This document shows, piece by piece, positions 1 through 64,000 of a DNA stretch of 64,000 bases (positions within the stretch are counted from its first letter, which is position 1; the number at the start of each line of letters is the position of its first letter). This stretch comes from Epiperipatus broadwayi. Taxonomy: Eukaryota; Animalia; Onychophora. The notes below the pieces were generated by a model. It worked only from the letters and a program-made list of their open reading frames with translations, was not told the origin of the DNA and did not search any database. The stretch lies in NCBI GenBank assembly GCA_028023455.1, contig JAQFVV010000011.1:4836001-4900000 (forward strand), given 5' to 3'. The position numbers and the translations under genes are program-made.

Positions 1-83
1 ATGTAAATGGATACGGTCCTATGCATGAGGGGTCAGAGTGACTTCAGGTCAACATGGCATGGCAATAATATTAACATCAGCAT

Positions 84-395
84 GGGATTTGAGTTTTCTT
101 CATCAGACTTTCATTGATATGGATGGCTGAAAAGTTGGAGCTTGGAGTGGATTGAGGCCTGTCCATTAAAGTATGAAGATTTGCTATCTTAATATAAACT
201 GAGCACTGATTATATATGTGTGTGGGAGATGATAATCTGGATCAACTGATGAGTGCTGATTTAGCACAAAATATGTATATTGGTGATTATATATCTTTTC
301 TACATGTGTGTGGTCATGTGTATCAGTTGTATGAGATAGTGTGGATAGTTGAAGAGTGCTTGAAAATTTGAGTTCAAATCTCCTATACTTACAAT
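84..395 (+). mobile_element. Family-1 hammerhead-containing dispersed repeat (~300 nt), near full-length copy
   Basis: Collinear with copies at 21267-21565, 32469-32710 and 40562-40850. Contains an HHR motif at 241-284 and ends in GAGTTCAAATC. Confidence 0.85.
241..284 (+). ncRNA. Minimal type I hammerhead ribozyme motif (family 1), decayed G12>A
   Basis: ATCAA-CTGATGA-GTGCTG att TAGCAC-AAAA-TATGTA-TA-TTGGT. Confidence 0.7.
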
Positions 396-539
396 AATGA
401 GTAAAGAAATTTAAAATGATTTTGATTTATTTGATGATGGAGGTACTTGATAAAGCTTAAGTTCAAATCGTTAGATTGTTTGAAGTTTCACATAATTAAC
501 TTGGCTTAAGTAATAAGGATATGACCAACAAAAAGACAA

Positions 540-2100
540 GGAAGTCATCTTTAAACATTTATTATTAAAATAAAATAAAAATGGAACAAATAAGGTAATA
601 GCTAGCTTGTAAGTCCATCAAACATGTCATGAATGACAATAAAATACAAGAATAAAGACAAAGTAGTAGTATTAAATAAAAAAATGCTACAAAAAATTCT
701 TGGCTTTGGTAAATATACAATACATTCATCATTTGATTTTGTTAGTAAAATTTATGATGTTGTTATTGATGTTAATGATGTATTATGTGCATTAGACATT
801 AGTGAAATGTATGGATCAATTGATCAGATGGCTTCTATTGAAATTATTTCTCATGCATTAAATTTAAAAAATGTCAATGTTAAAACAATAAAATTTATAG
901 TTGAAACATTAAGCTTTATTGATAAAAATATTTATACAGTCTTTAAGAAGATTTTTCTAAAATGGGTAATGGATAGCCAATGGGTTTGCCTACAGTTGCT
1001 CAAATATGTAATTTTGTAATTTCTACATATGAAGAAAATATGTTGAAAAAGAAAGATTATCAAAAAAGATTACTTTATATTATCAGTATGTTGATGTGAT
1101 GTTAAAGATTTCTTTAAAGAATTAAATAATATAAATGGCTTAAAGTGGATCAAAACAGATGAAAATTTAATGTGCATTCAGGTCCTCAATCTTAAGATAA
1201 CAGAAATATATGTAAACTGGATTACTATATGAATATTAATATTAAACCAATAACAAAAAGAGGCTATATACCATATAAATCAAAATTATCAATGTCACAT
1301 AAAATGGTAGGTTGAAGTCCTTCTTGTTCAGAAATGATAATCTTTGTAAATATTCATCAGATAAATGCAAAAATATTGAAATGAATTCGAATGTAATTGT
1401 TAAATGTTGGTTATAATTACAATTATATTTATTATATCATTAAAAATTTCAATACGAAATATAAGTATAAAAATAAAAATTTCAATACGAAATATAAGTA
1501 TAAAAATATAAATAATAGTGTTGATTTTTCTATTAATAAAATCTGGATATCAATACCATATATTTTGAATCAATAAGCAAATTTCATAAGGAAAGGTATA
1601 TGTGACATTGCATTTTATGCACCTCCTACATTAAATAAGTTAATAAATAACTCTAAAGATAAAACCTCATTTAAAAATAAAAATTGTATCATTTATAAAT
1701 GGATATGTAGGTGTGGTAGCAAATATATAGAGGAATCGAGGTGTACTTTGGAGAAAAGAATGAAAGAACACTTGTTGCTGCTATTAAAAAGAGTCCAAAA
1801 TACAAAACAAAATTGCAAAAATAATAATAACATATCAGCTTTCATTTTTTACGACCGTAATAAATCATGTATATATGGTTTTAATTTCAATTATAATAAT
1901 GTAAAAATATTGCAAACTAAAAGAAATACCAATAAAAGGAAAATAAAGAAAGGTATGCTAATATATAAATACAGACAAGACTTAATCAATAGGCAGGCAG
2001 CTAAAATTAAAATCATGGAATTATGGGAAGGTTGATTTTTCAAAGAACTAGTTGACAAAGACTACGAGGATAATCGAAAGTGCTCCTATGTGACGATTGT
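540..2100 (+). mobile_element. Degenerate Penelope-like retroelement (RT + GIY-YIG endonuclease + terminal HHR)
   Basis: ORF 633-1019 has DVLCALDISEMYGSID (RT motif A-like). Frameshifted G*PMG and YQYVD follow. IIYKWICRCGSKYIEESRCTLEKRMKEH at ~1690-1770 is GIY-YIG-like. Confidence 0.85.
2048..2087 (+). ncRNA. Decayed minimal hammerhead at the PLE 3' end (helix III GCGC type)
   Basis: TAG-TTGACAA-AGACT...AATC-GAAA-GTGC-TC-CTA. Two transitions away from CTGACGA, immediately after the EN stop codon. Confidence 0.55.
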
Positions 2101-2259
2101 ATTTTTTTATCGTTTTCAAAAAAATTTTGATTACTGTATTTACTAATATTTAATTATAATATTATATATATATAATACCTCTCCTTCGTCATCACCGTGA
2201 GAATATTGTGGAAAATAAGCTTGAGTTATTTGCATTTAGCATTTTCAATTAAGCTGAAT

Positions 2260-2480
2260 AACTAATCTCGATATTATATTGGATGTAGTACCAATTCCCA
2301 TATTGTTTTTCTTCTTCTTTTTATTTATAAAAACTCCACTCCACTTGTGTTTCCAATATTTTTTTGTTCATAGTAAAGCATATGTCCATTTTTCAAGTCT
2401 ATTCATCTTCTAACTTCATAACTTCCAACAATGTCCCATGATTCTCTTTAATTAACAGCAAGCTGCAATTTTAGTATAGT
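2260..2480 (-). mobile_element. RTE-clade LINE AP-endonuclease fragment
   Basis: Minus-strand translation WDIVGSYEVRR...GHMLYY...SGV resembles the RTE EN N-terminus. It is frameshifted. Confidence 0.5.
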
Positions 2481-3001
2481 GAACAGTTCAAAGATTCTTG
2501 AGCTTAAGGTTTATGGAACATGCTCAGCTCTGCCATTTTTAGTGCTTGAATTTCTTATGAATTCTCAAGCAATAAACCCATTTGGTTATAAATATGTGTA
2601 AACACACACACACACATTTATAACTCTAAGGGATCATAAATATATTGCAAAGAAATATGAGTTTCAGTGGTTACATATTAGCATTATGATTCTCTATCAT
2701 TGCATATTTACTGTTTAACCATTTATACGCATAAGTTTAAAATGTGTAGAAATAGCTCTGCTCAATAAATTTAAATTTTCATAGATTTAGATTAATTTGC
2801 CTTAAATATCTTTATTAGTTCAATATTCTCTGTACTGATGTTGTGATTTAAGTTAAAATCTTAAACACACAGTATGAAGTGGCCATTTCTTACTAAAATA
2901 ATAATTGGATTATAGCAGCTAAAGTCAACCCAATTAACATTGCTTGAGATTTGCTGGTTCAACTGTTACATATTATTTAGCATTGTGATTCTCTATATTT
3001 T

Positions 3002-3035
<34 letters not shown>

Positions 3036-3251
3036 CAATGCACATGTGGAAAGCCAATTGTTTCAACTCTAAAATCACCCAATTGTTTCAACCTTTAAAA
3101 TCACCTGATGAGTGAAGATTTTTGTATAAATTATTTATATAGTGAGAGAGGGTAGTCTGAAACTTTTGTAAGATGCATTTGAAATGTTAGATTATATATA
3201 TATGTGTGTGTATTAAATTTATGATATATATTTTTATTCATTCTAAATTAG

Positions 3252-3349
3252 GTTGTACATATGATAACACTTTTTACCGGCATGGCCAATCCTGGCATCC
3301 ATTAGTGTCTCCTTTTGGATTAGTAAAATGTGTTAAATGTAAATGTCAG
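3252..3349 (+). CDS. CHRDL: Chordin-like protein, first coding exon in window (VWC/CR domain N-half)
   Basis: ttag|GT...CAG|gtaatt. Encodes GCTYDNTFYRHGQSWHPLVSPFGLVKCVKCKCQ (SWHP..PFG..C..C.C chordin-type CR motif). Phase 1 in, phase 0 out. Confidence 0.93.
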
Positions 3350-3723
3350 GTAATTGGGGTTTTTTTTACTATTGTAAAACATTTATATGTGTAGATAATA
3401 TGCATACACACATATCTGGCCTATTATAATTATGATTCATCAACATTACATACACATATATAATATTTAAATATATATATAATCACATTATTAACTGTCT
3501 ACTAGAGCCAATTATTATTTAAAGAGTCATATGATAAGTGATTAGAATATCTATTACAATGTTCACACGGTTTAAATTCACATGAAATTCAAACTTTTTT
3601 ACATTGTAAATTGGCATAGAGTTTTTGTTCTAGATAGTTAGCCTAAACAGCAAGCAAATCTGTCAACAGAAATTGAGAAGAGAGAAAAAATGAATGGAAA
3701 CACCTTTTTTTTTATGTGTCAAA

Positions 3724-3791
3724 GCATCGGGCCGGGAAGCCCGGGACAACTACTTATAAGGCAGCAGTGCTAACCACTCGGCCACCAACGC
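3724..3791 (-). mobile_element. tRNA-Gly-derived SINE-like copy, degenerate
   Basis: Reverse complement begins GCGTTGGTGGCCGAGTGGTTAGCACTGCTGCC. It has the shared TCAA leader and an A-rich tail. Confidence 0.7.
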
Positions 3792-4760
3792 TTGACAATG
3801 AAAACAGTTCTATCAGTAACATATTGCTTCCTCAACCAAATTAAGTAAATCATCAATAAAAATATATACTTTTCTCTGCAATTTAATGTGCCAATTTTTA
3901 TCATGGGAATGCATAAAAATAAGCTTTATCTGGTATTCTAAGTTTAATATAGAAAAAATAAAACTGGAGAATGAAGCTTAATAAAACTTTTTTACCAAAA
4001 AGATATCAAATAAAAAAAAAAAAGTTTTGTGTGAATCTTTATACGCCAAACTTTGAATAAAATAAAAAATCATAGATTTATTAAGAAAAATAATTTATTG
4101 TGTCAGAAATTATTTTTAAATGAAATATCTCTTCACTCACATTAATACTATTAACAATTCCACAACATTGAAAAGGCGATTATGAAAGAAACCATTGCTT
4201 TTGACTATTTCATTTTCAAATTAGCTTAAAATTATTGAATAAATTTTTATATAATTAAATGTATATAGAATTATATAAATTAAATATGCAAAGACAAATA
4301 ACTGTGAAAGGATATAATATATGTTTTGTTTCCTCCATTGCTAATTTATTAATGTTGTAATTGGCTGAAATGTTTCAAACGTTGGCTAAAGAAGGTTTAT
4401 TATATGTATTTATTTTTGTTAAAGGTAACTGAGCACACTTTTGGCTTATAAAACCAAATTCACAGCACTTGTTTCAGCCAATTTATTAAAAACTTTTTTA
4501 GGGTTATAATTATAAAACATAAATGTATAAAATGATACTAGAATGCAAAAAATATGAAAATTATCCTCTATGCTAATTATTTTTTAATAATAATTCTTTA
4601 ATCAAATTATCTTCATTATTATATAAGAGGATATGAATTATTACTTTTTAAGTTGTGAGATATTTCATAAAATGCTGATAGTTGTGAAAATTAATTGAGA
4701 ATTTTTTGTAATTTTTATCCAAAGTAACAAATCTTGTTTGAAAATCTGTTGTTTATATAA

Positions 4761-4850
4761 GGGATTCGAACTCAGACTTTTACATGACCCTAAATTCTCC
4801 ATGCTATCTCATATTGCTGACCCACCTGATCACACACATGTTGAAAAGAT
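4761..4850 (-). mobile_element. Family-1 repeat, 3' fragment with B-box-like end
   Basis: Matches 21267-21355. Minus strand ends GTCTGAGTTCGAATCCC. Confidence 0.75.
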
Positions 4851-5083
4851 GAGTTTGAATCCCTTATATATTACATTATATGTGCAGGTGTGTGTAAGCC
4901 TGTACAGTATATTAAAACCTGTTGTTGAAATTGCTGAATTGATGTTGTATATCAGTTATTACTTTTGAATTTATTGATGAATATAATTTAATAAAATTAA
5001 AGTTATTAATTTTAAATAATTTAAATCTTATTATTGTTTCCTGTGCAAAAAGAACATTAGATTCATAGATAGAAACACACACA

Positions 5084-5118
<35 letters not shown>

Positions 5119-5507
5119 AGTGGGCACATAAGTAAGAAAACAGATATATGAATTTATAGATAGAAACATATATAAGTGAACATATAGTTAAGAAAATAGA
5201 TATATGGATGAGGGATGGCTAGAAAAATGGATAGATAAACGGGTAATATTGATCATCAGATAGATAGGCAAAAAGGAATATTTACATTTTAGTTGTTCAG
5301 TTCTGTAGTAAACATAGAATCCCTAGAAGGTAAACTTTTTTTCTGGACTAATTATACTTGAGGCAAAAATTAATTGAAAGTAAAGTCACTCGAAACAGAC
5401 TATTTCATTTTGCATTTGAATATTGAGATGTTGCTGAACTAAATACCGTGTGTGTATGTATATATATATATATACACACACACACTCTTCATATAATAAA
5501 GATATAT

Positions 5508-5578
5508 ATGGGAGATAGTGACCTGGGCCATTTGATGAGTGCTGGTTCAGCATGAAATGCATCTTGGGGATCATTTGT
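5508..5578 (+). ncRNA. Family-1 hammerhead fragment, core C3>U
   Basis: GGGAGATAGTGACCTGGGCCAT-TTGATGA-GTGCTGGTTCAGCAT-GAAA-TGCATC-TTGGGGATCATTT. Confidence 0.65.
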
Positions 5579-6819
5579 TATTTATTGTATTTTTATTTAT
5601 ATGAATTTAAAAAGAATGGGGAAGTATAGAGGTTATTACTCATGGGAAAGAGAAGGTGAATAACTCCATGTGTGTATATGTTTAAAATTTAAAAAAATCA
5701 GATATATTAATCTTTATCTGAGGTTTAAAGTTTATATCTATGCTAATCTCTAGTTTATAAAATGATTACTAATAATCATTATTGTATTTATATGAGGTGG
5801 ATGGTCTCATAAGTTGTGAGTAGAGTTAGTTTGATGATGGTAAATAAAAATGTGACAATATATATATATATATATATATTAAGTTCCAACCAGTAACCAC
5901 TTAAACATTCACAGTAAAATATAGTAATCAATATTTCTCACTGCTGTCATGGCAACCTTCACACCTTTATATATATATCTGCAATTCCTAATATTTAATG
6001 ATTCCTAATATTTAATGATGATTAAAAAATAAGCAAGATAAAAAACTAAAACTAAAAGAATACTATGAATGACAATTTTTTTTCTTCTAGCCATTTAAGA
6101 ATTGTTCTTGTAAAAAGCAGATGGATGATAGAAAATCAGGGAATGAAATTTTATTTTGTGATATATCAACTCCATTAGAAATCTCATGGAATAATATGTT
6201 TTCTATGCCCAAAACTTTGGTTTGAATCTATGTCAAGTAAGGCTTGAAACTTTTTAATTAATCTTCGGATTTTTTAAATAGATAATCATTCAATAATGGT
6301 CAGAAAATGGGTATCTATATATTTTTAATATAAGGTCAACCACAGTAAAAAAAAAATGAGGTCAACAATAGTAAAAAAAATGCTTAGACTCTTCACTTGG
6401 GAAATAGCAAGGCTGGTGAGCAATATATCTTTTCCATTTTCATTAGTGGGGTTATTGGAAAAAATGTTACCCTACAAAAAACTAAAGATTGTTTTATTTT
6501 TAAATCAAGGCCAAACACTACTCAGTTCAGCTGTAGATATTAGTTCACTATGGATCTACTATGCATTATTTGCTCCAAGAAATGTTAGCCTTTGAATATC
6601 CACATTTTAAATCATAACACTTGCAAATATGTAATCGTGGATATGTAAAAAATAATGTTTCAAAAAAGAGTATTTATTCAAAACTAATACCCTTGGCATT
6701 CATTTTTAATGTGTCAGTTACTTTAAATAAACTGTAGTGTCTTTTTAGAGTAGACTTTCTGATTATTAAAAATGTTAGATTAATTCATTCCGTATATGAA
6801 ACACTAACATATCATTTGT

Positions 6820-6950
6820 CTAGTCATGCACTTTTATAAATTTACATGGACTCATCCATTTAAAAAGCATAAGTGTATGCTACACTTATGCTTTCTAAAC
6901 TGATGTTCATGGGTGAGTGCATGTAAATTCATAAAAGAACATGACCAAAA
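6820..6950. repeat. Imperfect palindrome / small MITE-like hairpin
   Basis: Centred on AAGCATAAGTGTA-tgc-TACACTTATGCTT, with outer arms GTCATG...TTTACATG / CATGTAAA...CATGAC. Confidence 0.55.
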
Positions 6951-7168
6951 GTACAAACTATTTGTAAAATATTCAATGCAAAAGGATTTGTGTTAGTCAA
7001 ATATATTATACAGAGCCCATTCAATTAATTTTGATGCCTGAGATAAGTCTTAAAAACTGTGCATTTTAAATTATTCATAAACCTTACTTAAAATAGTCTA
7101 CTGAACCAAGTGATAGATTTAATGGAAAAATATATGAATAAAATAAAAATAAATATACTTGTATATAT

Positions 7169-9289
7169 TGTAATGGTCTGGGTTTTGACCTGAAGTGAGA
7201 AGGGTGCATCTCATTATGGTCAGACCAAGGATCTTCTGGTAGAATGATGTTAATGACATGATGAAGTACCTAACCAATGATCGTGTTTACCTCCAATAGA
7301 CTAGCTCTATGTTTACACCTTAAATTTAGATATAATTTGGTGAGCTAGTTCAATCATATCTTGCCCCTCCTTCGGGCTCTGTTATGCCTCCATATTCAAA
7401 CTCAGGAAGAAATCTGCCTTTAGCTGTCTTCAGGGGTGAACTTACACTAGATATCAACTGTTATCTTGTCCAAGACCATGTCAGTTTTCACTAAGGCCAA
7501 CTTATCCTTGAGACTGATATTTTGATCTAGGATCTCTAGTGTTTTGTCATGCATCTCTGTTTCAATGTTCTATTATGAACAGAGTTGTTTCATCTTTGAG
7601 TAGATGTCTTGGAACTCCCTCTGGACCTTGACTTGAAGCTTCTCCTGGTCTGCATGCACCTTGTCACTGAAAGTCTCCTGATTTCTATACACTTCATTGC
7701 TCCTAATTTAACTGACTAATGATGCTATATCTGTCCTCAAATCATCATTGGCATTGCATATCCTTCTTATCTATTTTCTTTCTCATGCTTGTTTTATTTC
7801 AGAGTTGTCACTTTGAACACTGCTCAGGCTTATTGACGTCTGCTCCGTATCGAAAGATAACCTAATTTCTATATTCTTTATTTCTATTTTTAAATCTGCC
7901 TTAATATTATTGATATTTGCCTTTAAATTCTCCTCCATGCTGCTCCTTGTTTGATTCATACTGTCCATCCTATGGTCCAACTTTGCTTCATACTATTCAT
8001 ATTATTGCTCATGCTGTTCATGTCATCTTTCATACTGCTTATGTTACTGTTCAGGTTACTTATGTTACTGTTCATTCTTGCTTCCCTGCTGCTCATATTA
8101 TTATTTATACTGCTCATGATCATTTGGAAAATTTGTTCTATGGTCATCCTACTTCCTGTAACATGAGCTATATTGACTTCAGGTACTTGATCCTACTTCC
8201 TGTAACATGAGCTATATTGACTTCAGGTACTTGATCCTACTTCCTGTAACATGAGCTATATTGACTTCAGGTACTTGATCCATCTCATTGTCAAGTGCTT
8301 CTTGTGTTTGAGAAGTTGCTCAGTCTGCAATGTGTACCTGTGGAGGGTGATCCAACCTCAGTATAGATCCCCCAGGTATTTGAATCTGTGAAGACCCTTC
8401 CCCACTGCTAATAGTAACATCTTCTACTTCACTATCACTACTAAGATGGGTTCCTTCAGAACATTTCATATCTATACTTGATAAATGTTTTCCACTTCTG
8501 GTTATCAAACTTTTTATTAGCTAAGTAGAAAGTTATTTCCTCTTTTAGATATATCAATAAATATATGTCACAGGACCGTCTGCTACTTCTTATCACTTAG
8601 TGCATGTGTTATTTTCTCCTCTCTATTTTTTGTTTGTATATATGTTGTTTTGTATGCCTACTTTTTAGCCTGTCCTTTTATTCACCTAACTGACCTATTT
8701 TAATTTGGTTTATTAATTAATTATTTATTTATTGAAATCACTTTATCATTTCATTCTCATCAGTTAACTTGTATTCAATGTTTCACATGAGGTTTTCCTT
8801 TTTTGATGTGTTTGCTTGGAAATGGTTTGAGTTCAGGAGTCTCATTCTTTTGTGGTTGGGTGTATCAATTTGTTGCTACTCAGGTCAATTCATCATGGTT
8901 GTATACTGGAAAAAATTTGACAAGTAAGTTCCAGTTCAATGTCTGGACTTCCTTAGAAACTTCCTGTTTCATAGTCCTAACATTTGGGTACCAGAATGTA
9001 ATGGGTCAGGTTTTGACCAGAATCGAGGAGGAATACATTTCACTGAGATCAGACCTAGAGTCTTCTGGTAAAATGCTATTAATGATGCAAAGAAGTAACT
9101 AACCTATAATTGTATCTACCTCCAATGGGTTAGTTCTATGTTTACACATTGAATTTAGATATAATTTGAGCTACTTCATCCATATCTTGCCCCTCCTTCA
9201 GCTCCATTATGCCTCAGTATTTGAACTCAGGGAGGAATCTGCTTTTGTCTTTCTTCAGGGTGAACTAACACTAGATAGCAATTGTCACA
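7169..9289 (-). mobile_element. Internally deleted LTR retrotransposon (gag-like remnant between two ~295-bp LTRs)
   Basis: Diverged direct repeats at 7169-7465 and 8997-9289 start TGTAATGG, and the right one ends TGTCACA. A PBS-like TGGTACCCAAATG follows the minus-strand 5' LTR. A decayed ORF starts MITRSGK (8508) and runs into a coiled-coil region (7783-8147). Confidence 0.75.
8146..8277. repeat. 44-bp tandem repeat x3 inside the gag-like ORF
   Basis: ATCCTACTTCCTGTAACATGAGCTATATTGACTTCAGGTACTTG at 8146, 8190 and 8234. Confidence 0.95.
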
Positions 9290-10614
9290 CCACTATATAG
9301 GTTCCAATTGATTTAAAGATTCATCCAAGCATATTACTGTGTTAATATAGAAGAGTGAAATGTGTGTGGTTGATGAATAAACATATAAATGATTTTTATA
9401 AACTAGAGACCATTTTAATGTAAATCAAGTTAACATTGTTTATTAAGTAACAAAACAACAAAATTTAAAACTTTTTAATATGATAAAATAATATGATTGT
9501 GTGTGTCAATGATGTTTATCTACCATATCAACAATTAAATACCAAACTCTTAGGTAGAGATACATAACAATGCACTAATTATTTACAAAGCAAATAAAAT
9601 AATAAAAAAGTCATCATTAAATCAACCACAAAGCTGACTAGCAAATTTATAATAGCATACAAATATATCCATGGTAGCTTCATTGTTGAATTCCAATTAT
9701 TAGTGTTCCATCTTCTTTGGGGATCCCCTATCTATATACAGTTCCCTAAGGTTGATAGAAAAGAATATCTGCACAAGAAGATTAATAATTCATACTGAAA
9801 ATATAAATACAAACAATTATTAGTTAACAATAACAAAAAATGTGAACTCTGTCCTGTAATAAATGTATGTGCTTAATATGGAATAATCTCAAAGATCTCT
9901 TATTCCATATCATGGTTATGATGATAAATGTTAAGTCACTATGGAGGGAAAGCTGACCTAAACTTTATTTGACATATATAAAAAAATTTTTTTTATCTAA
10001 CTTAGTAATTCCCCCACCCCCTCTTCATTTTGTTGCTTTCATCTATAATGGACTCTTGCAAATTGTTGACATATTTCCAAGTATGGAGATAAAATAAAAC
10101 TAGAATTTTACAAATATTTATATAAAAATATATACATAGTAAAATCAAATCTTTATTTAATTCATCTTGGTTAATGTCCATGAGTTTGGCAATAATGTGT
10201 TTTATGGATACAGTCTATCTCTCTTCGTATCATTCTTCATCAGTAAAATTCATCACTCACTAGAATTCCTCAGCATCATGCTTGAAATGATATTGTTTCC
10301 ATTTTCTACAGTTGCTTTCCTTCTTGATCTAAAAAGGCATTTAGGATAGGACATTTGGTATTCCTTTAGGCATTATACAGGTAAATAAATTAAGTCATTG
10401 CACTTCCAGGGTCAGGACAATAGCAGTCCAGTCCTGTGGCAATGTTAATTTAGGCAAAATATGTTGCACAGCAGTTTATAACAGATTTAATTTTTTTTTG
10501 ATTTGCTATTTGGCATTTAATGGCTTATATAAGAAAGAATTACTTCATCATTTTATAGCATATAAAAGCAATTTACCCGCTGATGAAGAAGCTGCAAAAA
10601 CCAAAAACAATTAA

Positions 10615-10990
10615 ATGGGTCGAGCGCTTTCAAGGTTTTCCCTCATATTCATGGCCAACATAAGTAATAAATCATTTATGTAGTATTGTTAACTAATAAA
10701 ATATGCAAATGTAAATGCAAAATAATTTGTCCATTTTTTCGAGATAGAAAAGCACGTGTCGCGTCTATTGATGGAATTGTTGTCACTGATAATAAAATAC
10801 GCCTCCTTGACTTTTCTTTTGCAGTCGTTGGCTTCAGAGCATACTATCTTGGGGTTGCCTGGTTCAAAGACATGTCCAGCCTGCTTAAAAAGTGTATGAA
10901 ACACTTGAACGAGAAGCTATAAAGATTCCAAAAATTATTATACGCTAAGCGCTTTCGAAGCCCTTTGCCTCATATTCATAGCGGTATTGT
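10615..10990 (-). mobile_element. 5'-truncated Penelope-like element: GIY-YIG C-terminus flanked by two HHR-like pLTR motifs
   Basis: ORF 10689-10904 has GHVFEPGNPKIVCSEANDCKRKVKEAYFI...INRRD..FSISKKW. A repeated motif GAAA-GCGC-TY lies at ~10620-10655 and 10944-10983. Confidence 0.75.
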
Positions 10991-11924
10991 TTAATATTTC
11001 ATCATTTTATTTAAATGCTGGTGATGTTCTATTTTTTTAATCCATATTCAAATAAGGGCGCAGCTTCTTAAATATCAATTTAAAAACAATTCAGCTATTT
11101 TGTTAAGCCACACAAATTTATCAAACTTTTTTTTATTTAAATGTCGGTTGTAATTTCTTATAGTATTGAACTTCAAAAATTATACGGATAAGTCAGAATC
11201 TTCAAACAAGTTGTCCATCTTCTCTTGCATTCAAACATTCAGTCTTAGCATATTGGCTTATACAGTTATTGCATCATTTGAAAAGTAACAAAAGATAATG
11301 GAAATGATCTGCATTTGCTTTTATACCATGCTTAGTTTCCAGTGTTTAGTATACTAGTTTTTCCATTTCCTTTTCCATTTCTGTGGCCGTCTATTGTTGC
11401 ACATATTATATTGGTTATAGTTAAAAAATAAAATTACATAACAGAATTCTACTTTTATTTTCCACACTTGGTTGCCGAGTGATTGACTTGACATTAGGTC
11501 ATCACTATGTTTATAAAGTCTATGTCTTAATTTGTGACTTACAACACATTGGTAATACATTGATAATTAACTTGTTGATATATATATATGTTTAGATTAT
11601 TTCTTTTTGCTGGGCTTTTATTTTTCATTATATAAGAAAAATTAGTTCATTGTGACATTTGTTTGATTTTGGCATTTAACAAAGCAAACATTCATCATGT
11701 ATATATATATTGAAAAAAAAGGAATAGTGCATATTTAATCACCTAATAGTTAAGCTTATGTTTTGAATGGGTTTGAGTTGTTGGTGTGAATAAGTAAAGG
11801 CTGATTTTGATAGGATTGTAAGCTATCCTTACTATATATATATATTCATAGTATTATTTCCTGAAGATTCCATGTAATAAAAATATAATAATTAAATAGC
11901 TGAAGTTTTAGTACAATTACAAAT

Positions 11925-12570
11925 ACTTTTCTCAGAGCTTCTTTCTCAAATCATAAGAATGTGTGTGGTGACATTTAAAATAGTAATTTTTTTTCCTTTG
12001 CATAGAATGTATTCTACTAGTTAGGAAGTTTTAAAAAATATTTTATCTTCCCAATAGCTTTTTCCAAATATTATTAATTTTCTTTAATTCACACTTTTCA
12101 TTTATGCTCTTAGGCTTTTTAAAAATCTCTATAGCTTCCCTTAGCAATCTTTTGTATATTGTTCAATTTTTTTCAGAATATGGGTTTTATTAAAATTAAT
12201 ATCATTGTTTGTTAATTTAATGTGTGAATAAATGGCAGATGAATTGGATTTTTCTCTAACTTCCAAAATGTGTTCTTCCTTTCTTATGTTTATTCTACGA
12301 TTCATCCGTCCAATGTATGAATATAAACAAACTCCACATGGAATTTCATATACACCATGACACTCCAAAGGAATTTTATCTTTAGGGTGTGGAAATACTT
12401 CATTAATTTTTTGTAATGTAGTGTAAACTGTGTGGATATTATTTTTCTTTAAAACATTACTTACTTTTCAACCAATAGAATTTAAGAATGAAAAGAAAAT
12501 AACAAAGGAAAAAAATAGAAATTTTAAATCTTACCACACACATTCTTATGATTTGAAAAAAACTCTGAGA
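11925..12570 (-). mobile_element. 5'-truncated Penelope-like element (GIY-YIG) with an inverted terminal copy
   Basis: KDKIPLECHGVYEIPCGVCLYSYIGRMNRRINIRKEEH. 11925-12003 is an inverted repeat of ~12495-12572. Confidence 0.85.
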
Positions 12571-15500
12571 AAATATGTTGTTATTGTATTAAAACATGAG
12601 CTATTTAGCTGTTATATTTTTTTTAAATAATTACAATCTTCTGTGTATACACCTTTTAAGCAAAAAATATTTTTTATTATTACAGTTTTGACTGTTCCTT
12701 GCAGTCTTTTTCAGATCTACAAAAATTTAAATATTATAACAATACAACCAAAACTTATATAAACATCAATAAATTAACAATCAATTTATACAGATAATAA
12801 CCCTCTTAAACAGTATACATCATTTATTACATTATATTACTAAATTACTCAATCCTTTTATTATACAGAAGTTCCTGGAAATAATATAATGAATTCATTT
12901 ATCCATGAGAATATTAGAATTAACTATATATATATATAATAACTCATTTTAATGACTATTTCAATTAGATACTTGAGGAAATTGTCTCATGCCTCATCTA
13001 TGAGACTAGTTCCTGTATTACAATAAAGATCAAAATCATTACAGAGTAAATAAGACTTTAAAAAATGTTAACAAATGATTTATTATAAATATCTAATCTT
13101 TATTGATTCTTTAGCAGAATAATTCACACATTAAATTTTGATGCTTGTATACTTAAGCAAAAAATATTTTTAAGACAAAAATCATTAGTAGTAAGAAAGA
13201 AACATTCCCTAAAATCTCTTCTGCGGTTCCCATAAATGCATGTGTGACTAGATGAAACTAGAGCAGGATCACCCATCAAATAAAGTGTAAGATAGAATTA
13301 TTCTCTGATTATAATTTTATGAGGATGCAGATATTGTGTTGCCACCACTCCAGATTTGGAAATATTATGGATTTTAAGGCAGGAGCAAACTTTGACACAA
13401 TATTTGGAGGAAGAGGAAGTGAAGGTCATGAACCACCTGGTGCTTGAACTTCTTATGAACTCCCAAGCAATAAACCATGGAATTTTCTGTTTTATTTATT
13501 TTTGTAATGGCAAAAGTCTCAGAGATTTAAAAGACCTAAAAAGAGATCACATTTAAGATGTATAGATGGAATAAAAAAGTTTGCTGATGTAACATGAAAA
13601 AAAAAGAGGTTGTGAATTGAAGCTATTGCATTAAAATTGACAGATCTTTATACAGCAATAGATTAATAATGCTTAAAAATGTTGCCGATGATTGCATTTG
13701 TTTTCATCAATTTTAAAATTAGAGTTGATTATTAAGAATGAAATGAAAACAAGAGAAAAACATTAGCATTCCGTTCATCTGTGGAAAATTTTAAATGCAG
13801 ATGTAATATCATTAATCTGCATTAGAGGATTTTATGCCTCTCTGGATTAAAGATTTTGTTGGATTGAGAATATATCAACAGTATATAATTTAGATTTCTT
13901 TATTATAATTCTTCCATATCTTTAAAATCACTAATAACTAATCATTTGTAAAATTTAATGGATATATATTGTTTTCAAAAAATAAAAATCCACCAATTGA
14001 ATCCCTTCCCTCCCTTTTTTTTTCCATCAAAATTTATTTTAAAAAATGTAAATTTTCTGTTGCAAACTTCATATCTGCTAACAAATACTCCATTCCAACT
14101 TTTTCACTTTCTGTATACTATAGTAAATGAAACGTTTTATTTTTTTTGTTTTTAAAAAAAATATAAAATTGATTAAAAGGTAGGTTTTATTAATTTATGT
14201 GTATTTACTTAAATTTGTTTTATCTTTAATTTTATATATTTTATCTCTAATTTTATTTTAAAATGTATATATATATTGATTTATTTACAATACGGGATTT
14301 ACCGTTGTTGTTTTTTTTACATGTTTGAATACTTAAGATTAAATGAAAAATGTTATTTAAGTAAATATTTTTTCTACAGTTATAAAAATAGAACTCCCTC
14401 CCCCTCTATAATTTGCTGAAATGACGATAACAGTATGTCTACATGTCATTTATGTAAATTCGGCAAAGTTTTAATTTAAATATATATATACGTATATTAT
14501 TAATCGTTTAAAATACTCAATTCATCCTATCAAGAAATTTAAAATCTAGATGTTAGAAAAGACCTATATAATAATATTTAATTATATATGTTAGAATAAA
14601 GGTAGGTATATGTGTAAGGATACCATAAATAAATGCATAGTTAGATAAATATTGTTTAATTATTTATATATAAGCAAGTCTAGGTAACGGTAAAACATTA
14701 TACCTCCATAACCAGTATTAAAAGTTGTCTTATTATAACTGGGGGTTTTTTTTTTCTTCAATTCATATAACAATTCAAATTATTTAAAATCTTTATACTT
14801 TTCAGATAAACTAAATAGCTATTCAATATTAAACTGATTAAGCTAACTGGAATAGCCAATTCATTACTTGGAAAAGTCTGAGCTGTACTATTAGTGTAAA
14901 TTGTAGATCATTATTACAATGAATAAGCTAATATATCCCAGTTCTTGTAGATGTTTACAGCAACGTCATAAAATGATGGATTCTTAATATCAACATTCAT
15001 CTGATAATATTTTGAGAAACTCTAGTTAATAAGCATCGCTATCAAATATTTAATTAAATCAGACTACTCAATCATATTAATCTTTTTATTTAACTAATGA
15101 TTATGCGGTATATTAAAATAACTTTTTACATTTGTTTGTCAAACAATCAAAGCAAAGTTCAGAATCGATGATAAAGATCCAATCGGTAATGTAGACAAGT
15201 TTTATCTAATCATTCTTAATATCCTTTTAAATGTAAAGACAGCTTTTTATTTATATATAATAGCTTTAGAAATTTTTTAAATAATATATATGAGTCAAAT
15301 GGAGGATTTTTTTGCTAATTTATTATATTTTGAAACAGTTTATTCTACAGTTGATTAGGTGCATAAATCCCATTCCAAAAATAGTGTAATAAGTGATGAG
15401 TTCTGGTTTTATCGAAAATACTTCTCTGGAAATAGATGGGGTATGTGTTGTGAAGTTCATTTTTACTGGCCTACATACCAATGTAATTTAACTGGCTTTT

Positions 15501-16559
15501 AAATAGTACATTGTTGAGAAAAGATTTATCCACCAACATCTCATGGAGAAGCAATCAAGAAGGAAACATTATTTACCAGATTCCAATTGACAAGTAGTGA
15601 GGTTTTCAATTTTTGTTTTACCTTCTGGGTAAGAATTGCTACATATCCATTTACTAACCAATAGGATGGTTAGCTGGGTTGGCTATGTACTAGCTATCTA
15701 AATTCTTAAATCCGATTGAAATCTAAGAAATATTCCAATTTTAATTGGCCCAGATTCAAATTTTTTTAATAGTAATAACAAGAAGATTTATTACCTTTTA
15801 ATATAAGGCCATATATATATATCTTTATATTACTATGTGTATATAAAAAATTTTTTTATCAGTGACCTTCTTATCTTCAAACTTTGCTATATTGCAAACC
15901 ATCACCGATATAAAAATTTTAGATCACGCTTTTTCACAGTAGATACATTTTATCAATATTTTTCATTCATCAAATGAACCAAAGCCATTAAATAAAGGAA
16001 TACTCCACAGCTGCGTCATCAGTCCAATATTATATTCTGGCATATTATCTTTACACATAGCGCTAACTATAAAATCATTATTGAATTAATAGCTCCTTTT
16101 ATTTATGCTTTCTGCAATTGTTTTACATAATCCAAGCGTAAATAAATATTTATGTATAAAAAATTTCTAATATAATAAAATAGAGAATAAAAAATATTAA
16201 TAATATGAAAATAATAACAATAATAATAAAAAATATTTAAATAAAAGAAAGTACTTGTTATCACAAATCTTCAGGGCAGTTGAAACTGTAAGGAACTAAA
16301 ATAAATCATATGTTAAACTGCATTGTAAAGTGTCATTTAAGGTGTATATGGTGTATTATATTATATATAATTCAGCAATGCAAATAAGAAGTGAAAGGAA
16401 ATTTTAATACAAAAGAAAGTACTGTTTACAGAAAATGAACATAGAGGGATTATAATATAAAGTAAAAGTAATTTTAAAGATTTTAACAGTTCAAGGCGAA
16501 ATTAATAGAAGATAGGTAATTTAAAGTATCAAACATTAATCAATAATATTCTATTCTAT

Positions 16560-17120
16560 GGACAGATCCAAAAAGCAGCCACAGCACAAATTCATCAATT
16601 TTTTCACTTTGTTCTTTTTATTACTCAACTCTTCAATTCCATATATATCTTCATATTTCTTATGTCATCCAGCAAGGTCAATCTTTTTCATCATTTTTGT
16701 TTCCATTCGCCATTCCTTCCAAAACATCTTTCATTAAACTATTCTTTCTTCTTAATATATGTCCAGTTTTTCTTTCTATCTCTAATTTCCTCAATCAACC
16801 TTTTTTCATTTACTCTTTTTACAACTTCTTCATTTGTCATTTTATTTATCCATCTAATTTTTTCCATCCTCTCCATGACCATATCTCAAAGGCTTCTAAT
16901 GTGTTCCTAATATTTTATTCATTGTCCATGTTTCACAACCACACAATTTCACACTGCTTACATAGCATTTTATTAATCTTTTCCTTAATTCTCTCTTCAT
17001 AGATCCACAAAATATTTTCTTCTCTCAGTAAATGCTCTTTGCCACTACTATTCTTTTAATTTCATCTTCACTTCTTCCATTCTCACTCCCCAGATATCTA
17101 AATTCATTTACCCATTGAAC
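16560..17120 (-). mobile_element. RTE-clade LINE RT 3' fragment
   Basis: Minus strand gives VNEFRYLGS...LEAFEIWSWRRMEKIRWINKMTNEEVVKRV, typical of the RTE C-terminal region. Many stops. Confidence 0.8.
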
Positions 17121-18171
17121 TATATAATTTAAAATATATAGAATAAAATTTAAGTAATATATGATTTAAATACACAAATTTATATTAAATTTAAAATAGC
17201 TTTAATTTAATAACTGAATTACAATAATAATTAAAAAATATAAAAATCCATTTCAGATAAATATATTTAAGATTATTACTAAATATTTACTATACTACAG
17301 ATTATCATATGATTCATAGCTCAGATACTTTAAATTCCATCAAAGATTAATATGTCTGTTGTTAATTAAAATAATTCAACTTCATCTCTCTTTTTCCATA
17401 TACTGTACAATATATTTATTGAAGATATACTTAAAATTTTTATTTCTCCACATATCCTGGATACATATGTATAAGATATCTAAAAAAAGGCTCTCCAAGA
17501 TGCATTTTTTGCTTAACCAGTGCCTTTCAATTGATCTCTCAATGCATCTTGGGTATCATTAAACTTTTTTCAGATGTCTTTACTCATATGTTTCAAGAAC
17601 ATGTAGTGGATTTGAAGTTTTAAATATGCATTGGAGCTACAAACTATACTGTATCTAACTTTATTCCTTCAATTATATGCTACTCAAAGAAAATAGTAAA
17701 CAAACAAGCAAAAAAAAAAAACACAATAAAATTTGCAAATTTTGCAGTATTCAGGCAGCCATTTCTCTTTCCTGAGCTTCATACATGATAATGGTTTTAA
17801 AAAATAAAATTTGCAAATAAATTTTACAATATGCCATTATTCATTTTTCTATTTCAGAGTGACATACATGATTATGTTTATTAATCAATTTTGTTTGATT
17901 TATGTTGAAGGACAGATTTATTCTTCCTTTATTATTCTTTGTAAACTTGATGTGCAGTATTTTGCATAATAAAATACTTTCTGAGCATAATGCTAAAAGT
18001 TTTACAAAATTTTAGAACATACTAAAAGTTTATACTAATTCAAATACATCAAACCAAATAGACAGATTCTAATTTTGTGAAAGCAAGACCACTATTAAAT
18101 TTCTATATCAGAAATAAAAGAGAATATTATCCAAAGTGTATTAAATAATGATAAATGTTGGAAATTTCACT

Positions 18172-18295
18172 ATTATCTGCACCAACTGATGAGTGCTGGT
18201 TCAGATCATTTATCTTTTTCACTTGTGTGTGGTCATGTGTATGGGTTATTTGAATAGGTGAGGGGAGCTTGAAACCTGTGTTCAAATCCCCTATA
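18172..18295 (+). mobile_element. Family-1 repeat with the 3' half of the HHR deleted
   Basis: ACCAACTGATGAGTGCTGGTTCAG is joined directly to ATCATTTATCTTTTTCAC. Ends GTGTTCAAATCCCC. Confidence 0.8.
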
Positions 18296-21266
18296 TTACA
18301 TTCTAACTTCAAGTATATGAATTATTCTTATATTTCAAAAATATTTTCTTATTTTAAAAATAAAAATGTTATAGTTAGTTATTTTTTTATTACTTCAATG
18401 AATGCTTGAATGAACACTCTGTAGAATATATGTAAATGTGGCTTCTCAATTTATTATTAATAACTTTATTATTGTTACTTTTTAAAATTTTGTTTATATT
18501 ATAATCTTGGATTAGATATGTATCTCATACATATTAAAGGGTGTCCATGTTATATATATATATATGCATGTATATATATGCGTGTGTGTGTGTGCATGTT
18601 AAAAAGTATCGTACAATTGCGATATAAAAGCAATGCAAATTCAATTCTAATTAATGTTTATAAAAAAAAACATGAACTATAATATGCTATATACACTTGT
18701 ATATGACATTAGCTTGGGAACAAATATAGTGTAGTTTGCAGCTATACTGTATATAATATATACATAATGATAAAAAAGAAATTATAGGAAGTTTGCAAAT
18801 TTTTGATTTTTTATTGCTTTAAAGTTACCTTAAAAGACATATATAAAGATGAAATCTAACACCACAGAAATATGTTAACAACTGAAAAATAAATCTACTT
18901 CCATATGACTTCCAATACTTTATATGAAAATAAAAGAAGACAATGATACCCTAAAAGAATGAATGACACATTAATAGAATTTTCAATGAAAAGTTTATTT
19001 TGATACTAAAAACATTGCATTAATATAAGCAGTGCTTCAAAGTTGATGTTTACCATTCATATTTTTATTTATTATATAGCACTGTGTAATTTAATATGAG
19101 ATCTGTTATTTATTTAGATGATTAATTTTATCATTAGAGTTAATTAGATTATAAATCTAAGTATAAGGTGATTTGCATGAGACTGCATTAACATTTCTAT
19201 TGATTTAATAATTGCACTTATTGTGCATACATTTTCCTGTCATAAAAAAATTATAGCAATGTTTCAAATCTCATCCTAGCCATCTTCTAGACAGTAGAGA
19301 TTATTCAGTGATATTGCAAATAAGAATTTTCAAATATATTCTGCAACATATCTGATTACATTTCACAATCCAGAAATGATGGTGAGATATTTGCAAAAAG
19401 ACAATGTATATAAACCAACCTAAAATATATGTTCACATTACATATTTGTATATTGGATTGAACATAAGGGTGGAATAAATAGAGAAATAAATAAATAAAG
19501 TATAGTCTATCTTAACTAAAAATGCAATGGAATTAAAGTCTCAGATGCATATTATTAACTTCTTTCCAATTAATTCAATAAGCTATTATATTGAAGCAGA
19601 AAATAATAATAAATGCTATTCTTGATAGATGATCTTAACTATAATTTCATATGCTTAAATGATAAATACAGCATTCTCCAATTATACATCTTGGAGAAAC
19701 TAAGTCATTACATCTCTGTAATAATCATTTTTTACAATGTTATTTATACTTTGATACTGCATGGTTATAAAACTATAGGACTTTGACTCTCATATAATCA
19801 TTCTATCTCATTTAAACTGTTTGTTTCCATAATGCTAAATTTATACATAATAGTAACTTAATCATCATATGCTTACTTGAAACTCAATATCTGATTATCA
19901 TATGCCTTGAGTAATATATTTTAGATAGTGTATAGAAAAAGCTTTGAACTTTAACAAAATTAATTATTTAATGAAATAGGGTTTGAACACAATATAATAT
20001 GAGCATTTTATAAATCTTGTACTTAATAACCTTGTTAGTTCATATCAGTATTCGTATCACTTGTAAAATTATAATTCTAAGATTATCAGGTATTCATTTA
20101 TCTATTTCTGCGGCAATAACAGCCCAGAGTATATTTGAAATTTTTTATATTTTGTATAAGAGACCGTTTATACTGATATGCCATTTTTTAAATGTATATA
20201 AATAAATAATGAAGTAAACTATACGTCAGCATAAATTAAATTTATTTCTATCTCCTAAAATTCAAAGGTGAGTTAATGCTACTAAATACGAACGTATATT
20301 AATTATGAGGAGAGGAGAAACAAAATGTTACATTTTTAAATGTTAATAATATCAACAACAATATACTGTATACAATAAAATAAATGTTAAAAAAACAACT
20401 TTCAAATCTAATTAAAATTAGCAATAAAAAAAAGATAAATTCGATTAAACACATAAATGTAAACGTTTTGACCTAGATAGATTTTCATAATTAGAATTTT
20501 AGTTCAACTTGAGAAATTTGCTTAAAACTAATTTTTTGTTAATTCAAACTCTTTGCATGCACATTGTAGACTGTTTAAATTCTTGCAATTAATTATTTTC
20601 TGCTGAACTATCTTTCCATTGGCTTTTTTTTCCTTTTTGTCTTTGCAATACTTAAAAGTTTTATAATATTTTCATTGTTACCGGTTGAGATTTGGTAGGT
20701 AGATATTTCCTATTCATTTGGTCAGATCATAAGGGAGGTAGACAGGTTTCCTAACTAAAAATATTGCCTTTAAAAATTTGACAGATTATATATCAAAATT
20801 GGTAACAATTGATGCAATTTGTAGATCAGGCTGCACGTTCTAATGATTATAGCAACATAGATAATTTTTTTTATACTGCTGTGATGCAAGACTTCAGCTT
20901 CTATGTGGATTTTCAAAATCTTTTTACTTTGCAGCAACTATCTGTAAAATTGTGGGTTAAAAAATTTCTTTACTACTAGATATTTATTTGTGCAAATGGC
21001 CTGTGTGAATTTTGTAGTACCATTTCTTCCCAATGTTCAAATCTCTATCTTAAATACCTTTTCAACCTATGTTGCAAATAAATCTAAACATCAAAACCAT
21101 TGTTTTATAATTGCATATTTTTTGACTTCCAATTTTATTAATTAACTAAATGCAAATTTTGTTTGTCAGCAAGTAAACTTTATTGTCCATTTCAAATTTA
21201 TTTGCTAAATTTTATCACATTAACGAATTTTCTAAATAACTTTCAATAATAATAATAATATATGCA

Positions 21267-21565
21267 GGGTTCGAACTCAGACTTTCACATGACCCACCAC
21301 ACTCAGTGCCATCTCATATTGCTGACCCTCCTGATCACACACATGTTGAAAAGATAAATAATCACCAATATATGTACTTCATGCTAAACCAGCAATCATC
21401 AGTTGGTCTAGATTACTATCCTCACACATATATATAATCAGTATTCAGCTTTATATTAAGATAGCCAATCTTTATACTTTAATGGAAAGGCTTCAATCTA
21501 TTCCAACTCACAACTCTTTAGCCTTCCATTTCATTGAAAATCTGATGATGGAACGTTCAAAGCCC
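21267..21565 (-). mobile_element. Family-1 hammerhead repeat, full-length copy (HHR 21364-21407, decayed)
   Basis: Minus strand: ACCAA-CTGATGA-TTGCTGGTTTAGCAT-GAAG-TACATA-TA-TTGGT. Confidence 0.85.
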
Positions 21566-21614
21566 TTGTTAATTTAAGTTTTTTTTTTTTTTTTTAAATA
21601 TGAATTTTCATTTT

Positions 21615-21905
21615 ATATATATTGCTTATAATAACTTCTCTCATATACACTTTAGTGCAAAAACATTTTTTAAATAAAACTTCTTTATTTTCCTGACAGT
21701 TTCGACTGTCCAGCAGTCTTCATCAGAGCATTCTCAAATTTCCTCTACTTTTTAAATCTAAAAAAAAAAGTAGAGGAAATTTGAGAATGCTCTGATGAAG
21801 ACTGCTGGACAGCTGAAACTGTTAGGATAATTACCAGAATTTTTATTAAAAAAATTTTCTTGCATTAAAGTGTATATGAGAGAAGTTATTATAAGCAATA
21901 TATAT
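21615..21905. mobile_element. ~290-bp inverted repeat carrying two family-3 hammerheads (21692-21730 minus, 21788-21827 plus)
   Basis: Arms pair over ~135 nt. Minus HHR: CTGATGA-A-GACTG ctgga CAGTC-GAAA-CTG-TC. Confidence 0.85.
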
Positions 21906-22445
21906 GAATATATAAAGAAATGCAAAGAAAGTAAAGGAGAAGAATAAGAGTATATACTTCTAATAAATTTTCATTTTACAAAATTATTTTGATATAAAAA
22001 TTATTATAAATTTTAAACCAACTCATTTAAGTTTATAATGAAAAAGATTTAACAAATATATGAATGTGCTCTAAATTTCTAATATTTTTCCCCATTTTTA
22101 CATTTTACAAATAAATAACAATTATTAATATCAATTACTTAATTTTTATAGCACATATTTGAGATCAATAAAACAACAGCTTATTCGTTTATTATTTAAT
22201 TCTTTTTATACAACAAATCACTCATTCATTCTAGAGTGATCTCTCTTTTATATTTCTATTTAATTATGGATTGTATGTTTGTTTTGTTACTTTTTACATA
22301 TGTACTTTATTTAGAAACTTTTGTTGAAGATATGATAAATATTAATAAAGAAATGTTCATTTATTACTAACATCTTGAAATTGAATAATTAATTTTATCT
22401 ATGTGTGATAGGCAATATCCACTCTATCATTATATATATTTAGAA

Positions 22446-22755
22446 GGGATTTGAACTCAGATAGCTCTCTACATCTATGCACTCCATCTTATACAACTGA
22501 TACACATGACCACATAATATGAAAAAGATAAATGATCTCCAACATTTGAAGATTTGCTATCTTGATATAAAATGAGCACTGATTGTATTTATATGTGGGA
22601 GATGATAATCTGGACCAATTAATGAGTGCTGGTTCAGCACAAAATACAGATTATTGGAGAGTCTTTATTTTTTTCAAATGTATGTGGTCATGTATATCAG
22701 TTGTATAAGACAAAGTGCATAGCTGTAGGGAGCTTGAAAGACTGAGTTCAAGTCT
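22446..22755. mobile_element. Family-1 head-to-head pair: minus 3' fragment (22446-22542) plus a plus-strand copy (HHR 22614-22657, decayed)
   Basis: Both parts align to the family-1 consensus. The plus HHR reads ACCAA-TTAATGA-GTGCTGGTTCAGCAC-AAAA. Confidence 0.8.
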
Positions 22756-22799
22756 TATAATCACATTAAATTTAGTATAGTAAATATACTTATATTTGA

Positions 22800-23090
22800 A
22801 TTTTATATATATATGCAAAACTATAAAACAATACAATACTAGATAAAATCCAAAAATTTTACCAAAATCCTTACATGACCATGGTTTCATCCACTACAAA
22901 TAGACATTCTCAAGTAAAAATCAAACTAAAGGAACAAACATATATATATATATATATACAAACAAACAAACCTTCCCATAATTCATTTCAAACACCACCT
23001 TCCCTTATATCAAAAGACGTCGTGTAAGGATTTTGTTAATAAATTTGGATTTTATCTAGTATTATTTTATGGTTTTGCATTTTATTTATT
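22800..23090. mobile_element. Family-8 inverted-repeat element with decayed HHR (GAAA-CCATGG-TC, 22871-22917 minus)
   Basis: Homologous to 60704-61145. Arms at ~22810-22878 and 23019-23085. Confidence 0.6.
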
Positions 23091-23334
23091 ACTAGTATAG
23101 TGTTAGGAAGTTTTGGTTTTATATATATGTATAAATTTAAAATTTGTAATAGTTAATATAAATGTAAATTATTTAGTAAATGGGATCTCCATTATACAAA
23201 GTTAAATCCTCAAGTATTTTGATGTGCAGCAACCATTGAGATCTATTCTGCAGACTGAATGAAAACAATACCATGTGTTTTCTTACTTGTAGTGTGTGGC
23301 ATAATATAAAAAGCTATTAATAAAAGTACCAAAC

Positions 23335-23415
23335 TCTCCATACAGTAGTGCCACCAAGAGCAAGCCTTTATAATCAATGGATGCAGAAAGGTGATCATGG
23401 GATAAAAAGCTATTA
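23335..23415 (-). mobile_element. Family-2 repeat, 3' fragment
   Basis: CTCTCCATACAGTAGTGCCACC...ATCAATGGATGCA matches 30265-30310 and 56612-56660. Confidence 0.7.
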
Positions 23416-23690
23416 TTAAGAATTTACAATTCACAATTGGTTTACATGAATTTTAAAGATATTCTAATGAATTAAAAACATGTTTGAAACATTGATATCA
23501 ACTATAATCAGAGTATACATAAACATAGCTATTTTGAAATTGTGTGTAATAAAGCATTGCATTATATAAAATGAATAGAGAAGGTGTTACCATTGTTTAT
23601 TAAATTAGTGATATGTTAAAGAAGTACTGTTATTAGACACTGTAGTAATATTATATATTGATTTATATTATCTATCTATTTTACTTGAAG

Positions 23691-23796
23691 AATGGAAAGA
23701 CAATTTGTCATCGTGTTGAATGTCCTTCTGAATCTGAACTTCCATGTGAAAAACCAGTGCAGTTACCAGGAGAGTGCTGTAAATCTTGCCCTAGAG
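23691..23796 (+). CDS. CHRDL: Chordin-like protein exon (VWC C-half)
   Basis: ttgaag|AAT...AGAG|gtaat. Encodes NGKTICHRVECPSESELPCEKPVQLPGECCKSCPR and completes the VWC domain in phase 0 with exon 3252-3349. Confidence 0.93.
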
Positions 23797-26534
23797 GTAA
23801 TAATATTTATCACCATGATAATTGTTTTTTTTTATTTCGGTACTCTTAATATGAAATTAGAATAAATTGTTATGTTAGATAAAGTAAAGAAAATTGCAAA
23901 ATTTGATTTGCAATATTGATTCCTCCACTTTTTTAGATGCTGATTAAAATTATATTTTTAATTTTTAAAGAATCGCTATTATATAATACACGTGTTTCAA
24001 GAAAACAATCTCGGAAGTCTAAAATATTTTAAATAGATGCTTTTAAATTAATAAAATGATAATGAACTTCTTTTAAAATGTTTTACAGTGTACTTCAGTC
24101 ATTATTTTATAGGAGAGATGTTCATATTACAATTATAAAGTGTATCTTAAAGGCACAGCAAAGAGGCATATAATATTAATTGCTTTTATTGGGAAAATGT
24201 GACTGAGGCCTATAGAGTACAATTGATGTTGAAGTCTTTGAGAAAGAAAATGCTTTTGCAAAAGAAATTAAAAAAGCACCAGAAATTTGTCAAATAAATA
24301 TTTTAAAGTAACAGAATATGTTATAGATCAATTTACCTTCAAAATATTATTTGTAATAATAACTATATCATCTGCCAAATTTAGATGACTTGAATAATCG
24401 CCATTTTCTTTTATTTCCTTTGCCTCCCATTTTAATCCACAAAATACTTCTTGCAAAATTGTTATAAAAAGTTATGGAGATATAGAAACACTCTGACAAT
24501 ACCTTGGATTTATATCTTTATGATCATATATTTTAATCATGATAGAAATGCAAATAGAATCAATTGTTTTTTTTTTATAATCTACAAAGTCAAAGGTAAT
24601 GACAACTCATATTCACTGGACCTTTCTATAACTTCTACCAATACTTGGATATGATTCACTATGCTTAAATAATTTTTAAATCTGGCTTATTCATTTGATT
24701 GGTTAAATCCAAAGTTGACAGGATTGAGTATTTTTTGTGATAGACCAATGGATATATGAATAGATAAAATATAGTAATGACAGAAACAAGTCAATAACTA
24801 ATGATGTTCAGTGAATTTGATTGGGATCTGGCTACAAATTGGCAGTCCATTTGGAAGTAAAGTGAGACAACAATTAAATAACTGTCAGATTGAGTCAGCA
24901 CACACAGTGTCTGTAATATGTGGTTAAAGCTTGAAAGAAGTTTACATTGAACTGGAAGCTTCTGGATACAAAACCCTGACATGAGTTGAGTTTTCACAAT
25001 ACATCTGGAAATATCACTATACCTACACATGAGGCAAACTACCATAGTACAGGTGGAAGTGTAGACAAGTCTAGGGGAGCACCTGAAGTTCCTCACTTCA
25101 ATAGTTTCCAACAACTAAATCTTATACTTAGACAACATATCAGATATAGCAGATGCTTTATATAAAATATATTGTATATATGATAACAAATATTTATACA
25201 AATCTGTGTTAATCATCCCAAAATTTATGGATAATTTTTTATTATTTCTATTTTTCTTTATAGTTGATTTTATTTATATGTTGGAATTAAAACGATTTTG
25301 CTCATTTACTAATGGCTTCTAATGACGGTAACAATAAGTAGCCAAAATGTATAAGTAAAACTTTAATAAGAGATCTATTATAGGGCATTATTGCTAATAT
25401 AAAAATAATATATTTGGAGAAGTATGTTTATAAAGTTCTTCACCTGAAGATAGATTCAGCAAAAGACTTAGCAAATAATTTAACTTTGCATAAAAAGATG
25501 AAATTTTTTATTAAATGTTCTTACATTATTAAAATAAATAAAAAGATATATAAATTAAAACCCAAATAAAATTATATACTAGCTAAGATAATAATTATGC
25601 AAACTTTATTTAAAAATTAATTATTGTTATCACCACCACCACCATCGTTATGGTTTTATAGTGCACTCTTTACTAGATCTGAAGTTATTAGGTTATAATC
25701 ATCATCCACTATAAAATTTGATATCATTTTTTCTCATTATCTATGTATTTTGAATCTCAATTTATCAATATTAGATGAGCTACTGGTTTCAGCAATAGCA
25801 CGATCTTTGTATTTATGTTTTACAAATGTGACTTGTTTGTTTTTAAAGCATGAATAAATTCATAGTCAATAACACTTACTAATTGAACAGTAATCACATT
25901 CATATGAGGTAGTTATAGGTGCATATCCCATGGTGAAGTGTGTGTATATATATATATATATGTGTGTGTGTGTGCGTGTGTGTAATAATTAGATAGTGCA
26001 CCAGAATTTATGTATCCAGTCAAATTTATGAATTTATAGTGAACCCCTTATAAGAATATTAAATGAGAGGTTTGAACAACCAATATTTATATTAAAATGA
26101 TAGTCCAACTTTATATACTTTAAATGTGCCTTGTTTGTATCTAAAGTGTAAATGTATTTGGAGTTAATTGCATGTATATACTGCATTTAAACTATTAATC
26201 TTAACTATCCACTTTAAATATTAAATAGTCATTGAGATTTAAAATTATTTAATATAGCTTCTTAACATATGTGATAGACGATTCAACATTTCTCAGAAAA
26301 GCATGGTATTTGTAATTTGAAGATTATTCTATAACATAATGAGATCTTAGATTATGATTCAGACTACAGAAACATCAGAGCATTGGTCAGATTTTTTTTT
26401 AAGTGGTCTATGTGTATTTTTGTGTTATATAAAATTAATTACAATTTGCATATTTTAAAAAGTTTAAAATATTTTGAAATTGTATTTTATAAATAGAGCA
26501 AATATAGTGGATTAACTCTTTTTCTTTTTTGTAG

Positions 26535-26759
26535 GACTTTCCAAAAATAGTTCCAGCACTAAAAAACCAATGATATCAACTCAAAATGTTGTAGTAGAAC
26601 GAGAAGTCACAGTTCCCAGTGTACAAATGTGTTTACCTATTAATCATTCCATTATTGCATATGAATCTTCCCAAGAAGACAGTTCTCAGACTAAATCCTA
26701 TGCATTTGAAATGCTAGCAAAGAATATAGTGGAGTCTCATTTTTGGAATTTTAAAACTG
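26535..26759 (+). CDS. CHRDL: Chordin-like protein exon (linker and start of C-terminal domain)
   Basis: tttgtag|GA...ACTG|gtaagc, phase 1/1. Encodes GLSKNSSSTKKPMISTQ...CLPINHSIIAYES...VESHFWNFKT. Confidence 0.88.
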
Positions 26760-26798
26760 GTAAGCATTTGTTAAAGACTATGTGCATATATATATAGC

Positions 26799-27304
26799 AT
26801 ATTTTGTGGGTTCATCCATGTAAGCTTTTAATTTAAAAAACGCCAATGTTTCAACTTGATCACACAAGGTCTCAACTGAGAAGTGAAAACTATATAATTG
26901 TAGAGATGCTGTAAACATTGTTAATAAAAATAACTGTAGAGCCATTGGAAACTTCACAACTAAAAATAGATGTATAAAATTGAAAAAAATGAAAAATTAA
27001 TAATAAATAAAAATTCAGGAAATTTCCAAAATATAAGGAAGTTTACATGTGTCACGATTTGATCTCCTATTTGGAAAAATTTCTCTGAATTTTTATTTAT
27101 CATTAATTTTTCAGTTTTTCAATTTTATACACCTATTTTTAGTTGTGGAGTTTTTAATGGCCCTGCGATTATTTTTATTAACACTGATTACAGCGCCTCT
27201 ACAATTATATAGTTTTCATTTCCCAATTGAGGACTTGTGTGATCAAGTCAAAACGTAGAAATTTTTTAAATTAAAAGCTTACATGGATGAACCTGCAAAA
27301 TATT
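26799..27304. mobile_element. ~500-bp palindromic element (family 7) with an HHR-like motif in each arm
   Basis: Arms of ~235 nt pair along their length. Plus motif 27219-27261: TTTC-CCAATTGA-G-GACTTG tgtgat CAAGTC-AAAA-CG-TA-GAAA. Confidence 0.75.
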
Positions 27305-28482
27305 TTTTTTATATCTGCAATCTGTGAAAACATTCATATGAATATATATATAAAATATTATAATACAATATTGTTAATAAATGTTTAGATAGAGATTTTG
27401 AATGTGTGGAGTAATCTATTTAAATCAACTTAATTAGAAAGCACTTAACCTAGAATAATTGACCCAGGATCAGAGTCAAAGTAAACTGACAGATTGATTC
27501 ATCCAAAAGGATTCTGGTAAGAATGGATTTCAATCTTACTTGTGAAAAATTTGTCATATAGGAAGCTAATGAAGATAATGCCAATTGTGAGAAATTGAAT
27601 TGTAATTAAATTTAAATCTAGGAATTAAACTTAGCTCTCACATGGCATTATTTAGATTTGCTTCAAAAATAACAACATAGGCCACAAGCAAAGTGAAATC
27701 AATTCTTATCAATGTAGGTATTACTTGTTATAGCAAGATTTTTGCACTTTATTTAAATACAGTTTTTGGAGATGCATTTTCTCTGAAAATGTTTTCTATA
27801 TTTCATCCTAATGAAGAATTGGATCCTCCACAAAGTTATTAAAAATGAATATTTACTGATTCCATTTTGGGAAAGTTAATTTGAAATAAATTTAATTAGA
27901 TTTTGTTAACATCTTCCACACATTAAATTTCATTTAATAACTCAGACTGGCATCAGCACGTTAATTAGAAAATTGTTGTGAGGCTTTATTTATTACTTAG
28001 ATACAGCATTTGAAGATGCCATCATTTTGAATATATTGTTTAAATATATATACAAAACCACAGTTTTGAAAATAACATGAAAATATCAAAAGAGCTATCG
28101 ACTAAATATTAAGGATTTAAAAAGACAGACAACAATTCTTAATATATTAATAAAGAAAATGTGTATTCTTCAGTTATAATTAGTCATTTCCATTATTGAT
28201 AGTTCATATTGCTACACAATCACTGTTGCAAACCTTATGTCTTTCTAAAATAGATGATGGACAGTAATGATATGTTAATATACAGGTAGAAGTGTAGGAA
28301 ATGAAAAGGCAGAAATTTATGTGCTAATTTGTTTTATATATATTTTTGTCAAAAGTTTAAAATGTTAATCAGCTAATATCTGAGATTACTTTAAAAAAAG
28401 AAGCGAATTTCATGTACTTTTAAATTTATATTATTACACAGATTGTTGGTTTGGCTTCAAAATTTTAAAGTCAATTTGGATC

Positions 28483-28690
28483 ATCACGATCATTCTCAAT
28501 CATTATTGACCCACTGCAGGATAAAGGTCCCTCCAAGTTTAATTCACTTTCTCTGATCTTTAACCTATCTTCTCCACATCAGCCCAGTACACTTTATTAT
28601 TTCATCCATCCATCTCACATATGGTCTCTTTCTATGTCTCTTTCTACATCTTTTACAATCTCTTGGATATGGAACTGCACTCTTTGTCCT
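28483..28690 (-). mobile_element. RTE-clade LINE 3' end
   Basis: Minus strand PRDCKRCRKRHRKRPYVRWMDE, followed by a (GAT)n-like tail. Plus strand CCCACTGCAGGATAAAGG is typical of RTE 3' ends. Confidence 0.65.
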
Positions 28691-29924
28691 ACTGTGATTG
28701 AGCACGAAGTAATCAAATATCAGTTTTAAGAATTTTTAAGCATCAACAGTATTGTTCTGAACTAGAACCTAATGTGGAGAAAATGAAAAAAAATAAGCTG
28801 ATGTAAGAAAACTTCTGATATGTTTTGTGTAATGTCTTAAAGACATTCTGAAGAAAAATCAGATTATTTAACAAGATACTTTATGCAAAATGTCTAAACA
28901 ATACTTGATCAGTAGCAAGTACTATCATAATTGATTGTCTATCAAGAATCTTTACGCAAAGCTTCTAAATGATCAATAATAAATAAGTGATCATCATCAG
29001 CAGTAATAATTTTCCTTGATTTCATTTTTAATTAAGTATAATACTGAGTTTTAAAATTAATTGTGGATAATAGGGTGCTTTTACAATTTTAGTAATTTAT
29101 TTATAATGAGTTAATATATTGATTATATAAAAATATAGTTTTTGGATACTTTATTTTAACATGTTTAGTTCGAACCTGTTAAGATAAAGATTCAAACTAA
29201 ATAGATAAATCTAACTAATCAGATTTCAGATTATTAGCAGCATCCTCATATATAATCAATCATATTTAATTAGTAAACTAATGCACCTAGAAATAATGTA
29301 AATAAGTCAGGATAGGTGTCAGTTCCAATCATAATGTATAAACATTCATCGTCTGATTACCATATCATATGGGGAAAAAACTTGACAAGTACTTCAGGAT
29401 GTACATTTCAATAGCAAAATCTCATCTTCAGTGGCTCTGGCATGGAATAAGCTATCTACATAAATATTTCAAATGCTCATCTTATATTAATAGCAGTATT
29501 TATTTAATTATTTCTGGGTGTGTTAATTTACTATTTTTATCATTCAGTATAAAATTTCTTAATCAAGATTTATATAATCTGCTCTGGTCAGGGTTTAAGC
29601 ATCATGGAATAGAATGAATTATAGAAATGTCACAGCACAAAATATTCACATTTTAACCATCAAATTGATATCATTACTGTTATATTAAGACTAAGGGTTG
29701 CAAGATTTATATAGATTGCCATTACAGTTTATGGCAGCTGAAGATGATGGTTACTCTTGAAATACTTCCAGAAGGGAAATTGGGCGGGTTTTTTTGGTAT
29801 GGCAATCAGATAATGAATTTTTCATACATTATGATTAGAGCTGACATTTCTTTAGGTTTACTTAGTCTATAATATTACACCACTGAACATCACATGATCA
29901 CAATTTCTTATGCTTACACAAGCT

Positions 29925-30320
29925 GTTTACCCAGAGGCCAAATTCTCCATACAGTAGCACCACCAGTGCAAGCTAGAATAATTAATGAATGCAAGAAGGT
30001 TTGTGCATAAAATCCCTATCTATAATGCGTTCAGATCTATACAACTATACAAGATAATGCGCTTAAATTGAAAACATTATTGTGGTTTCATTTTGGACTC
30101 AAAGCTTTACAGACTGCTGGAAGGTTGCATTAGATCCTAAGATATAGGTTCAGTGCTGTCAGATCCAAGACTCTTCACTGATGAAAGCCATAAGCTGGAA
30201 ACTAATCTGGGGATTTTGGATGAGTAGGCACTAGATAGGAATTTTATGCACAAACCTTGCATCCATTGATTACTCTGGCTTGCACTGGTGGCACTACTGT
30301 ATGGAGAGTTTAGCCTCTGT
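29925..30320. mobile_element. Family-2 pair: minus 3' fragment (29925-30025) and plus copy (30105-30320) with HHR 30172-30213
   Basis: TCTTCA-CTGATGA-AAGC cataa GCTG-GAAA-CTAA-TC-TGGGGA. Confidence 0.85.
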
Positions 30321-32468
30321 GTAATCTGTAATATTGTAATTGCCTTACCTAATGATAGAATGCTTTTTAAAATACATAAATAGTGAGATAGCGTGGCCTG
30401 ATTATTTTTACACTGGCAACTTTTAAGAAGTAAGATTGTATTACTAAGAGATATCTTCAATGTAATAATCAATTATTATTAAATAAATTACTTACTTCTG
30501 GTTAGAATTGGATATTAGTCTAGTTTTTAATTATTTATAAAAAAAATTAAACTATCTAAAGAAATAGAAACGTTTTTGAAAATTAAGTTGATTTAGAAAT
30601 ATGAAATAATTTATTTTTTCACCACATATATACCATCCAATGTAATGTATCATTTGGCATTTATTAATTATTAAAGCTTACACTAGATGGCATAGTTGTT
30701 GTGAAAGAAAGAGAATATGCTGCTGTAAACCAAAATCAAGGGATAAGAGTCATGATATCTTATTAATTAAATAAGAAATATAAAAGAAATGAATAAAGAA
30801 CTTTTATAATTAATGATTAAGACATTTCAAAATATCTGTAGCCAATCAAATCTTTTAATTTTTCACATACTCCTCTAAAGCTTGTTAAAAATTCTGAGTG
30901 GCCATTTTGTATAAAATACCCCATACCGAATTCTCTCATTATATGTATATTTTACGTATCAGAACATTCTATTTATATACTTTAATTATAATGACTTTGA
31001 CTTTGAAGCTTGAATGTTTTAGCATAAATCATAAAGAAAAGTATATTGTGCACATCAGTTTCTTAATATTCATACTCCACGATAGATGAAATAATTTATA
31101 TCCACATTTAAATCCCAAATAAATATAATAGTAAAAAAGATATATGTGTAATTAATGGATTAGTTTGCACTTGATAAATATCTGTAGCATCAAATCTTCC
31201 AAATATATACCTGTAAAGCTTGACATAAATTCTCATTGATGTTTCAACATGGATATCTTTCAAATCTCCAGTTCACATGATAAGAATAGATTATTTATGT
31301 CAAATACATGTATAGTGGTATTTATTAGACTGGGAAATTTTTCATATGATAAAAGTTCAAAATTATAACAAACTTTAGAGAATTGGGGGGAAATCTGGAA
31401 GATTTGAATTCATTACAGATATGTATATAATTTCTGGAGTACTCAAAATTCAATTGGAAAAACCGATTTAAAAGTGAGGCAACAATTAACAAAATGTAGG
31501 TATGAATGAATATTGATAAATGTACAATCTTAAGAGGGTAGGATAATAAATGGGTTGTAAGTTTTTTATGGCAAACCTAAAGTACTCATGAACCAATTCT
31601 CTGTGAAAGTCATTGGTACTATCAAAATTTTATTTATATTAGAAAAAGAACTGATTGGAAAACTTTTAAGATCAGAATGGAAAGAATTATAAAAAAGTAC
31701 TAAGCTTCTATGAGAGGAAATTCTAATAATTACTGGCTAAATATTAATATTTAACTGTGATATAAAAAAATGAAATAGCTAATTACTTTTACAATCATAA
31801 AAAAATATGATATACCTTATGTAAATAATATTTTAATTTGCGAAGCGCCGATAGTTGAAAACTGAAATAAATCGAGATACTGCCAAATCTCTAGTGCTCG
31901 TTACAATACATAACTGACAGCCAATCAGATGTCAAGGCTAGAGTGCAGAGAGTTATATGATTTTGGTCATTATTTGGTTAAAGCAAAAATGACATATTAA
32001 ATATATTTAATGCAGAGAAACAATCAAAACCATTCTGAGAAAAAGAGAACTAAGACGACCAATAACAGAAACATGATTAACTTTTCAAAGAAACTTGGAT
32101 TGTAACTTAATAAAACCATGTTGGCACATATTGAATGCTTTAAATTGCTCAGGTATTCAAAACAAGTTTGAATGCTAGAAAATTCAGAACTGAGTCATAA
32201 TCCAAGGTTTTGAACTCTAGAATCTACCATATTACATTTGCCTCAAACCATGCAGAACTGACAAAATATTCAAAGTATACATCAATAAAAAAAAAAAAAA
32301 GGTATTGAATTTAGAATGGTAAGAGAGCAAGACATGAATTATGTCTAGAAAGAAATTGAATTATATCTGAAGTGTTTTAATACTAAATCAACTGAAAATT
32401 GAAATATAATACAATTAAAAGTCAAGCAAAATAATTACTAAAGTTAGAATAGAAGAGATTTAATTAAA

Positions 32469-32710
32469 GGGGATTTGAACACAGACTTTCAAGCTCCCTT
32501 TAGTCATCCATACTATCTTATATAACTGATACACATGACCACATACATGTGAAAAAGATAAATGAACTCCAATATATATATTTCATGCTGAACCAGCACT
32601 CATCAGTTGGTCTGAATTATCATCTCCCAGACATATCAGTGCTTGGTTTATATTAAGATAGCAAATCTGCAAACTTTAATGGACAGGTTTCGATCCTCTC
32701 CATTCTCCAA
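32469..32710 (-). mobile_element. Family-1 hammerhead repeat; HHR 32569-32611 with intact core
   Basis: Minus strand: ACCAA-CTGATGA-GTGCTG gtt CAGCAT-GAAA-TATATA-TA-TTGG. Confidence 0.88.
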
Positions 32711-33946
32711 TAAAAACAATTTCAGAAAATTAATTACTTATATTGGAAAAAACAATATTTGAAGATATAAGTCTTTAAAAAAATAGAACATAAAAAAAGT
32801 TCTTTTAAAATTATCAATACACAAGGAATGTAAGAATATTATATAGTTATGCATAAAATATGGATGACTGAAGATTATCAATATATGGAGTAGATATCTG
32901 ATGAGAAATGGAACAGATTAAAGCCCAAGATTAAATTGATACAAAAAGTACAAAAGAACACCAATTTCCTCTCCAAGAATGTCACTATAATGACAGAGAT
33001 AAATGAAATAAAAGCATCGTTCAATCTATATTTGGTAAAGCAATTTATAGTGATGATGATGATGGTGAACTGTTATCAATGCTAAAATGATTTATTACAG
33101 ATTGATTCAATTTTGTATGCTCATTAATATTTTAAAAATACAAGTAATTTCAGACATCTATAGCATACTATACGATTTATAGCTTTTATAAATTTACTGA
33201 TGCATTGATTTATAATATGAGAAGATGAGCTAAACGTGATTGTTATTAAAACTGAGATACAAATAAAGAAATAGATGCACCCCAGTATCCATAAAAACAA
33301 AGAAAGCATCTTTAATAATATTTTTTAAAATAAGCTGGTTTTTAACTCTTTTTTTTTTTTATATAAGAAATACAAAAATCACTCATTAATGTGTATAGGT
33401 TTGTTCCCTAAAAGTGATCCAGCCAATTATTTATTTATTGCAGCTAGTCATTGAAAAAATCACGAATGCTAATTCCCTTATATTTTTCTATGATATTTTC
33501 TCATCCTAGCAAATCTTTGTCACGTGTGTAAATGCTAGTAAAAGCAATTTTTTAAATCCATACAGTATTACAAAGGCACACAATTGGTAGCTAATATGAC
33601 ATTATGACAATATTTCAAAGATATTGGTAATAATCTACAGTATTTTTATTTTAATACAAGAAATATCTTAATTAAAGCCATAAAATAATAAAGTATAAAG
33701 TTATCCTAGGCAGTAATTCAAATATAGTCTAATAGCATAAATTGCCCAAATATAGTAGAAAGTTATCATATATTAGTAAGGTAAGAGTAATATATTACTC
33801 TGATTTTTGCTTCTAGTAGCTATAAGTATGGGATTATGATTCCTCCCGAAAGCGTTCAGCTTAGTAAATTGTAGAATATTATGTTTATTCACTGTTATCA
33901 GCTTCATTATCTGTACCAAATTACACACACACACATATACAGTTAA

Positions 33947-33984
33947 CCTTGATAATGGCGGTTGCTAGTCCGTCGAAATATCGG
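33947..33984 (+). ncRNA. Decayed minimal HHR-like motif
   Basis: CC-TTGATAA-T-GGCGG ttgctagt CCGTC-GAAA-TA-TC-GG. Confidence 0.4.
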
Positions 33985-34316
33985 ATTGAATGCAAAATAA
34001 TACACAGTTTATTCCCAAAAATAAAAATTTATCTACATTATACAACCGTGAAAACATTAAATATAATATATATTATGGATATATACTTAGAGTAAAATAA
34101 TTATGCAAGATTTATTGAGTAGGTTTGCAAAGTAGTTTTTTTTTAAAAAATGGTACAGATTATAATCTAGCAATATATAAGCTTGTCTCTGATTGGAGTT
34201 GCTTACAATATATAAGTGTTTTACTTGTGAGAAGGGCAGGAGTATTCAAAATTTCTATTATGAAGAAATAATTATAAAATAATTAAAAGTGATTTAAACA
34301 TCTTCATTTTTTATAG

Positions 34317-34406
34317 GTAAATTATCTTTTAGTATTAAAAAAATACCAGTCAAAGAGTTTCAAGCACAACGAAATAATATGCAGATTCTTGGAGGAACAC
34401 ATCAAA
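34317..34406 (+). CDS. CHRDL: Chordin-like protein exon
   Basis: tttatag|GT...CAAA|gtaagt, phase 1/1. Encodes GKLSFSIKKIPVKEFQAQRNNMQILGGTHQ. Confidence 0.87.
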
Positions 34407-34731
34407 GTAAGTGTATTATCTATAAAGACAAGTTCATCACTAAAACCTTTTCATTACTTTAAAATTAAGCATTGTGAAAAACAGTATCATTTGTGCGATA
34501 TAGTTTTTAATTTTATCAGAATTTCTCAACTATTTTACTTCCATTACACATAGTTGAATATTTAAAATTTCTGAAAGCTCTTATAATTATTAAAAATGAA
34601 ATTATTCTACTCATTGCTAAGTGAAATTTTTTCCAAGAGGCTTAGCATTTTTCTCTCAGATAATTGATTATTAGCCAATAATAATGGGCAATAAATAAGA
34701 TCCAGATATCCTTTTTTTTTCATATGACAAA

Positions 34732-34802
34732 TGCATTGACCGGGAAGCGAACCCGGGCCAGCTGCTTGGAAGGCAGCTATGCTAACCACTAGGCCACCAA
34801 CG

Positions 34803-34803
<1 letters not shown>
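34732..34803 (-). pseudogene. tRNA-Gly(TCC)-like sequence, probably a SINE or pseudogene copy
   Basis: GCGTTGGTGGCCTAGTGGTTAGCATAGCTGCCTTCCAAGCAGCTGGCCCGGGTTCGCTTCCCGGTCAATGCA. Anticodon TCC, T-loop A58>C, and a CATATGAAAAA tail shared with 50508. Confidence 0.8.

Positions 34804-34805
<2 letters not shown>

Positions 34806-34854
<49 letters not shown>
34806..34854. repeat. (AG)n microsatellite
   Basis: Pure dinucleotide run. Confidence 0.95.
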
Positions 34855-34856
<2 letters not shown>

Positions 34857-35136
34857 AAATAGAAATAGAAAGATGCTCAAATCTCTATGCCCAAGTTAAT
34901 TGGGAGGATTACTGAGTACAGTCTTTTTCACTATTTCTTTAGGAGAGGCTATTGAAAATGGACTTTGCCCTGTTGTGGACAATTATTAAAAAAATCTTTT
35001 TTATCTTTTTACATATAGTGAAAGTACAATAAAAATGTTAATATGAAATTAAATATGAAAGAATATTCCAAGATACACTTTTCAAGTTTCTAATATGATA
35101 ATGAATGAAAAGCTAAATTGAAACAGATTTAATGTA

Positions 35137-36444
35137 CACGCGGGTCTCGTTTTATGCGGATATTTTTAATGTGATTTTGAAGTTATGCGATTCTTGATTC
35201 TTCTTAATATCTTTGTATGCGGTTTTCTTTTATGCGATAAAAATTATTAGATCAGAAGTCGAGCTCCGTTAATGCGCTATTACTTTAAATATTATAAATT
35301 TCGCGCACTCACGTCATATTTAAAGTAATAGCGCATTATCGGAGTTCGACTTCCATCTAATAATTTCAATATTTTCAGCGCTTTATAATAGTACTGTAAT
35401 AGATTTTATGTAATAAAGAAGTTCATAATTCACTTAAAATCAGAATTTCCCCATTTTATATACACACATTAAATTTTACAAGACTATAATGTAAATCTGT
35501 TCAAACGTTATAGATGAAAAATACTATGTTTGTTGTTGTTTTTGCATTTTAAATCACGTTCTATTTTTGCTTTTTATAAAAAGAGTACGTAATCAATTAA
35601 TCATTTAGTGTCCGCAAGTTTATTTTTAAAAGGTGAGTAACAGCGGTGGGCACAATTAAATTTGACAATTAAAATCTGATTTTTAATTGTAATTAACAAT
35701 TTAAAAATTACGTAACGAGGTGATGTGAAACGATGAAATTTGATTTTTAAACGGAATTGAAAATTAAAAAATTAAAGACAAAAATAAGAATTTAATTTTT
35801 AATTGTTAGTTTTAATTAAATTTTGCCTAACAGTGGTGAGTCAGTGTCTTTTTATTATCATAAGTCTAAGTTCTTATTTTTATTTTAAACTTTTAGTTTA
35901 CTCTAACGGAGAGAAAAAAAACACCCAAGAAAATGAATTTCTTTGGAAACAAAAATTTCAATTTTAGATCGCTTAGCGAAATGGGAAGGATCAACAGCGA
36001 TTGGAAAATGTTTTAGTTGTATTTCCTCTTGACTTCGTTTAAGGAGAAGCTACAGTACCTCACATCACATCATGACGAATCTGATGTCTCAAATAGCGAT
36101 AATAATTAAAATACCATACATGTATGAAAAAAATGTAAATTACGCATAAAAATATATTGTTTTGAATAAAATTAAATACTGTAGTTAATAAAAAAAAGTA
36201 AAAAAAGTTTGTCTTGTATCAATTTTTTTCAAATTTGAAATTTTTTATTAGTCATATTTTATTTTATTTTTTTTTATGCGAATTTTAAAGTAATTTTACG
36301 TTGTTGCTTTGCTTTTATGCAATTTTTGGAAAATTGCAGTACATATCCCCCATTTTTCAAGGTAAGTTAAGTCTATTTTTGTGCAATTTCTTTTGTGCAC
36401 ATTTTCTGAGGAACCTATCTACTGCATAAAACGAGACCCAGGTG
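35137..36444 (+). mobile_element. Non-autonomous Tigger/pogo DNA transposon
   Basis: TIRs CACGCGGGTCTCGTTTTATGCG / TGCATAAAACGAGACCCAGGTG with TA on both sides. Internal remnant ISLETKISILDRLAKWEGSTAIGKCF (Tigger N-terminal HTH) at ~35935-36015. Confidence 0.88.
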
Positions 36445-39400
36445 TAAATCAAAGTTTCAGTCTCCATTTTTTTCACATATACTATATTTAAAATCCAAAT
36501 TTTCATTTAATGTTACAACAAATAAATAGTAATATCATCAGTTGTGTAAGAAGTAATGGGATATCGACATCGTAGAAGTAGACTGTGTTCAATAATAAGT
36601 CTTTTTATGTGATCAAACACTCGATCCAGCAATCCTTAGTTTAAATGTACCATAGCTCTAAATTGCTTGGGGCAAGAAATTAATTTCTAAGCATATTTTG
36701 ATATATAAATCTAAAGAAAAATGAATTATCTACATGACAGACATGAATAAACTTAGTTGATGATAAGATGGAAATCTTTAAAACATAATTTATTTTTAAT
36801 CAAATCTCAATCCGTTTCTAGAGTAGGAGCTTGGCAATTCTAATTGATACTATTAGTTTATATTAAGATCCATAGATAACACTTAGATATATCAAGGGAA
36901 TTTTCATTGTGTTGTATTAAAATATGATTATCTTAGATCTTTGCTAATATAATTATAATTTTTACTTGACCAGGACAATGGATCTGTAGATTTACAGACA
37001 ATATTCAAGCGATAAATGATGTGTCAGTGATCATTTCAGGTGGGTTTATAATTCAAAATAGCATCAAGTGCATACTACATCTGCCTCAAATTTATAGTAC
37101 CTAAACAGAAAAAGTAATGGAAAAACAAAAAAATTGAAAAAAATGTTAATTAATAAATATGAATTATACTATATGCCAAAAGATTATAACTTATAAAATA
37201 GGAATGTTCTATTTGTAGATATATTTATGGATTATAGACATTGCAAAACATTTCTCAAGTGTATTATTATTTATTCTTGTTTTATCTTTTTTTTTTTATT
37301 ATCTTGGAGTTGAAATGATTATACTCCTTTGCAAGTGTTTATTGATGATATTATAATATATATAAATAAATCTGGGCTTGGTAAACTGCAAACATTTTTC
37401 TGCTTACAAATTGGAGTTTTCTTTCAAAGTCATCACACAATCAATTTAGCTACTAATCCAAAATGGGGGGGGGGGTACACAGTCATAATTCGGTAGAAAA
37501 TATGCATTGATATAAGGGATTTCATTATTTTGTACTGCAAATTTGAGGTGTTAAAATAAATTATATTAAGAGGAGCCCAATAAGAAAAGTTACCAAGGAT
37601 GATGATCAAGGGTGTTGCTTGATTATATTACCATAATGAACTGGATATGAATTAAAATGTATAACCTTCTAGCATCTATTGGGTGGCACTATTATATGGA
37701 GACATTTGCTATTGTTATATTCCAGTGAATGTAATATTTTTTTCCTAGATTATAAAGATTTTAAAAGGAAATTTTAAAGAAAAAAGTGTTACAAGGTAAT
37801 TAATTCAATATTATCAATATATGAGTAATTTCAAAAAAGGAAATGATTATTAGCTTTCCTATACAGGGATGTTCAAGAATACAAACTTCTCCTATTATAG
37901 CGTTGCTTTTCCCCCCCAATATTATTTGGCAAAAATGAACTAGACAAAATATATTCATCAGAAGATTAATTCTATTAAGATGTATACACACAGAGCAATA
38001 GCAGTAATAAACCTCAACCATATTATGTCATTCTAGAAACTTGTGTTAACCCATACCATTAATCAGAGATTAAATAAACCAAGATTTTAATGCCTATGCT
38101 TCAAAATTCTGCTACATTCCATCAAAGACTTACTAAATTGCAAGAAGGCTAATGCAGTCTAATTTTACCTGTGTAGATAGGACAATGCAGAATAAGAAAT
38201 GGAAGGTGAAGAAAGAGTTAACTTCATATCTTAGTTAAACAACAAGATAAAAGTAGGTACTCAAATGATTTCATATAAAGCATCCCATGTCTTCTTTGGC
38301 TTATTTTTTTTATCTCTGCAAGACATAAGAGACTTATTTTTCACATTTCTAAAACAATCTCAGAAGATTGGTTCAGTTTAGTAAGCAGACTTAAAAATTA
38401 GAAATTTACAGATCATTTCTAAGGAGGGGAATCAAAGTATTGCATTTATCCTCCTACATTGGTGTTTGAACAACACAATCTTCCAATGAAATGGCAGTGT
38501 AAACAGATTGGAGGATTTCAAGTTAATTGGATATATTTTTGTAGACAGTATTATATGATATTCATTCACCTTTTCTATATGTTATGGTCTCCAAACTTGT
38601 AAATTGAAAGTTCAAATTCTTTAAGAATTTGTAACCAGGTTAACTTGCTTGAATAGTTTAATCTTTGAATCCATTGGAAGATTCCTTGATCAAAATTTTT
38701 AAACATTTAATAACAAGTGACAATCCATAGGCTCTAAAAATCAATATATCAAATATTAAATGTTCTTAGTTTAGCAATAGAATAAATAAAAAATAACAAA
38801 TCTTGAAGTAAAAAAATTGGAAAAATATTGAAAAGTAATTATCATTATGAACACAATTTATGTACCTCCTATTCTCTTTACTTTCTCCATTACAAAATAA
38901 AATTGTGGTCCATATATTGGAATATCAACAGTTGGGAAAGAAGGCAACTTTCAGAGAAAGCCCTGAGTCAAAGAACTTACAGTTTACTGGCTCATGACTA
39001 CCATTCATGATCTGAAATTCAAATGTCACCTGAAGACCTTTTCAGATCAAAAACAGGAGGCCTAGGATTTTTTCAGCAATCTACAATACAGCCTAGCAAT
39101 CCATCCATCATTAAATGTCTTATTTATTGTTACTTGTTAGGGACAAAATCCAAGGTTAGCATGGACCAATCAGATCATTGTTAAATAATCAAATGGCTTA
39201 TTGCTCAGAAGTGGATAAGAAGTTTGAGTGCTGGAAATGATGAGGCAGAGCTGTGATCCATACTGAACTTCAGAATCTGCACTCTACCATGGCAATGAGT
39301 CTCATAGGGCATTTGAATGGGTTTTTTTAGCTTGTGAGATCATAAGTCTGAACACCAGAAGTGACAAAACTTGATCAACGATTCGTGGGCTTTGGGATCC

Positions 39401-40561
39401 AAAATTCATTGTTCTGCACAGAAACATGCAGATTGAGTGAAAATGTAATCATAATATGAAGAAACTTTGATTACTGGCAGTAAAGCTAATCCCTTACCCT
39501 TAGGACATTGAGCCAATGGTTTACCTTTATCTATATGAAAGTCTGTATTTTATATACAAGTAAACATTTTAAATACATAATGTCTTCACACTAAAATAAT
39601 TTATTTCTATAAACAATATTGATTTACTGTTGTTAAAATAGAGTATGATATAAGTAATCAGTAGTCAGCTGTTTGAATCAATGATGAATTGCTTACTTAT
39701 TGATCTTTTTCCATAGTAGTAAAACATGTTAAAAAAAGCAACATGAAGAAAGATGACGAAGAAAATTATAAAGTAATAAATATAAGATTTGGGTACTTAA
39801 AGAAGAGGAATATCTAATTGAAGCAATGGACAAAAAAAATAAAAATAAGAGAAGATTCCTACTGACAATGTTTTTTTAAAAATAAGGATGACTCTTATTA
39901 GTAACAATGATAGTATATACTTAAGCCATGATATTAAATATTTACCAGTATTCATTTTAAATAAGCAGTTGTTATATTTGCATGGATGAATAGTATTAGG
40001 CTTGTTCTTGAAATATATGATCACTTCAAGATGTTATATCATTTTTTATGTAATATAACAACTGACTTACTGATATTTTATGCATGGTTACTCCAAAAAT
40101 TTTTATATAAATTTAAATGGAAGTGCGCCATTTCTAATTTTAAAAATATGGAAAGATAATCTAACACCCTATTTTTATTTCAAAAATGAAGAATTATCAA
40201 TGATAAAATCTAATTAGCTAATCAGCCAAATTCAACATTTTTTTAATGTTTAGCACAATTGTAATCTCAATTACAAATCATGGCTTAATTTTATTAACCA
40301 TAACTTATATTAAATCCAAGTAACATCAATATTTTATTTTGCTAAATTAATTAAATACAAAATAGGTCTCAACACAACATGTTTTTATTAGCAATCTCAA
40401 AATTGGGTAGAAATTTAATGTCATCTTTTATTTACACATTATTGTAAAAAACAGGATATCAATTTCAATAAAATGCTGTGATTTGCAAAAAATTAACGAG
40501 GTAATGAAGGTTGTAAAGATTTATTAAAAGTCCAATAGTATTAATAAAAGTTACAATTAAA

Positions 40562-41085
40562 GGGGCTTTGAACCCAGACTTTCAAGCTTTCTACAGTTAT
40601 CCCTTCTATCCAATATAACCAATATACATGACCATATACATGTGAAAAAAATAAATGATCTCCACTATATGTATTTCATGTTAAATCAGCACTCATCATT
40701 TGGTCTGGATCATCATACATAAATGTAATCAGTGCTCGGTTTATATTAAGATAGCAAATCTGCACAATTTAATGGACAGGCTTCAATCCTCTCCACTCTC
40801 CAACTCTTCAGCCATCTATATTATTAAAAATCTGATGATGAATGCTCATGGATGGAGAGTGGAGAGGATTGAAGCGTCTCCCTTAAAGTTTGTAAATTTG
40901 CTATCTTAATATAAACTGAGCACTGATTATTTATATGTGTTGCAGATGATGATGGTTTAGGATAAAATACATATATTGGAGTTCATTTATTTTTTTCACA
41001 TCTATGTAGTTATGTGTATTGATTGTATTGAATAGAGTGGATGATTTACAGAGCTTGAAAGTCTAGGTTCAAATCCTCTTTAATT
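40562..41085. mobile_element. Family-1 head-to-head pair (minus 40562-40850; plus 40853-41085)
   Basis: Minus copy has a decayed HHR at 40662-40704. The plus copy lacks most of the HHR 5' half. Confidence 0.85.
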
Positions 41086-41563
41086 ACATCTAGATTAGGT
41101 ATAAATACTAGACTTGTAATTTAATAATAAAAGTTATGTATATTCTATTAATTTAACTATGCTTTTGTGGATAAGTAAAATGTTAAAATGAATCTAATGT
41201 ATAGTATACAGTATAATTAAGGCATATATCTAAGTAACAGGTTCTTGATCTGGATAATACAGAATTAGTTAAGTAATCATCTGGTCAGCAAATAAAAATC
41301 TCTAAACAATCTATTGTAGCCCCAAACCACTTGTGATCTCAGAATGAAAAACAAACTATTAGTAGATTCATATGTGTGTAAATACATGACCCTGATGTTC
41401 TTTGTGGTGCAGATATAAAGTATAAAATCCTGGGGAAAGTAAAATCTAAGAAAATGTGAGTTCACCTAACTGTCCAGATTATTCAAAAGTAAAAAAGTAT
41501 CCAGGAGAAAATTACAGGCTGAACAAACCTTTATTATTATTACTGTAAACTTCAGAATTAATA

Positions 41564-41568
<5 letters not shown>

Positions 41569-41630
<62 letters not shown>
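41569..41630. repeat. (TA)n microsatellite
   Basis: Dinucleotide run. Confidence 0.95.
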
Positions 41631-41633
<3 letters not shown>

Positions 41634-42039
41634 TTACCAAATGTGTAATAAAGAGAATTTATTAAATTATTACAAATTAATTTGCAAGTGACAAACTCAT
41701 TTACTAGGCTCAAAATTATCATAACATTCCTAGCCTAGAGATAAACTTCAAACTTCAGTTAAAAATAATATATTTCTATTATTCAAAGCATTTCCACTCC
41801 AACATAAATTCTTAAAACATATGAATAATGATATCTGAAAAAGACAAATGACTTCCAAAGTGCATTTTATGCTAAGTCAATATTCTTTATTTGGCTCAGG
41901 TCTTACACTTATTATCATTTATTTATTCAATATTTATCAATACTAAATTATTACTCCTTGATTTAAAATGTCAAATTCTTAGATAAATAGATAGATAAAT
42001 TGATGGATGAATATAAAAGAGTTAGATAGATGGATGAAT

Positions 42040-42195
42040 GGATGGATAAATAGTTAAATAGATAGGTAGGGGTAGATAGGGAGTAGGTAGGTAGGTAGGT
42101 ATATGAGGAGGTAGGTAGATAGGGAGTGGGTAGGTAGGTAGGGAAGTAGATAGGTAGGTAGGCAGACAGACAGCCAGGCAGGCAGGTAGGTAGGT
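42040..42195. repeat. Degenerate (TAGG)n/(TGGA)n tetranucleotide repeat
   Basis: Visible directly. Explains ORF 42022-42210. Confidence 0.9.
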
Positions 42196-43113
42196 ATTAT
42201 GCAGGTTCATGTCTGTCTAATTAACACTACAATTGTCCTATGATTTGATTAGATTATACTCCCACCTGGATAAGAATGTTATTTTAAAAATGTAGCAGCA
42301 ACATGTAGAACAAGATGAAATATCTATCCAATAAAAAACATTTTTTTAAAAAATGTGAAGGAAGAAGTGTTGTGACAGTAGATGAATATTCTAATATACA
42401 ATTAACATTTGATTTGATTAATGAGCTTTAAGAAAGTTTTCTGAATGGAAGACAACTTAGATATATCATTACATTTGTTGATATAAACTGGGCTCTTAAG
42501 AGAATCCATGAACTCTATTTTCTTTGTTTGTGAGTATTATATCTTGATAGTATTTTAGTTATAACCAATATTTATAAAAATATAGATTTTTGTAGCACTA
42601 AATTTTATCTAGATGTGATACAACCAAAGAAAAACATCAATGAGATTATTGAAATTCTTAACCAGAGCATATCAACAAATATGATGTTACACCTAAGCTG
42701 TTTACCATCTGGAAAATTTTCTTAAAACTCATTAATCAAATCAACTGTTAATTCTACTTGGTCATCTCTTAATTTTATATTTTATTGAATTGATATTTAA
42801 TCAAGTTCCACGTATTCCTAACTGTGTTTTTACATTTTTTTTAAAAAAATTTATTCTAACAATTTCCAGCATGATCCCATTGAAACGTGAAATAATGGAG
42901 CAGTTAATTACATAAGTTTTAATTCAGATAATATATCTTTTATAGTCTTAGTTTTAATATGTGAGGTTTTTTTTATTTTTATCTACAGTGTAAGATCTAT
43001 ACTAGAATAAAAGTTTTAATAGTGTATTAATCTTGTTTTTATTTTATTTATTTATTATTTGATAATAATATTAATAGCTTACACTATTTTAATCCTTGAT
43101 TTTTTTTTTAAAG

Positions 43114-43268
43114 ATAATCTTCAAAAGTTTACAAAACGGGAAAAGAAAATCAAAAAACAGTGTCATCGAAAATGTGAAACAAGGATAAAACAGCTGACCC
43201 GCATACTGAAAATTAAAAAGATTCAATATAGGAAAAAATGTAGCAGCAAAGAACGAGAAATATTTTGA
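43114..43268 (+). CDS. CHRDL: Chordin-like protein, terminal coding exon
   Basis: tttttaaag|AT, phase 1. Encodes NNLQKFTKREKKIKKQCHRKCETRIKQLTRILKIKKIQYRKKCSSKEREIF*. The C..C spacing resembles the vertebrate CHRDL1/2 tail as recalled. Confidence 0.82.
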
Positions 43269-46205
43269 CCCACATTAATTCTATTCCTTATCCAGTAATT
43301 ACAACAGATTTAGTTCAAGATGAGGAAATATTTGAGATTCATTATATCTATATACACACTGATTTAGTGTTCTAGCCATGGTTCAGGAACTTTAAATTAG
43401 AACTTAAAATTCGACTGGATTCGATAAATCATGATGTATTTTTTATTGTATATAATTGTTCAAGAATAATAATTTTAAACTGGACTTAAATTTAAAATTG
43501 TTGTTTATTTTACTTATTATCATAATAATTGCAAAATGAATAAAATACATTAGGAAATGATTTTTTTCTTTCACTTAGATATCTATTAAAAATAGGTTAC
43601 ATTATCAATTTAAAGTTGTAAGCTTGTGGTTAAGACCTGTAGAGGCCCCTACCTTCACATTTTTTTGAGCTTTTACGGACTTAGTAAATATTATCAATTT
43701 AAATTATTTTACTTCTCACTTGTGTACTTAGTGTATAAAAAGCATATATTTTAATATATATAAGATTTATACTTTCTTATTTACCATTTAATAACATTTA
43801 TTAAGAAATAATTATTTATTTTTGTATTGTAATAGAATGAACGAAGAATAAGCAGCAACCATAATAAAAGTAATGAACAAAGATACTGAGATCATTAAAA
43901 TGATCCGATCAAATAAGATAGAAGTTATATAAAATATTAATAATGTGTGTATACTTTAAAAAAAACTCTTAGTAATGTATAGTCTTTATTTTATATATAT
44001 AAAAAATTCTTAATCCTAAATGACATACATATAATTCCAAAGGGAATTTTAAAAGAAGCATATAACATTATTGCTCAGGAGGTTCGAGAATCAGACATGC
44101 AGTACCAGAATTGATCCTGGACCTCCCAATCCTGAGTCAAATACTTTATCAACTATACCAAATCACACAGGGTAGAGAATTAAACAGGATCCATATAAGC
44201 ATCAAATTCACTTATTGACTGATGCTAGATATTCAGATGACATTGGATTTAACTAAATATATTCAAGTGCAAAATGGAATAAATACTTAATCTGGCACTT
44301 AAATTTATTATGATAAAAAAAATCTTAATTAATTAGTAATAATGACAATAAAAATAGTAAGGCTAAAATCAATTATATTCAATAAAACAAATTGATTATT
44401 ACATCTAATTCTGATTTACTTACACACATCACATAGATATTAATTTCTTAACTAGATGAAGAGCTACATGCAAATGTAGTATTATTGTTTAAATATAAAT
44501 GATAAGTCATAAATAGGACACACTTATATAGATGCAAATATCTACTCATCTAGTAATATATTTCGATTATTAATTTCCAATTGGTCTTTAAATTGTAGAC
44601 TTGTTCTTTTATGTAGAAATCATAAATATACCTAGAGTATTTATATGTAAATGATTTAAATATATAAAAATATTTTAGTTAATTTCTCTTTTTAACTTAC
44701 AGATTAAACTATTTTAGCAAGTTATAATTCTTTCTATGGTAACATATAGAAAATGTAAATATATTGATATTTCAGAATTTAGATTTTCATTTATCATTTA
44801 ATATAAAATTATTTTGCAGAAAACATATTTTGATTATTCTGATACATTTTAGTAAATATAAGTTAATCGAGTCTTTTACAAAAATTGACATAAAATTTAA
44901 AACAAACTTTTTACCTGAGGCATAAACTGAAACTTTTTAAGGAAATTTTAAACTGATACAGTGCTTTATTTTGAAATTTTTGTAATCTGGTTTCATTTAA
45001 TCAATGTTATTTACCAGTTGATGTGAAATACTATTCTTTTTAGGTAATAAATGGATTTTTTAAAGTCTTAAAATTAATATCTTAAATAATATACATATTA
45101 TGTATGTATATTATTGGTTTCTTCTCTATCAACACTTGATTTCTTTCATCTAAGCTTTCACTTTTATATATGATAGCTTTAAAAATACTACTTGATTCTT
45201 CTATGAATAATAGGTTTCATTTGCTTATTCTAATATGCATGAGCACACCAGCCTCATATATAGATGCATCAATAAAATTCCTTGGTTAATAAATAGCTAA
45301 GAGAAATTAAGGTGTCCTTCAACTCTCTTTTAATTCTATACTGTTTAAACTTTTTATGCATCAAATGATGACTATCATTTGAGCTATATAGTCAACACAG
45401 GGCGCAATGTTGATATGCATGTCTGTGCTACTGCAAACCTTGACCAGCATCACATCTTATAAAAACAACTTTCTATTTATGCAAACTTCTGAATAAATGC
45501 TGAGCCATGTCAAGATTGGTAAGCATCGGAATTAATGCTAAGTATTATTTTCTTTTGATTAATATTAGAACACAATAATTGGTTTTCTAATCTTAGATTT
45601 ATCAAACTATTATATGTATAACTTATTTTTTTGATTAAGAAACAAAATTGTTCTTCAGTTAAAGTTTTTTTAAAATATTCTTTTAAACATGAGATATTTA
45701 AAACTAATTTTTATAATTACATAATCAGTAAAACAACATTTTTATTTTAACAAAATAATGTTTTTTCTTCTCTTTTGTTAAATTAATAATTGTCATTAGC
45801 AGTAAATAACAAACAAAGAGAACATTTTATTTAATTTTGACTAATTTAAGTATCAAAAACCTTATAAGCTACTTAATTAATATTTAAGTCATTTTAAGTT
45901 TTATTTTAATATTTATTTAAATAACTTTTGTATATGTACATTTTTTTATCCTTTATGTAAGTTAATCATAAGTACACATGCATTCTAACAAATCCATAAA
46001 TTCTATCAAGGCAACTCTTATACAATCTTGTGGGTTTGAGGTAATTATCTCAATCTATTATATATATATGAAAAACAAAAAACAAGTTAAAAACTTGCTA
46101 ACGCTTGTATTTATGTCAACAGATGGTGTTCTACCAAAAACACCATCAAGAGTATGTTTACATAAACGTCAGAGCATGCATTCACTATCTCTAACTTTAA
46201 TTCCA

Positions 46206-46249
46206 CTTCCAGATCATGATTTCAAGCTATTTGCTATCATCAGTGAAAG
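46206..46249 (-). ncRNA. Minimal type I hammerhead (family 5), minus strand
   Basis: CTTTCA-CTGATGA-TAGC aaata GCTT-GAAA-TCATGA-TC-TGGAAG. Confidence 0.8.
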
Positions 46250-46493
46250 ACAGTTAACTTGTTTTTTGTTTTTCATAAATGTACCTTTGAGGTCTTTCTA
46301 GCAATGATATATATTGCAGAGGCTTCTACTATGTGATGATGCTGAACTGAGATCAGACCCATATAGCTATCTGGCCTGCTATGCTGAGTTTGAAGACATT
46401 ACGTGTCTAAAAGATTCACGCTTGCAAGCTGAATAGAAACTGTTTCATAAACGCTTAGAGTTTGTGTTTAGATCTAATTTCTAAAATTCCTGT

Positions 46494-46537
46494 CTTTCAC
46501 TGACGATAGCAAATAGCTTGAAATCATGATCTGAAAG
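46494..46537 (+). ncRNA. Minimal type I hammerhead (family 5), plus strand
   Basis: CTTTCA-CTGACGA-TAGC aaata GCTT-GAAA-TCATGA-TC-TGAAAG. Perfect 6-bp helix I and palindromic helix III. Confidence 0.85.
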
Positions 46538-48167
46538 TGGAATTAAAGTTAGAGATAGTGAATGCACGCTCTGACGTTTATGTAAACATACGCTTGATGG
46601 TGTTTTTGGTAGAACGCCATCTGTTGACATATATATATATATGAATGTTGGTTTGTTTGTTACCTAATAACTCAACAAATATTGCATCAAACTTGATGAA
46701 TCTTATATGATTTTCTTTTCTTTTTTTTTTCTTTGGAGAGTTACATAATCCATGGATTTTTACTTTGTAGTCACTTATTGTTTGAAAAAAATTGCAAATT
46801 TAATGTGAGAAATCCATGGATACAGATTTTGAAAGTTTGTACTAGCAAGAAGGTTTAGGAAATTTTTCATCATCTAAAAGTAATATTTTTTAGAAAAATT
46901 GAAAATTATCAATATATTATTGCACTGAAAAAAAAAAAATTGTGTGTATTAAGAAGACTGTGACAATATTTGTGCAAACAAATAAACAAACATTCAAATA
47001 TACATATACATACTGTAATGGAACAGGTCCTGACCTTACATGACAGTAGACTTGATAGGCCATCAGACTGGATGACAAGGCATATCTAGGATATCTAAAG
47101 ATGTAGACTCCTGTCCACTCCAATCTCATTTCTGGTAGATGGTGTATTAACATCCAAACCTGTCAAAAATATACCTGTATACTCATCTCCTTTTTCCATT
47201 TTGAACTTCCCTTAACCCCAAAGTTCAAACTTAGGGGAAATATTCATAATATTCTGCTTCCGAGTATATCAATATCACTATTTATAATGTGCGATTATGT
47301 GACAAATTGAGAACTGAATGTAGAAAAAAACACAAAATGACAGTCTTTAATTTAAAATCATATGTTTAACAAATTTATTTACAATCAACATAATTTAGTA
47401 ATGACGTTATAATAAAGATAAACCAGTTGTTTAGAAATAGATAAACATCCTTTGATTATTACAGTTAATATCTGTGGTAAGTAATACTTCTGTGGTGTAA
47501 TTTTCATTATACCACTCTCACTTCAAGGTAGGACTGATTTCCATTTGCTTTTAACACCTCATGGAGGGGTGTAATAATAAATATATGACCAAAGACATGG
47601 AAAATGTTTGATCCCAGGATGGACATTTCATGCAGATCTCAATTCTTTACACATATCTTTATCATTGTTCAATAGATAGGTAGATAGCTGATTAATACAA
47701 TTTAATTGATAAGTATCACACTTATTGTTCTCCCAACTTTGACACAAACTACTTAATAAAAGTATATTATTAATCTTTATTAGTCATTCAGTAGACTAGA
47801 GATTATTCATTTAATATTATTCAATCATTGGATAATCTCTGGTCTACTGAATGACTAATAAAAAATATAGTATCTGTATCATTCTTGTAATTTATTTATT
47901 AACATTAGCCTGCCTTGATTATAATCTACATTTACTTCAGGAAGGGAAGTCATAACTAACTTTGCAGAGCATACCGTATTATTGGTCAGAAAATGGGTAT
48001 TTTAGTGCATTGGTGTCAATAAAAGCATTTCTTTAATTTTTCTCAATATATATTTTCTAATTTTTGGTTTTATATGGTTCCTGAAGTTATGAATGAAAAA
48101 AGTTTAGATACAGTTTAATACTTCTAGATTTCACCTTTCACCCAAAATGTCAGTCTATTCATTAGAC

Positions 48168-48661
48168 CAAGGGTGGGCAAATAGTGGCCCAAGGGCCACA
48201 TGTGGCCCGCTAATAGTTTTTATGTGGCCCACCAAGACAATCAGAATAATCCGCCTTGAACTGAGATTTCTTTCCCATGCATGACTGAAGATTTGCCTTG
48301 TATTTTCCACTAGGATGGCCGTGTCAATACACATACGCAGTGTAGATACGATGTGCAGTGCTTTTCCAGTTGATCTGGTTAATTTCAATTTTGTCTTTGC
48401 ATTAGCAAATATATGCCTTTCCAACTTTAGTGAAACCTTGAATCCTCCAAAAAAATGTAAAGTCGCTGATGAATGTCATGTGTTTAATGAAGAATGGACA
48501 AACAAATATTTCTTTGGTAATACAGGGAATAAAGCAGTGTGTTTATTGTGTCATGAAAAAAAGTGCGGCCCTCCACTAACCTTCGCTTCCACAAAGTGGC
48601 CCCCAATGCTGCCCTCCACCAACCTCTGTGGCCCCCAAGCCAAAACAATTGCCCACCCCTA
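48168..48661 (+). mobile_element. hAT (Charlie/SPIN-type) non-autonomous element
   Basis: TIR CAAGGGTGGGCAA / TTGCCCACCCCTA with 8-bp TSD CATTAGAC. Transposase N-terminal remnant KCKVADECHVFNEEWTNKYFF...KAVCLLCHE. Confidence 0.92.
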
Positions 48662-49180
48662 CATTAGACCATTTGCAACTAATTTGTACTTGGCAGTAGT
48701 GCAAGAAAGTGGGTATCAGTAGTAAGTGATTTGGTATTGATACTATTTCTAAACTGGAGGGAAAAAAATATTTTTATTTTTAGCCCATTTATGTACATAA
48801 ATGCGTTTCTTGAAAAAAAATTTAGTTTCTGCTTTTTAGTTTTATATAATTCCAGAAATTACAAATGTAGAAAGTTTAAATGCAATTTAAAGAGTATTAA
48901 ATTTTACAAAAATTCAAATTTTTTGCTATTTTTGGCCAAATTTGTTTGCAAATTCTAAAAAATTATATTATCCTCACAAATACATATGTATGCAAAGTGT
49001 CAACTAGATTTTAGATTGAAAATTGGCAAGTGCGTGAAAATTTTGCTGCAACATAACTAACAAAAAACAGTAAGTTAAATAAAAGAGTGTAATAAAAATA
49101 AGAATGCAACAATTATATTAAAAAGAATTAAATAATAAGCTATAGATAATTGGTATACATCTATCACTAATAGTCTAATA

Positions 49181-49662
49181 CAGAGGTGGGCAAATAGTGG
49201 CCCGAGGGCCACATATGGCCCGCTAAGTTTTTATGTGGCCCACCAAGGCAATCAGAAAAATCTGCCTTGAACTGAGATTTCCTTCCCTTGCGTGACTGAA
49301 AATTTGTCTCATATTTTCCACTAGGATAGCCACGTCAATACACATGTGCAGTGTAGATACGATGTGCAGTGCTTTTTGAGTTGATCAGGTTAATTTCAAT
49401 TTTGTCTTTGCATTAGCAAATATATACATTTCCAACTTTAGTGAAACCATGAACCCACCGAAAAAATGTAAAAATCGGTGATGAATGTCGTGTGTTTAAT
49501 AAAGAATGGACAAACAAATATTTCTTTGGTAATACATGGAATAAAGTAGTGTTTTTATTGTGTCAGGAAAAAAGGTGTGACCCTTCACTTCCACAAGGTG
49601 GCCTCTGATGCAGCCTTTCACCAATCTCTGTGGCCCCAAGCCAAAACAATTGCCCACCCCTG
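49181..49662 (+). mobile_element. Second copy of the same hAT non-autonomous element
   Basis: TIR CAGAGGTGGGCAA / TTGCCCACCCCTG with 8-bp TSD GTCTAATA. Confidence 0.93.
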
Positions 49663-50497
49663 GTCTAATAAAAGCCACATTGGATGATTAAATATTTTTT
49701 AAAAATCTTTATGTTTTTAAAAATCTCAAACAATATAACAAACAATAGTGACTAGAGCATACTGTATAGAGATATTTACACTTTAAAAAGTAAAGAAAAA
49801 TAAAAATGTTAACTGAGTTGATCCAAATAATAAATCAAAAAAATTTAAATTAAAACTAAGAAAATTCTGCAATTACAAACTAGAAAAATCGATTTAAATG
49901 ATTGATATTATAAGATGTACAAATTACCAGTATTCTGAATTGCTAGAAAGCCACTCATCAAAATTTAAAAAGAAAATAAATAAATTAAGATTCAGCAGAT
50001 GGGCCAATAAAGATAATCCATCTATTAAAAATAATACTGAAATAATAAAGACAAATGAAACAAAAAATGAATTTTAGTCTAAATAAAATTATTTTCTATT
50101 CTATAAACTTCAACTGTATCATCAGGCTCGAAAGTAAGTTAATTAAAGCAACTCCTAATCAAAAAACTGTGGAAAACCCATCATTAAAAGCATTTGAAAA
50201 TAAAGTTTTAGAATGCAATTATTTAGTAGATAATTGGATTTTTTGCCTAATTATATTTAAGCACTGGCTGAGCAGGATAGGTGATCCACCTTACCTCAAC
50301 TAGATTTAGCCTCACAACTAGAAATGCTTTGAATGACAGCATGATTAGAGTGTTCTGAATACAATTTACTATACTACTTCTTTTTCAATAAATTTTAAGA
50401 AGTGTCATATCCATTTATTAGTACAATGCATTTTTACTATGACTATCATATTACATGTAGAAATTGACAAATTGCTTTACAAAATGCATGCATTTCA

Positions 50498-50592
50498 TTG
50501 CTGTCAAGCATTGGTGGTCTAGTGGTTAGCATAGCCAACCTTCCAAGCAGCTGGCCCAGGTTCGTTTCCCAGTCAACACGTGACATATGAAA
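50498..50592 (+). mobile_element. tRNA-Gly-derived SINE with target-site duplication
   Basis: tRNA-Gly-like body at 50508-50580, A-tail, and flanking direct repeat AAAATGCATGCATTTCA (50481-50497 / 50593-50609). Confidence 0.85.
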
Positions 50593-50933
50593 AAAATGCA
50601 TGCATTTCAGAAATAAGTTCTTTCATCAGCTTCCTTGGAGTACTGCCATCAATATTAATAACAGTTTTATATTAAGATCATAATAATGAATGACTTTGTA
50701 TCAAAATGTGAATGTTTAGTATTGAGCACTAAATTAAGATTTTAAATAAAATGAATCTTTGATTCTGTCTTGATTAATGTACAGCTAAACAATCATAGCT
50801 CAAAATATTCATGCTTTGATACCAAATCAATCAATATGACAATATGAATATAAGGTGGCTGTCCATTATGTTTGCATGAATTGTGAACACACATATATGG
50901 TAGACTGATTTGGGAAATTCTTTCATGTACTAT

Positions 50934-51192
50934 AGCACTCATAACGCTCTAAACAAGCTTTTTTTTTATTATGATAAATGCTACTACAAAAGATGGCATT
51001 CAAATCATCTTTATCTTAGATTGTCCCCACCCCCAGACCGGTTTCGATCTATGGGTCTCGTCAGTGAGGAGTTGGTCGAAACCGGTCTGGGGATGGGGAC
51101 AATCTAAGATAAAGATGATTTGAATGCCTTCTCTTGTAGTAGCATTTATCATAATAATAAAAAAAAGCTTGTTTAGAGTGTTAGCATGCTCT
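50934..51192. mobile_element. Family-6 hairpin element (~110-bp arms) centred on a hammerhead
   Basis: Near-perfect inverted arms. HHR at 51031-51069 (minus) and a partial plus copy at 51074-51092. Confidence 0.9.
51031..51069 (-). ncRNA. Minimal type I hammerhead (family 6)
   Basis: CCTCA-CTGACGA-GACC cata GATC-GAAA-CCGG-TC-TGGGG. The opposite arm has GGTC, which restores helix II. Confidence 0.85.
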
Positions 51193-51831
51193 TAAGTTTA
51201 CATATTGGTAAATGCAAGCTATATATAAGTCATGTGACATCTGACTTTTTATTATTACTATAGCACTCATAGTAAATTTATTGCATAAGATAACAGGAGC
51301 TGAAATCTCTTCACAAATTTATTTGCATCTAATTTACAATGCATTACCTTATTTATTGCATATTTCCTTTGCCAGAATGCTTTATTTTCACATTCTTTTC
51401 ATTGCAAGCCCTCTAGAGAATAACAAAATATGTATGATCTATGCAATAAAAACTGATTTTATTATAAAAGAATCCAATTATTTTTCTTTATTTACATTTC
51501 ACCTACTTTTTGTAATATAGCGATCAGTGATTTTCCTGAAACAGAATGCAGGTAATTCATTTACACTGATGATATTTCTTCGACTTCTCAAATGAGATCT
51601 TTTCCTAAAATAAAATTTCAATAAGAGATTGGAGTTTTATGCTAATTTTTTCATCTAAACAACAGTTTTTTTTTTTTTTTTGTAATCTGAATAGAATCTT
51701 TTGCAATAGTACACTGAAACACAATTCTATTCTATGCTATTTTGAAGTAATCTGGATTGTAGCCTAACTTATTTTTCTCATTTTAGCTGATCTTAAATCA
51801 AAATTAATTTTTAGGAATAACTTCCTTGGAA

Positions 51832-52025
51832 AATATTTCTGTAGTGTAATTTTCACTACACCACCCTTATGCAAGATAGGCATTGGTTTCTATCTGATTT
51901 TAACAACTTATGGAGCTATGTAATCATAAACATATAGCAAACTCATGTAAAAGATATATGATCCCCAAAATGCATGTTTCCCTATCTCGCATAAGTGTGT
52001 AATGAAAATGTCACTACAGAAATAT
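51832..52025. mobile_element. Small MITE-like element with ~55-bp TIRs
   Basis: AATATTTCTGTAGTG...AGATAGG / CCTATCT...CACTACAGAAATATT. A related end sits at ~47484-47530. Confidence 0.6.
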
Positions 52026-52203
52026 TATTCATTAAGTGAATAATCTCTAGTCTAAGGAATGCCTAATAAAAATTATTAATATACTTTCATTAAGTGGTTT
52101 GTATAAAGTTGTGAGGGCAGTAGGTTTGATACTTATCAATTAAACTATAGTAATTTCCTTGCAAAGTTAGTTGACATTACTTAGAGTTGTCTCATATATC
52201 ATA

Positions 52204-52289
52204 GCATCGGCCGGGACGCGAACCCACAACCGTCTGCAACCAACTACTTGCTTGCAAGGCGGCTGCGATGACCTCTCGACTAACAACGC
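52204..52289 (-). mobile_element. tRNA-Gly-derived SINE-like copy, diverged with insertion
   Basis: Shares TCAA-GCGTTG start and GGGTTCGCGTCCCGGCCGATGC end. Confidence 0.6.
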
Positions 52290-52599
52290 TTGAAAGCAGC
52301 CTCAAAACTAACATATATAATTCTGGTAAATACTGCTTCCCTGATTGAAGAAGTTCCCACACTTAATTAAATATTACCATGAGAAATATTACAGGAACAG
52401 TCAAATATATTTATTTGCAGTGGTTTCCCATTTATTCACATAATCTTAACCAGATATCAGAAGAAAAGTTGAATCACAGAAAATTCTCTAAAAATTGTAC
52501 AAGTTTCAAAAAATGCAAAAAAAAAAAAAAAAAAAAGAATCTGTATTGCACTAACATTAAATGTTCATTATTTTATCATCATTTTTCACTCAATCTTTG

Positions 52600-52800
52600 G
52601 TAGAATAAAAGTTATAGAGTTATTATCTAGTTTCTCTGATGTATAGCTTTTCTTTAGCATTTTCTATCCATATCTCTTTAGCATTTTCTATCCATATCTA
52701 TCCATCTCACAAATGATCTCTTTTTAGGTATTTGCCATCTCTTTGGATTTAGTTTAAGACTTTTAATTGCCCATCTCTATAACTCTGTCTAGCTATATCT
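52600..52800 (-). mobile_element. RTE-like LINE 3' fragment
   Basis: Decayed ARQSYxRWAIKSLKLNPKRWQIPKKRSFVRWID, similar to the RTE C-terminal motif. Confidence 0.45.
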
Positions 52801-54113
52801 TCAAACTAATTTCCTTTTAACATAGTTTTTTTTCAATGATGTCAATGATACATCTTAATTTTTTCACCCATGTATTTTGTTTTAGATACATCACTGATAT
52901 CCCGCTTCCATTAAGTGTTCAAAATACATATTATGAATAAGCAAGCACTGGTAAAACATATTTATTTAAAACACTTTCTTTTTTTGCACATAGGCATATT
53001 TTCTTTTTTAAATTAAGCTGGCGTCTAGCAAGAGCTCCTTATCCCAAGTTAATCAGGTGATTAGTTTTAGCTACTATGTACATGTGCTTGTTCGCAATCT
53101 ACTCAAGATATTAATAATTGCTAATTCTTTCTGAGTCTCTATTAACGTTACTATTTATTTTTTTCTTTTCTGAAAAAGCCACTGAACTTTATTCTTTAAC
53201 ATTTATCAATCAATATTAACTCTTCTTACTTTCATGCAAAAGCAATAACAAAATCTAAACTTAAGTAATTTTTATCTACTTTTATTATCTTAACTCCTAT
53301 TTTAATTCATAAAATATTATTCATAAAACTAATGTAAAAAATTCATATTTCTTCATATCAATGTGAAATTTAAATTATTACTAATGCATTTTCATAAATA
53401 TTTCTTAGAATTGACCAATATTCTGGATCGATGATTTGATGTTCCGAAAGTTTAGATCGCCATTGAAATGCTTTAGAACCAATATGTCTTTGATAATGTA
53501 CAAATCCAGTTCTAATACTAATTCAGACTTGTTGATTCTTTTTTATAAATTATCTTAATCATCATCATCAACAACGATCACTCTCAAATGAGTATGATCA
53601 TTTCAACTCTAAAAGAAAACAATAAAAAGACAATAGTATAACAAGATAATTTTTGTAATGACTGTACAAACTAATCTGTAACCACAAATACGTCCACATA
53701 TAGAACATACTGATCTATTATTCTAGGGTGGTAGTGTGATATTTTACAATGCTGCTTTTTAATTTCTTCTCCAAAAATTTTTTTTCTGAAATATTTCAAC
53801 ACTCCAATCTATTCTAATATTAACCATACTTTGTCAATGAAAACAATCTTGCTTTTCATTAGAATGTCTTTGATATCATCTTTTTAATACAAACATGATA
53901 TACCTTGTACTTATATGTTGGATTATTTCCATCATCTAATATTAAATCATGAATGGCTTTAGAAAGATTTAAAAACTTTATTTAAATTTTCCAATTTATA
54001 TTCAAATATTAGTAATAGCAAACTAATTAACTTTGATCTTAGGAAAAAGTTGAAGAACTTAGGAGGGATCTCATAACATAAGTATATATAAATTTTTGCT
54101 TGCTGTTACATTT

Positions 54114-54195
54114 GGCAGGAATGACTCAGTTGGTTAGAAGGTGACCTTAAAATTCAATGTTTAAGAATCTAGGAGCCCAGGTTCGATTCCCATGC
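54114..54195 (+). mobile_element. tRNA-derived SINE head (different family)
   Basis: A-box-like TGACTCAGTTGG and B-box GGTTCGATTCC. Confidence 0.55.
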
Positions 54196-54419
54196 TAATA
54201 CTGTTCACTGATAAGGCCAGAAACACATGAGGAAGAGAAAAATACCACTTGAAATGTCATATATATATATATAATAACCTGCGTGATATTACTAACCATT
54301 GAATGTAATTGGAAAATTTAAATAAAGGATAAACATTTTTCTAAAGACATTCATGATTTAATATTAGATGATGAAATAGTACAACATATAGGTATATCTA
54401 AAATGCCATCATCACAGAC

Positions 54420-56000
54420 ATTAGTCAACTGTTCTCACAACAATCATACTCAAGTTCACCATAAAACACTGTTTTAGGAAGTCTTATATTGATTATTCAT
54501 TTTACATGTTCAATTCAATGTAAATCTGATTTTACAAGAGTGAACTCTATTGTAGCTCATCCATTAAGTTCAATCATATATTGATTGGTTTTGGAGTCTT
54601 TGTTGCACCTCATCTATTGGCTCACATTTTCAAGTTAATATTCATCTAAGCTAAACTTGAGTTTTTTTAACAATGTTTTTACATATTGCATTCAAAACTA
54701 AGACTATTCTGAAGTTTTTCTTTTGAACTGAGAAAAATAGCGCAATATTTAGCATACTGTAAATTCAGAACCTAAAAAAATGAAGTTTTTATTTTTTAAA
54801 TTCAAATTTAAAATTCCATCATGATATCTGCGTGATATTTTGATCCATTATTTATTAAGCCATCTGTAAATTGTTCTAAAAGTCACAGCCATAAAAATTG
54901 AAAACTTCAATGGAAAAATGGTCATTTTTCTTTAACACCTGTTTCTATTTCATCTACCATGCTATAACCACCTTTAAAACTAGCTTGCTTATTGTGTTTG
55001 TCTTCAATATAATGTTACTTGCAGGTGGATTGTAATGGTGTTAGTTAACTTATATAAAACTAATAGAAAACATAAGTTTGTAATTTCTAATATTTTCTTT
55101 TTCATTTATCATTATATATCAATAATTTATACACGTTTAATCATTTGATATATCTTTATCATTTAGACATTTGGTATATAATTTTGACATTTTCTATATT
55201 TCTTCACATCTTTTAAAACATCTACAATGTTTCTATTGGTTTTCTGAAACTTTTCCATTCTTTATATATTTTATTTGCAAAAGTCATCTCTTTATTTAAA
55301 ATTTAGCAATTAAAAATAACTTATCATAATTGTAGAAACTAATTTGATTTTTGTTCATTTTATATATATATATATATGTTGAATTAAATATTTCCCTGGA
55401 TTGTTATTATAATAAAAAATAAAAATGAAATTATATCCATGTAAACATATATAACTTTTAGCTTTTGATATGACTAAGAAACTGTCAGTTACTATTAATT
55501 GACAATCCCTCAGATGACACAAGTTTTCTCATGAATAGTTTCATAACAGATATTCATCTTTTTTGTGTTGAATCGATTAACATTACAATCTTGAAATACA
55601 TCCTTAGTCAAAATAGAATCCATTTTCTGTTATATTTTCTTATGGGCATTTCTATGTTTATTCTTTGTTTGGATTTTTTTTTTCAGAAAATAAATTCATA
55701 CAATAGTTTTTCTTTGCAAATTCCACAAGTCCATTTCCTCTCTTTCATTTCTGTTCACATAATCAAATTTTCATGTACTTTTCTCTTTCAATTATTTTGC
55801 AATTATGACATTAAAATCTGTTATGATAATTTTAAAATGATATTTTGTTTGGTAAATCTGTTTTATCAGGGTGAGAACTTATTGGGATATAAATTGGGAT
55901 TATTTGCATTTGGCGTCTTGCAATAACTGGAATAATCAATCTTGCCACTGATATGTTATCAATCTCTATGATATTGTTCTTCGATTTTCTTTATTTATAA
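54420..56000 (-). mobile_element. RTE LINE remnants: endonuclease (~55520-56000) and RT C-terminus (~54420-54700)
   Basis: IIITDFNVIIAK...NRNERGNGLVEFA...MDSILT (EN) and IEFTLVKSDLH*IEHVK*IINIRLPKTVFYGEL (RT C-terminus). Confidence 0.75.
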
Positions 56001-56599
56001 TAAATCTCACTCCACTTATTACTTCTAACTGTATTTTTTATAGTAAAATTAACAGAATTACTTCTAAAACCAATCACCTTATCATTTTTCTAATATCACA
56101 AATTCTGACAGTGTCCCATTTATCACCAAATAATTGTTTCAATTCATCTAGTTTCACATGAAAGTGATTCAATGATTATAGATATAAAAATATAAAGGTA
56201 TCAAATAATAGATTATTTTAAAATATATAACTAGTGCAATGCATTTACAAGGGATTTCAAAAGTTCCCATAGTGCTTACATTAATATAAAAAGCATTTAT
56301 AATCTTATGTTTATAATCCTAGTTTGTTTTATTGGCAAGTGCACTGGTAGATGGTTGTGATATGAAGGCATTGAGGTGAGTAATGCATTTGATAAAACCT
56401 AAACATATATATTTCTGCTCTATAATGATTATCAATCCTTCAAAACTGTGTTAAGACTGAAATCAAAATCATTACTACTTTGCACAGAAGTTGTGTGTCA
56501 ACATGGATATAGGCATTTTGGGTATTTTATATCATTAGCAGACCTCAGGAGAAAAAAACATCACATGATCACCATTTACTATGAGTATACAACCTGTTA

Positions 56600-56995
56600 A
56601 AAACAGCAAACTCCATACAGTAGTGTCACCCAGTGCTAGCCTTATTAATCAATGGATGCAATCAAGTTTGTGCATAAAATCCCTATCTCATGCCTACTCT
56701 TCTTATATCATAGACTAGTTTCAAGCTTATGGCTTTCATCAGTGAAGAGCCTTGAATCTGAGAACAGTGCATCTAGATCTTAAGATCTAATGCAACCCTC
56801 CAGCAGCTATCTTTTATCCCTTTAGACAACTATAAAGCTACGAGTCCAAGATGAACTTGGATTGAAAAACTTATATGGGGATATTGGATGAGAAGGCACC
56901 ATATAGGAACATTATGCACAAATCTTCTTGCATCCATTGCTTAGTAAAGCTTACACTGCATGGTAGCACTGTATGGAGAGTTTACTGCTGCACTC
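56600..56995. mobile_element. Family-2 head-to-head pair; minus copy has an intact-core HHR at 56707-56749
   Basis: Minus strand: CTCTTCA-CTGATGA-AAGC cataa GCTT-GAAA-CTAG-TC. The plus copy at ~56850-56990 has a decayed HHR. Confidence 0.85.
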
Positions 56996-57552
56996 ATGGA
57001 AGAAAGTTGTTCATAAAATACGTAGATGAAAAATTGTGAGCAGAGTTTTTGCACTTATGTATAATTGTAAGGGAAGTATTTAATGAAAAAAGAAACTTGA
57101 AAAATACTGAAAGTATTACGTATTTGTGTAAAGAGATCAAATATGACAAATCTACAATGTTCACAGAAAAGTTAACTGGAAGAGAAAAACTGTTTGCTAC
57201 ATTAATTTTTTATTTTAGTAACTCAAAAATATCTTTCGAGTCCTACACATGTAATCTAGTCACAGTATTCCATAATTACAATTTGTTTGCAAGAAACATA
57301 AAATTTAAAACCGTTAATCAAATTGAGGGTTGAACTTTATTCACTATTATGAGAATATCTGGCATAAAAATAACAAAACTGCGAGATGTCAACTAAAATT
57401 TGTGTTCTACCAGCAGTTTCTGAATTTCCAAAAGTGTATGGTACTAAAAGTAAGGAAAAACTTATAAAATTAGAAATAACAGTTAATTAAAAGTATAGTG
57501 CTAGAAGCCATTAATGACAAGGCTAGATACTTCTTGCCTTAACGTTGATGAT

Positions 57553-59148
57553 CAGTGTTTCCCAACCTGTGGCACGCGTACCACTGGTGGTACGCGAGTT
57601 GCTGGTACACGAAAAATAATCAATAATGGCGGACATAAAAAAAAAAAAATTAAATCATACAAATATCATAGAAATGTTTTTTCCTATAATTCATAAAAAT
57701 TATTTGAATTAATAATATTATACAATAAAGTTGTTAATATGTACAGTCGATAACGATCTTTAATGTTAATGATAAAAGTGAAAGTATGATTAAGAAATTA
57801 GATTTTTGGAAACAGTAATATATATATAAGTATCGAAAACAATCGACCGGAAGTAGTCGAAACTCTACATATTTTTTTGTTTGAAAATAAGGTTAGTCTG
57901 TCTCAAGATATACGAGAAAATATAATAGCACATTTAACAGGATTAAAATTGTCTTTCGTGGAATATTTTCCAAAACCCGAAAACACAAATGATAATTTGA
58001 TTTCAAACCCCTTCTATGCAGAAAATTTAGAAAAAGCTACATCATTATCAATAAGCAAATTTAATAGAATTATCATGTGACAGAACTTTACAAGTAGAAT
58101 TCAAACGACACGATCTAATTTTTGGTTAAACATTAAAGATTATGAACAACTTTCTGAGAAAGCTCTTAAATTATTATTATCGTTTACTATTATGGAATTA
58201 GTAGGAAGAGCTTTTTCTTCATATATATTTTTAAAAAATAAGTATCGAAACAGATTGAACGCAGCTGTAGACTTAAGGGGATACTTCGCATCTTTTGAAC
58301 CAAATTTCAAAAAATTATGTTGTTCGAAACAAGCACAAAGATCTCATTAAATTTGATTATGATAAGAAAATATATTAATTGGTTTTTTTATAATTGTGTT
58401 TTTATTAAAACCATTTATTAGTAAACGAATATGACAAAATAGTAGATAAATAATGAGTCGGATCGCAAATCAATCTAAATTATTTAATTTGAAAGAATGT
58501 ATCAGAAAAGGATCATATCCAGAAATTAGACTCTCATTAATTCTTGATCATCTATTGTGGATTACTAGATGTAAGCTAGTATTTAATCATCAAAATTTTA
58601 ATCCTATTAACTTCATGCTGAACAATATAAAGAAAACAAGAACAAGAGATAGCCTGATAACCCCTGAGGTTATTTTTACCATAACTTGGGATATGCTGGA
58701 TTTATCCTCTCCATGGCCCAACCAATAGCAAGATGCTCCAAAAAAGAGAAAACAGACTCAAATTCGGGAAAGCAAATGAAGGAATGAGAAAACACTTTGA
58801 ACAAAATATGTACCAAATAACCTTTAATGTAATAATGTAATCTTTAATAAATTATTTTGGAAAAAATATAAAACTTTGAACAAACTCATACATATAAATA
58901 TGTTACAGTGAGTTTATAATTTCAGTGAGTTTATAATCTGGCATGACGTTTAGGTGTGTTTCAATGTAATTTGTCTCATTATGAGATGTGAATACATACA
59001 TGGTCACCCTATAATATTTATAATGCAAATAAAATAACACACTTGCAATAACAAATTTCACGAAATACAATCATTTTTACGAAGTGGTACAATTTAGCGT
59101 GATATACTACCAAGTGGTACACGAGCCAAAAAAGGTTGGGAAACGCTG
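57553..59148 (+). mobile_element. hAT (Buster/Charlie) deletion derivative with transposase C-terminal remnant
   Basis: TIR CAGTGTTTCCCAACCT / AGGTTGGGAAACGCTG, with subterminal GTGGTAC repeats. Remnant LSCDRTLQVEF...FWLNIKDYEQLSEKALKLLLSF...AFSSYIFLKNKYRNRL. Confidence 0.88.
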
Positions 59149-59565
59149 ATATATATCATTAATGTTTGTGAAAGAAAGTACATATTTACTGTGATTAAAG
59201 TTTTTGTGGCAACAAATATTCAAGTTATAGAGTTTAATAAATTAATTAGGTTTGTCTTTTAGTTAACACTAAACTAAACATGCAGAGATCAGATTCAATT
59301 AAGATAAGTAAGTAGTCGATAATCATGACTACATTTCAGTTTTGTCTTTTTGATATCAATTCAACATTTAATGCTGCACAAGATCCTAATTTTCAATAGA
59401 ATTTCATATGAACAAATTTCAAAATCCTATTTAGCCATCTAAGAAAAGGAAAACATATAATAATGAGAAGAATTGGAATTATTAATATAATTAAACAGTA
59501 ATAACATATTCTCACACTTTACACAATGCAAATGCAATGCTTTATTATTCCATACTCCAAAAATA

Positions 59566-59603
59566 GCTGACAGTTTCGACTATCCAATTGTCTTCCTCAG
59601 AGA
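59566..59603 (-). ncRNA. Family-3 hammerhead, solo copy
   Basis: TCT-CTGAGGA-A-GACAA ttgga TAGTC-GAAA-CTG-TC-AGC. A more decayed copy lies at ~12683-12716. Confidence 0.6.
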
Positions 59604-60009
59604 TATATTACAATAATCTATTATAACAAAATAAATATACAAAACAAAATTTTTAATACTATTGTTAATAAGGTTATCAATCTATCAAATATGAATTTCA
59701 TAATGCTATGATTTGATCAGCACAGTCCCATGCCCGTGACTCAGTAATTTAACTCTATTACTGGTGAACTTTATGCATTTTTTTAATCATAAGCAGATTT
59801 AAAAAAAATTTCAGGTAATCACAAATATGGCAATTTTGCTAGCCAACCAGAATTGGTTAGTATATGGATTATCTAGCTATTATTAACTAGAGGATGAAGT
59901 TGTAAAATTAATTTGGTTAGTCAGAGAGGTCTCAATGAATAAATTGTATTTTGAGATGTACCCCAATACTAGTGGAGAAGATATTATAATTTTACAGGTT
60001 TCTATATGA

Positions 60010-60260
60010 CAGTGTCATCTACTGCAAGACATAGTAATCAATCTAGTGCTTATTCAGCCATAATATCCCAGACTAATGTTTAGCTTATGGTTGTCATCAG
60101 TGAAGAGCCTTGAATCTGGGAGCATTGGTGTCAGCTATAAGCTTGAAACATGTCTGGAAATACTAGCTGAGTTGGCACTAGATATGGATTTAAATGCATA
60201 AACCTTCTGATATTTATTGCTTACTATAGCTTGTATTAGATGACAGTGTCATATGGAGAG
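60010..60260. mobile_element. Family-2 repeat, decayed (HHR 60066-60107 minus) with an inverted fragment
   Basis: CAGTGAAGAGCCTTGAATCTG is identical to 56740-56760. Confidence 0.75.
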
Positions 60261-60703
60261 AATGTAACTACTATTTAAATAGTTTTGCAAGGAAAAAATT
60301 ATGGTTAATGTTTTAATTCTACAGGTCCTGAGACCATGTCTTACCTTTACTGTTGGAATCAAGATTATATTAAATCTAGCATTCAGACCAATCTGATCAG
60401 TTTGATGGAATAAATATTCTAATGAATATGAATAATAGATGTCCTTCATTATGATGAAATGTCCTGCGTGGTTTAATGCAGTGTTAGAGTGATGAATTGC
60501 AGAACTCACAATCTATCGATTGTGCCTCCAGCTCTGACATTCACATTACTTGAACTTCTTATCAATTCTTGAGCTTGTTGCCCCCCCCCCCATTGAACTG
60601 AAGTGAGTTTACTTTATTATAATGTTCCATTTTTTTTTTTTTGTTGTTTAATAATTTGGAATAAATTAAGATATTATATTTAAAATAGAAAAACATACAA
60701 TAT

Positions 60704-61145
60704 TACAAAACTAGCCAAAAAAAACAAAATTTTACTAAAATTCTCTCAAGACCATGGTTTCATGTATTAACAAATAGGCCCTTTCAAATGAAATTCAACA
60801 AAATTCACACAACATATATATAGAAAACAAAAGTCTTCCCATAATTCACCTCAAACATCAAACACATTTAACATCAAAGGATATCTTCATGAGATTGAAG
60901 GCCTCAGATCCACCAGTCTCATTAAGACATCATTTTCTTGAACCAGAGGCTATCAATCTCACGACATTCTTTGAAGTTAAAGGTGATTGGTATATGAAGT
61001 GACTTATGGGAAGGCTATATTGTTTTCTATATATGTGTTGTTTGTATCTTGTTGAATTTTATTTGAGAAGATCTATTTATTAATATATATGAAACCATGG
61101 TCGTGAGAGAATTTTACGTAAAAATGTTTTTTGGCTAGTTTCGTA
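60704..61145. mobile_element. Family-8 inverted-repeat element with decayed HHRs (GAAA-CCATGG-TC) in both arms
   Basis: GACCATGGTTTC at 60750-60761 and GAAACCATGGTC at 61091-61102. Arms are ~130 nt. Confidence 0.7.
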
Positions 61146-61721
61146 TTGTTATATGATTTTCTATTTTATTTATAATTACTAGTATAGCGTTGGGCAGCAT
61201 TTAAATATAATGATTATACAGTTTTAGTTATAATATTCCTTATTATACAGTAAGAGCAATAGACAAACACACATACGTATATTAAACAAACAAATACTAC
61301 AATCATACGTCATTTAAAAGTTTTTTTTTTTTGGCGAAATCAGAATTTCGAAAGTGATTAAAGGTCTTTCAGTGATAAGTGTTTTTCATGACTTCCGAAT
61401 TAAAAAAGAATAAATCTGGATAACCACATTTTTTGTAAGCTATTCATAATTCTATTTTGTTCTAAATACAATTTATTTTTCCATTACTACTTATCATTCA
61501 TACACATTCAAACAATATATATATATATTAAAATAAACTAATTTTAATGTACAGTTAGTTGTAGCCTAAATAGTGACGTATGAAGGCATAGATTGTTACA
61601 TTTATCAGATAAAAGTTAATCTTTGATCATTACAGTAAATCTTTCTCTTATAAATGCGTACTTGCTTTTGATTTGTATTTTCTTTAGTTACAAAAGTTTT
61701 TCATTTTTATAGATCGACACA

Positions 61722-62303
61722 ATGAGTAAATCATTCTTGGAACGTATCGAAGAACTTACAGGTCTTCGACGGCAATATATAGAAATAGGATTGGCCTGTT
61801 TAATGTGCATATATTTGATTTTTGGAGACGGAGCTCGCTTAGTTAGTAATTCAATTGGATTTGTTTACCCGGCTTACGCTTCAGTAGTTGCCATTCAGAG
61901 CAAAGATAACCGAGATCATACTAAATGGTTAACTTATTGGTTAGTATTCGCCTATTTAAATGTAATGGAATTTTTCTCCGAAATAATTCTCTACTGGTGT
62001 CCTTTCTATTGGCTAGCTAAAAGTTTTTTTCTTATTTGGTGTTTCATACCCCATAGTATGAACGGCTCCGTTTATATTTATACGTATTTTATTAGACCAT
62101 TATTTTTAAAATATGGACCTAAAATCGATTCTGTCTTTGAACAATTCAGCGGAACCATCAATAATTTAACCAATCATGCTTTACTTGAAGTTAAAAAAGG
62201 AGTAAATGTGGAAAATCTTATCAACGACCATTTAAATCTTATCAACGACCATATATCTCAGAAAACCCACAATCCTCAATCAAAAACAACACATATGGAA
62301 TAA
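61722..62303 (+). CDS. REEP5: Receptor expression-enhancing protein 5/6-like (TB2/DP1/HVA22, Yop1 family), single coding exon
   Basis: 193 aa. NSIGFVYPAYASVVAIQSKDNRDHTKWLTYWLVFAYLNVMEFF...PFYWLAKSFFLIWCFIP...GSVYIY..FIRPLF is the family signature. AATAAA at ~62319. Confidence 0.93.
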   Translation: MSKSFLERIEELTGLRRQYIEIGLACLMCIYLIFGDGARLVSNSIGFVYPAYASVVAIQSKDNRDHTKWLTYWLVFAYLNVMEFFSEIILYWCPFYWLAKSFFLIWCFIPHSMNGSVYIYTYFIRPLFLKYGPKIDSVFEQFSGTINNLTNHALLEVKKGVNVENLINDHLNLINDHISQKTHNPQSKTTHME

Positions 62304-64000
62304 AATCGTCTTATTTTTAATAAATTTTGAATGAAGTCGTTTTTTAACGACGATGATTTTTTTTTAATTTATTTCAACTTTTTTTTTTTGATAGACATTT
62401 GCAGTCGTCATTGAGACAAAAAAAGAAACATTCTAAGAATTGAATGTTTTAATACATATTTTAAATATACATGAAATAATTATGCGATTTGTCTTTTAAA
62501 ATGTAAGTACTGTTACACTTTATGATTGCTAATAGAGATCGTATTTAATGTAAATTGATAAGATAAATATATTCAACCAAATTATCTCATTCCCTTAATT
62601 AATGAAAATTCGTTTGTCTACTGTAGTGAATTAAATACAATATTATGTTTTATAATTATAGATGTACGTGCTCTTTTATATACCGTATGTCCATGCGCAA
62701 GAAAATTATATTCAAGCAATTAAAAAAAAACTTTTCTCCTTCCCCAATGAAGTTTGTAATTATTATATAACATCTAGACTTCAAAATTAATTATCAATTA
62801 ATTAACAGAATAAACAAAGTACTTTCCAATATATTATCTTGTATGCATATCTTACATAATAAAATGAAACTGAAATTAACTTTATAAGATTTACTATATA
62901 TTAATTTCATAACTACCGCTTCCAATATCTCTTATAGTAATCAGAATATTATTAAACATGGCAGATGGCCATTACTTAATATATTTTATAAAGTTAATTG
63001 CAGTTTTATTATTAATTGTTTAGTTATATGTTGGATTATTTCCATTGTCTGGTTGAGTGATTACTGTTTTTAGAAAAATTCTATATTTTTCCCAATATTT
63101 TTCTTGTTTGTCTGAACATTTATGGTGGTTGCATTTTACCTGTAGTTATATGTTGGATTATTTTCAACATCTAGTTCAGTTATTAATTTATTTATTTTTT
63201 AAAATTGAAGTTTATTTATCTTTTCTAAATGCATCCAACTACCACAAAACACAGTTTAGCATGGGACACAACATTTTGGATAGTAGTATTCTCTCTCCTT
63301 CAGGTATTACTGTCCAATCACTGACAGCTAGAAGAGTAGTTTAACCAATGCACTTTAGATTCATGAATACTGAATTCAACTTATAAAGACTATGTAAACT
63401 CATAACAATAGCAAACAATCCCATAAATCAATCTAGTGTGATAACCCATAATGTTCAGAAACCATTCATTAACTTTATTCATAAAAAGAGGGTGAAGATA
63501 TCAGAACGATTCTGGCAGATGAATATATTGAATTTCTACTAATTAATGCTTTTACCAAAATGGCTTGGTTGCTAGAATTTCACCTTAAATTCAGTATTTA
63601 CAAATACAAAAATAGCAGAATTGATCAGACCAGTAAATACCTGACTGAGGAAGGGAGAAGAAGAAGATCATTAATTATTTACTATCTTTTACATTGCGAA
63701 TGTATTTGGAAACATATAAATAAAGATTGAATTTTTCTAAAAATCTTAATAATTTAAATAGATGATGGAACTAGCGAACATATAACTACAAATAAATGTC
63801 ATTATTAAAATTTTTTGGATATACAATAATATTAAAACAGTAATAAACTCTCTACAGTACTGCCATCTACTGCAAGCCTTAGCAATCAATAGATATAAGA
63901 TTTGTGCTACTGTTTAACTTGTGTAAGCATGGAATTGGTGATCTTGTGACTATTAAATATGTGTATAATAAAGAAGCAGACAGCAAACTATAAAGTTAAA

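Follow-up and report, generated by a model that had tools for sequence, protein, structure and literature searches.

Short dispersed elements with type I hammerhead motifs and insertion anatomy resembling that of Penelope-like elements in AT-rich animal DNA

Hammerhead motifs and a Penelope-like element remnant in the window

The AT-rich animal DNA analysed here, a 64-kb stretch that we call the window, contains several families of short mobile elements, each with a small hammerhead motif, together with a remnant of a Penelope-like element (PLE). Canonical type I hammerheads occur in four repeat families (F1, F2, F5 and F6). In the following list, every F1, F2, F5 or F6 hammerhead with coordinates of its own is an accepted site of the covariance model described below.

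84..395 (+): F1 copy; hammerhead 239-286 (+), G12 changed to A (AAAA), insert UAUGUA, 34.7 bits
5503..5586 (+): divergent, 5'-truncated F1-like copy; hammerhead 5525-5570 (+), C3 changed to U, palindrome UGCA, 20.8 bits
~10930-10985 (-): F4, decayed hammerhead-like remnant; helix I CGCUA/UAGCG, helix II GAGGC/GCUUC, GAAA-GCGC-UU
11862..12640 (-): PLE remnant, its 3' UTR reaching ~11862
12144-12467 and 12046-12162 (-): pieces of the PLE GIY-YIG endonuclease ORF, with one frameshift
12503-12640 (+): inverted copy of the last ~140 nt of the PLE, in head-to-head twin layout
12675..12722 (-): decayed F3 copy (CUGAAAA ... AAAA), directly outside the PLE inverted arm
21249..21550 (-): F1 solo copy; hammerhead 21362-21409 (-), GAAA changed to GAAG, insert UACAUA, 34.9 bits
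21612..21908 (both strands): F3 twin locus; PLE-type minimal hammerheads 21688-21733 (-) and 21785-21830 (+)
22440..22760 (+): F1 twin locus; inverted 3'-part copy (22463-22535) head-to-head with a direct copy, decayed hammerhead 22612-22660 (+)
29927..30324 (+): F2 element with terminal inverted arms of ~95 nt; hammerhead 30171-30214 (+), core intact, insert CUAA, 56.1 bits
32453..32710 (-): F1 solo copy with the sole fully intact F1 hammerhead, 32566-32613 (-), 45.3 bits
40546..41085 (both strands): F1 twin locus, head-to-head copies with ~50 nt between; minus-strand copy 40546-40840, hammerhead 40659-40706 (-), C3 changed to A; plus-strand copy 40853-41085, hammerhead partly deleted
46075..46638 (both strands): F5 twin insertion; inverted 5'-truncated copy 46075-46253, bearing a 44-nt 3' tail, hammerhead 46205-46250 (-); direct copy 46254-46635, hammerhead 46493-46538 (+); 59.5 and 57.7 bits
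50585..50637 (-): uncertain extra candidate, CUGAUGA ... GAAA UGCAUGCA UU
50942..51183 (both strands): F6 twin hairpin; minus-strand copy from 51075 down to 50942, complete hammerhead 51029-51071 (-), insert CCGG, 48.5 bits; plus-strand copy 51076-51183, beginning at motif G12
56611..56978 (-): F2 element; hammerhead 56706-56749 (-), insert CUAG, 3' strand of helix I decayed, 48.6 bits
59562..59607 (-): F3 solo copy
60064..60107 (-): decayed F2 hammerhead, GAAA lost, insert UUAG, 30.9 bits
61084..61112 (+): site annotated earlier as F8, where only GAAACCAUGGUC is present; not accepted

The first-pass annotation of this DNA had called for a genome-wide descriptor search. Run on the window, a strict descriptor (exact core, at least three of four helix II pairs, at least 4 consecutive pairs in helix I and a self-complementary insert X) returned five sites, whereas 300 first-order Markov simulations put the chance expectation at 0.007 per window. 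Six intact motifs were used to build a covariance model; searched without filters, it gave 13 sites at E<0.02, of which 12 were accepted; the match at 37335 was discarded as a low-complexity site. None of the curated Rfam hammerhead models reached threshold in the window, the one sub-threshold match being Hammerhead_1 at 51030-51070 (27.6 bits, gathering score 34). The candidate at 50585..50637 passes the descriptor, but its helix I consists of G.U and A-U pairs only and the covariance model gives no match there. No tandem same-strand hammerhead pairs occur in the window, and the copies seen here could therefore not dimerise in cis.

In its core the earlier annotation held up. One layout, helix I - CUGANGA - helix II - GAAA - X - UH - helix I, does recur in unrelated families, with no similarity between families outside the motif in blastn-short comparisons. 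It was also right to class these motifs with the type I hammerheads of PLEs and retrozymes, minimal or with a short helix III, and to place them in non-autonomous repeats. Its numbers shrank: where about two dozen copies had been reported we found approximately 18-20 motifs, some nine with intact cores, and the eight families reduce to the four canonical ones plus F3, a Penelope-type minimal motif, since F4 is a decayed remnant and F7 and F8 are not hammerheads. Helix I comprises ~6 bp, helix II ~4 bp, and helix III a single A-U pair closing a self-complementary insert of 3-6 nt. Minimum-energy folds of F1, F2 and F5 predict both helix I and helix II.

Families and their inserts

The intact F1 hammerhead reads CAGACCAA CUGAUGA GUGCUGGUUCAGCAU GAAA UAUAUA UA UUGG. 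Besides UAUAUA in this one intact copy, the F1 inserts are UACAUA (three copies), UAUGUA (one) and, in the divergent copy, UGCA. Because the CpG observed/expected ratio is 0.32, UACAUA, UAUGUA and UAUAUA are plausibly decayed forms of UACGUA. The 3' end of F1 is a tRNA T-arm-like box, GAGTTCAAATCC. The divergent copy adjoins a (TA)n(CA)n microsatellite.

The hammerhead modules of F2, F5 and F6 are homologous (74% mean column identity) and lie in unrelated flanks. The F2 insert is CUAG, with CUAA and UUAG in decayed copies; helix I and the loops of F2 and F6 are nearly identical, and a symmetric double change separates CUAG from CCGG. At position 51030 in F6, the genome-wide majority base converts a G.U pair of helix I to U-A. 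Both F5 copies carry UCAUGA, and the predicted minimum-energy structure of the F5 homodimer contains an 8-bp AUCAUGAU helix III. The self-complementary inserts vary between families: those of F2, F5 and F6 are palindromes, the CUG of F3 is quasi-palindromic, and the UACGUA of F1 is reached by way of CpG decay.

By its sequence, F3 is a Penelope-type minimal hammerhead. The motif at 21612..21908, CUGAUGA-A-GACUG..CAGUC-GAAA-CUG-UC, has a helix I of ~2 bp, and an additional nucleotide separates A9 from 10.1; its insert extends to ACUGU, with a central U.U in a dimer. The solo copy is identical to the copy at 21726 at 36 of 41 motif positions, has A-U in place of G-C at one helix II pair, and has flanks that cannot be aligned. 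This retention of the module, across F2, F5 and F6 and among F3 copies with unrelated flanks, is evidence for selection on the hammerhead motif, as judged from these comparisons.

F4 had been described as a PLE-attached family with a GCGC insert. Of the motif only the 3' half, with GCGC, remains; AAUAUGA stands where the 5' core should be, and the covariance model gives no match; the PLE link is doubtful because the 3' end of the remnant, at ~11862, lies roughly 0.9 kb before the F4 motif. Of the supposed F7 (CG) sites, none shows the core or helix II, and there is no model match at E<=10. The same is true of F8 (CCAUGG; 13472, 2590 and 61084-61112), whose sites have neither a CUGANGA core nor helix II, again with no model match at E<=10.

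Insertion anatomy

Head-to-head inverted twins with 5' truncation occur at five independent loci, and solo copies also exist in F1 and F3. Twin junctions are locus-specific; both F2 loci, however, have one arm junction, which indicates that the F2 arms are inherited rather than made at insertion. The arms of the F5 twin (146 nt) and of the F6 twin (89 nt) are each 96% complementary. The F5 insertion lies in a (TA)n microsatellite, with TATATATATATG on each flank and a 12-nt duplication. In its tail, the 3' end of the unit continues directly into its own 5' start, which shows that the template, either tandem or circular, was longer than one unit. Past 46263, 30 DNA contigs run into F5 tail sequence and not into the inverted arm; at F6, a few contigs of RNA-labelled runs leave 51075 otherwise than the window does.

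Summed DNA word depth reached ~2.8 million in F5 and 0.77 million in F6, compared with ~30 for single-copy sequence, a rough guide, as summed depth does not equal copy number. Over the repeats, the depth of assembled contigs labelled 'RNA?' mostly follows DNA copy number, with DNA carry-over possible and no read-end pile-ups reported.

The PLE remnant, 30 kb off, carries the same twin layout as the hammerhead elements. A total of 1195 homologues match its endonuclease piece. In the long ones (~800 aa) an RVT_1 domain occupies the middle and the matching region the C-terminus; one homologue scores 21.2 bits for GIY-YIG, just below the Pfam cut-off of 22.6. In another genome, the ORF of a related PLE is preceded by a canonical type I hammerhead (41.5 bits), ~330 nt upstream. 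The window holds no intact PLE, and no sequence similarity was found between any hammerhead family and the 3' end of the remnant. PLE insertions are known to have an inverted 5'-truncated copy, a 30-40 bp tail at one end and a bias for microsatellites (PMC8557442), and a PLE protein cleaves and extends both DNA strands and begins reverse transcription internally (PMC11167929). The insertion anatomy supports, at the level of DNA sequence, PLE-type mobilisation of the hammerhead elements.

Origin of the elements and their palindromes

Taken as a whole, these observations are best explained by dispersed non-autonomous retroelements with type I hammerheads, PLE-type insertion and drifting palindromes, a reading that we consider probable. 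At least five families (~135-400 nt) carry one type I hammerhead per element, of the metazoan PLE/non-LTR-retrozyme kind, in dispersed copies. Going by published studies of comparable motifs, a single hammerhead would be unable to form helix III; on a multimeric transcript, the inserts of two copies would pair into an intermolecular helix III of 5-8 bp (a double hammerhead), and cleavage would release unit-length RNA that a tRNA ligase could circularise. Self-cleavage and circular RNA are thus predictions of the model. The copies themselves show PLE-like insertion: their 5' truncation varies, the 5' end abuts an inverted copy that is itself 5'-truncated, a 3' tail of ~40 nt may be present but at one end only, and the targets are AT-rich or microsatellite sequence with a duplication of ~10-12 nt. 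Most simply, each family palindrome would reflect the drift of a master lineage whose sole constraint is a self-complementary insert. Counting against this explanation, the majority F1 insert, UACAUA, is palindromic only if CpG decay is assumed.

The T-arm-like box of F1, and a fragment at ~16.7-17.06 kb (minus strand) that resembles by eye the C-terminus of a LINE reverse transcriptase, would fit SINEs mobilised by a LINE rather than a PLE, with the hammerhead merely trimming read-through transcripts, as proposed for Sm-alpha. We regard this as unlikely: the elements have no poly(A) or LINE-type 3' tails, ARAGORN detected no gene resembling a tRNA in F1, the LINE fragment went unconfirmed in Pfam, and the inverted 5'-truncated twins, one-sided tail and microsatellite target are PLE hallmarks, the layout being shared by the PLE remnant. 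It is highly improbable that the twins are MITE or foldback DNA transposons with an incidental likeness to hammerheads. The two F2 loci do have fixed terminal inverted arms of ~95 nt in common, and the F3, F5 and F6 loci resemble long hairpins at which Rfam miRNA-precursor models match. Yet the chance expectation for the motifs is 0.007 per window; the hammerhead module is conserved across families with unrelated flanks; F1 and F3 also occur as solo copies; inner junctions vary by locus, other genomic copies crossing the junction differently; and the arms terminate at the element 3' end, as in retro-insertion.

A further proposal concerns the palindromes themselves, which the first-pass annotation took for selected, family-specific dimerisation keys by which many ribozyme RNAs could use a single PLE machinery and yet avoid cross-pairing in trans. 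The modelled helix III modules are indeed orthogonal (homodimers -3.2 to -8.3 kcal/mol, heterodimers -2.4 or weaker), F2 and F6 combine nearly the same helix I and loops with different inserts, and dispersed copies in the window have no cis partner, such that cleavage of their RNA would require one in trans. Orthogonality is, however, automatic once palindromes differ, and among six inserts selection for difference is not separable from drift under self-complementarity. Under the established model, dimerisation takes place in cis on tandem transcripts, making trans specificity unneeded, and a cost of cross-cleavage is not evident; moreover, neither the F3 module (+1.1 kcal/mol) nor the majority F1 variant UACAUA (+1.0 kcal/mol) gives a stable homoduplex. 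Selected keys therefore appear quite doubtful: that different palindromes do not pair together is trivial, and in these models the proposal is not supported.

Comparison with known systems

Retroviral dimer initiation sites are palindromic loops that set co-packaging specificity. There too a short self-complementary loop decides the RNA partner, an analogy for the key idea only; dimerisation is read here as ribozyme folding, with no sign of template selection. Schistosome Sm-alpha/Sj-alpha SINE-like elements and newt satellite 2 are likewise short repeats, interspersed or satellite, that carry type I hammerheads, and the newt satellite 2 hammerheads cleave only as dimers. In Sm-alpha the pol III promoter is 5' and helix III is stable, whereas the tRNA-like box of F1 is at its 3' end and is putative as a promoter.

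Metazoan type I hammerheads with a helix III of 1-2 bp and a palindromic loop, their dimer cleavage, the presence of many families per genome and PLE descent are already published. Minimal hammerheads have a palindromic helix III, act as dimers, contain an extra nucleotide between 9 and 10.1 and form many families per genome (PMC4209133, Cervera & de la Pena 2014). Non-LTR retrozymes of animals include axolotl motifs with a 1-bp helix III under a palindromic tetraloop and U.U at the helix II base (PMC7229834, Cervera & de la Pena 2020), and a preprint (Li et al. 2026, 10.64898/2026.07.22.740005) derives retrozymes from PLEs and describes 57 families in Xenopus. Like them, our elements are AT-rich, non-coding units (150-450 nt) that each contain a single type I hammerhead, with helix I of ~6 bp and helix II of ~4 bp; multiple families per genome, a proposed PLE link and a depth suggesting very high copy numbers are further common features. 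The one-pair helix III under a palindromic loop recalls axolotl HHR_Amex1, and the U.U at the helix II base of F5 recalls HHR_Amex2. Unlike retrozymes, which are defined by tandem arrays and circular RNA, the window copies are dispersed or inverted twins known from DNA, and the F5 and F1 inserts have 6 nt where loops usually have 2-4.

In the features described for PLE pLTR minimal hammerheads in PMC4209133 and by Lunse et al. 2017 (as cited in PMC6765202), F3 matches in the extra nucleotide A9/10.1, the G10.1-C11.1 pair, the long helix II, the helix I of ~2 bp, the palindromic positions 15.2-16.2 and the proposed dimer action. It differs in lying in a non-coding element of ~145 nt and not beside an RT/EN ORF, whereas F1, F2, F5 and F6 are canonical and not minimal motifs. 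Measured against PLE insertion architecture (Craig et al. 2021, PMC8557442; PAc in vitro, PMC11167929), the inserted units here are short non-coding hammerhead elements, with no pLTR-ORF-pLTR unit in the window, but the 5' truncation, the abutting inverted truncated copy, the 44-nt F5 tail and the AT-rich or microsatellite targets are all alike. What the present analysis adds is this insertion anatomy: the twins, the F5 tail, the microsatellite target, the duplication and the twin layout of the PLE remnant.

Hammerhead motifs and repeat families

All CUGANGA...GAAA pairs of the window were listed first, followed by a strict descriptor that demanded an exact core and UH, an uninterrupted stretch of 4 bp or more in helix I, helix II with at least 3/4 pairs, and an insert that is 2-8 nt long and self-complementary. 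The descriptor found five sites, against 0.007 expected from 300 Markov simulations. A scanner requiring pairs from the helix II junction misses two of the families named F1 to F8 in the first-pass annotation, namely F5 (U.U at the base of helix II) and F3 (an extra nucleotide), and this requirement was relaxed. In addition, six intact motifs (alignment A5) served to build a covariance model, R1, which was run with filters off. Thirteen sites were returned at E<0.02, one of which, at 37335, is low-complexity and was rejected as a hammerhead.

Candidates were compared with the core C3-U4-G5-A6-N7-G8-A9, G12-A13-A14, A15.1-U16.1, H17, in the order helix I 5' strand, core, helix II hairpin, GAAA, helix III, UH, helix I 3' strand. 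The type I core was found, and it is exact at 32606(-), 30178(+), 56742(-), 46243(-), 46500(+), 51064(-), 21726(-), 21792(+) and 59600(-). Both flanking helices are paired (helix I, 4-6 bp; helix II, 3-6 bp) and covary, in a small sample, with compensatory changes between families and within helix II of F3. No motif reached the gathering score of Rfam RF00163 (34 bits): the sole report was 51030-51070 at 27.6 bits, and the remaining motifs were absent at E<=10. RF00163 fits short-helix-III variants poorly. Many spurious Rfam matches to miRNA precursors are drawn by the hairpins of head-to-head inverted copies, referred to here as twins.

When four F3 motifs and an F4 remnant are included, the window holds about 18-20 motifs, approximately nine of them with intact cores. 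The first-pass annotation had described about two dozen copies in eight families, each with its own helix III insert; the number of copies was roughly right, but eight families were not borne out. Its classification of the families as minimal, short-helix-III type I hammerheads of the kind found in Penelope-like elements (PLEs) and retrozymes is supported. F7 and F8 were rejected as hammerheads, lacking both core and helix II. The repeat described as F8 is real but is not a hammerhead: 13440-13476 and 2542-2578 are 92% identical over 37 nt and contain GTGCTTGAAYTTCTTATGAA. F4 retains helix I, helix II and GAAA-GCGC-UU, with AAUAUGA as its 5' core; its proposed attachment to a PLE was rejected, since about 11862 marks the end of the PLE copy.

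F1 is an element of about 300 nt with the hammerhead in its middle and a T-arm-like box close to its 3' end (alignment A1). One of its seven hammerhead-bearing copies is intact, at 32566-32613 (-). Among the inserts of this family, UACAUA occurs three times, and UAUGUA, UAUAUA and a form with an indel once each; a divergent copy has UGCA. The majority form, UACAUA, is not a palindrome, which counts against the claim that every family consensus is palindromic unless decay is accepted; UACGUA is a reasonable ancestral insert, since the window is depleted in CpG.

Hammerhead modules of F2, F5 and F6, in the order helix I strand, core, helix II, GAAA, insert, UH, helix I strand
F2, three copies: CUCUUCA CUGAUGA AAGCCAUAAGCUU GAAA CUAG UC UGGGGAU
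F5, two copies: ...CUUUCA CUGAYGA UAGCAAAUAGCUU GAAA UCAUGA UC UGAAAG
F6, one complete copy: CUCCUCA CUGACGA GACCCAUAGAUC GAAA CCGG UC UGGGG(G>A)U

In the F6 copy, the sixth helix I pair becomes U-A with the base that is in the majority genome-wide at position 51030. The ribozyme modules of F2, F5 and F6 are clearly homologous (74% mean column identity), and no similarity was found between the flanks of these three families. Conservation is thus of the motif and not of the element.

The four F3 copies read CUGAUGA-A-GACUG...CAGUC-GAAA-CUG-UC; A9 is followed by the additional nucleotide, and helix I has about 2 bp. Both are traits of the minimal hammerheads of PLEs (PMC4209133). The copies at 21726 and 59600 agree at 36 of 41 motif positions, one helix II pair having changed from G-C to A-U, and their flanks cannot be aligned.

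Insertion anatomy

Five independent loci are twins: two 5'-truncated copies lie inverted and head to head, with the element's 3' end outermost on both sides.

Twin loci of the window
22440-22760, head-to-head pair: F1 twin
40546-41085, head-to-head pair: F1 twin
21612-21908, head-to-head pair: F3 twin
46075-46638, head-to-head pair: F5 twin
50942-51183, head-to-head pair: F6 twin

In each, an inverted 5'-truncated copy abuts the 5' end, and the junctions differ from locus to locus. Thirty DNA contigs run beyond 46263, in F5, into ...GCGTTAGCAAGTTTTTTAACTTG and not into the inverted arm; likewise, a few contigs of the RNA-labelled runs extend beyond 51075, in F6, into different upstream sequence. 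The F5 twin lies in a (TA)n tract, between the two copies of a duplicated TATATATATATG. Its right copy ends in ...CTGTTGAC, and its left copy, on the left arm only, extends 44 nt further as a tail that runs on into the unit's first 24 nt (TTAACTTGTTTTTTGTTTTTCATA). This indicates that the template RNA was longer than one unit of about 406 nt and was therefore tandem or circular. The F1 copy at 5503 likewise adjoins a microsatellite, (TA)n(CA)n. The one-sided tail and its AT-rich or microsatellite target are cleanly resolved at one locus only.

These features of the F1, F3, F5 and F6 twins, together with the F5 tail and target, are the published hallmarks of PLE insertion, namely a 5'-truncated copy in inverted orientation at the 5' end, a tail of 30-40 bp that is often one-ended, and a bias toward microsatellites (PMC8557442). 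A purified PLE protein cuts and extends both DNA strands and begins reverse transcription internally (PMC11167929).

Alternatively, the inverted pairs could be MITE or foldback elements, which carry fixed terminal inverted repeats in all copies and a short fixed duplication. This combination was not found among the families of the window: F1 and F3 also exist as solo copies, and the F5 and F6 junctions are specific to their loci. F2, alone, has the fixed arms that such elements would have. Both F2 loci share the arm junction, so the arms (about 95 nt) were inherited, and we withdrew the reading of the twin layout as made by insertion for this family; its arms were inherited either from a twin turned master copy or as a rod-forming RNA. 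Non-LTR retrozymes, for their part, are arranged as tandem repeats of 150-450 bp units with one hammerhead in each, and no tandem same-strand hammerhead pair occurs in the window. The twin and tail anatomy argues for insertion by the PLE route, and the link between these families and PLEs made in the first-pass annotation is upheld by it and by the PLE remnant, which has the same layout.

PLE remnant and relatives

The window contains one decayed PLE remnant (11862..12640, minus strand), and no sequence similarity was found between it and the hammerhead elements. Its coding pieces are as follows.

12046-12467, minus strand: ORF pieces of a PLE endonuclease remnant (homologue search)

The larger piece, 12144-12467, was the one searched. 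It went unrecognised by Pfam and by a word-indexed protein search and was recognised by an exhaustive HMMER search, which gave 1195 homologues. The long homologues, of about 800 aa, have a central RVT_1 domain and carry the match at their C-terminus, and one homologue scores for GIY-YIG slightly under the Pfam cut-off. Directly upstream of the remnant, its final ~140 nt are repeated in inverted orientation. This is the layout of the twin loci, and the remnant serves as an internal control for them.

On the strand opposite to the remnant's inverted arm, and about 35 nt past the 3' end of that arm, is a decayed F3 copy, 12675-12722 (-). PLEs reportedly insert beside earlier copies. At L001, a locus from another genome, the ORF of a PLE relative is preceded, at a distance of about 330 nt, by a canonical type I hammerhead. 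An 84-nt tandem array at the same locus (1276-2242), within a called 576-aa gene, gives weak, equal R1 matches of 11-12 bits that are probably due to chance.

Helix III palindromes

In every accepted family the insert lies between A15.1 and U16.1 and is self-complementary. It cannot form a hairpin alone, because the loop would be 0-2 nt. Watson-Crick palindromes make up 1/16 of random 4-mers and 1/64 of random 6-mers. A symmetric double change separates CUAG from CCGG, a pattern that is the signature of intermolecular pairing. The minimum-energy structure of the F5 homodimer includes an 8-bp AUCAUGAU helix, and cleavage of F5 is predicted after UH, that is, after GAAAUCAUGAUC. F5 alone gave a textbook double hammerhead in RNAcofold. 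Comparison of whole-motif RNAcofold energies between homo- and heterodimers was set aside as uninformative, since any hairpin RNA gains from domain-swapped homodimers.

The first-pass annotation had proposed that the distinct palindromes act as family-specific dimerisation keys that prevent cross-pairing. Isolated helix III modules do form homodimers at -3.2 to -8.3 kcal/mol and heterodimers at -2.4 kcal/mol or weaker; this gap lends the proposal no support because different palindromes would show it in any combination. Neither the F3 module nor the majority F1 variant forms a stable homoduplex. In the standard model pairing is between neighbours in cis, and cross-cleavage has no evident cost. 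The copies in the window have no cis partners, so a role in trans is possible. On balance we regard family-specific keys as unlikely.

By analogy with retroviral dimer-initiation sites, the palindromes might bring together two template RNAs of one family in a dimeric PLE RT/EN particle, with priming on both DNA strands. We give this suggestion very little credence; if true, it would account for the twin insertions, with their head-to-head layout, as well as for palindromes that differ by family. Neither the key proposal nor any text found in the papers searched goes this far.

Abundance and RNA-labelled data

Summed DNA word depth, which is not copy number, was about 2.8 million for F5 and 0.77 million for F6, with single-copy sequence at about 30, suggesting a very high copy number for both families. 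F5 and F6 are young, are highly repeated by depth, and are both present in two organisms. Contigs of F5 and F6 occur in runs labelled "RNA?", at depths that mostly scale with DNA depth, such that DNA carry-over is inseparable. In the data labelled X8, the RNA/DNA depth ratio was 0.011 for the F5 hammerhead arm versus 0.001-0.004 for other repeats; the X6 data have no such excess. The "RNA?" runs comprise assembled contigs only, with no end pile-ups or circular joints listed.

Genomic setting

The window is animal nuclear DNA with 27% G+C and sparse long ORFs. CpG observed/expected is 0.32 over its whole length, TG and CA are in excess, and transitions prevail among the differences between the window copy and genome-wide reads. 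This CpG depletion and transition excess are consistent with methylation-driven decay of repeats. Repeats within the window cover 12.7% of it. Its only Rfam match above gathering score is also its only ARAGORN call.

34732-34803, minus strand: tRNA-Gly(UCC) gene (Rfam 43.4 bits and ARAGORN)

An intronless, uninterrupted ORF of 193 aa at 61722-62303 (+) has a REEP-like TB2/DP1/HVA22 domain (Pfam, 1e-26), and its closest Atlas clusters are REEP5 of chordates. Both a single-exon gene and a retrocopy are possible. Host genes are reportedly retrotransposed by PLEs. Another high-copy repeat, at 48215-49589, in which no hammerhead was detected, has two tandem units of about 1011 bp that are 88-90% identical, with a DNA depth of about 4e5 and contigs that link 49467 back to 48467. 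Many DNA contigs connect ~47806 straight to 51832, omitting about 4.0 kb, so the block of this tandem repeat and the F6 twin appears to be nested in another repeat, whose intact form occurs elsewhere in the genome. Translated pieces at 16681-17055 (-) resemble, by eye only, a LINE reverse transcriptase in its C-terminal region (CGCETWTM, IRWINKMTNEEV); Pfam gave no match for them.

Relation to known systems

Metazoan type I hammerheads have a helix III of 1-2 bp with a small palindromic loop and act as dimers on tandem transcripts, and single genomes contain many consensus families (PMC4209133; PMC7229834; PMC6765202); in Xenopus, 57 families were described (10.64898/2026.07.22.740005). Our helix III observations match this published picture. 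Palindromic short helix III, dimers, multi-family genomes and PLE ancestry have thus all been published, and because these basic phenomena are known, the present finding extends known biology and does not change it. Two modest points are new. F2, F5 and F6 provide a clean set for testing palindrome specificity, being homologous modules that differ mainly in their insert, within a genome that is naturally dense in non-autonomous, PLE-style elements with hammerheads. The other is evidence from insertion anatomy for short hammerhead elements taking the PLE route. The proposed dependence of animal retrozymes on PLEs has until now rested mainly on co-occurrence and on the phylogeny of pLTRs; the twins, the one-sided tail, the microsatellite target and a template of more than one unit are direct structural evidence for it.
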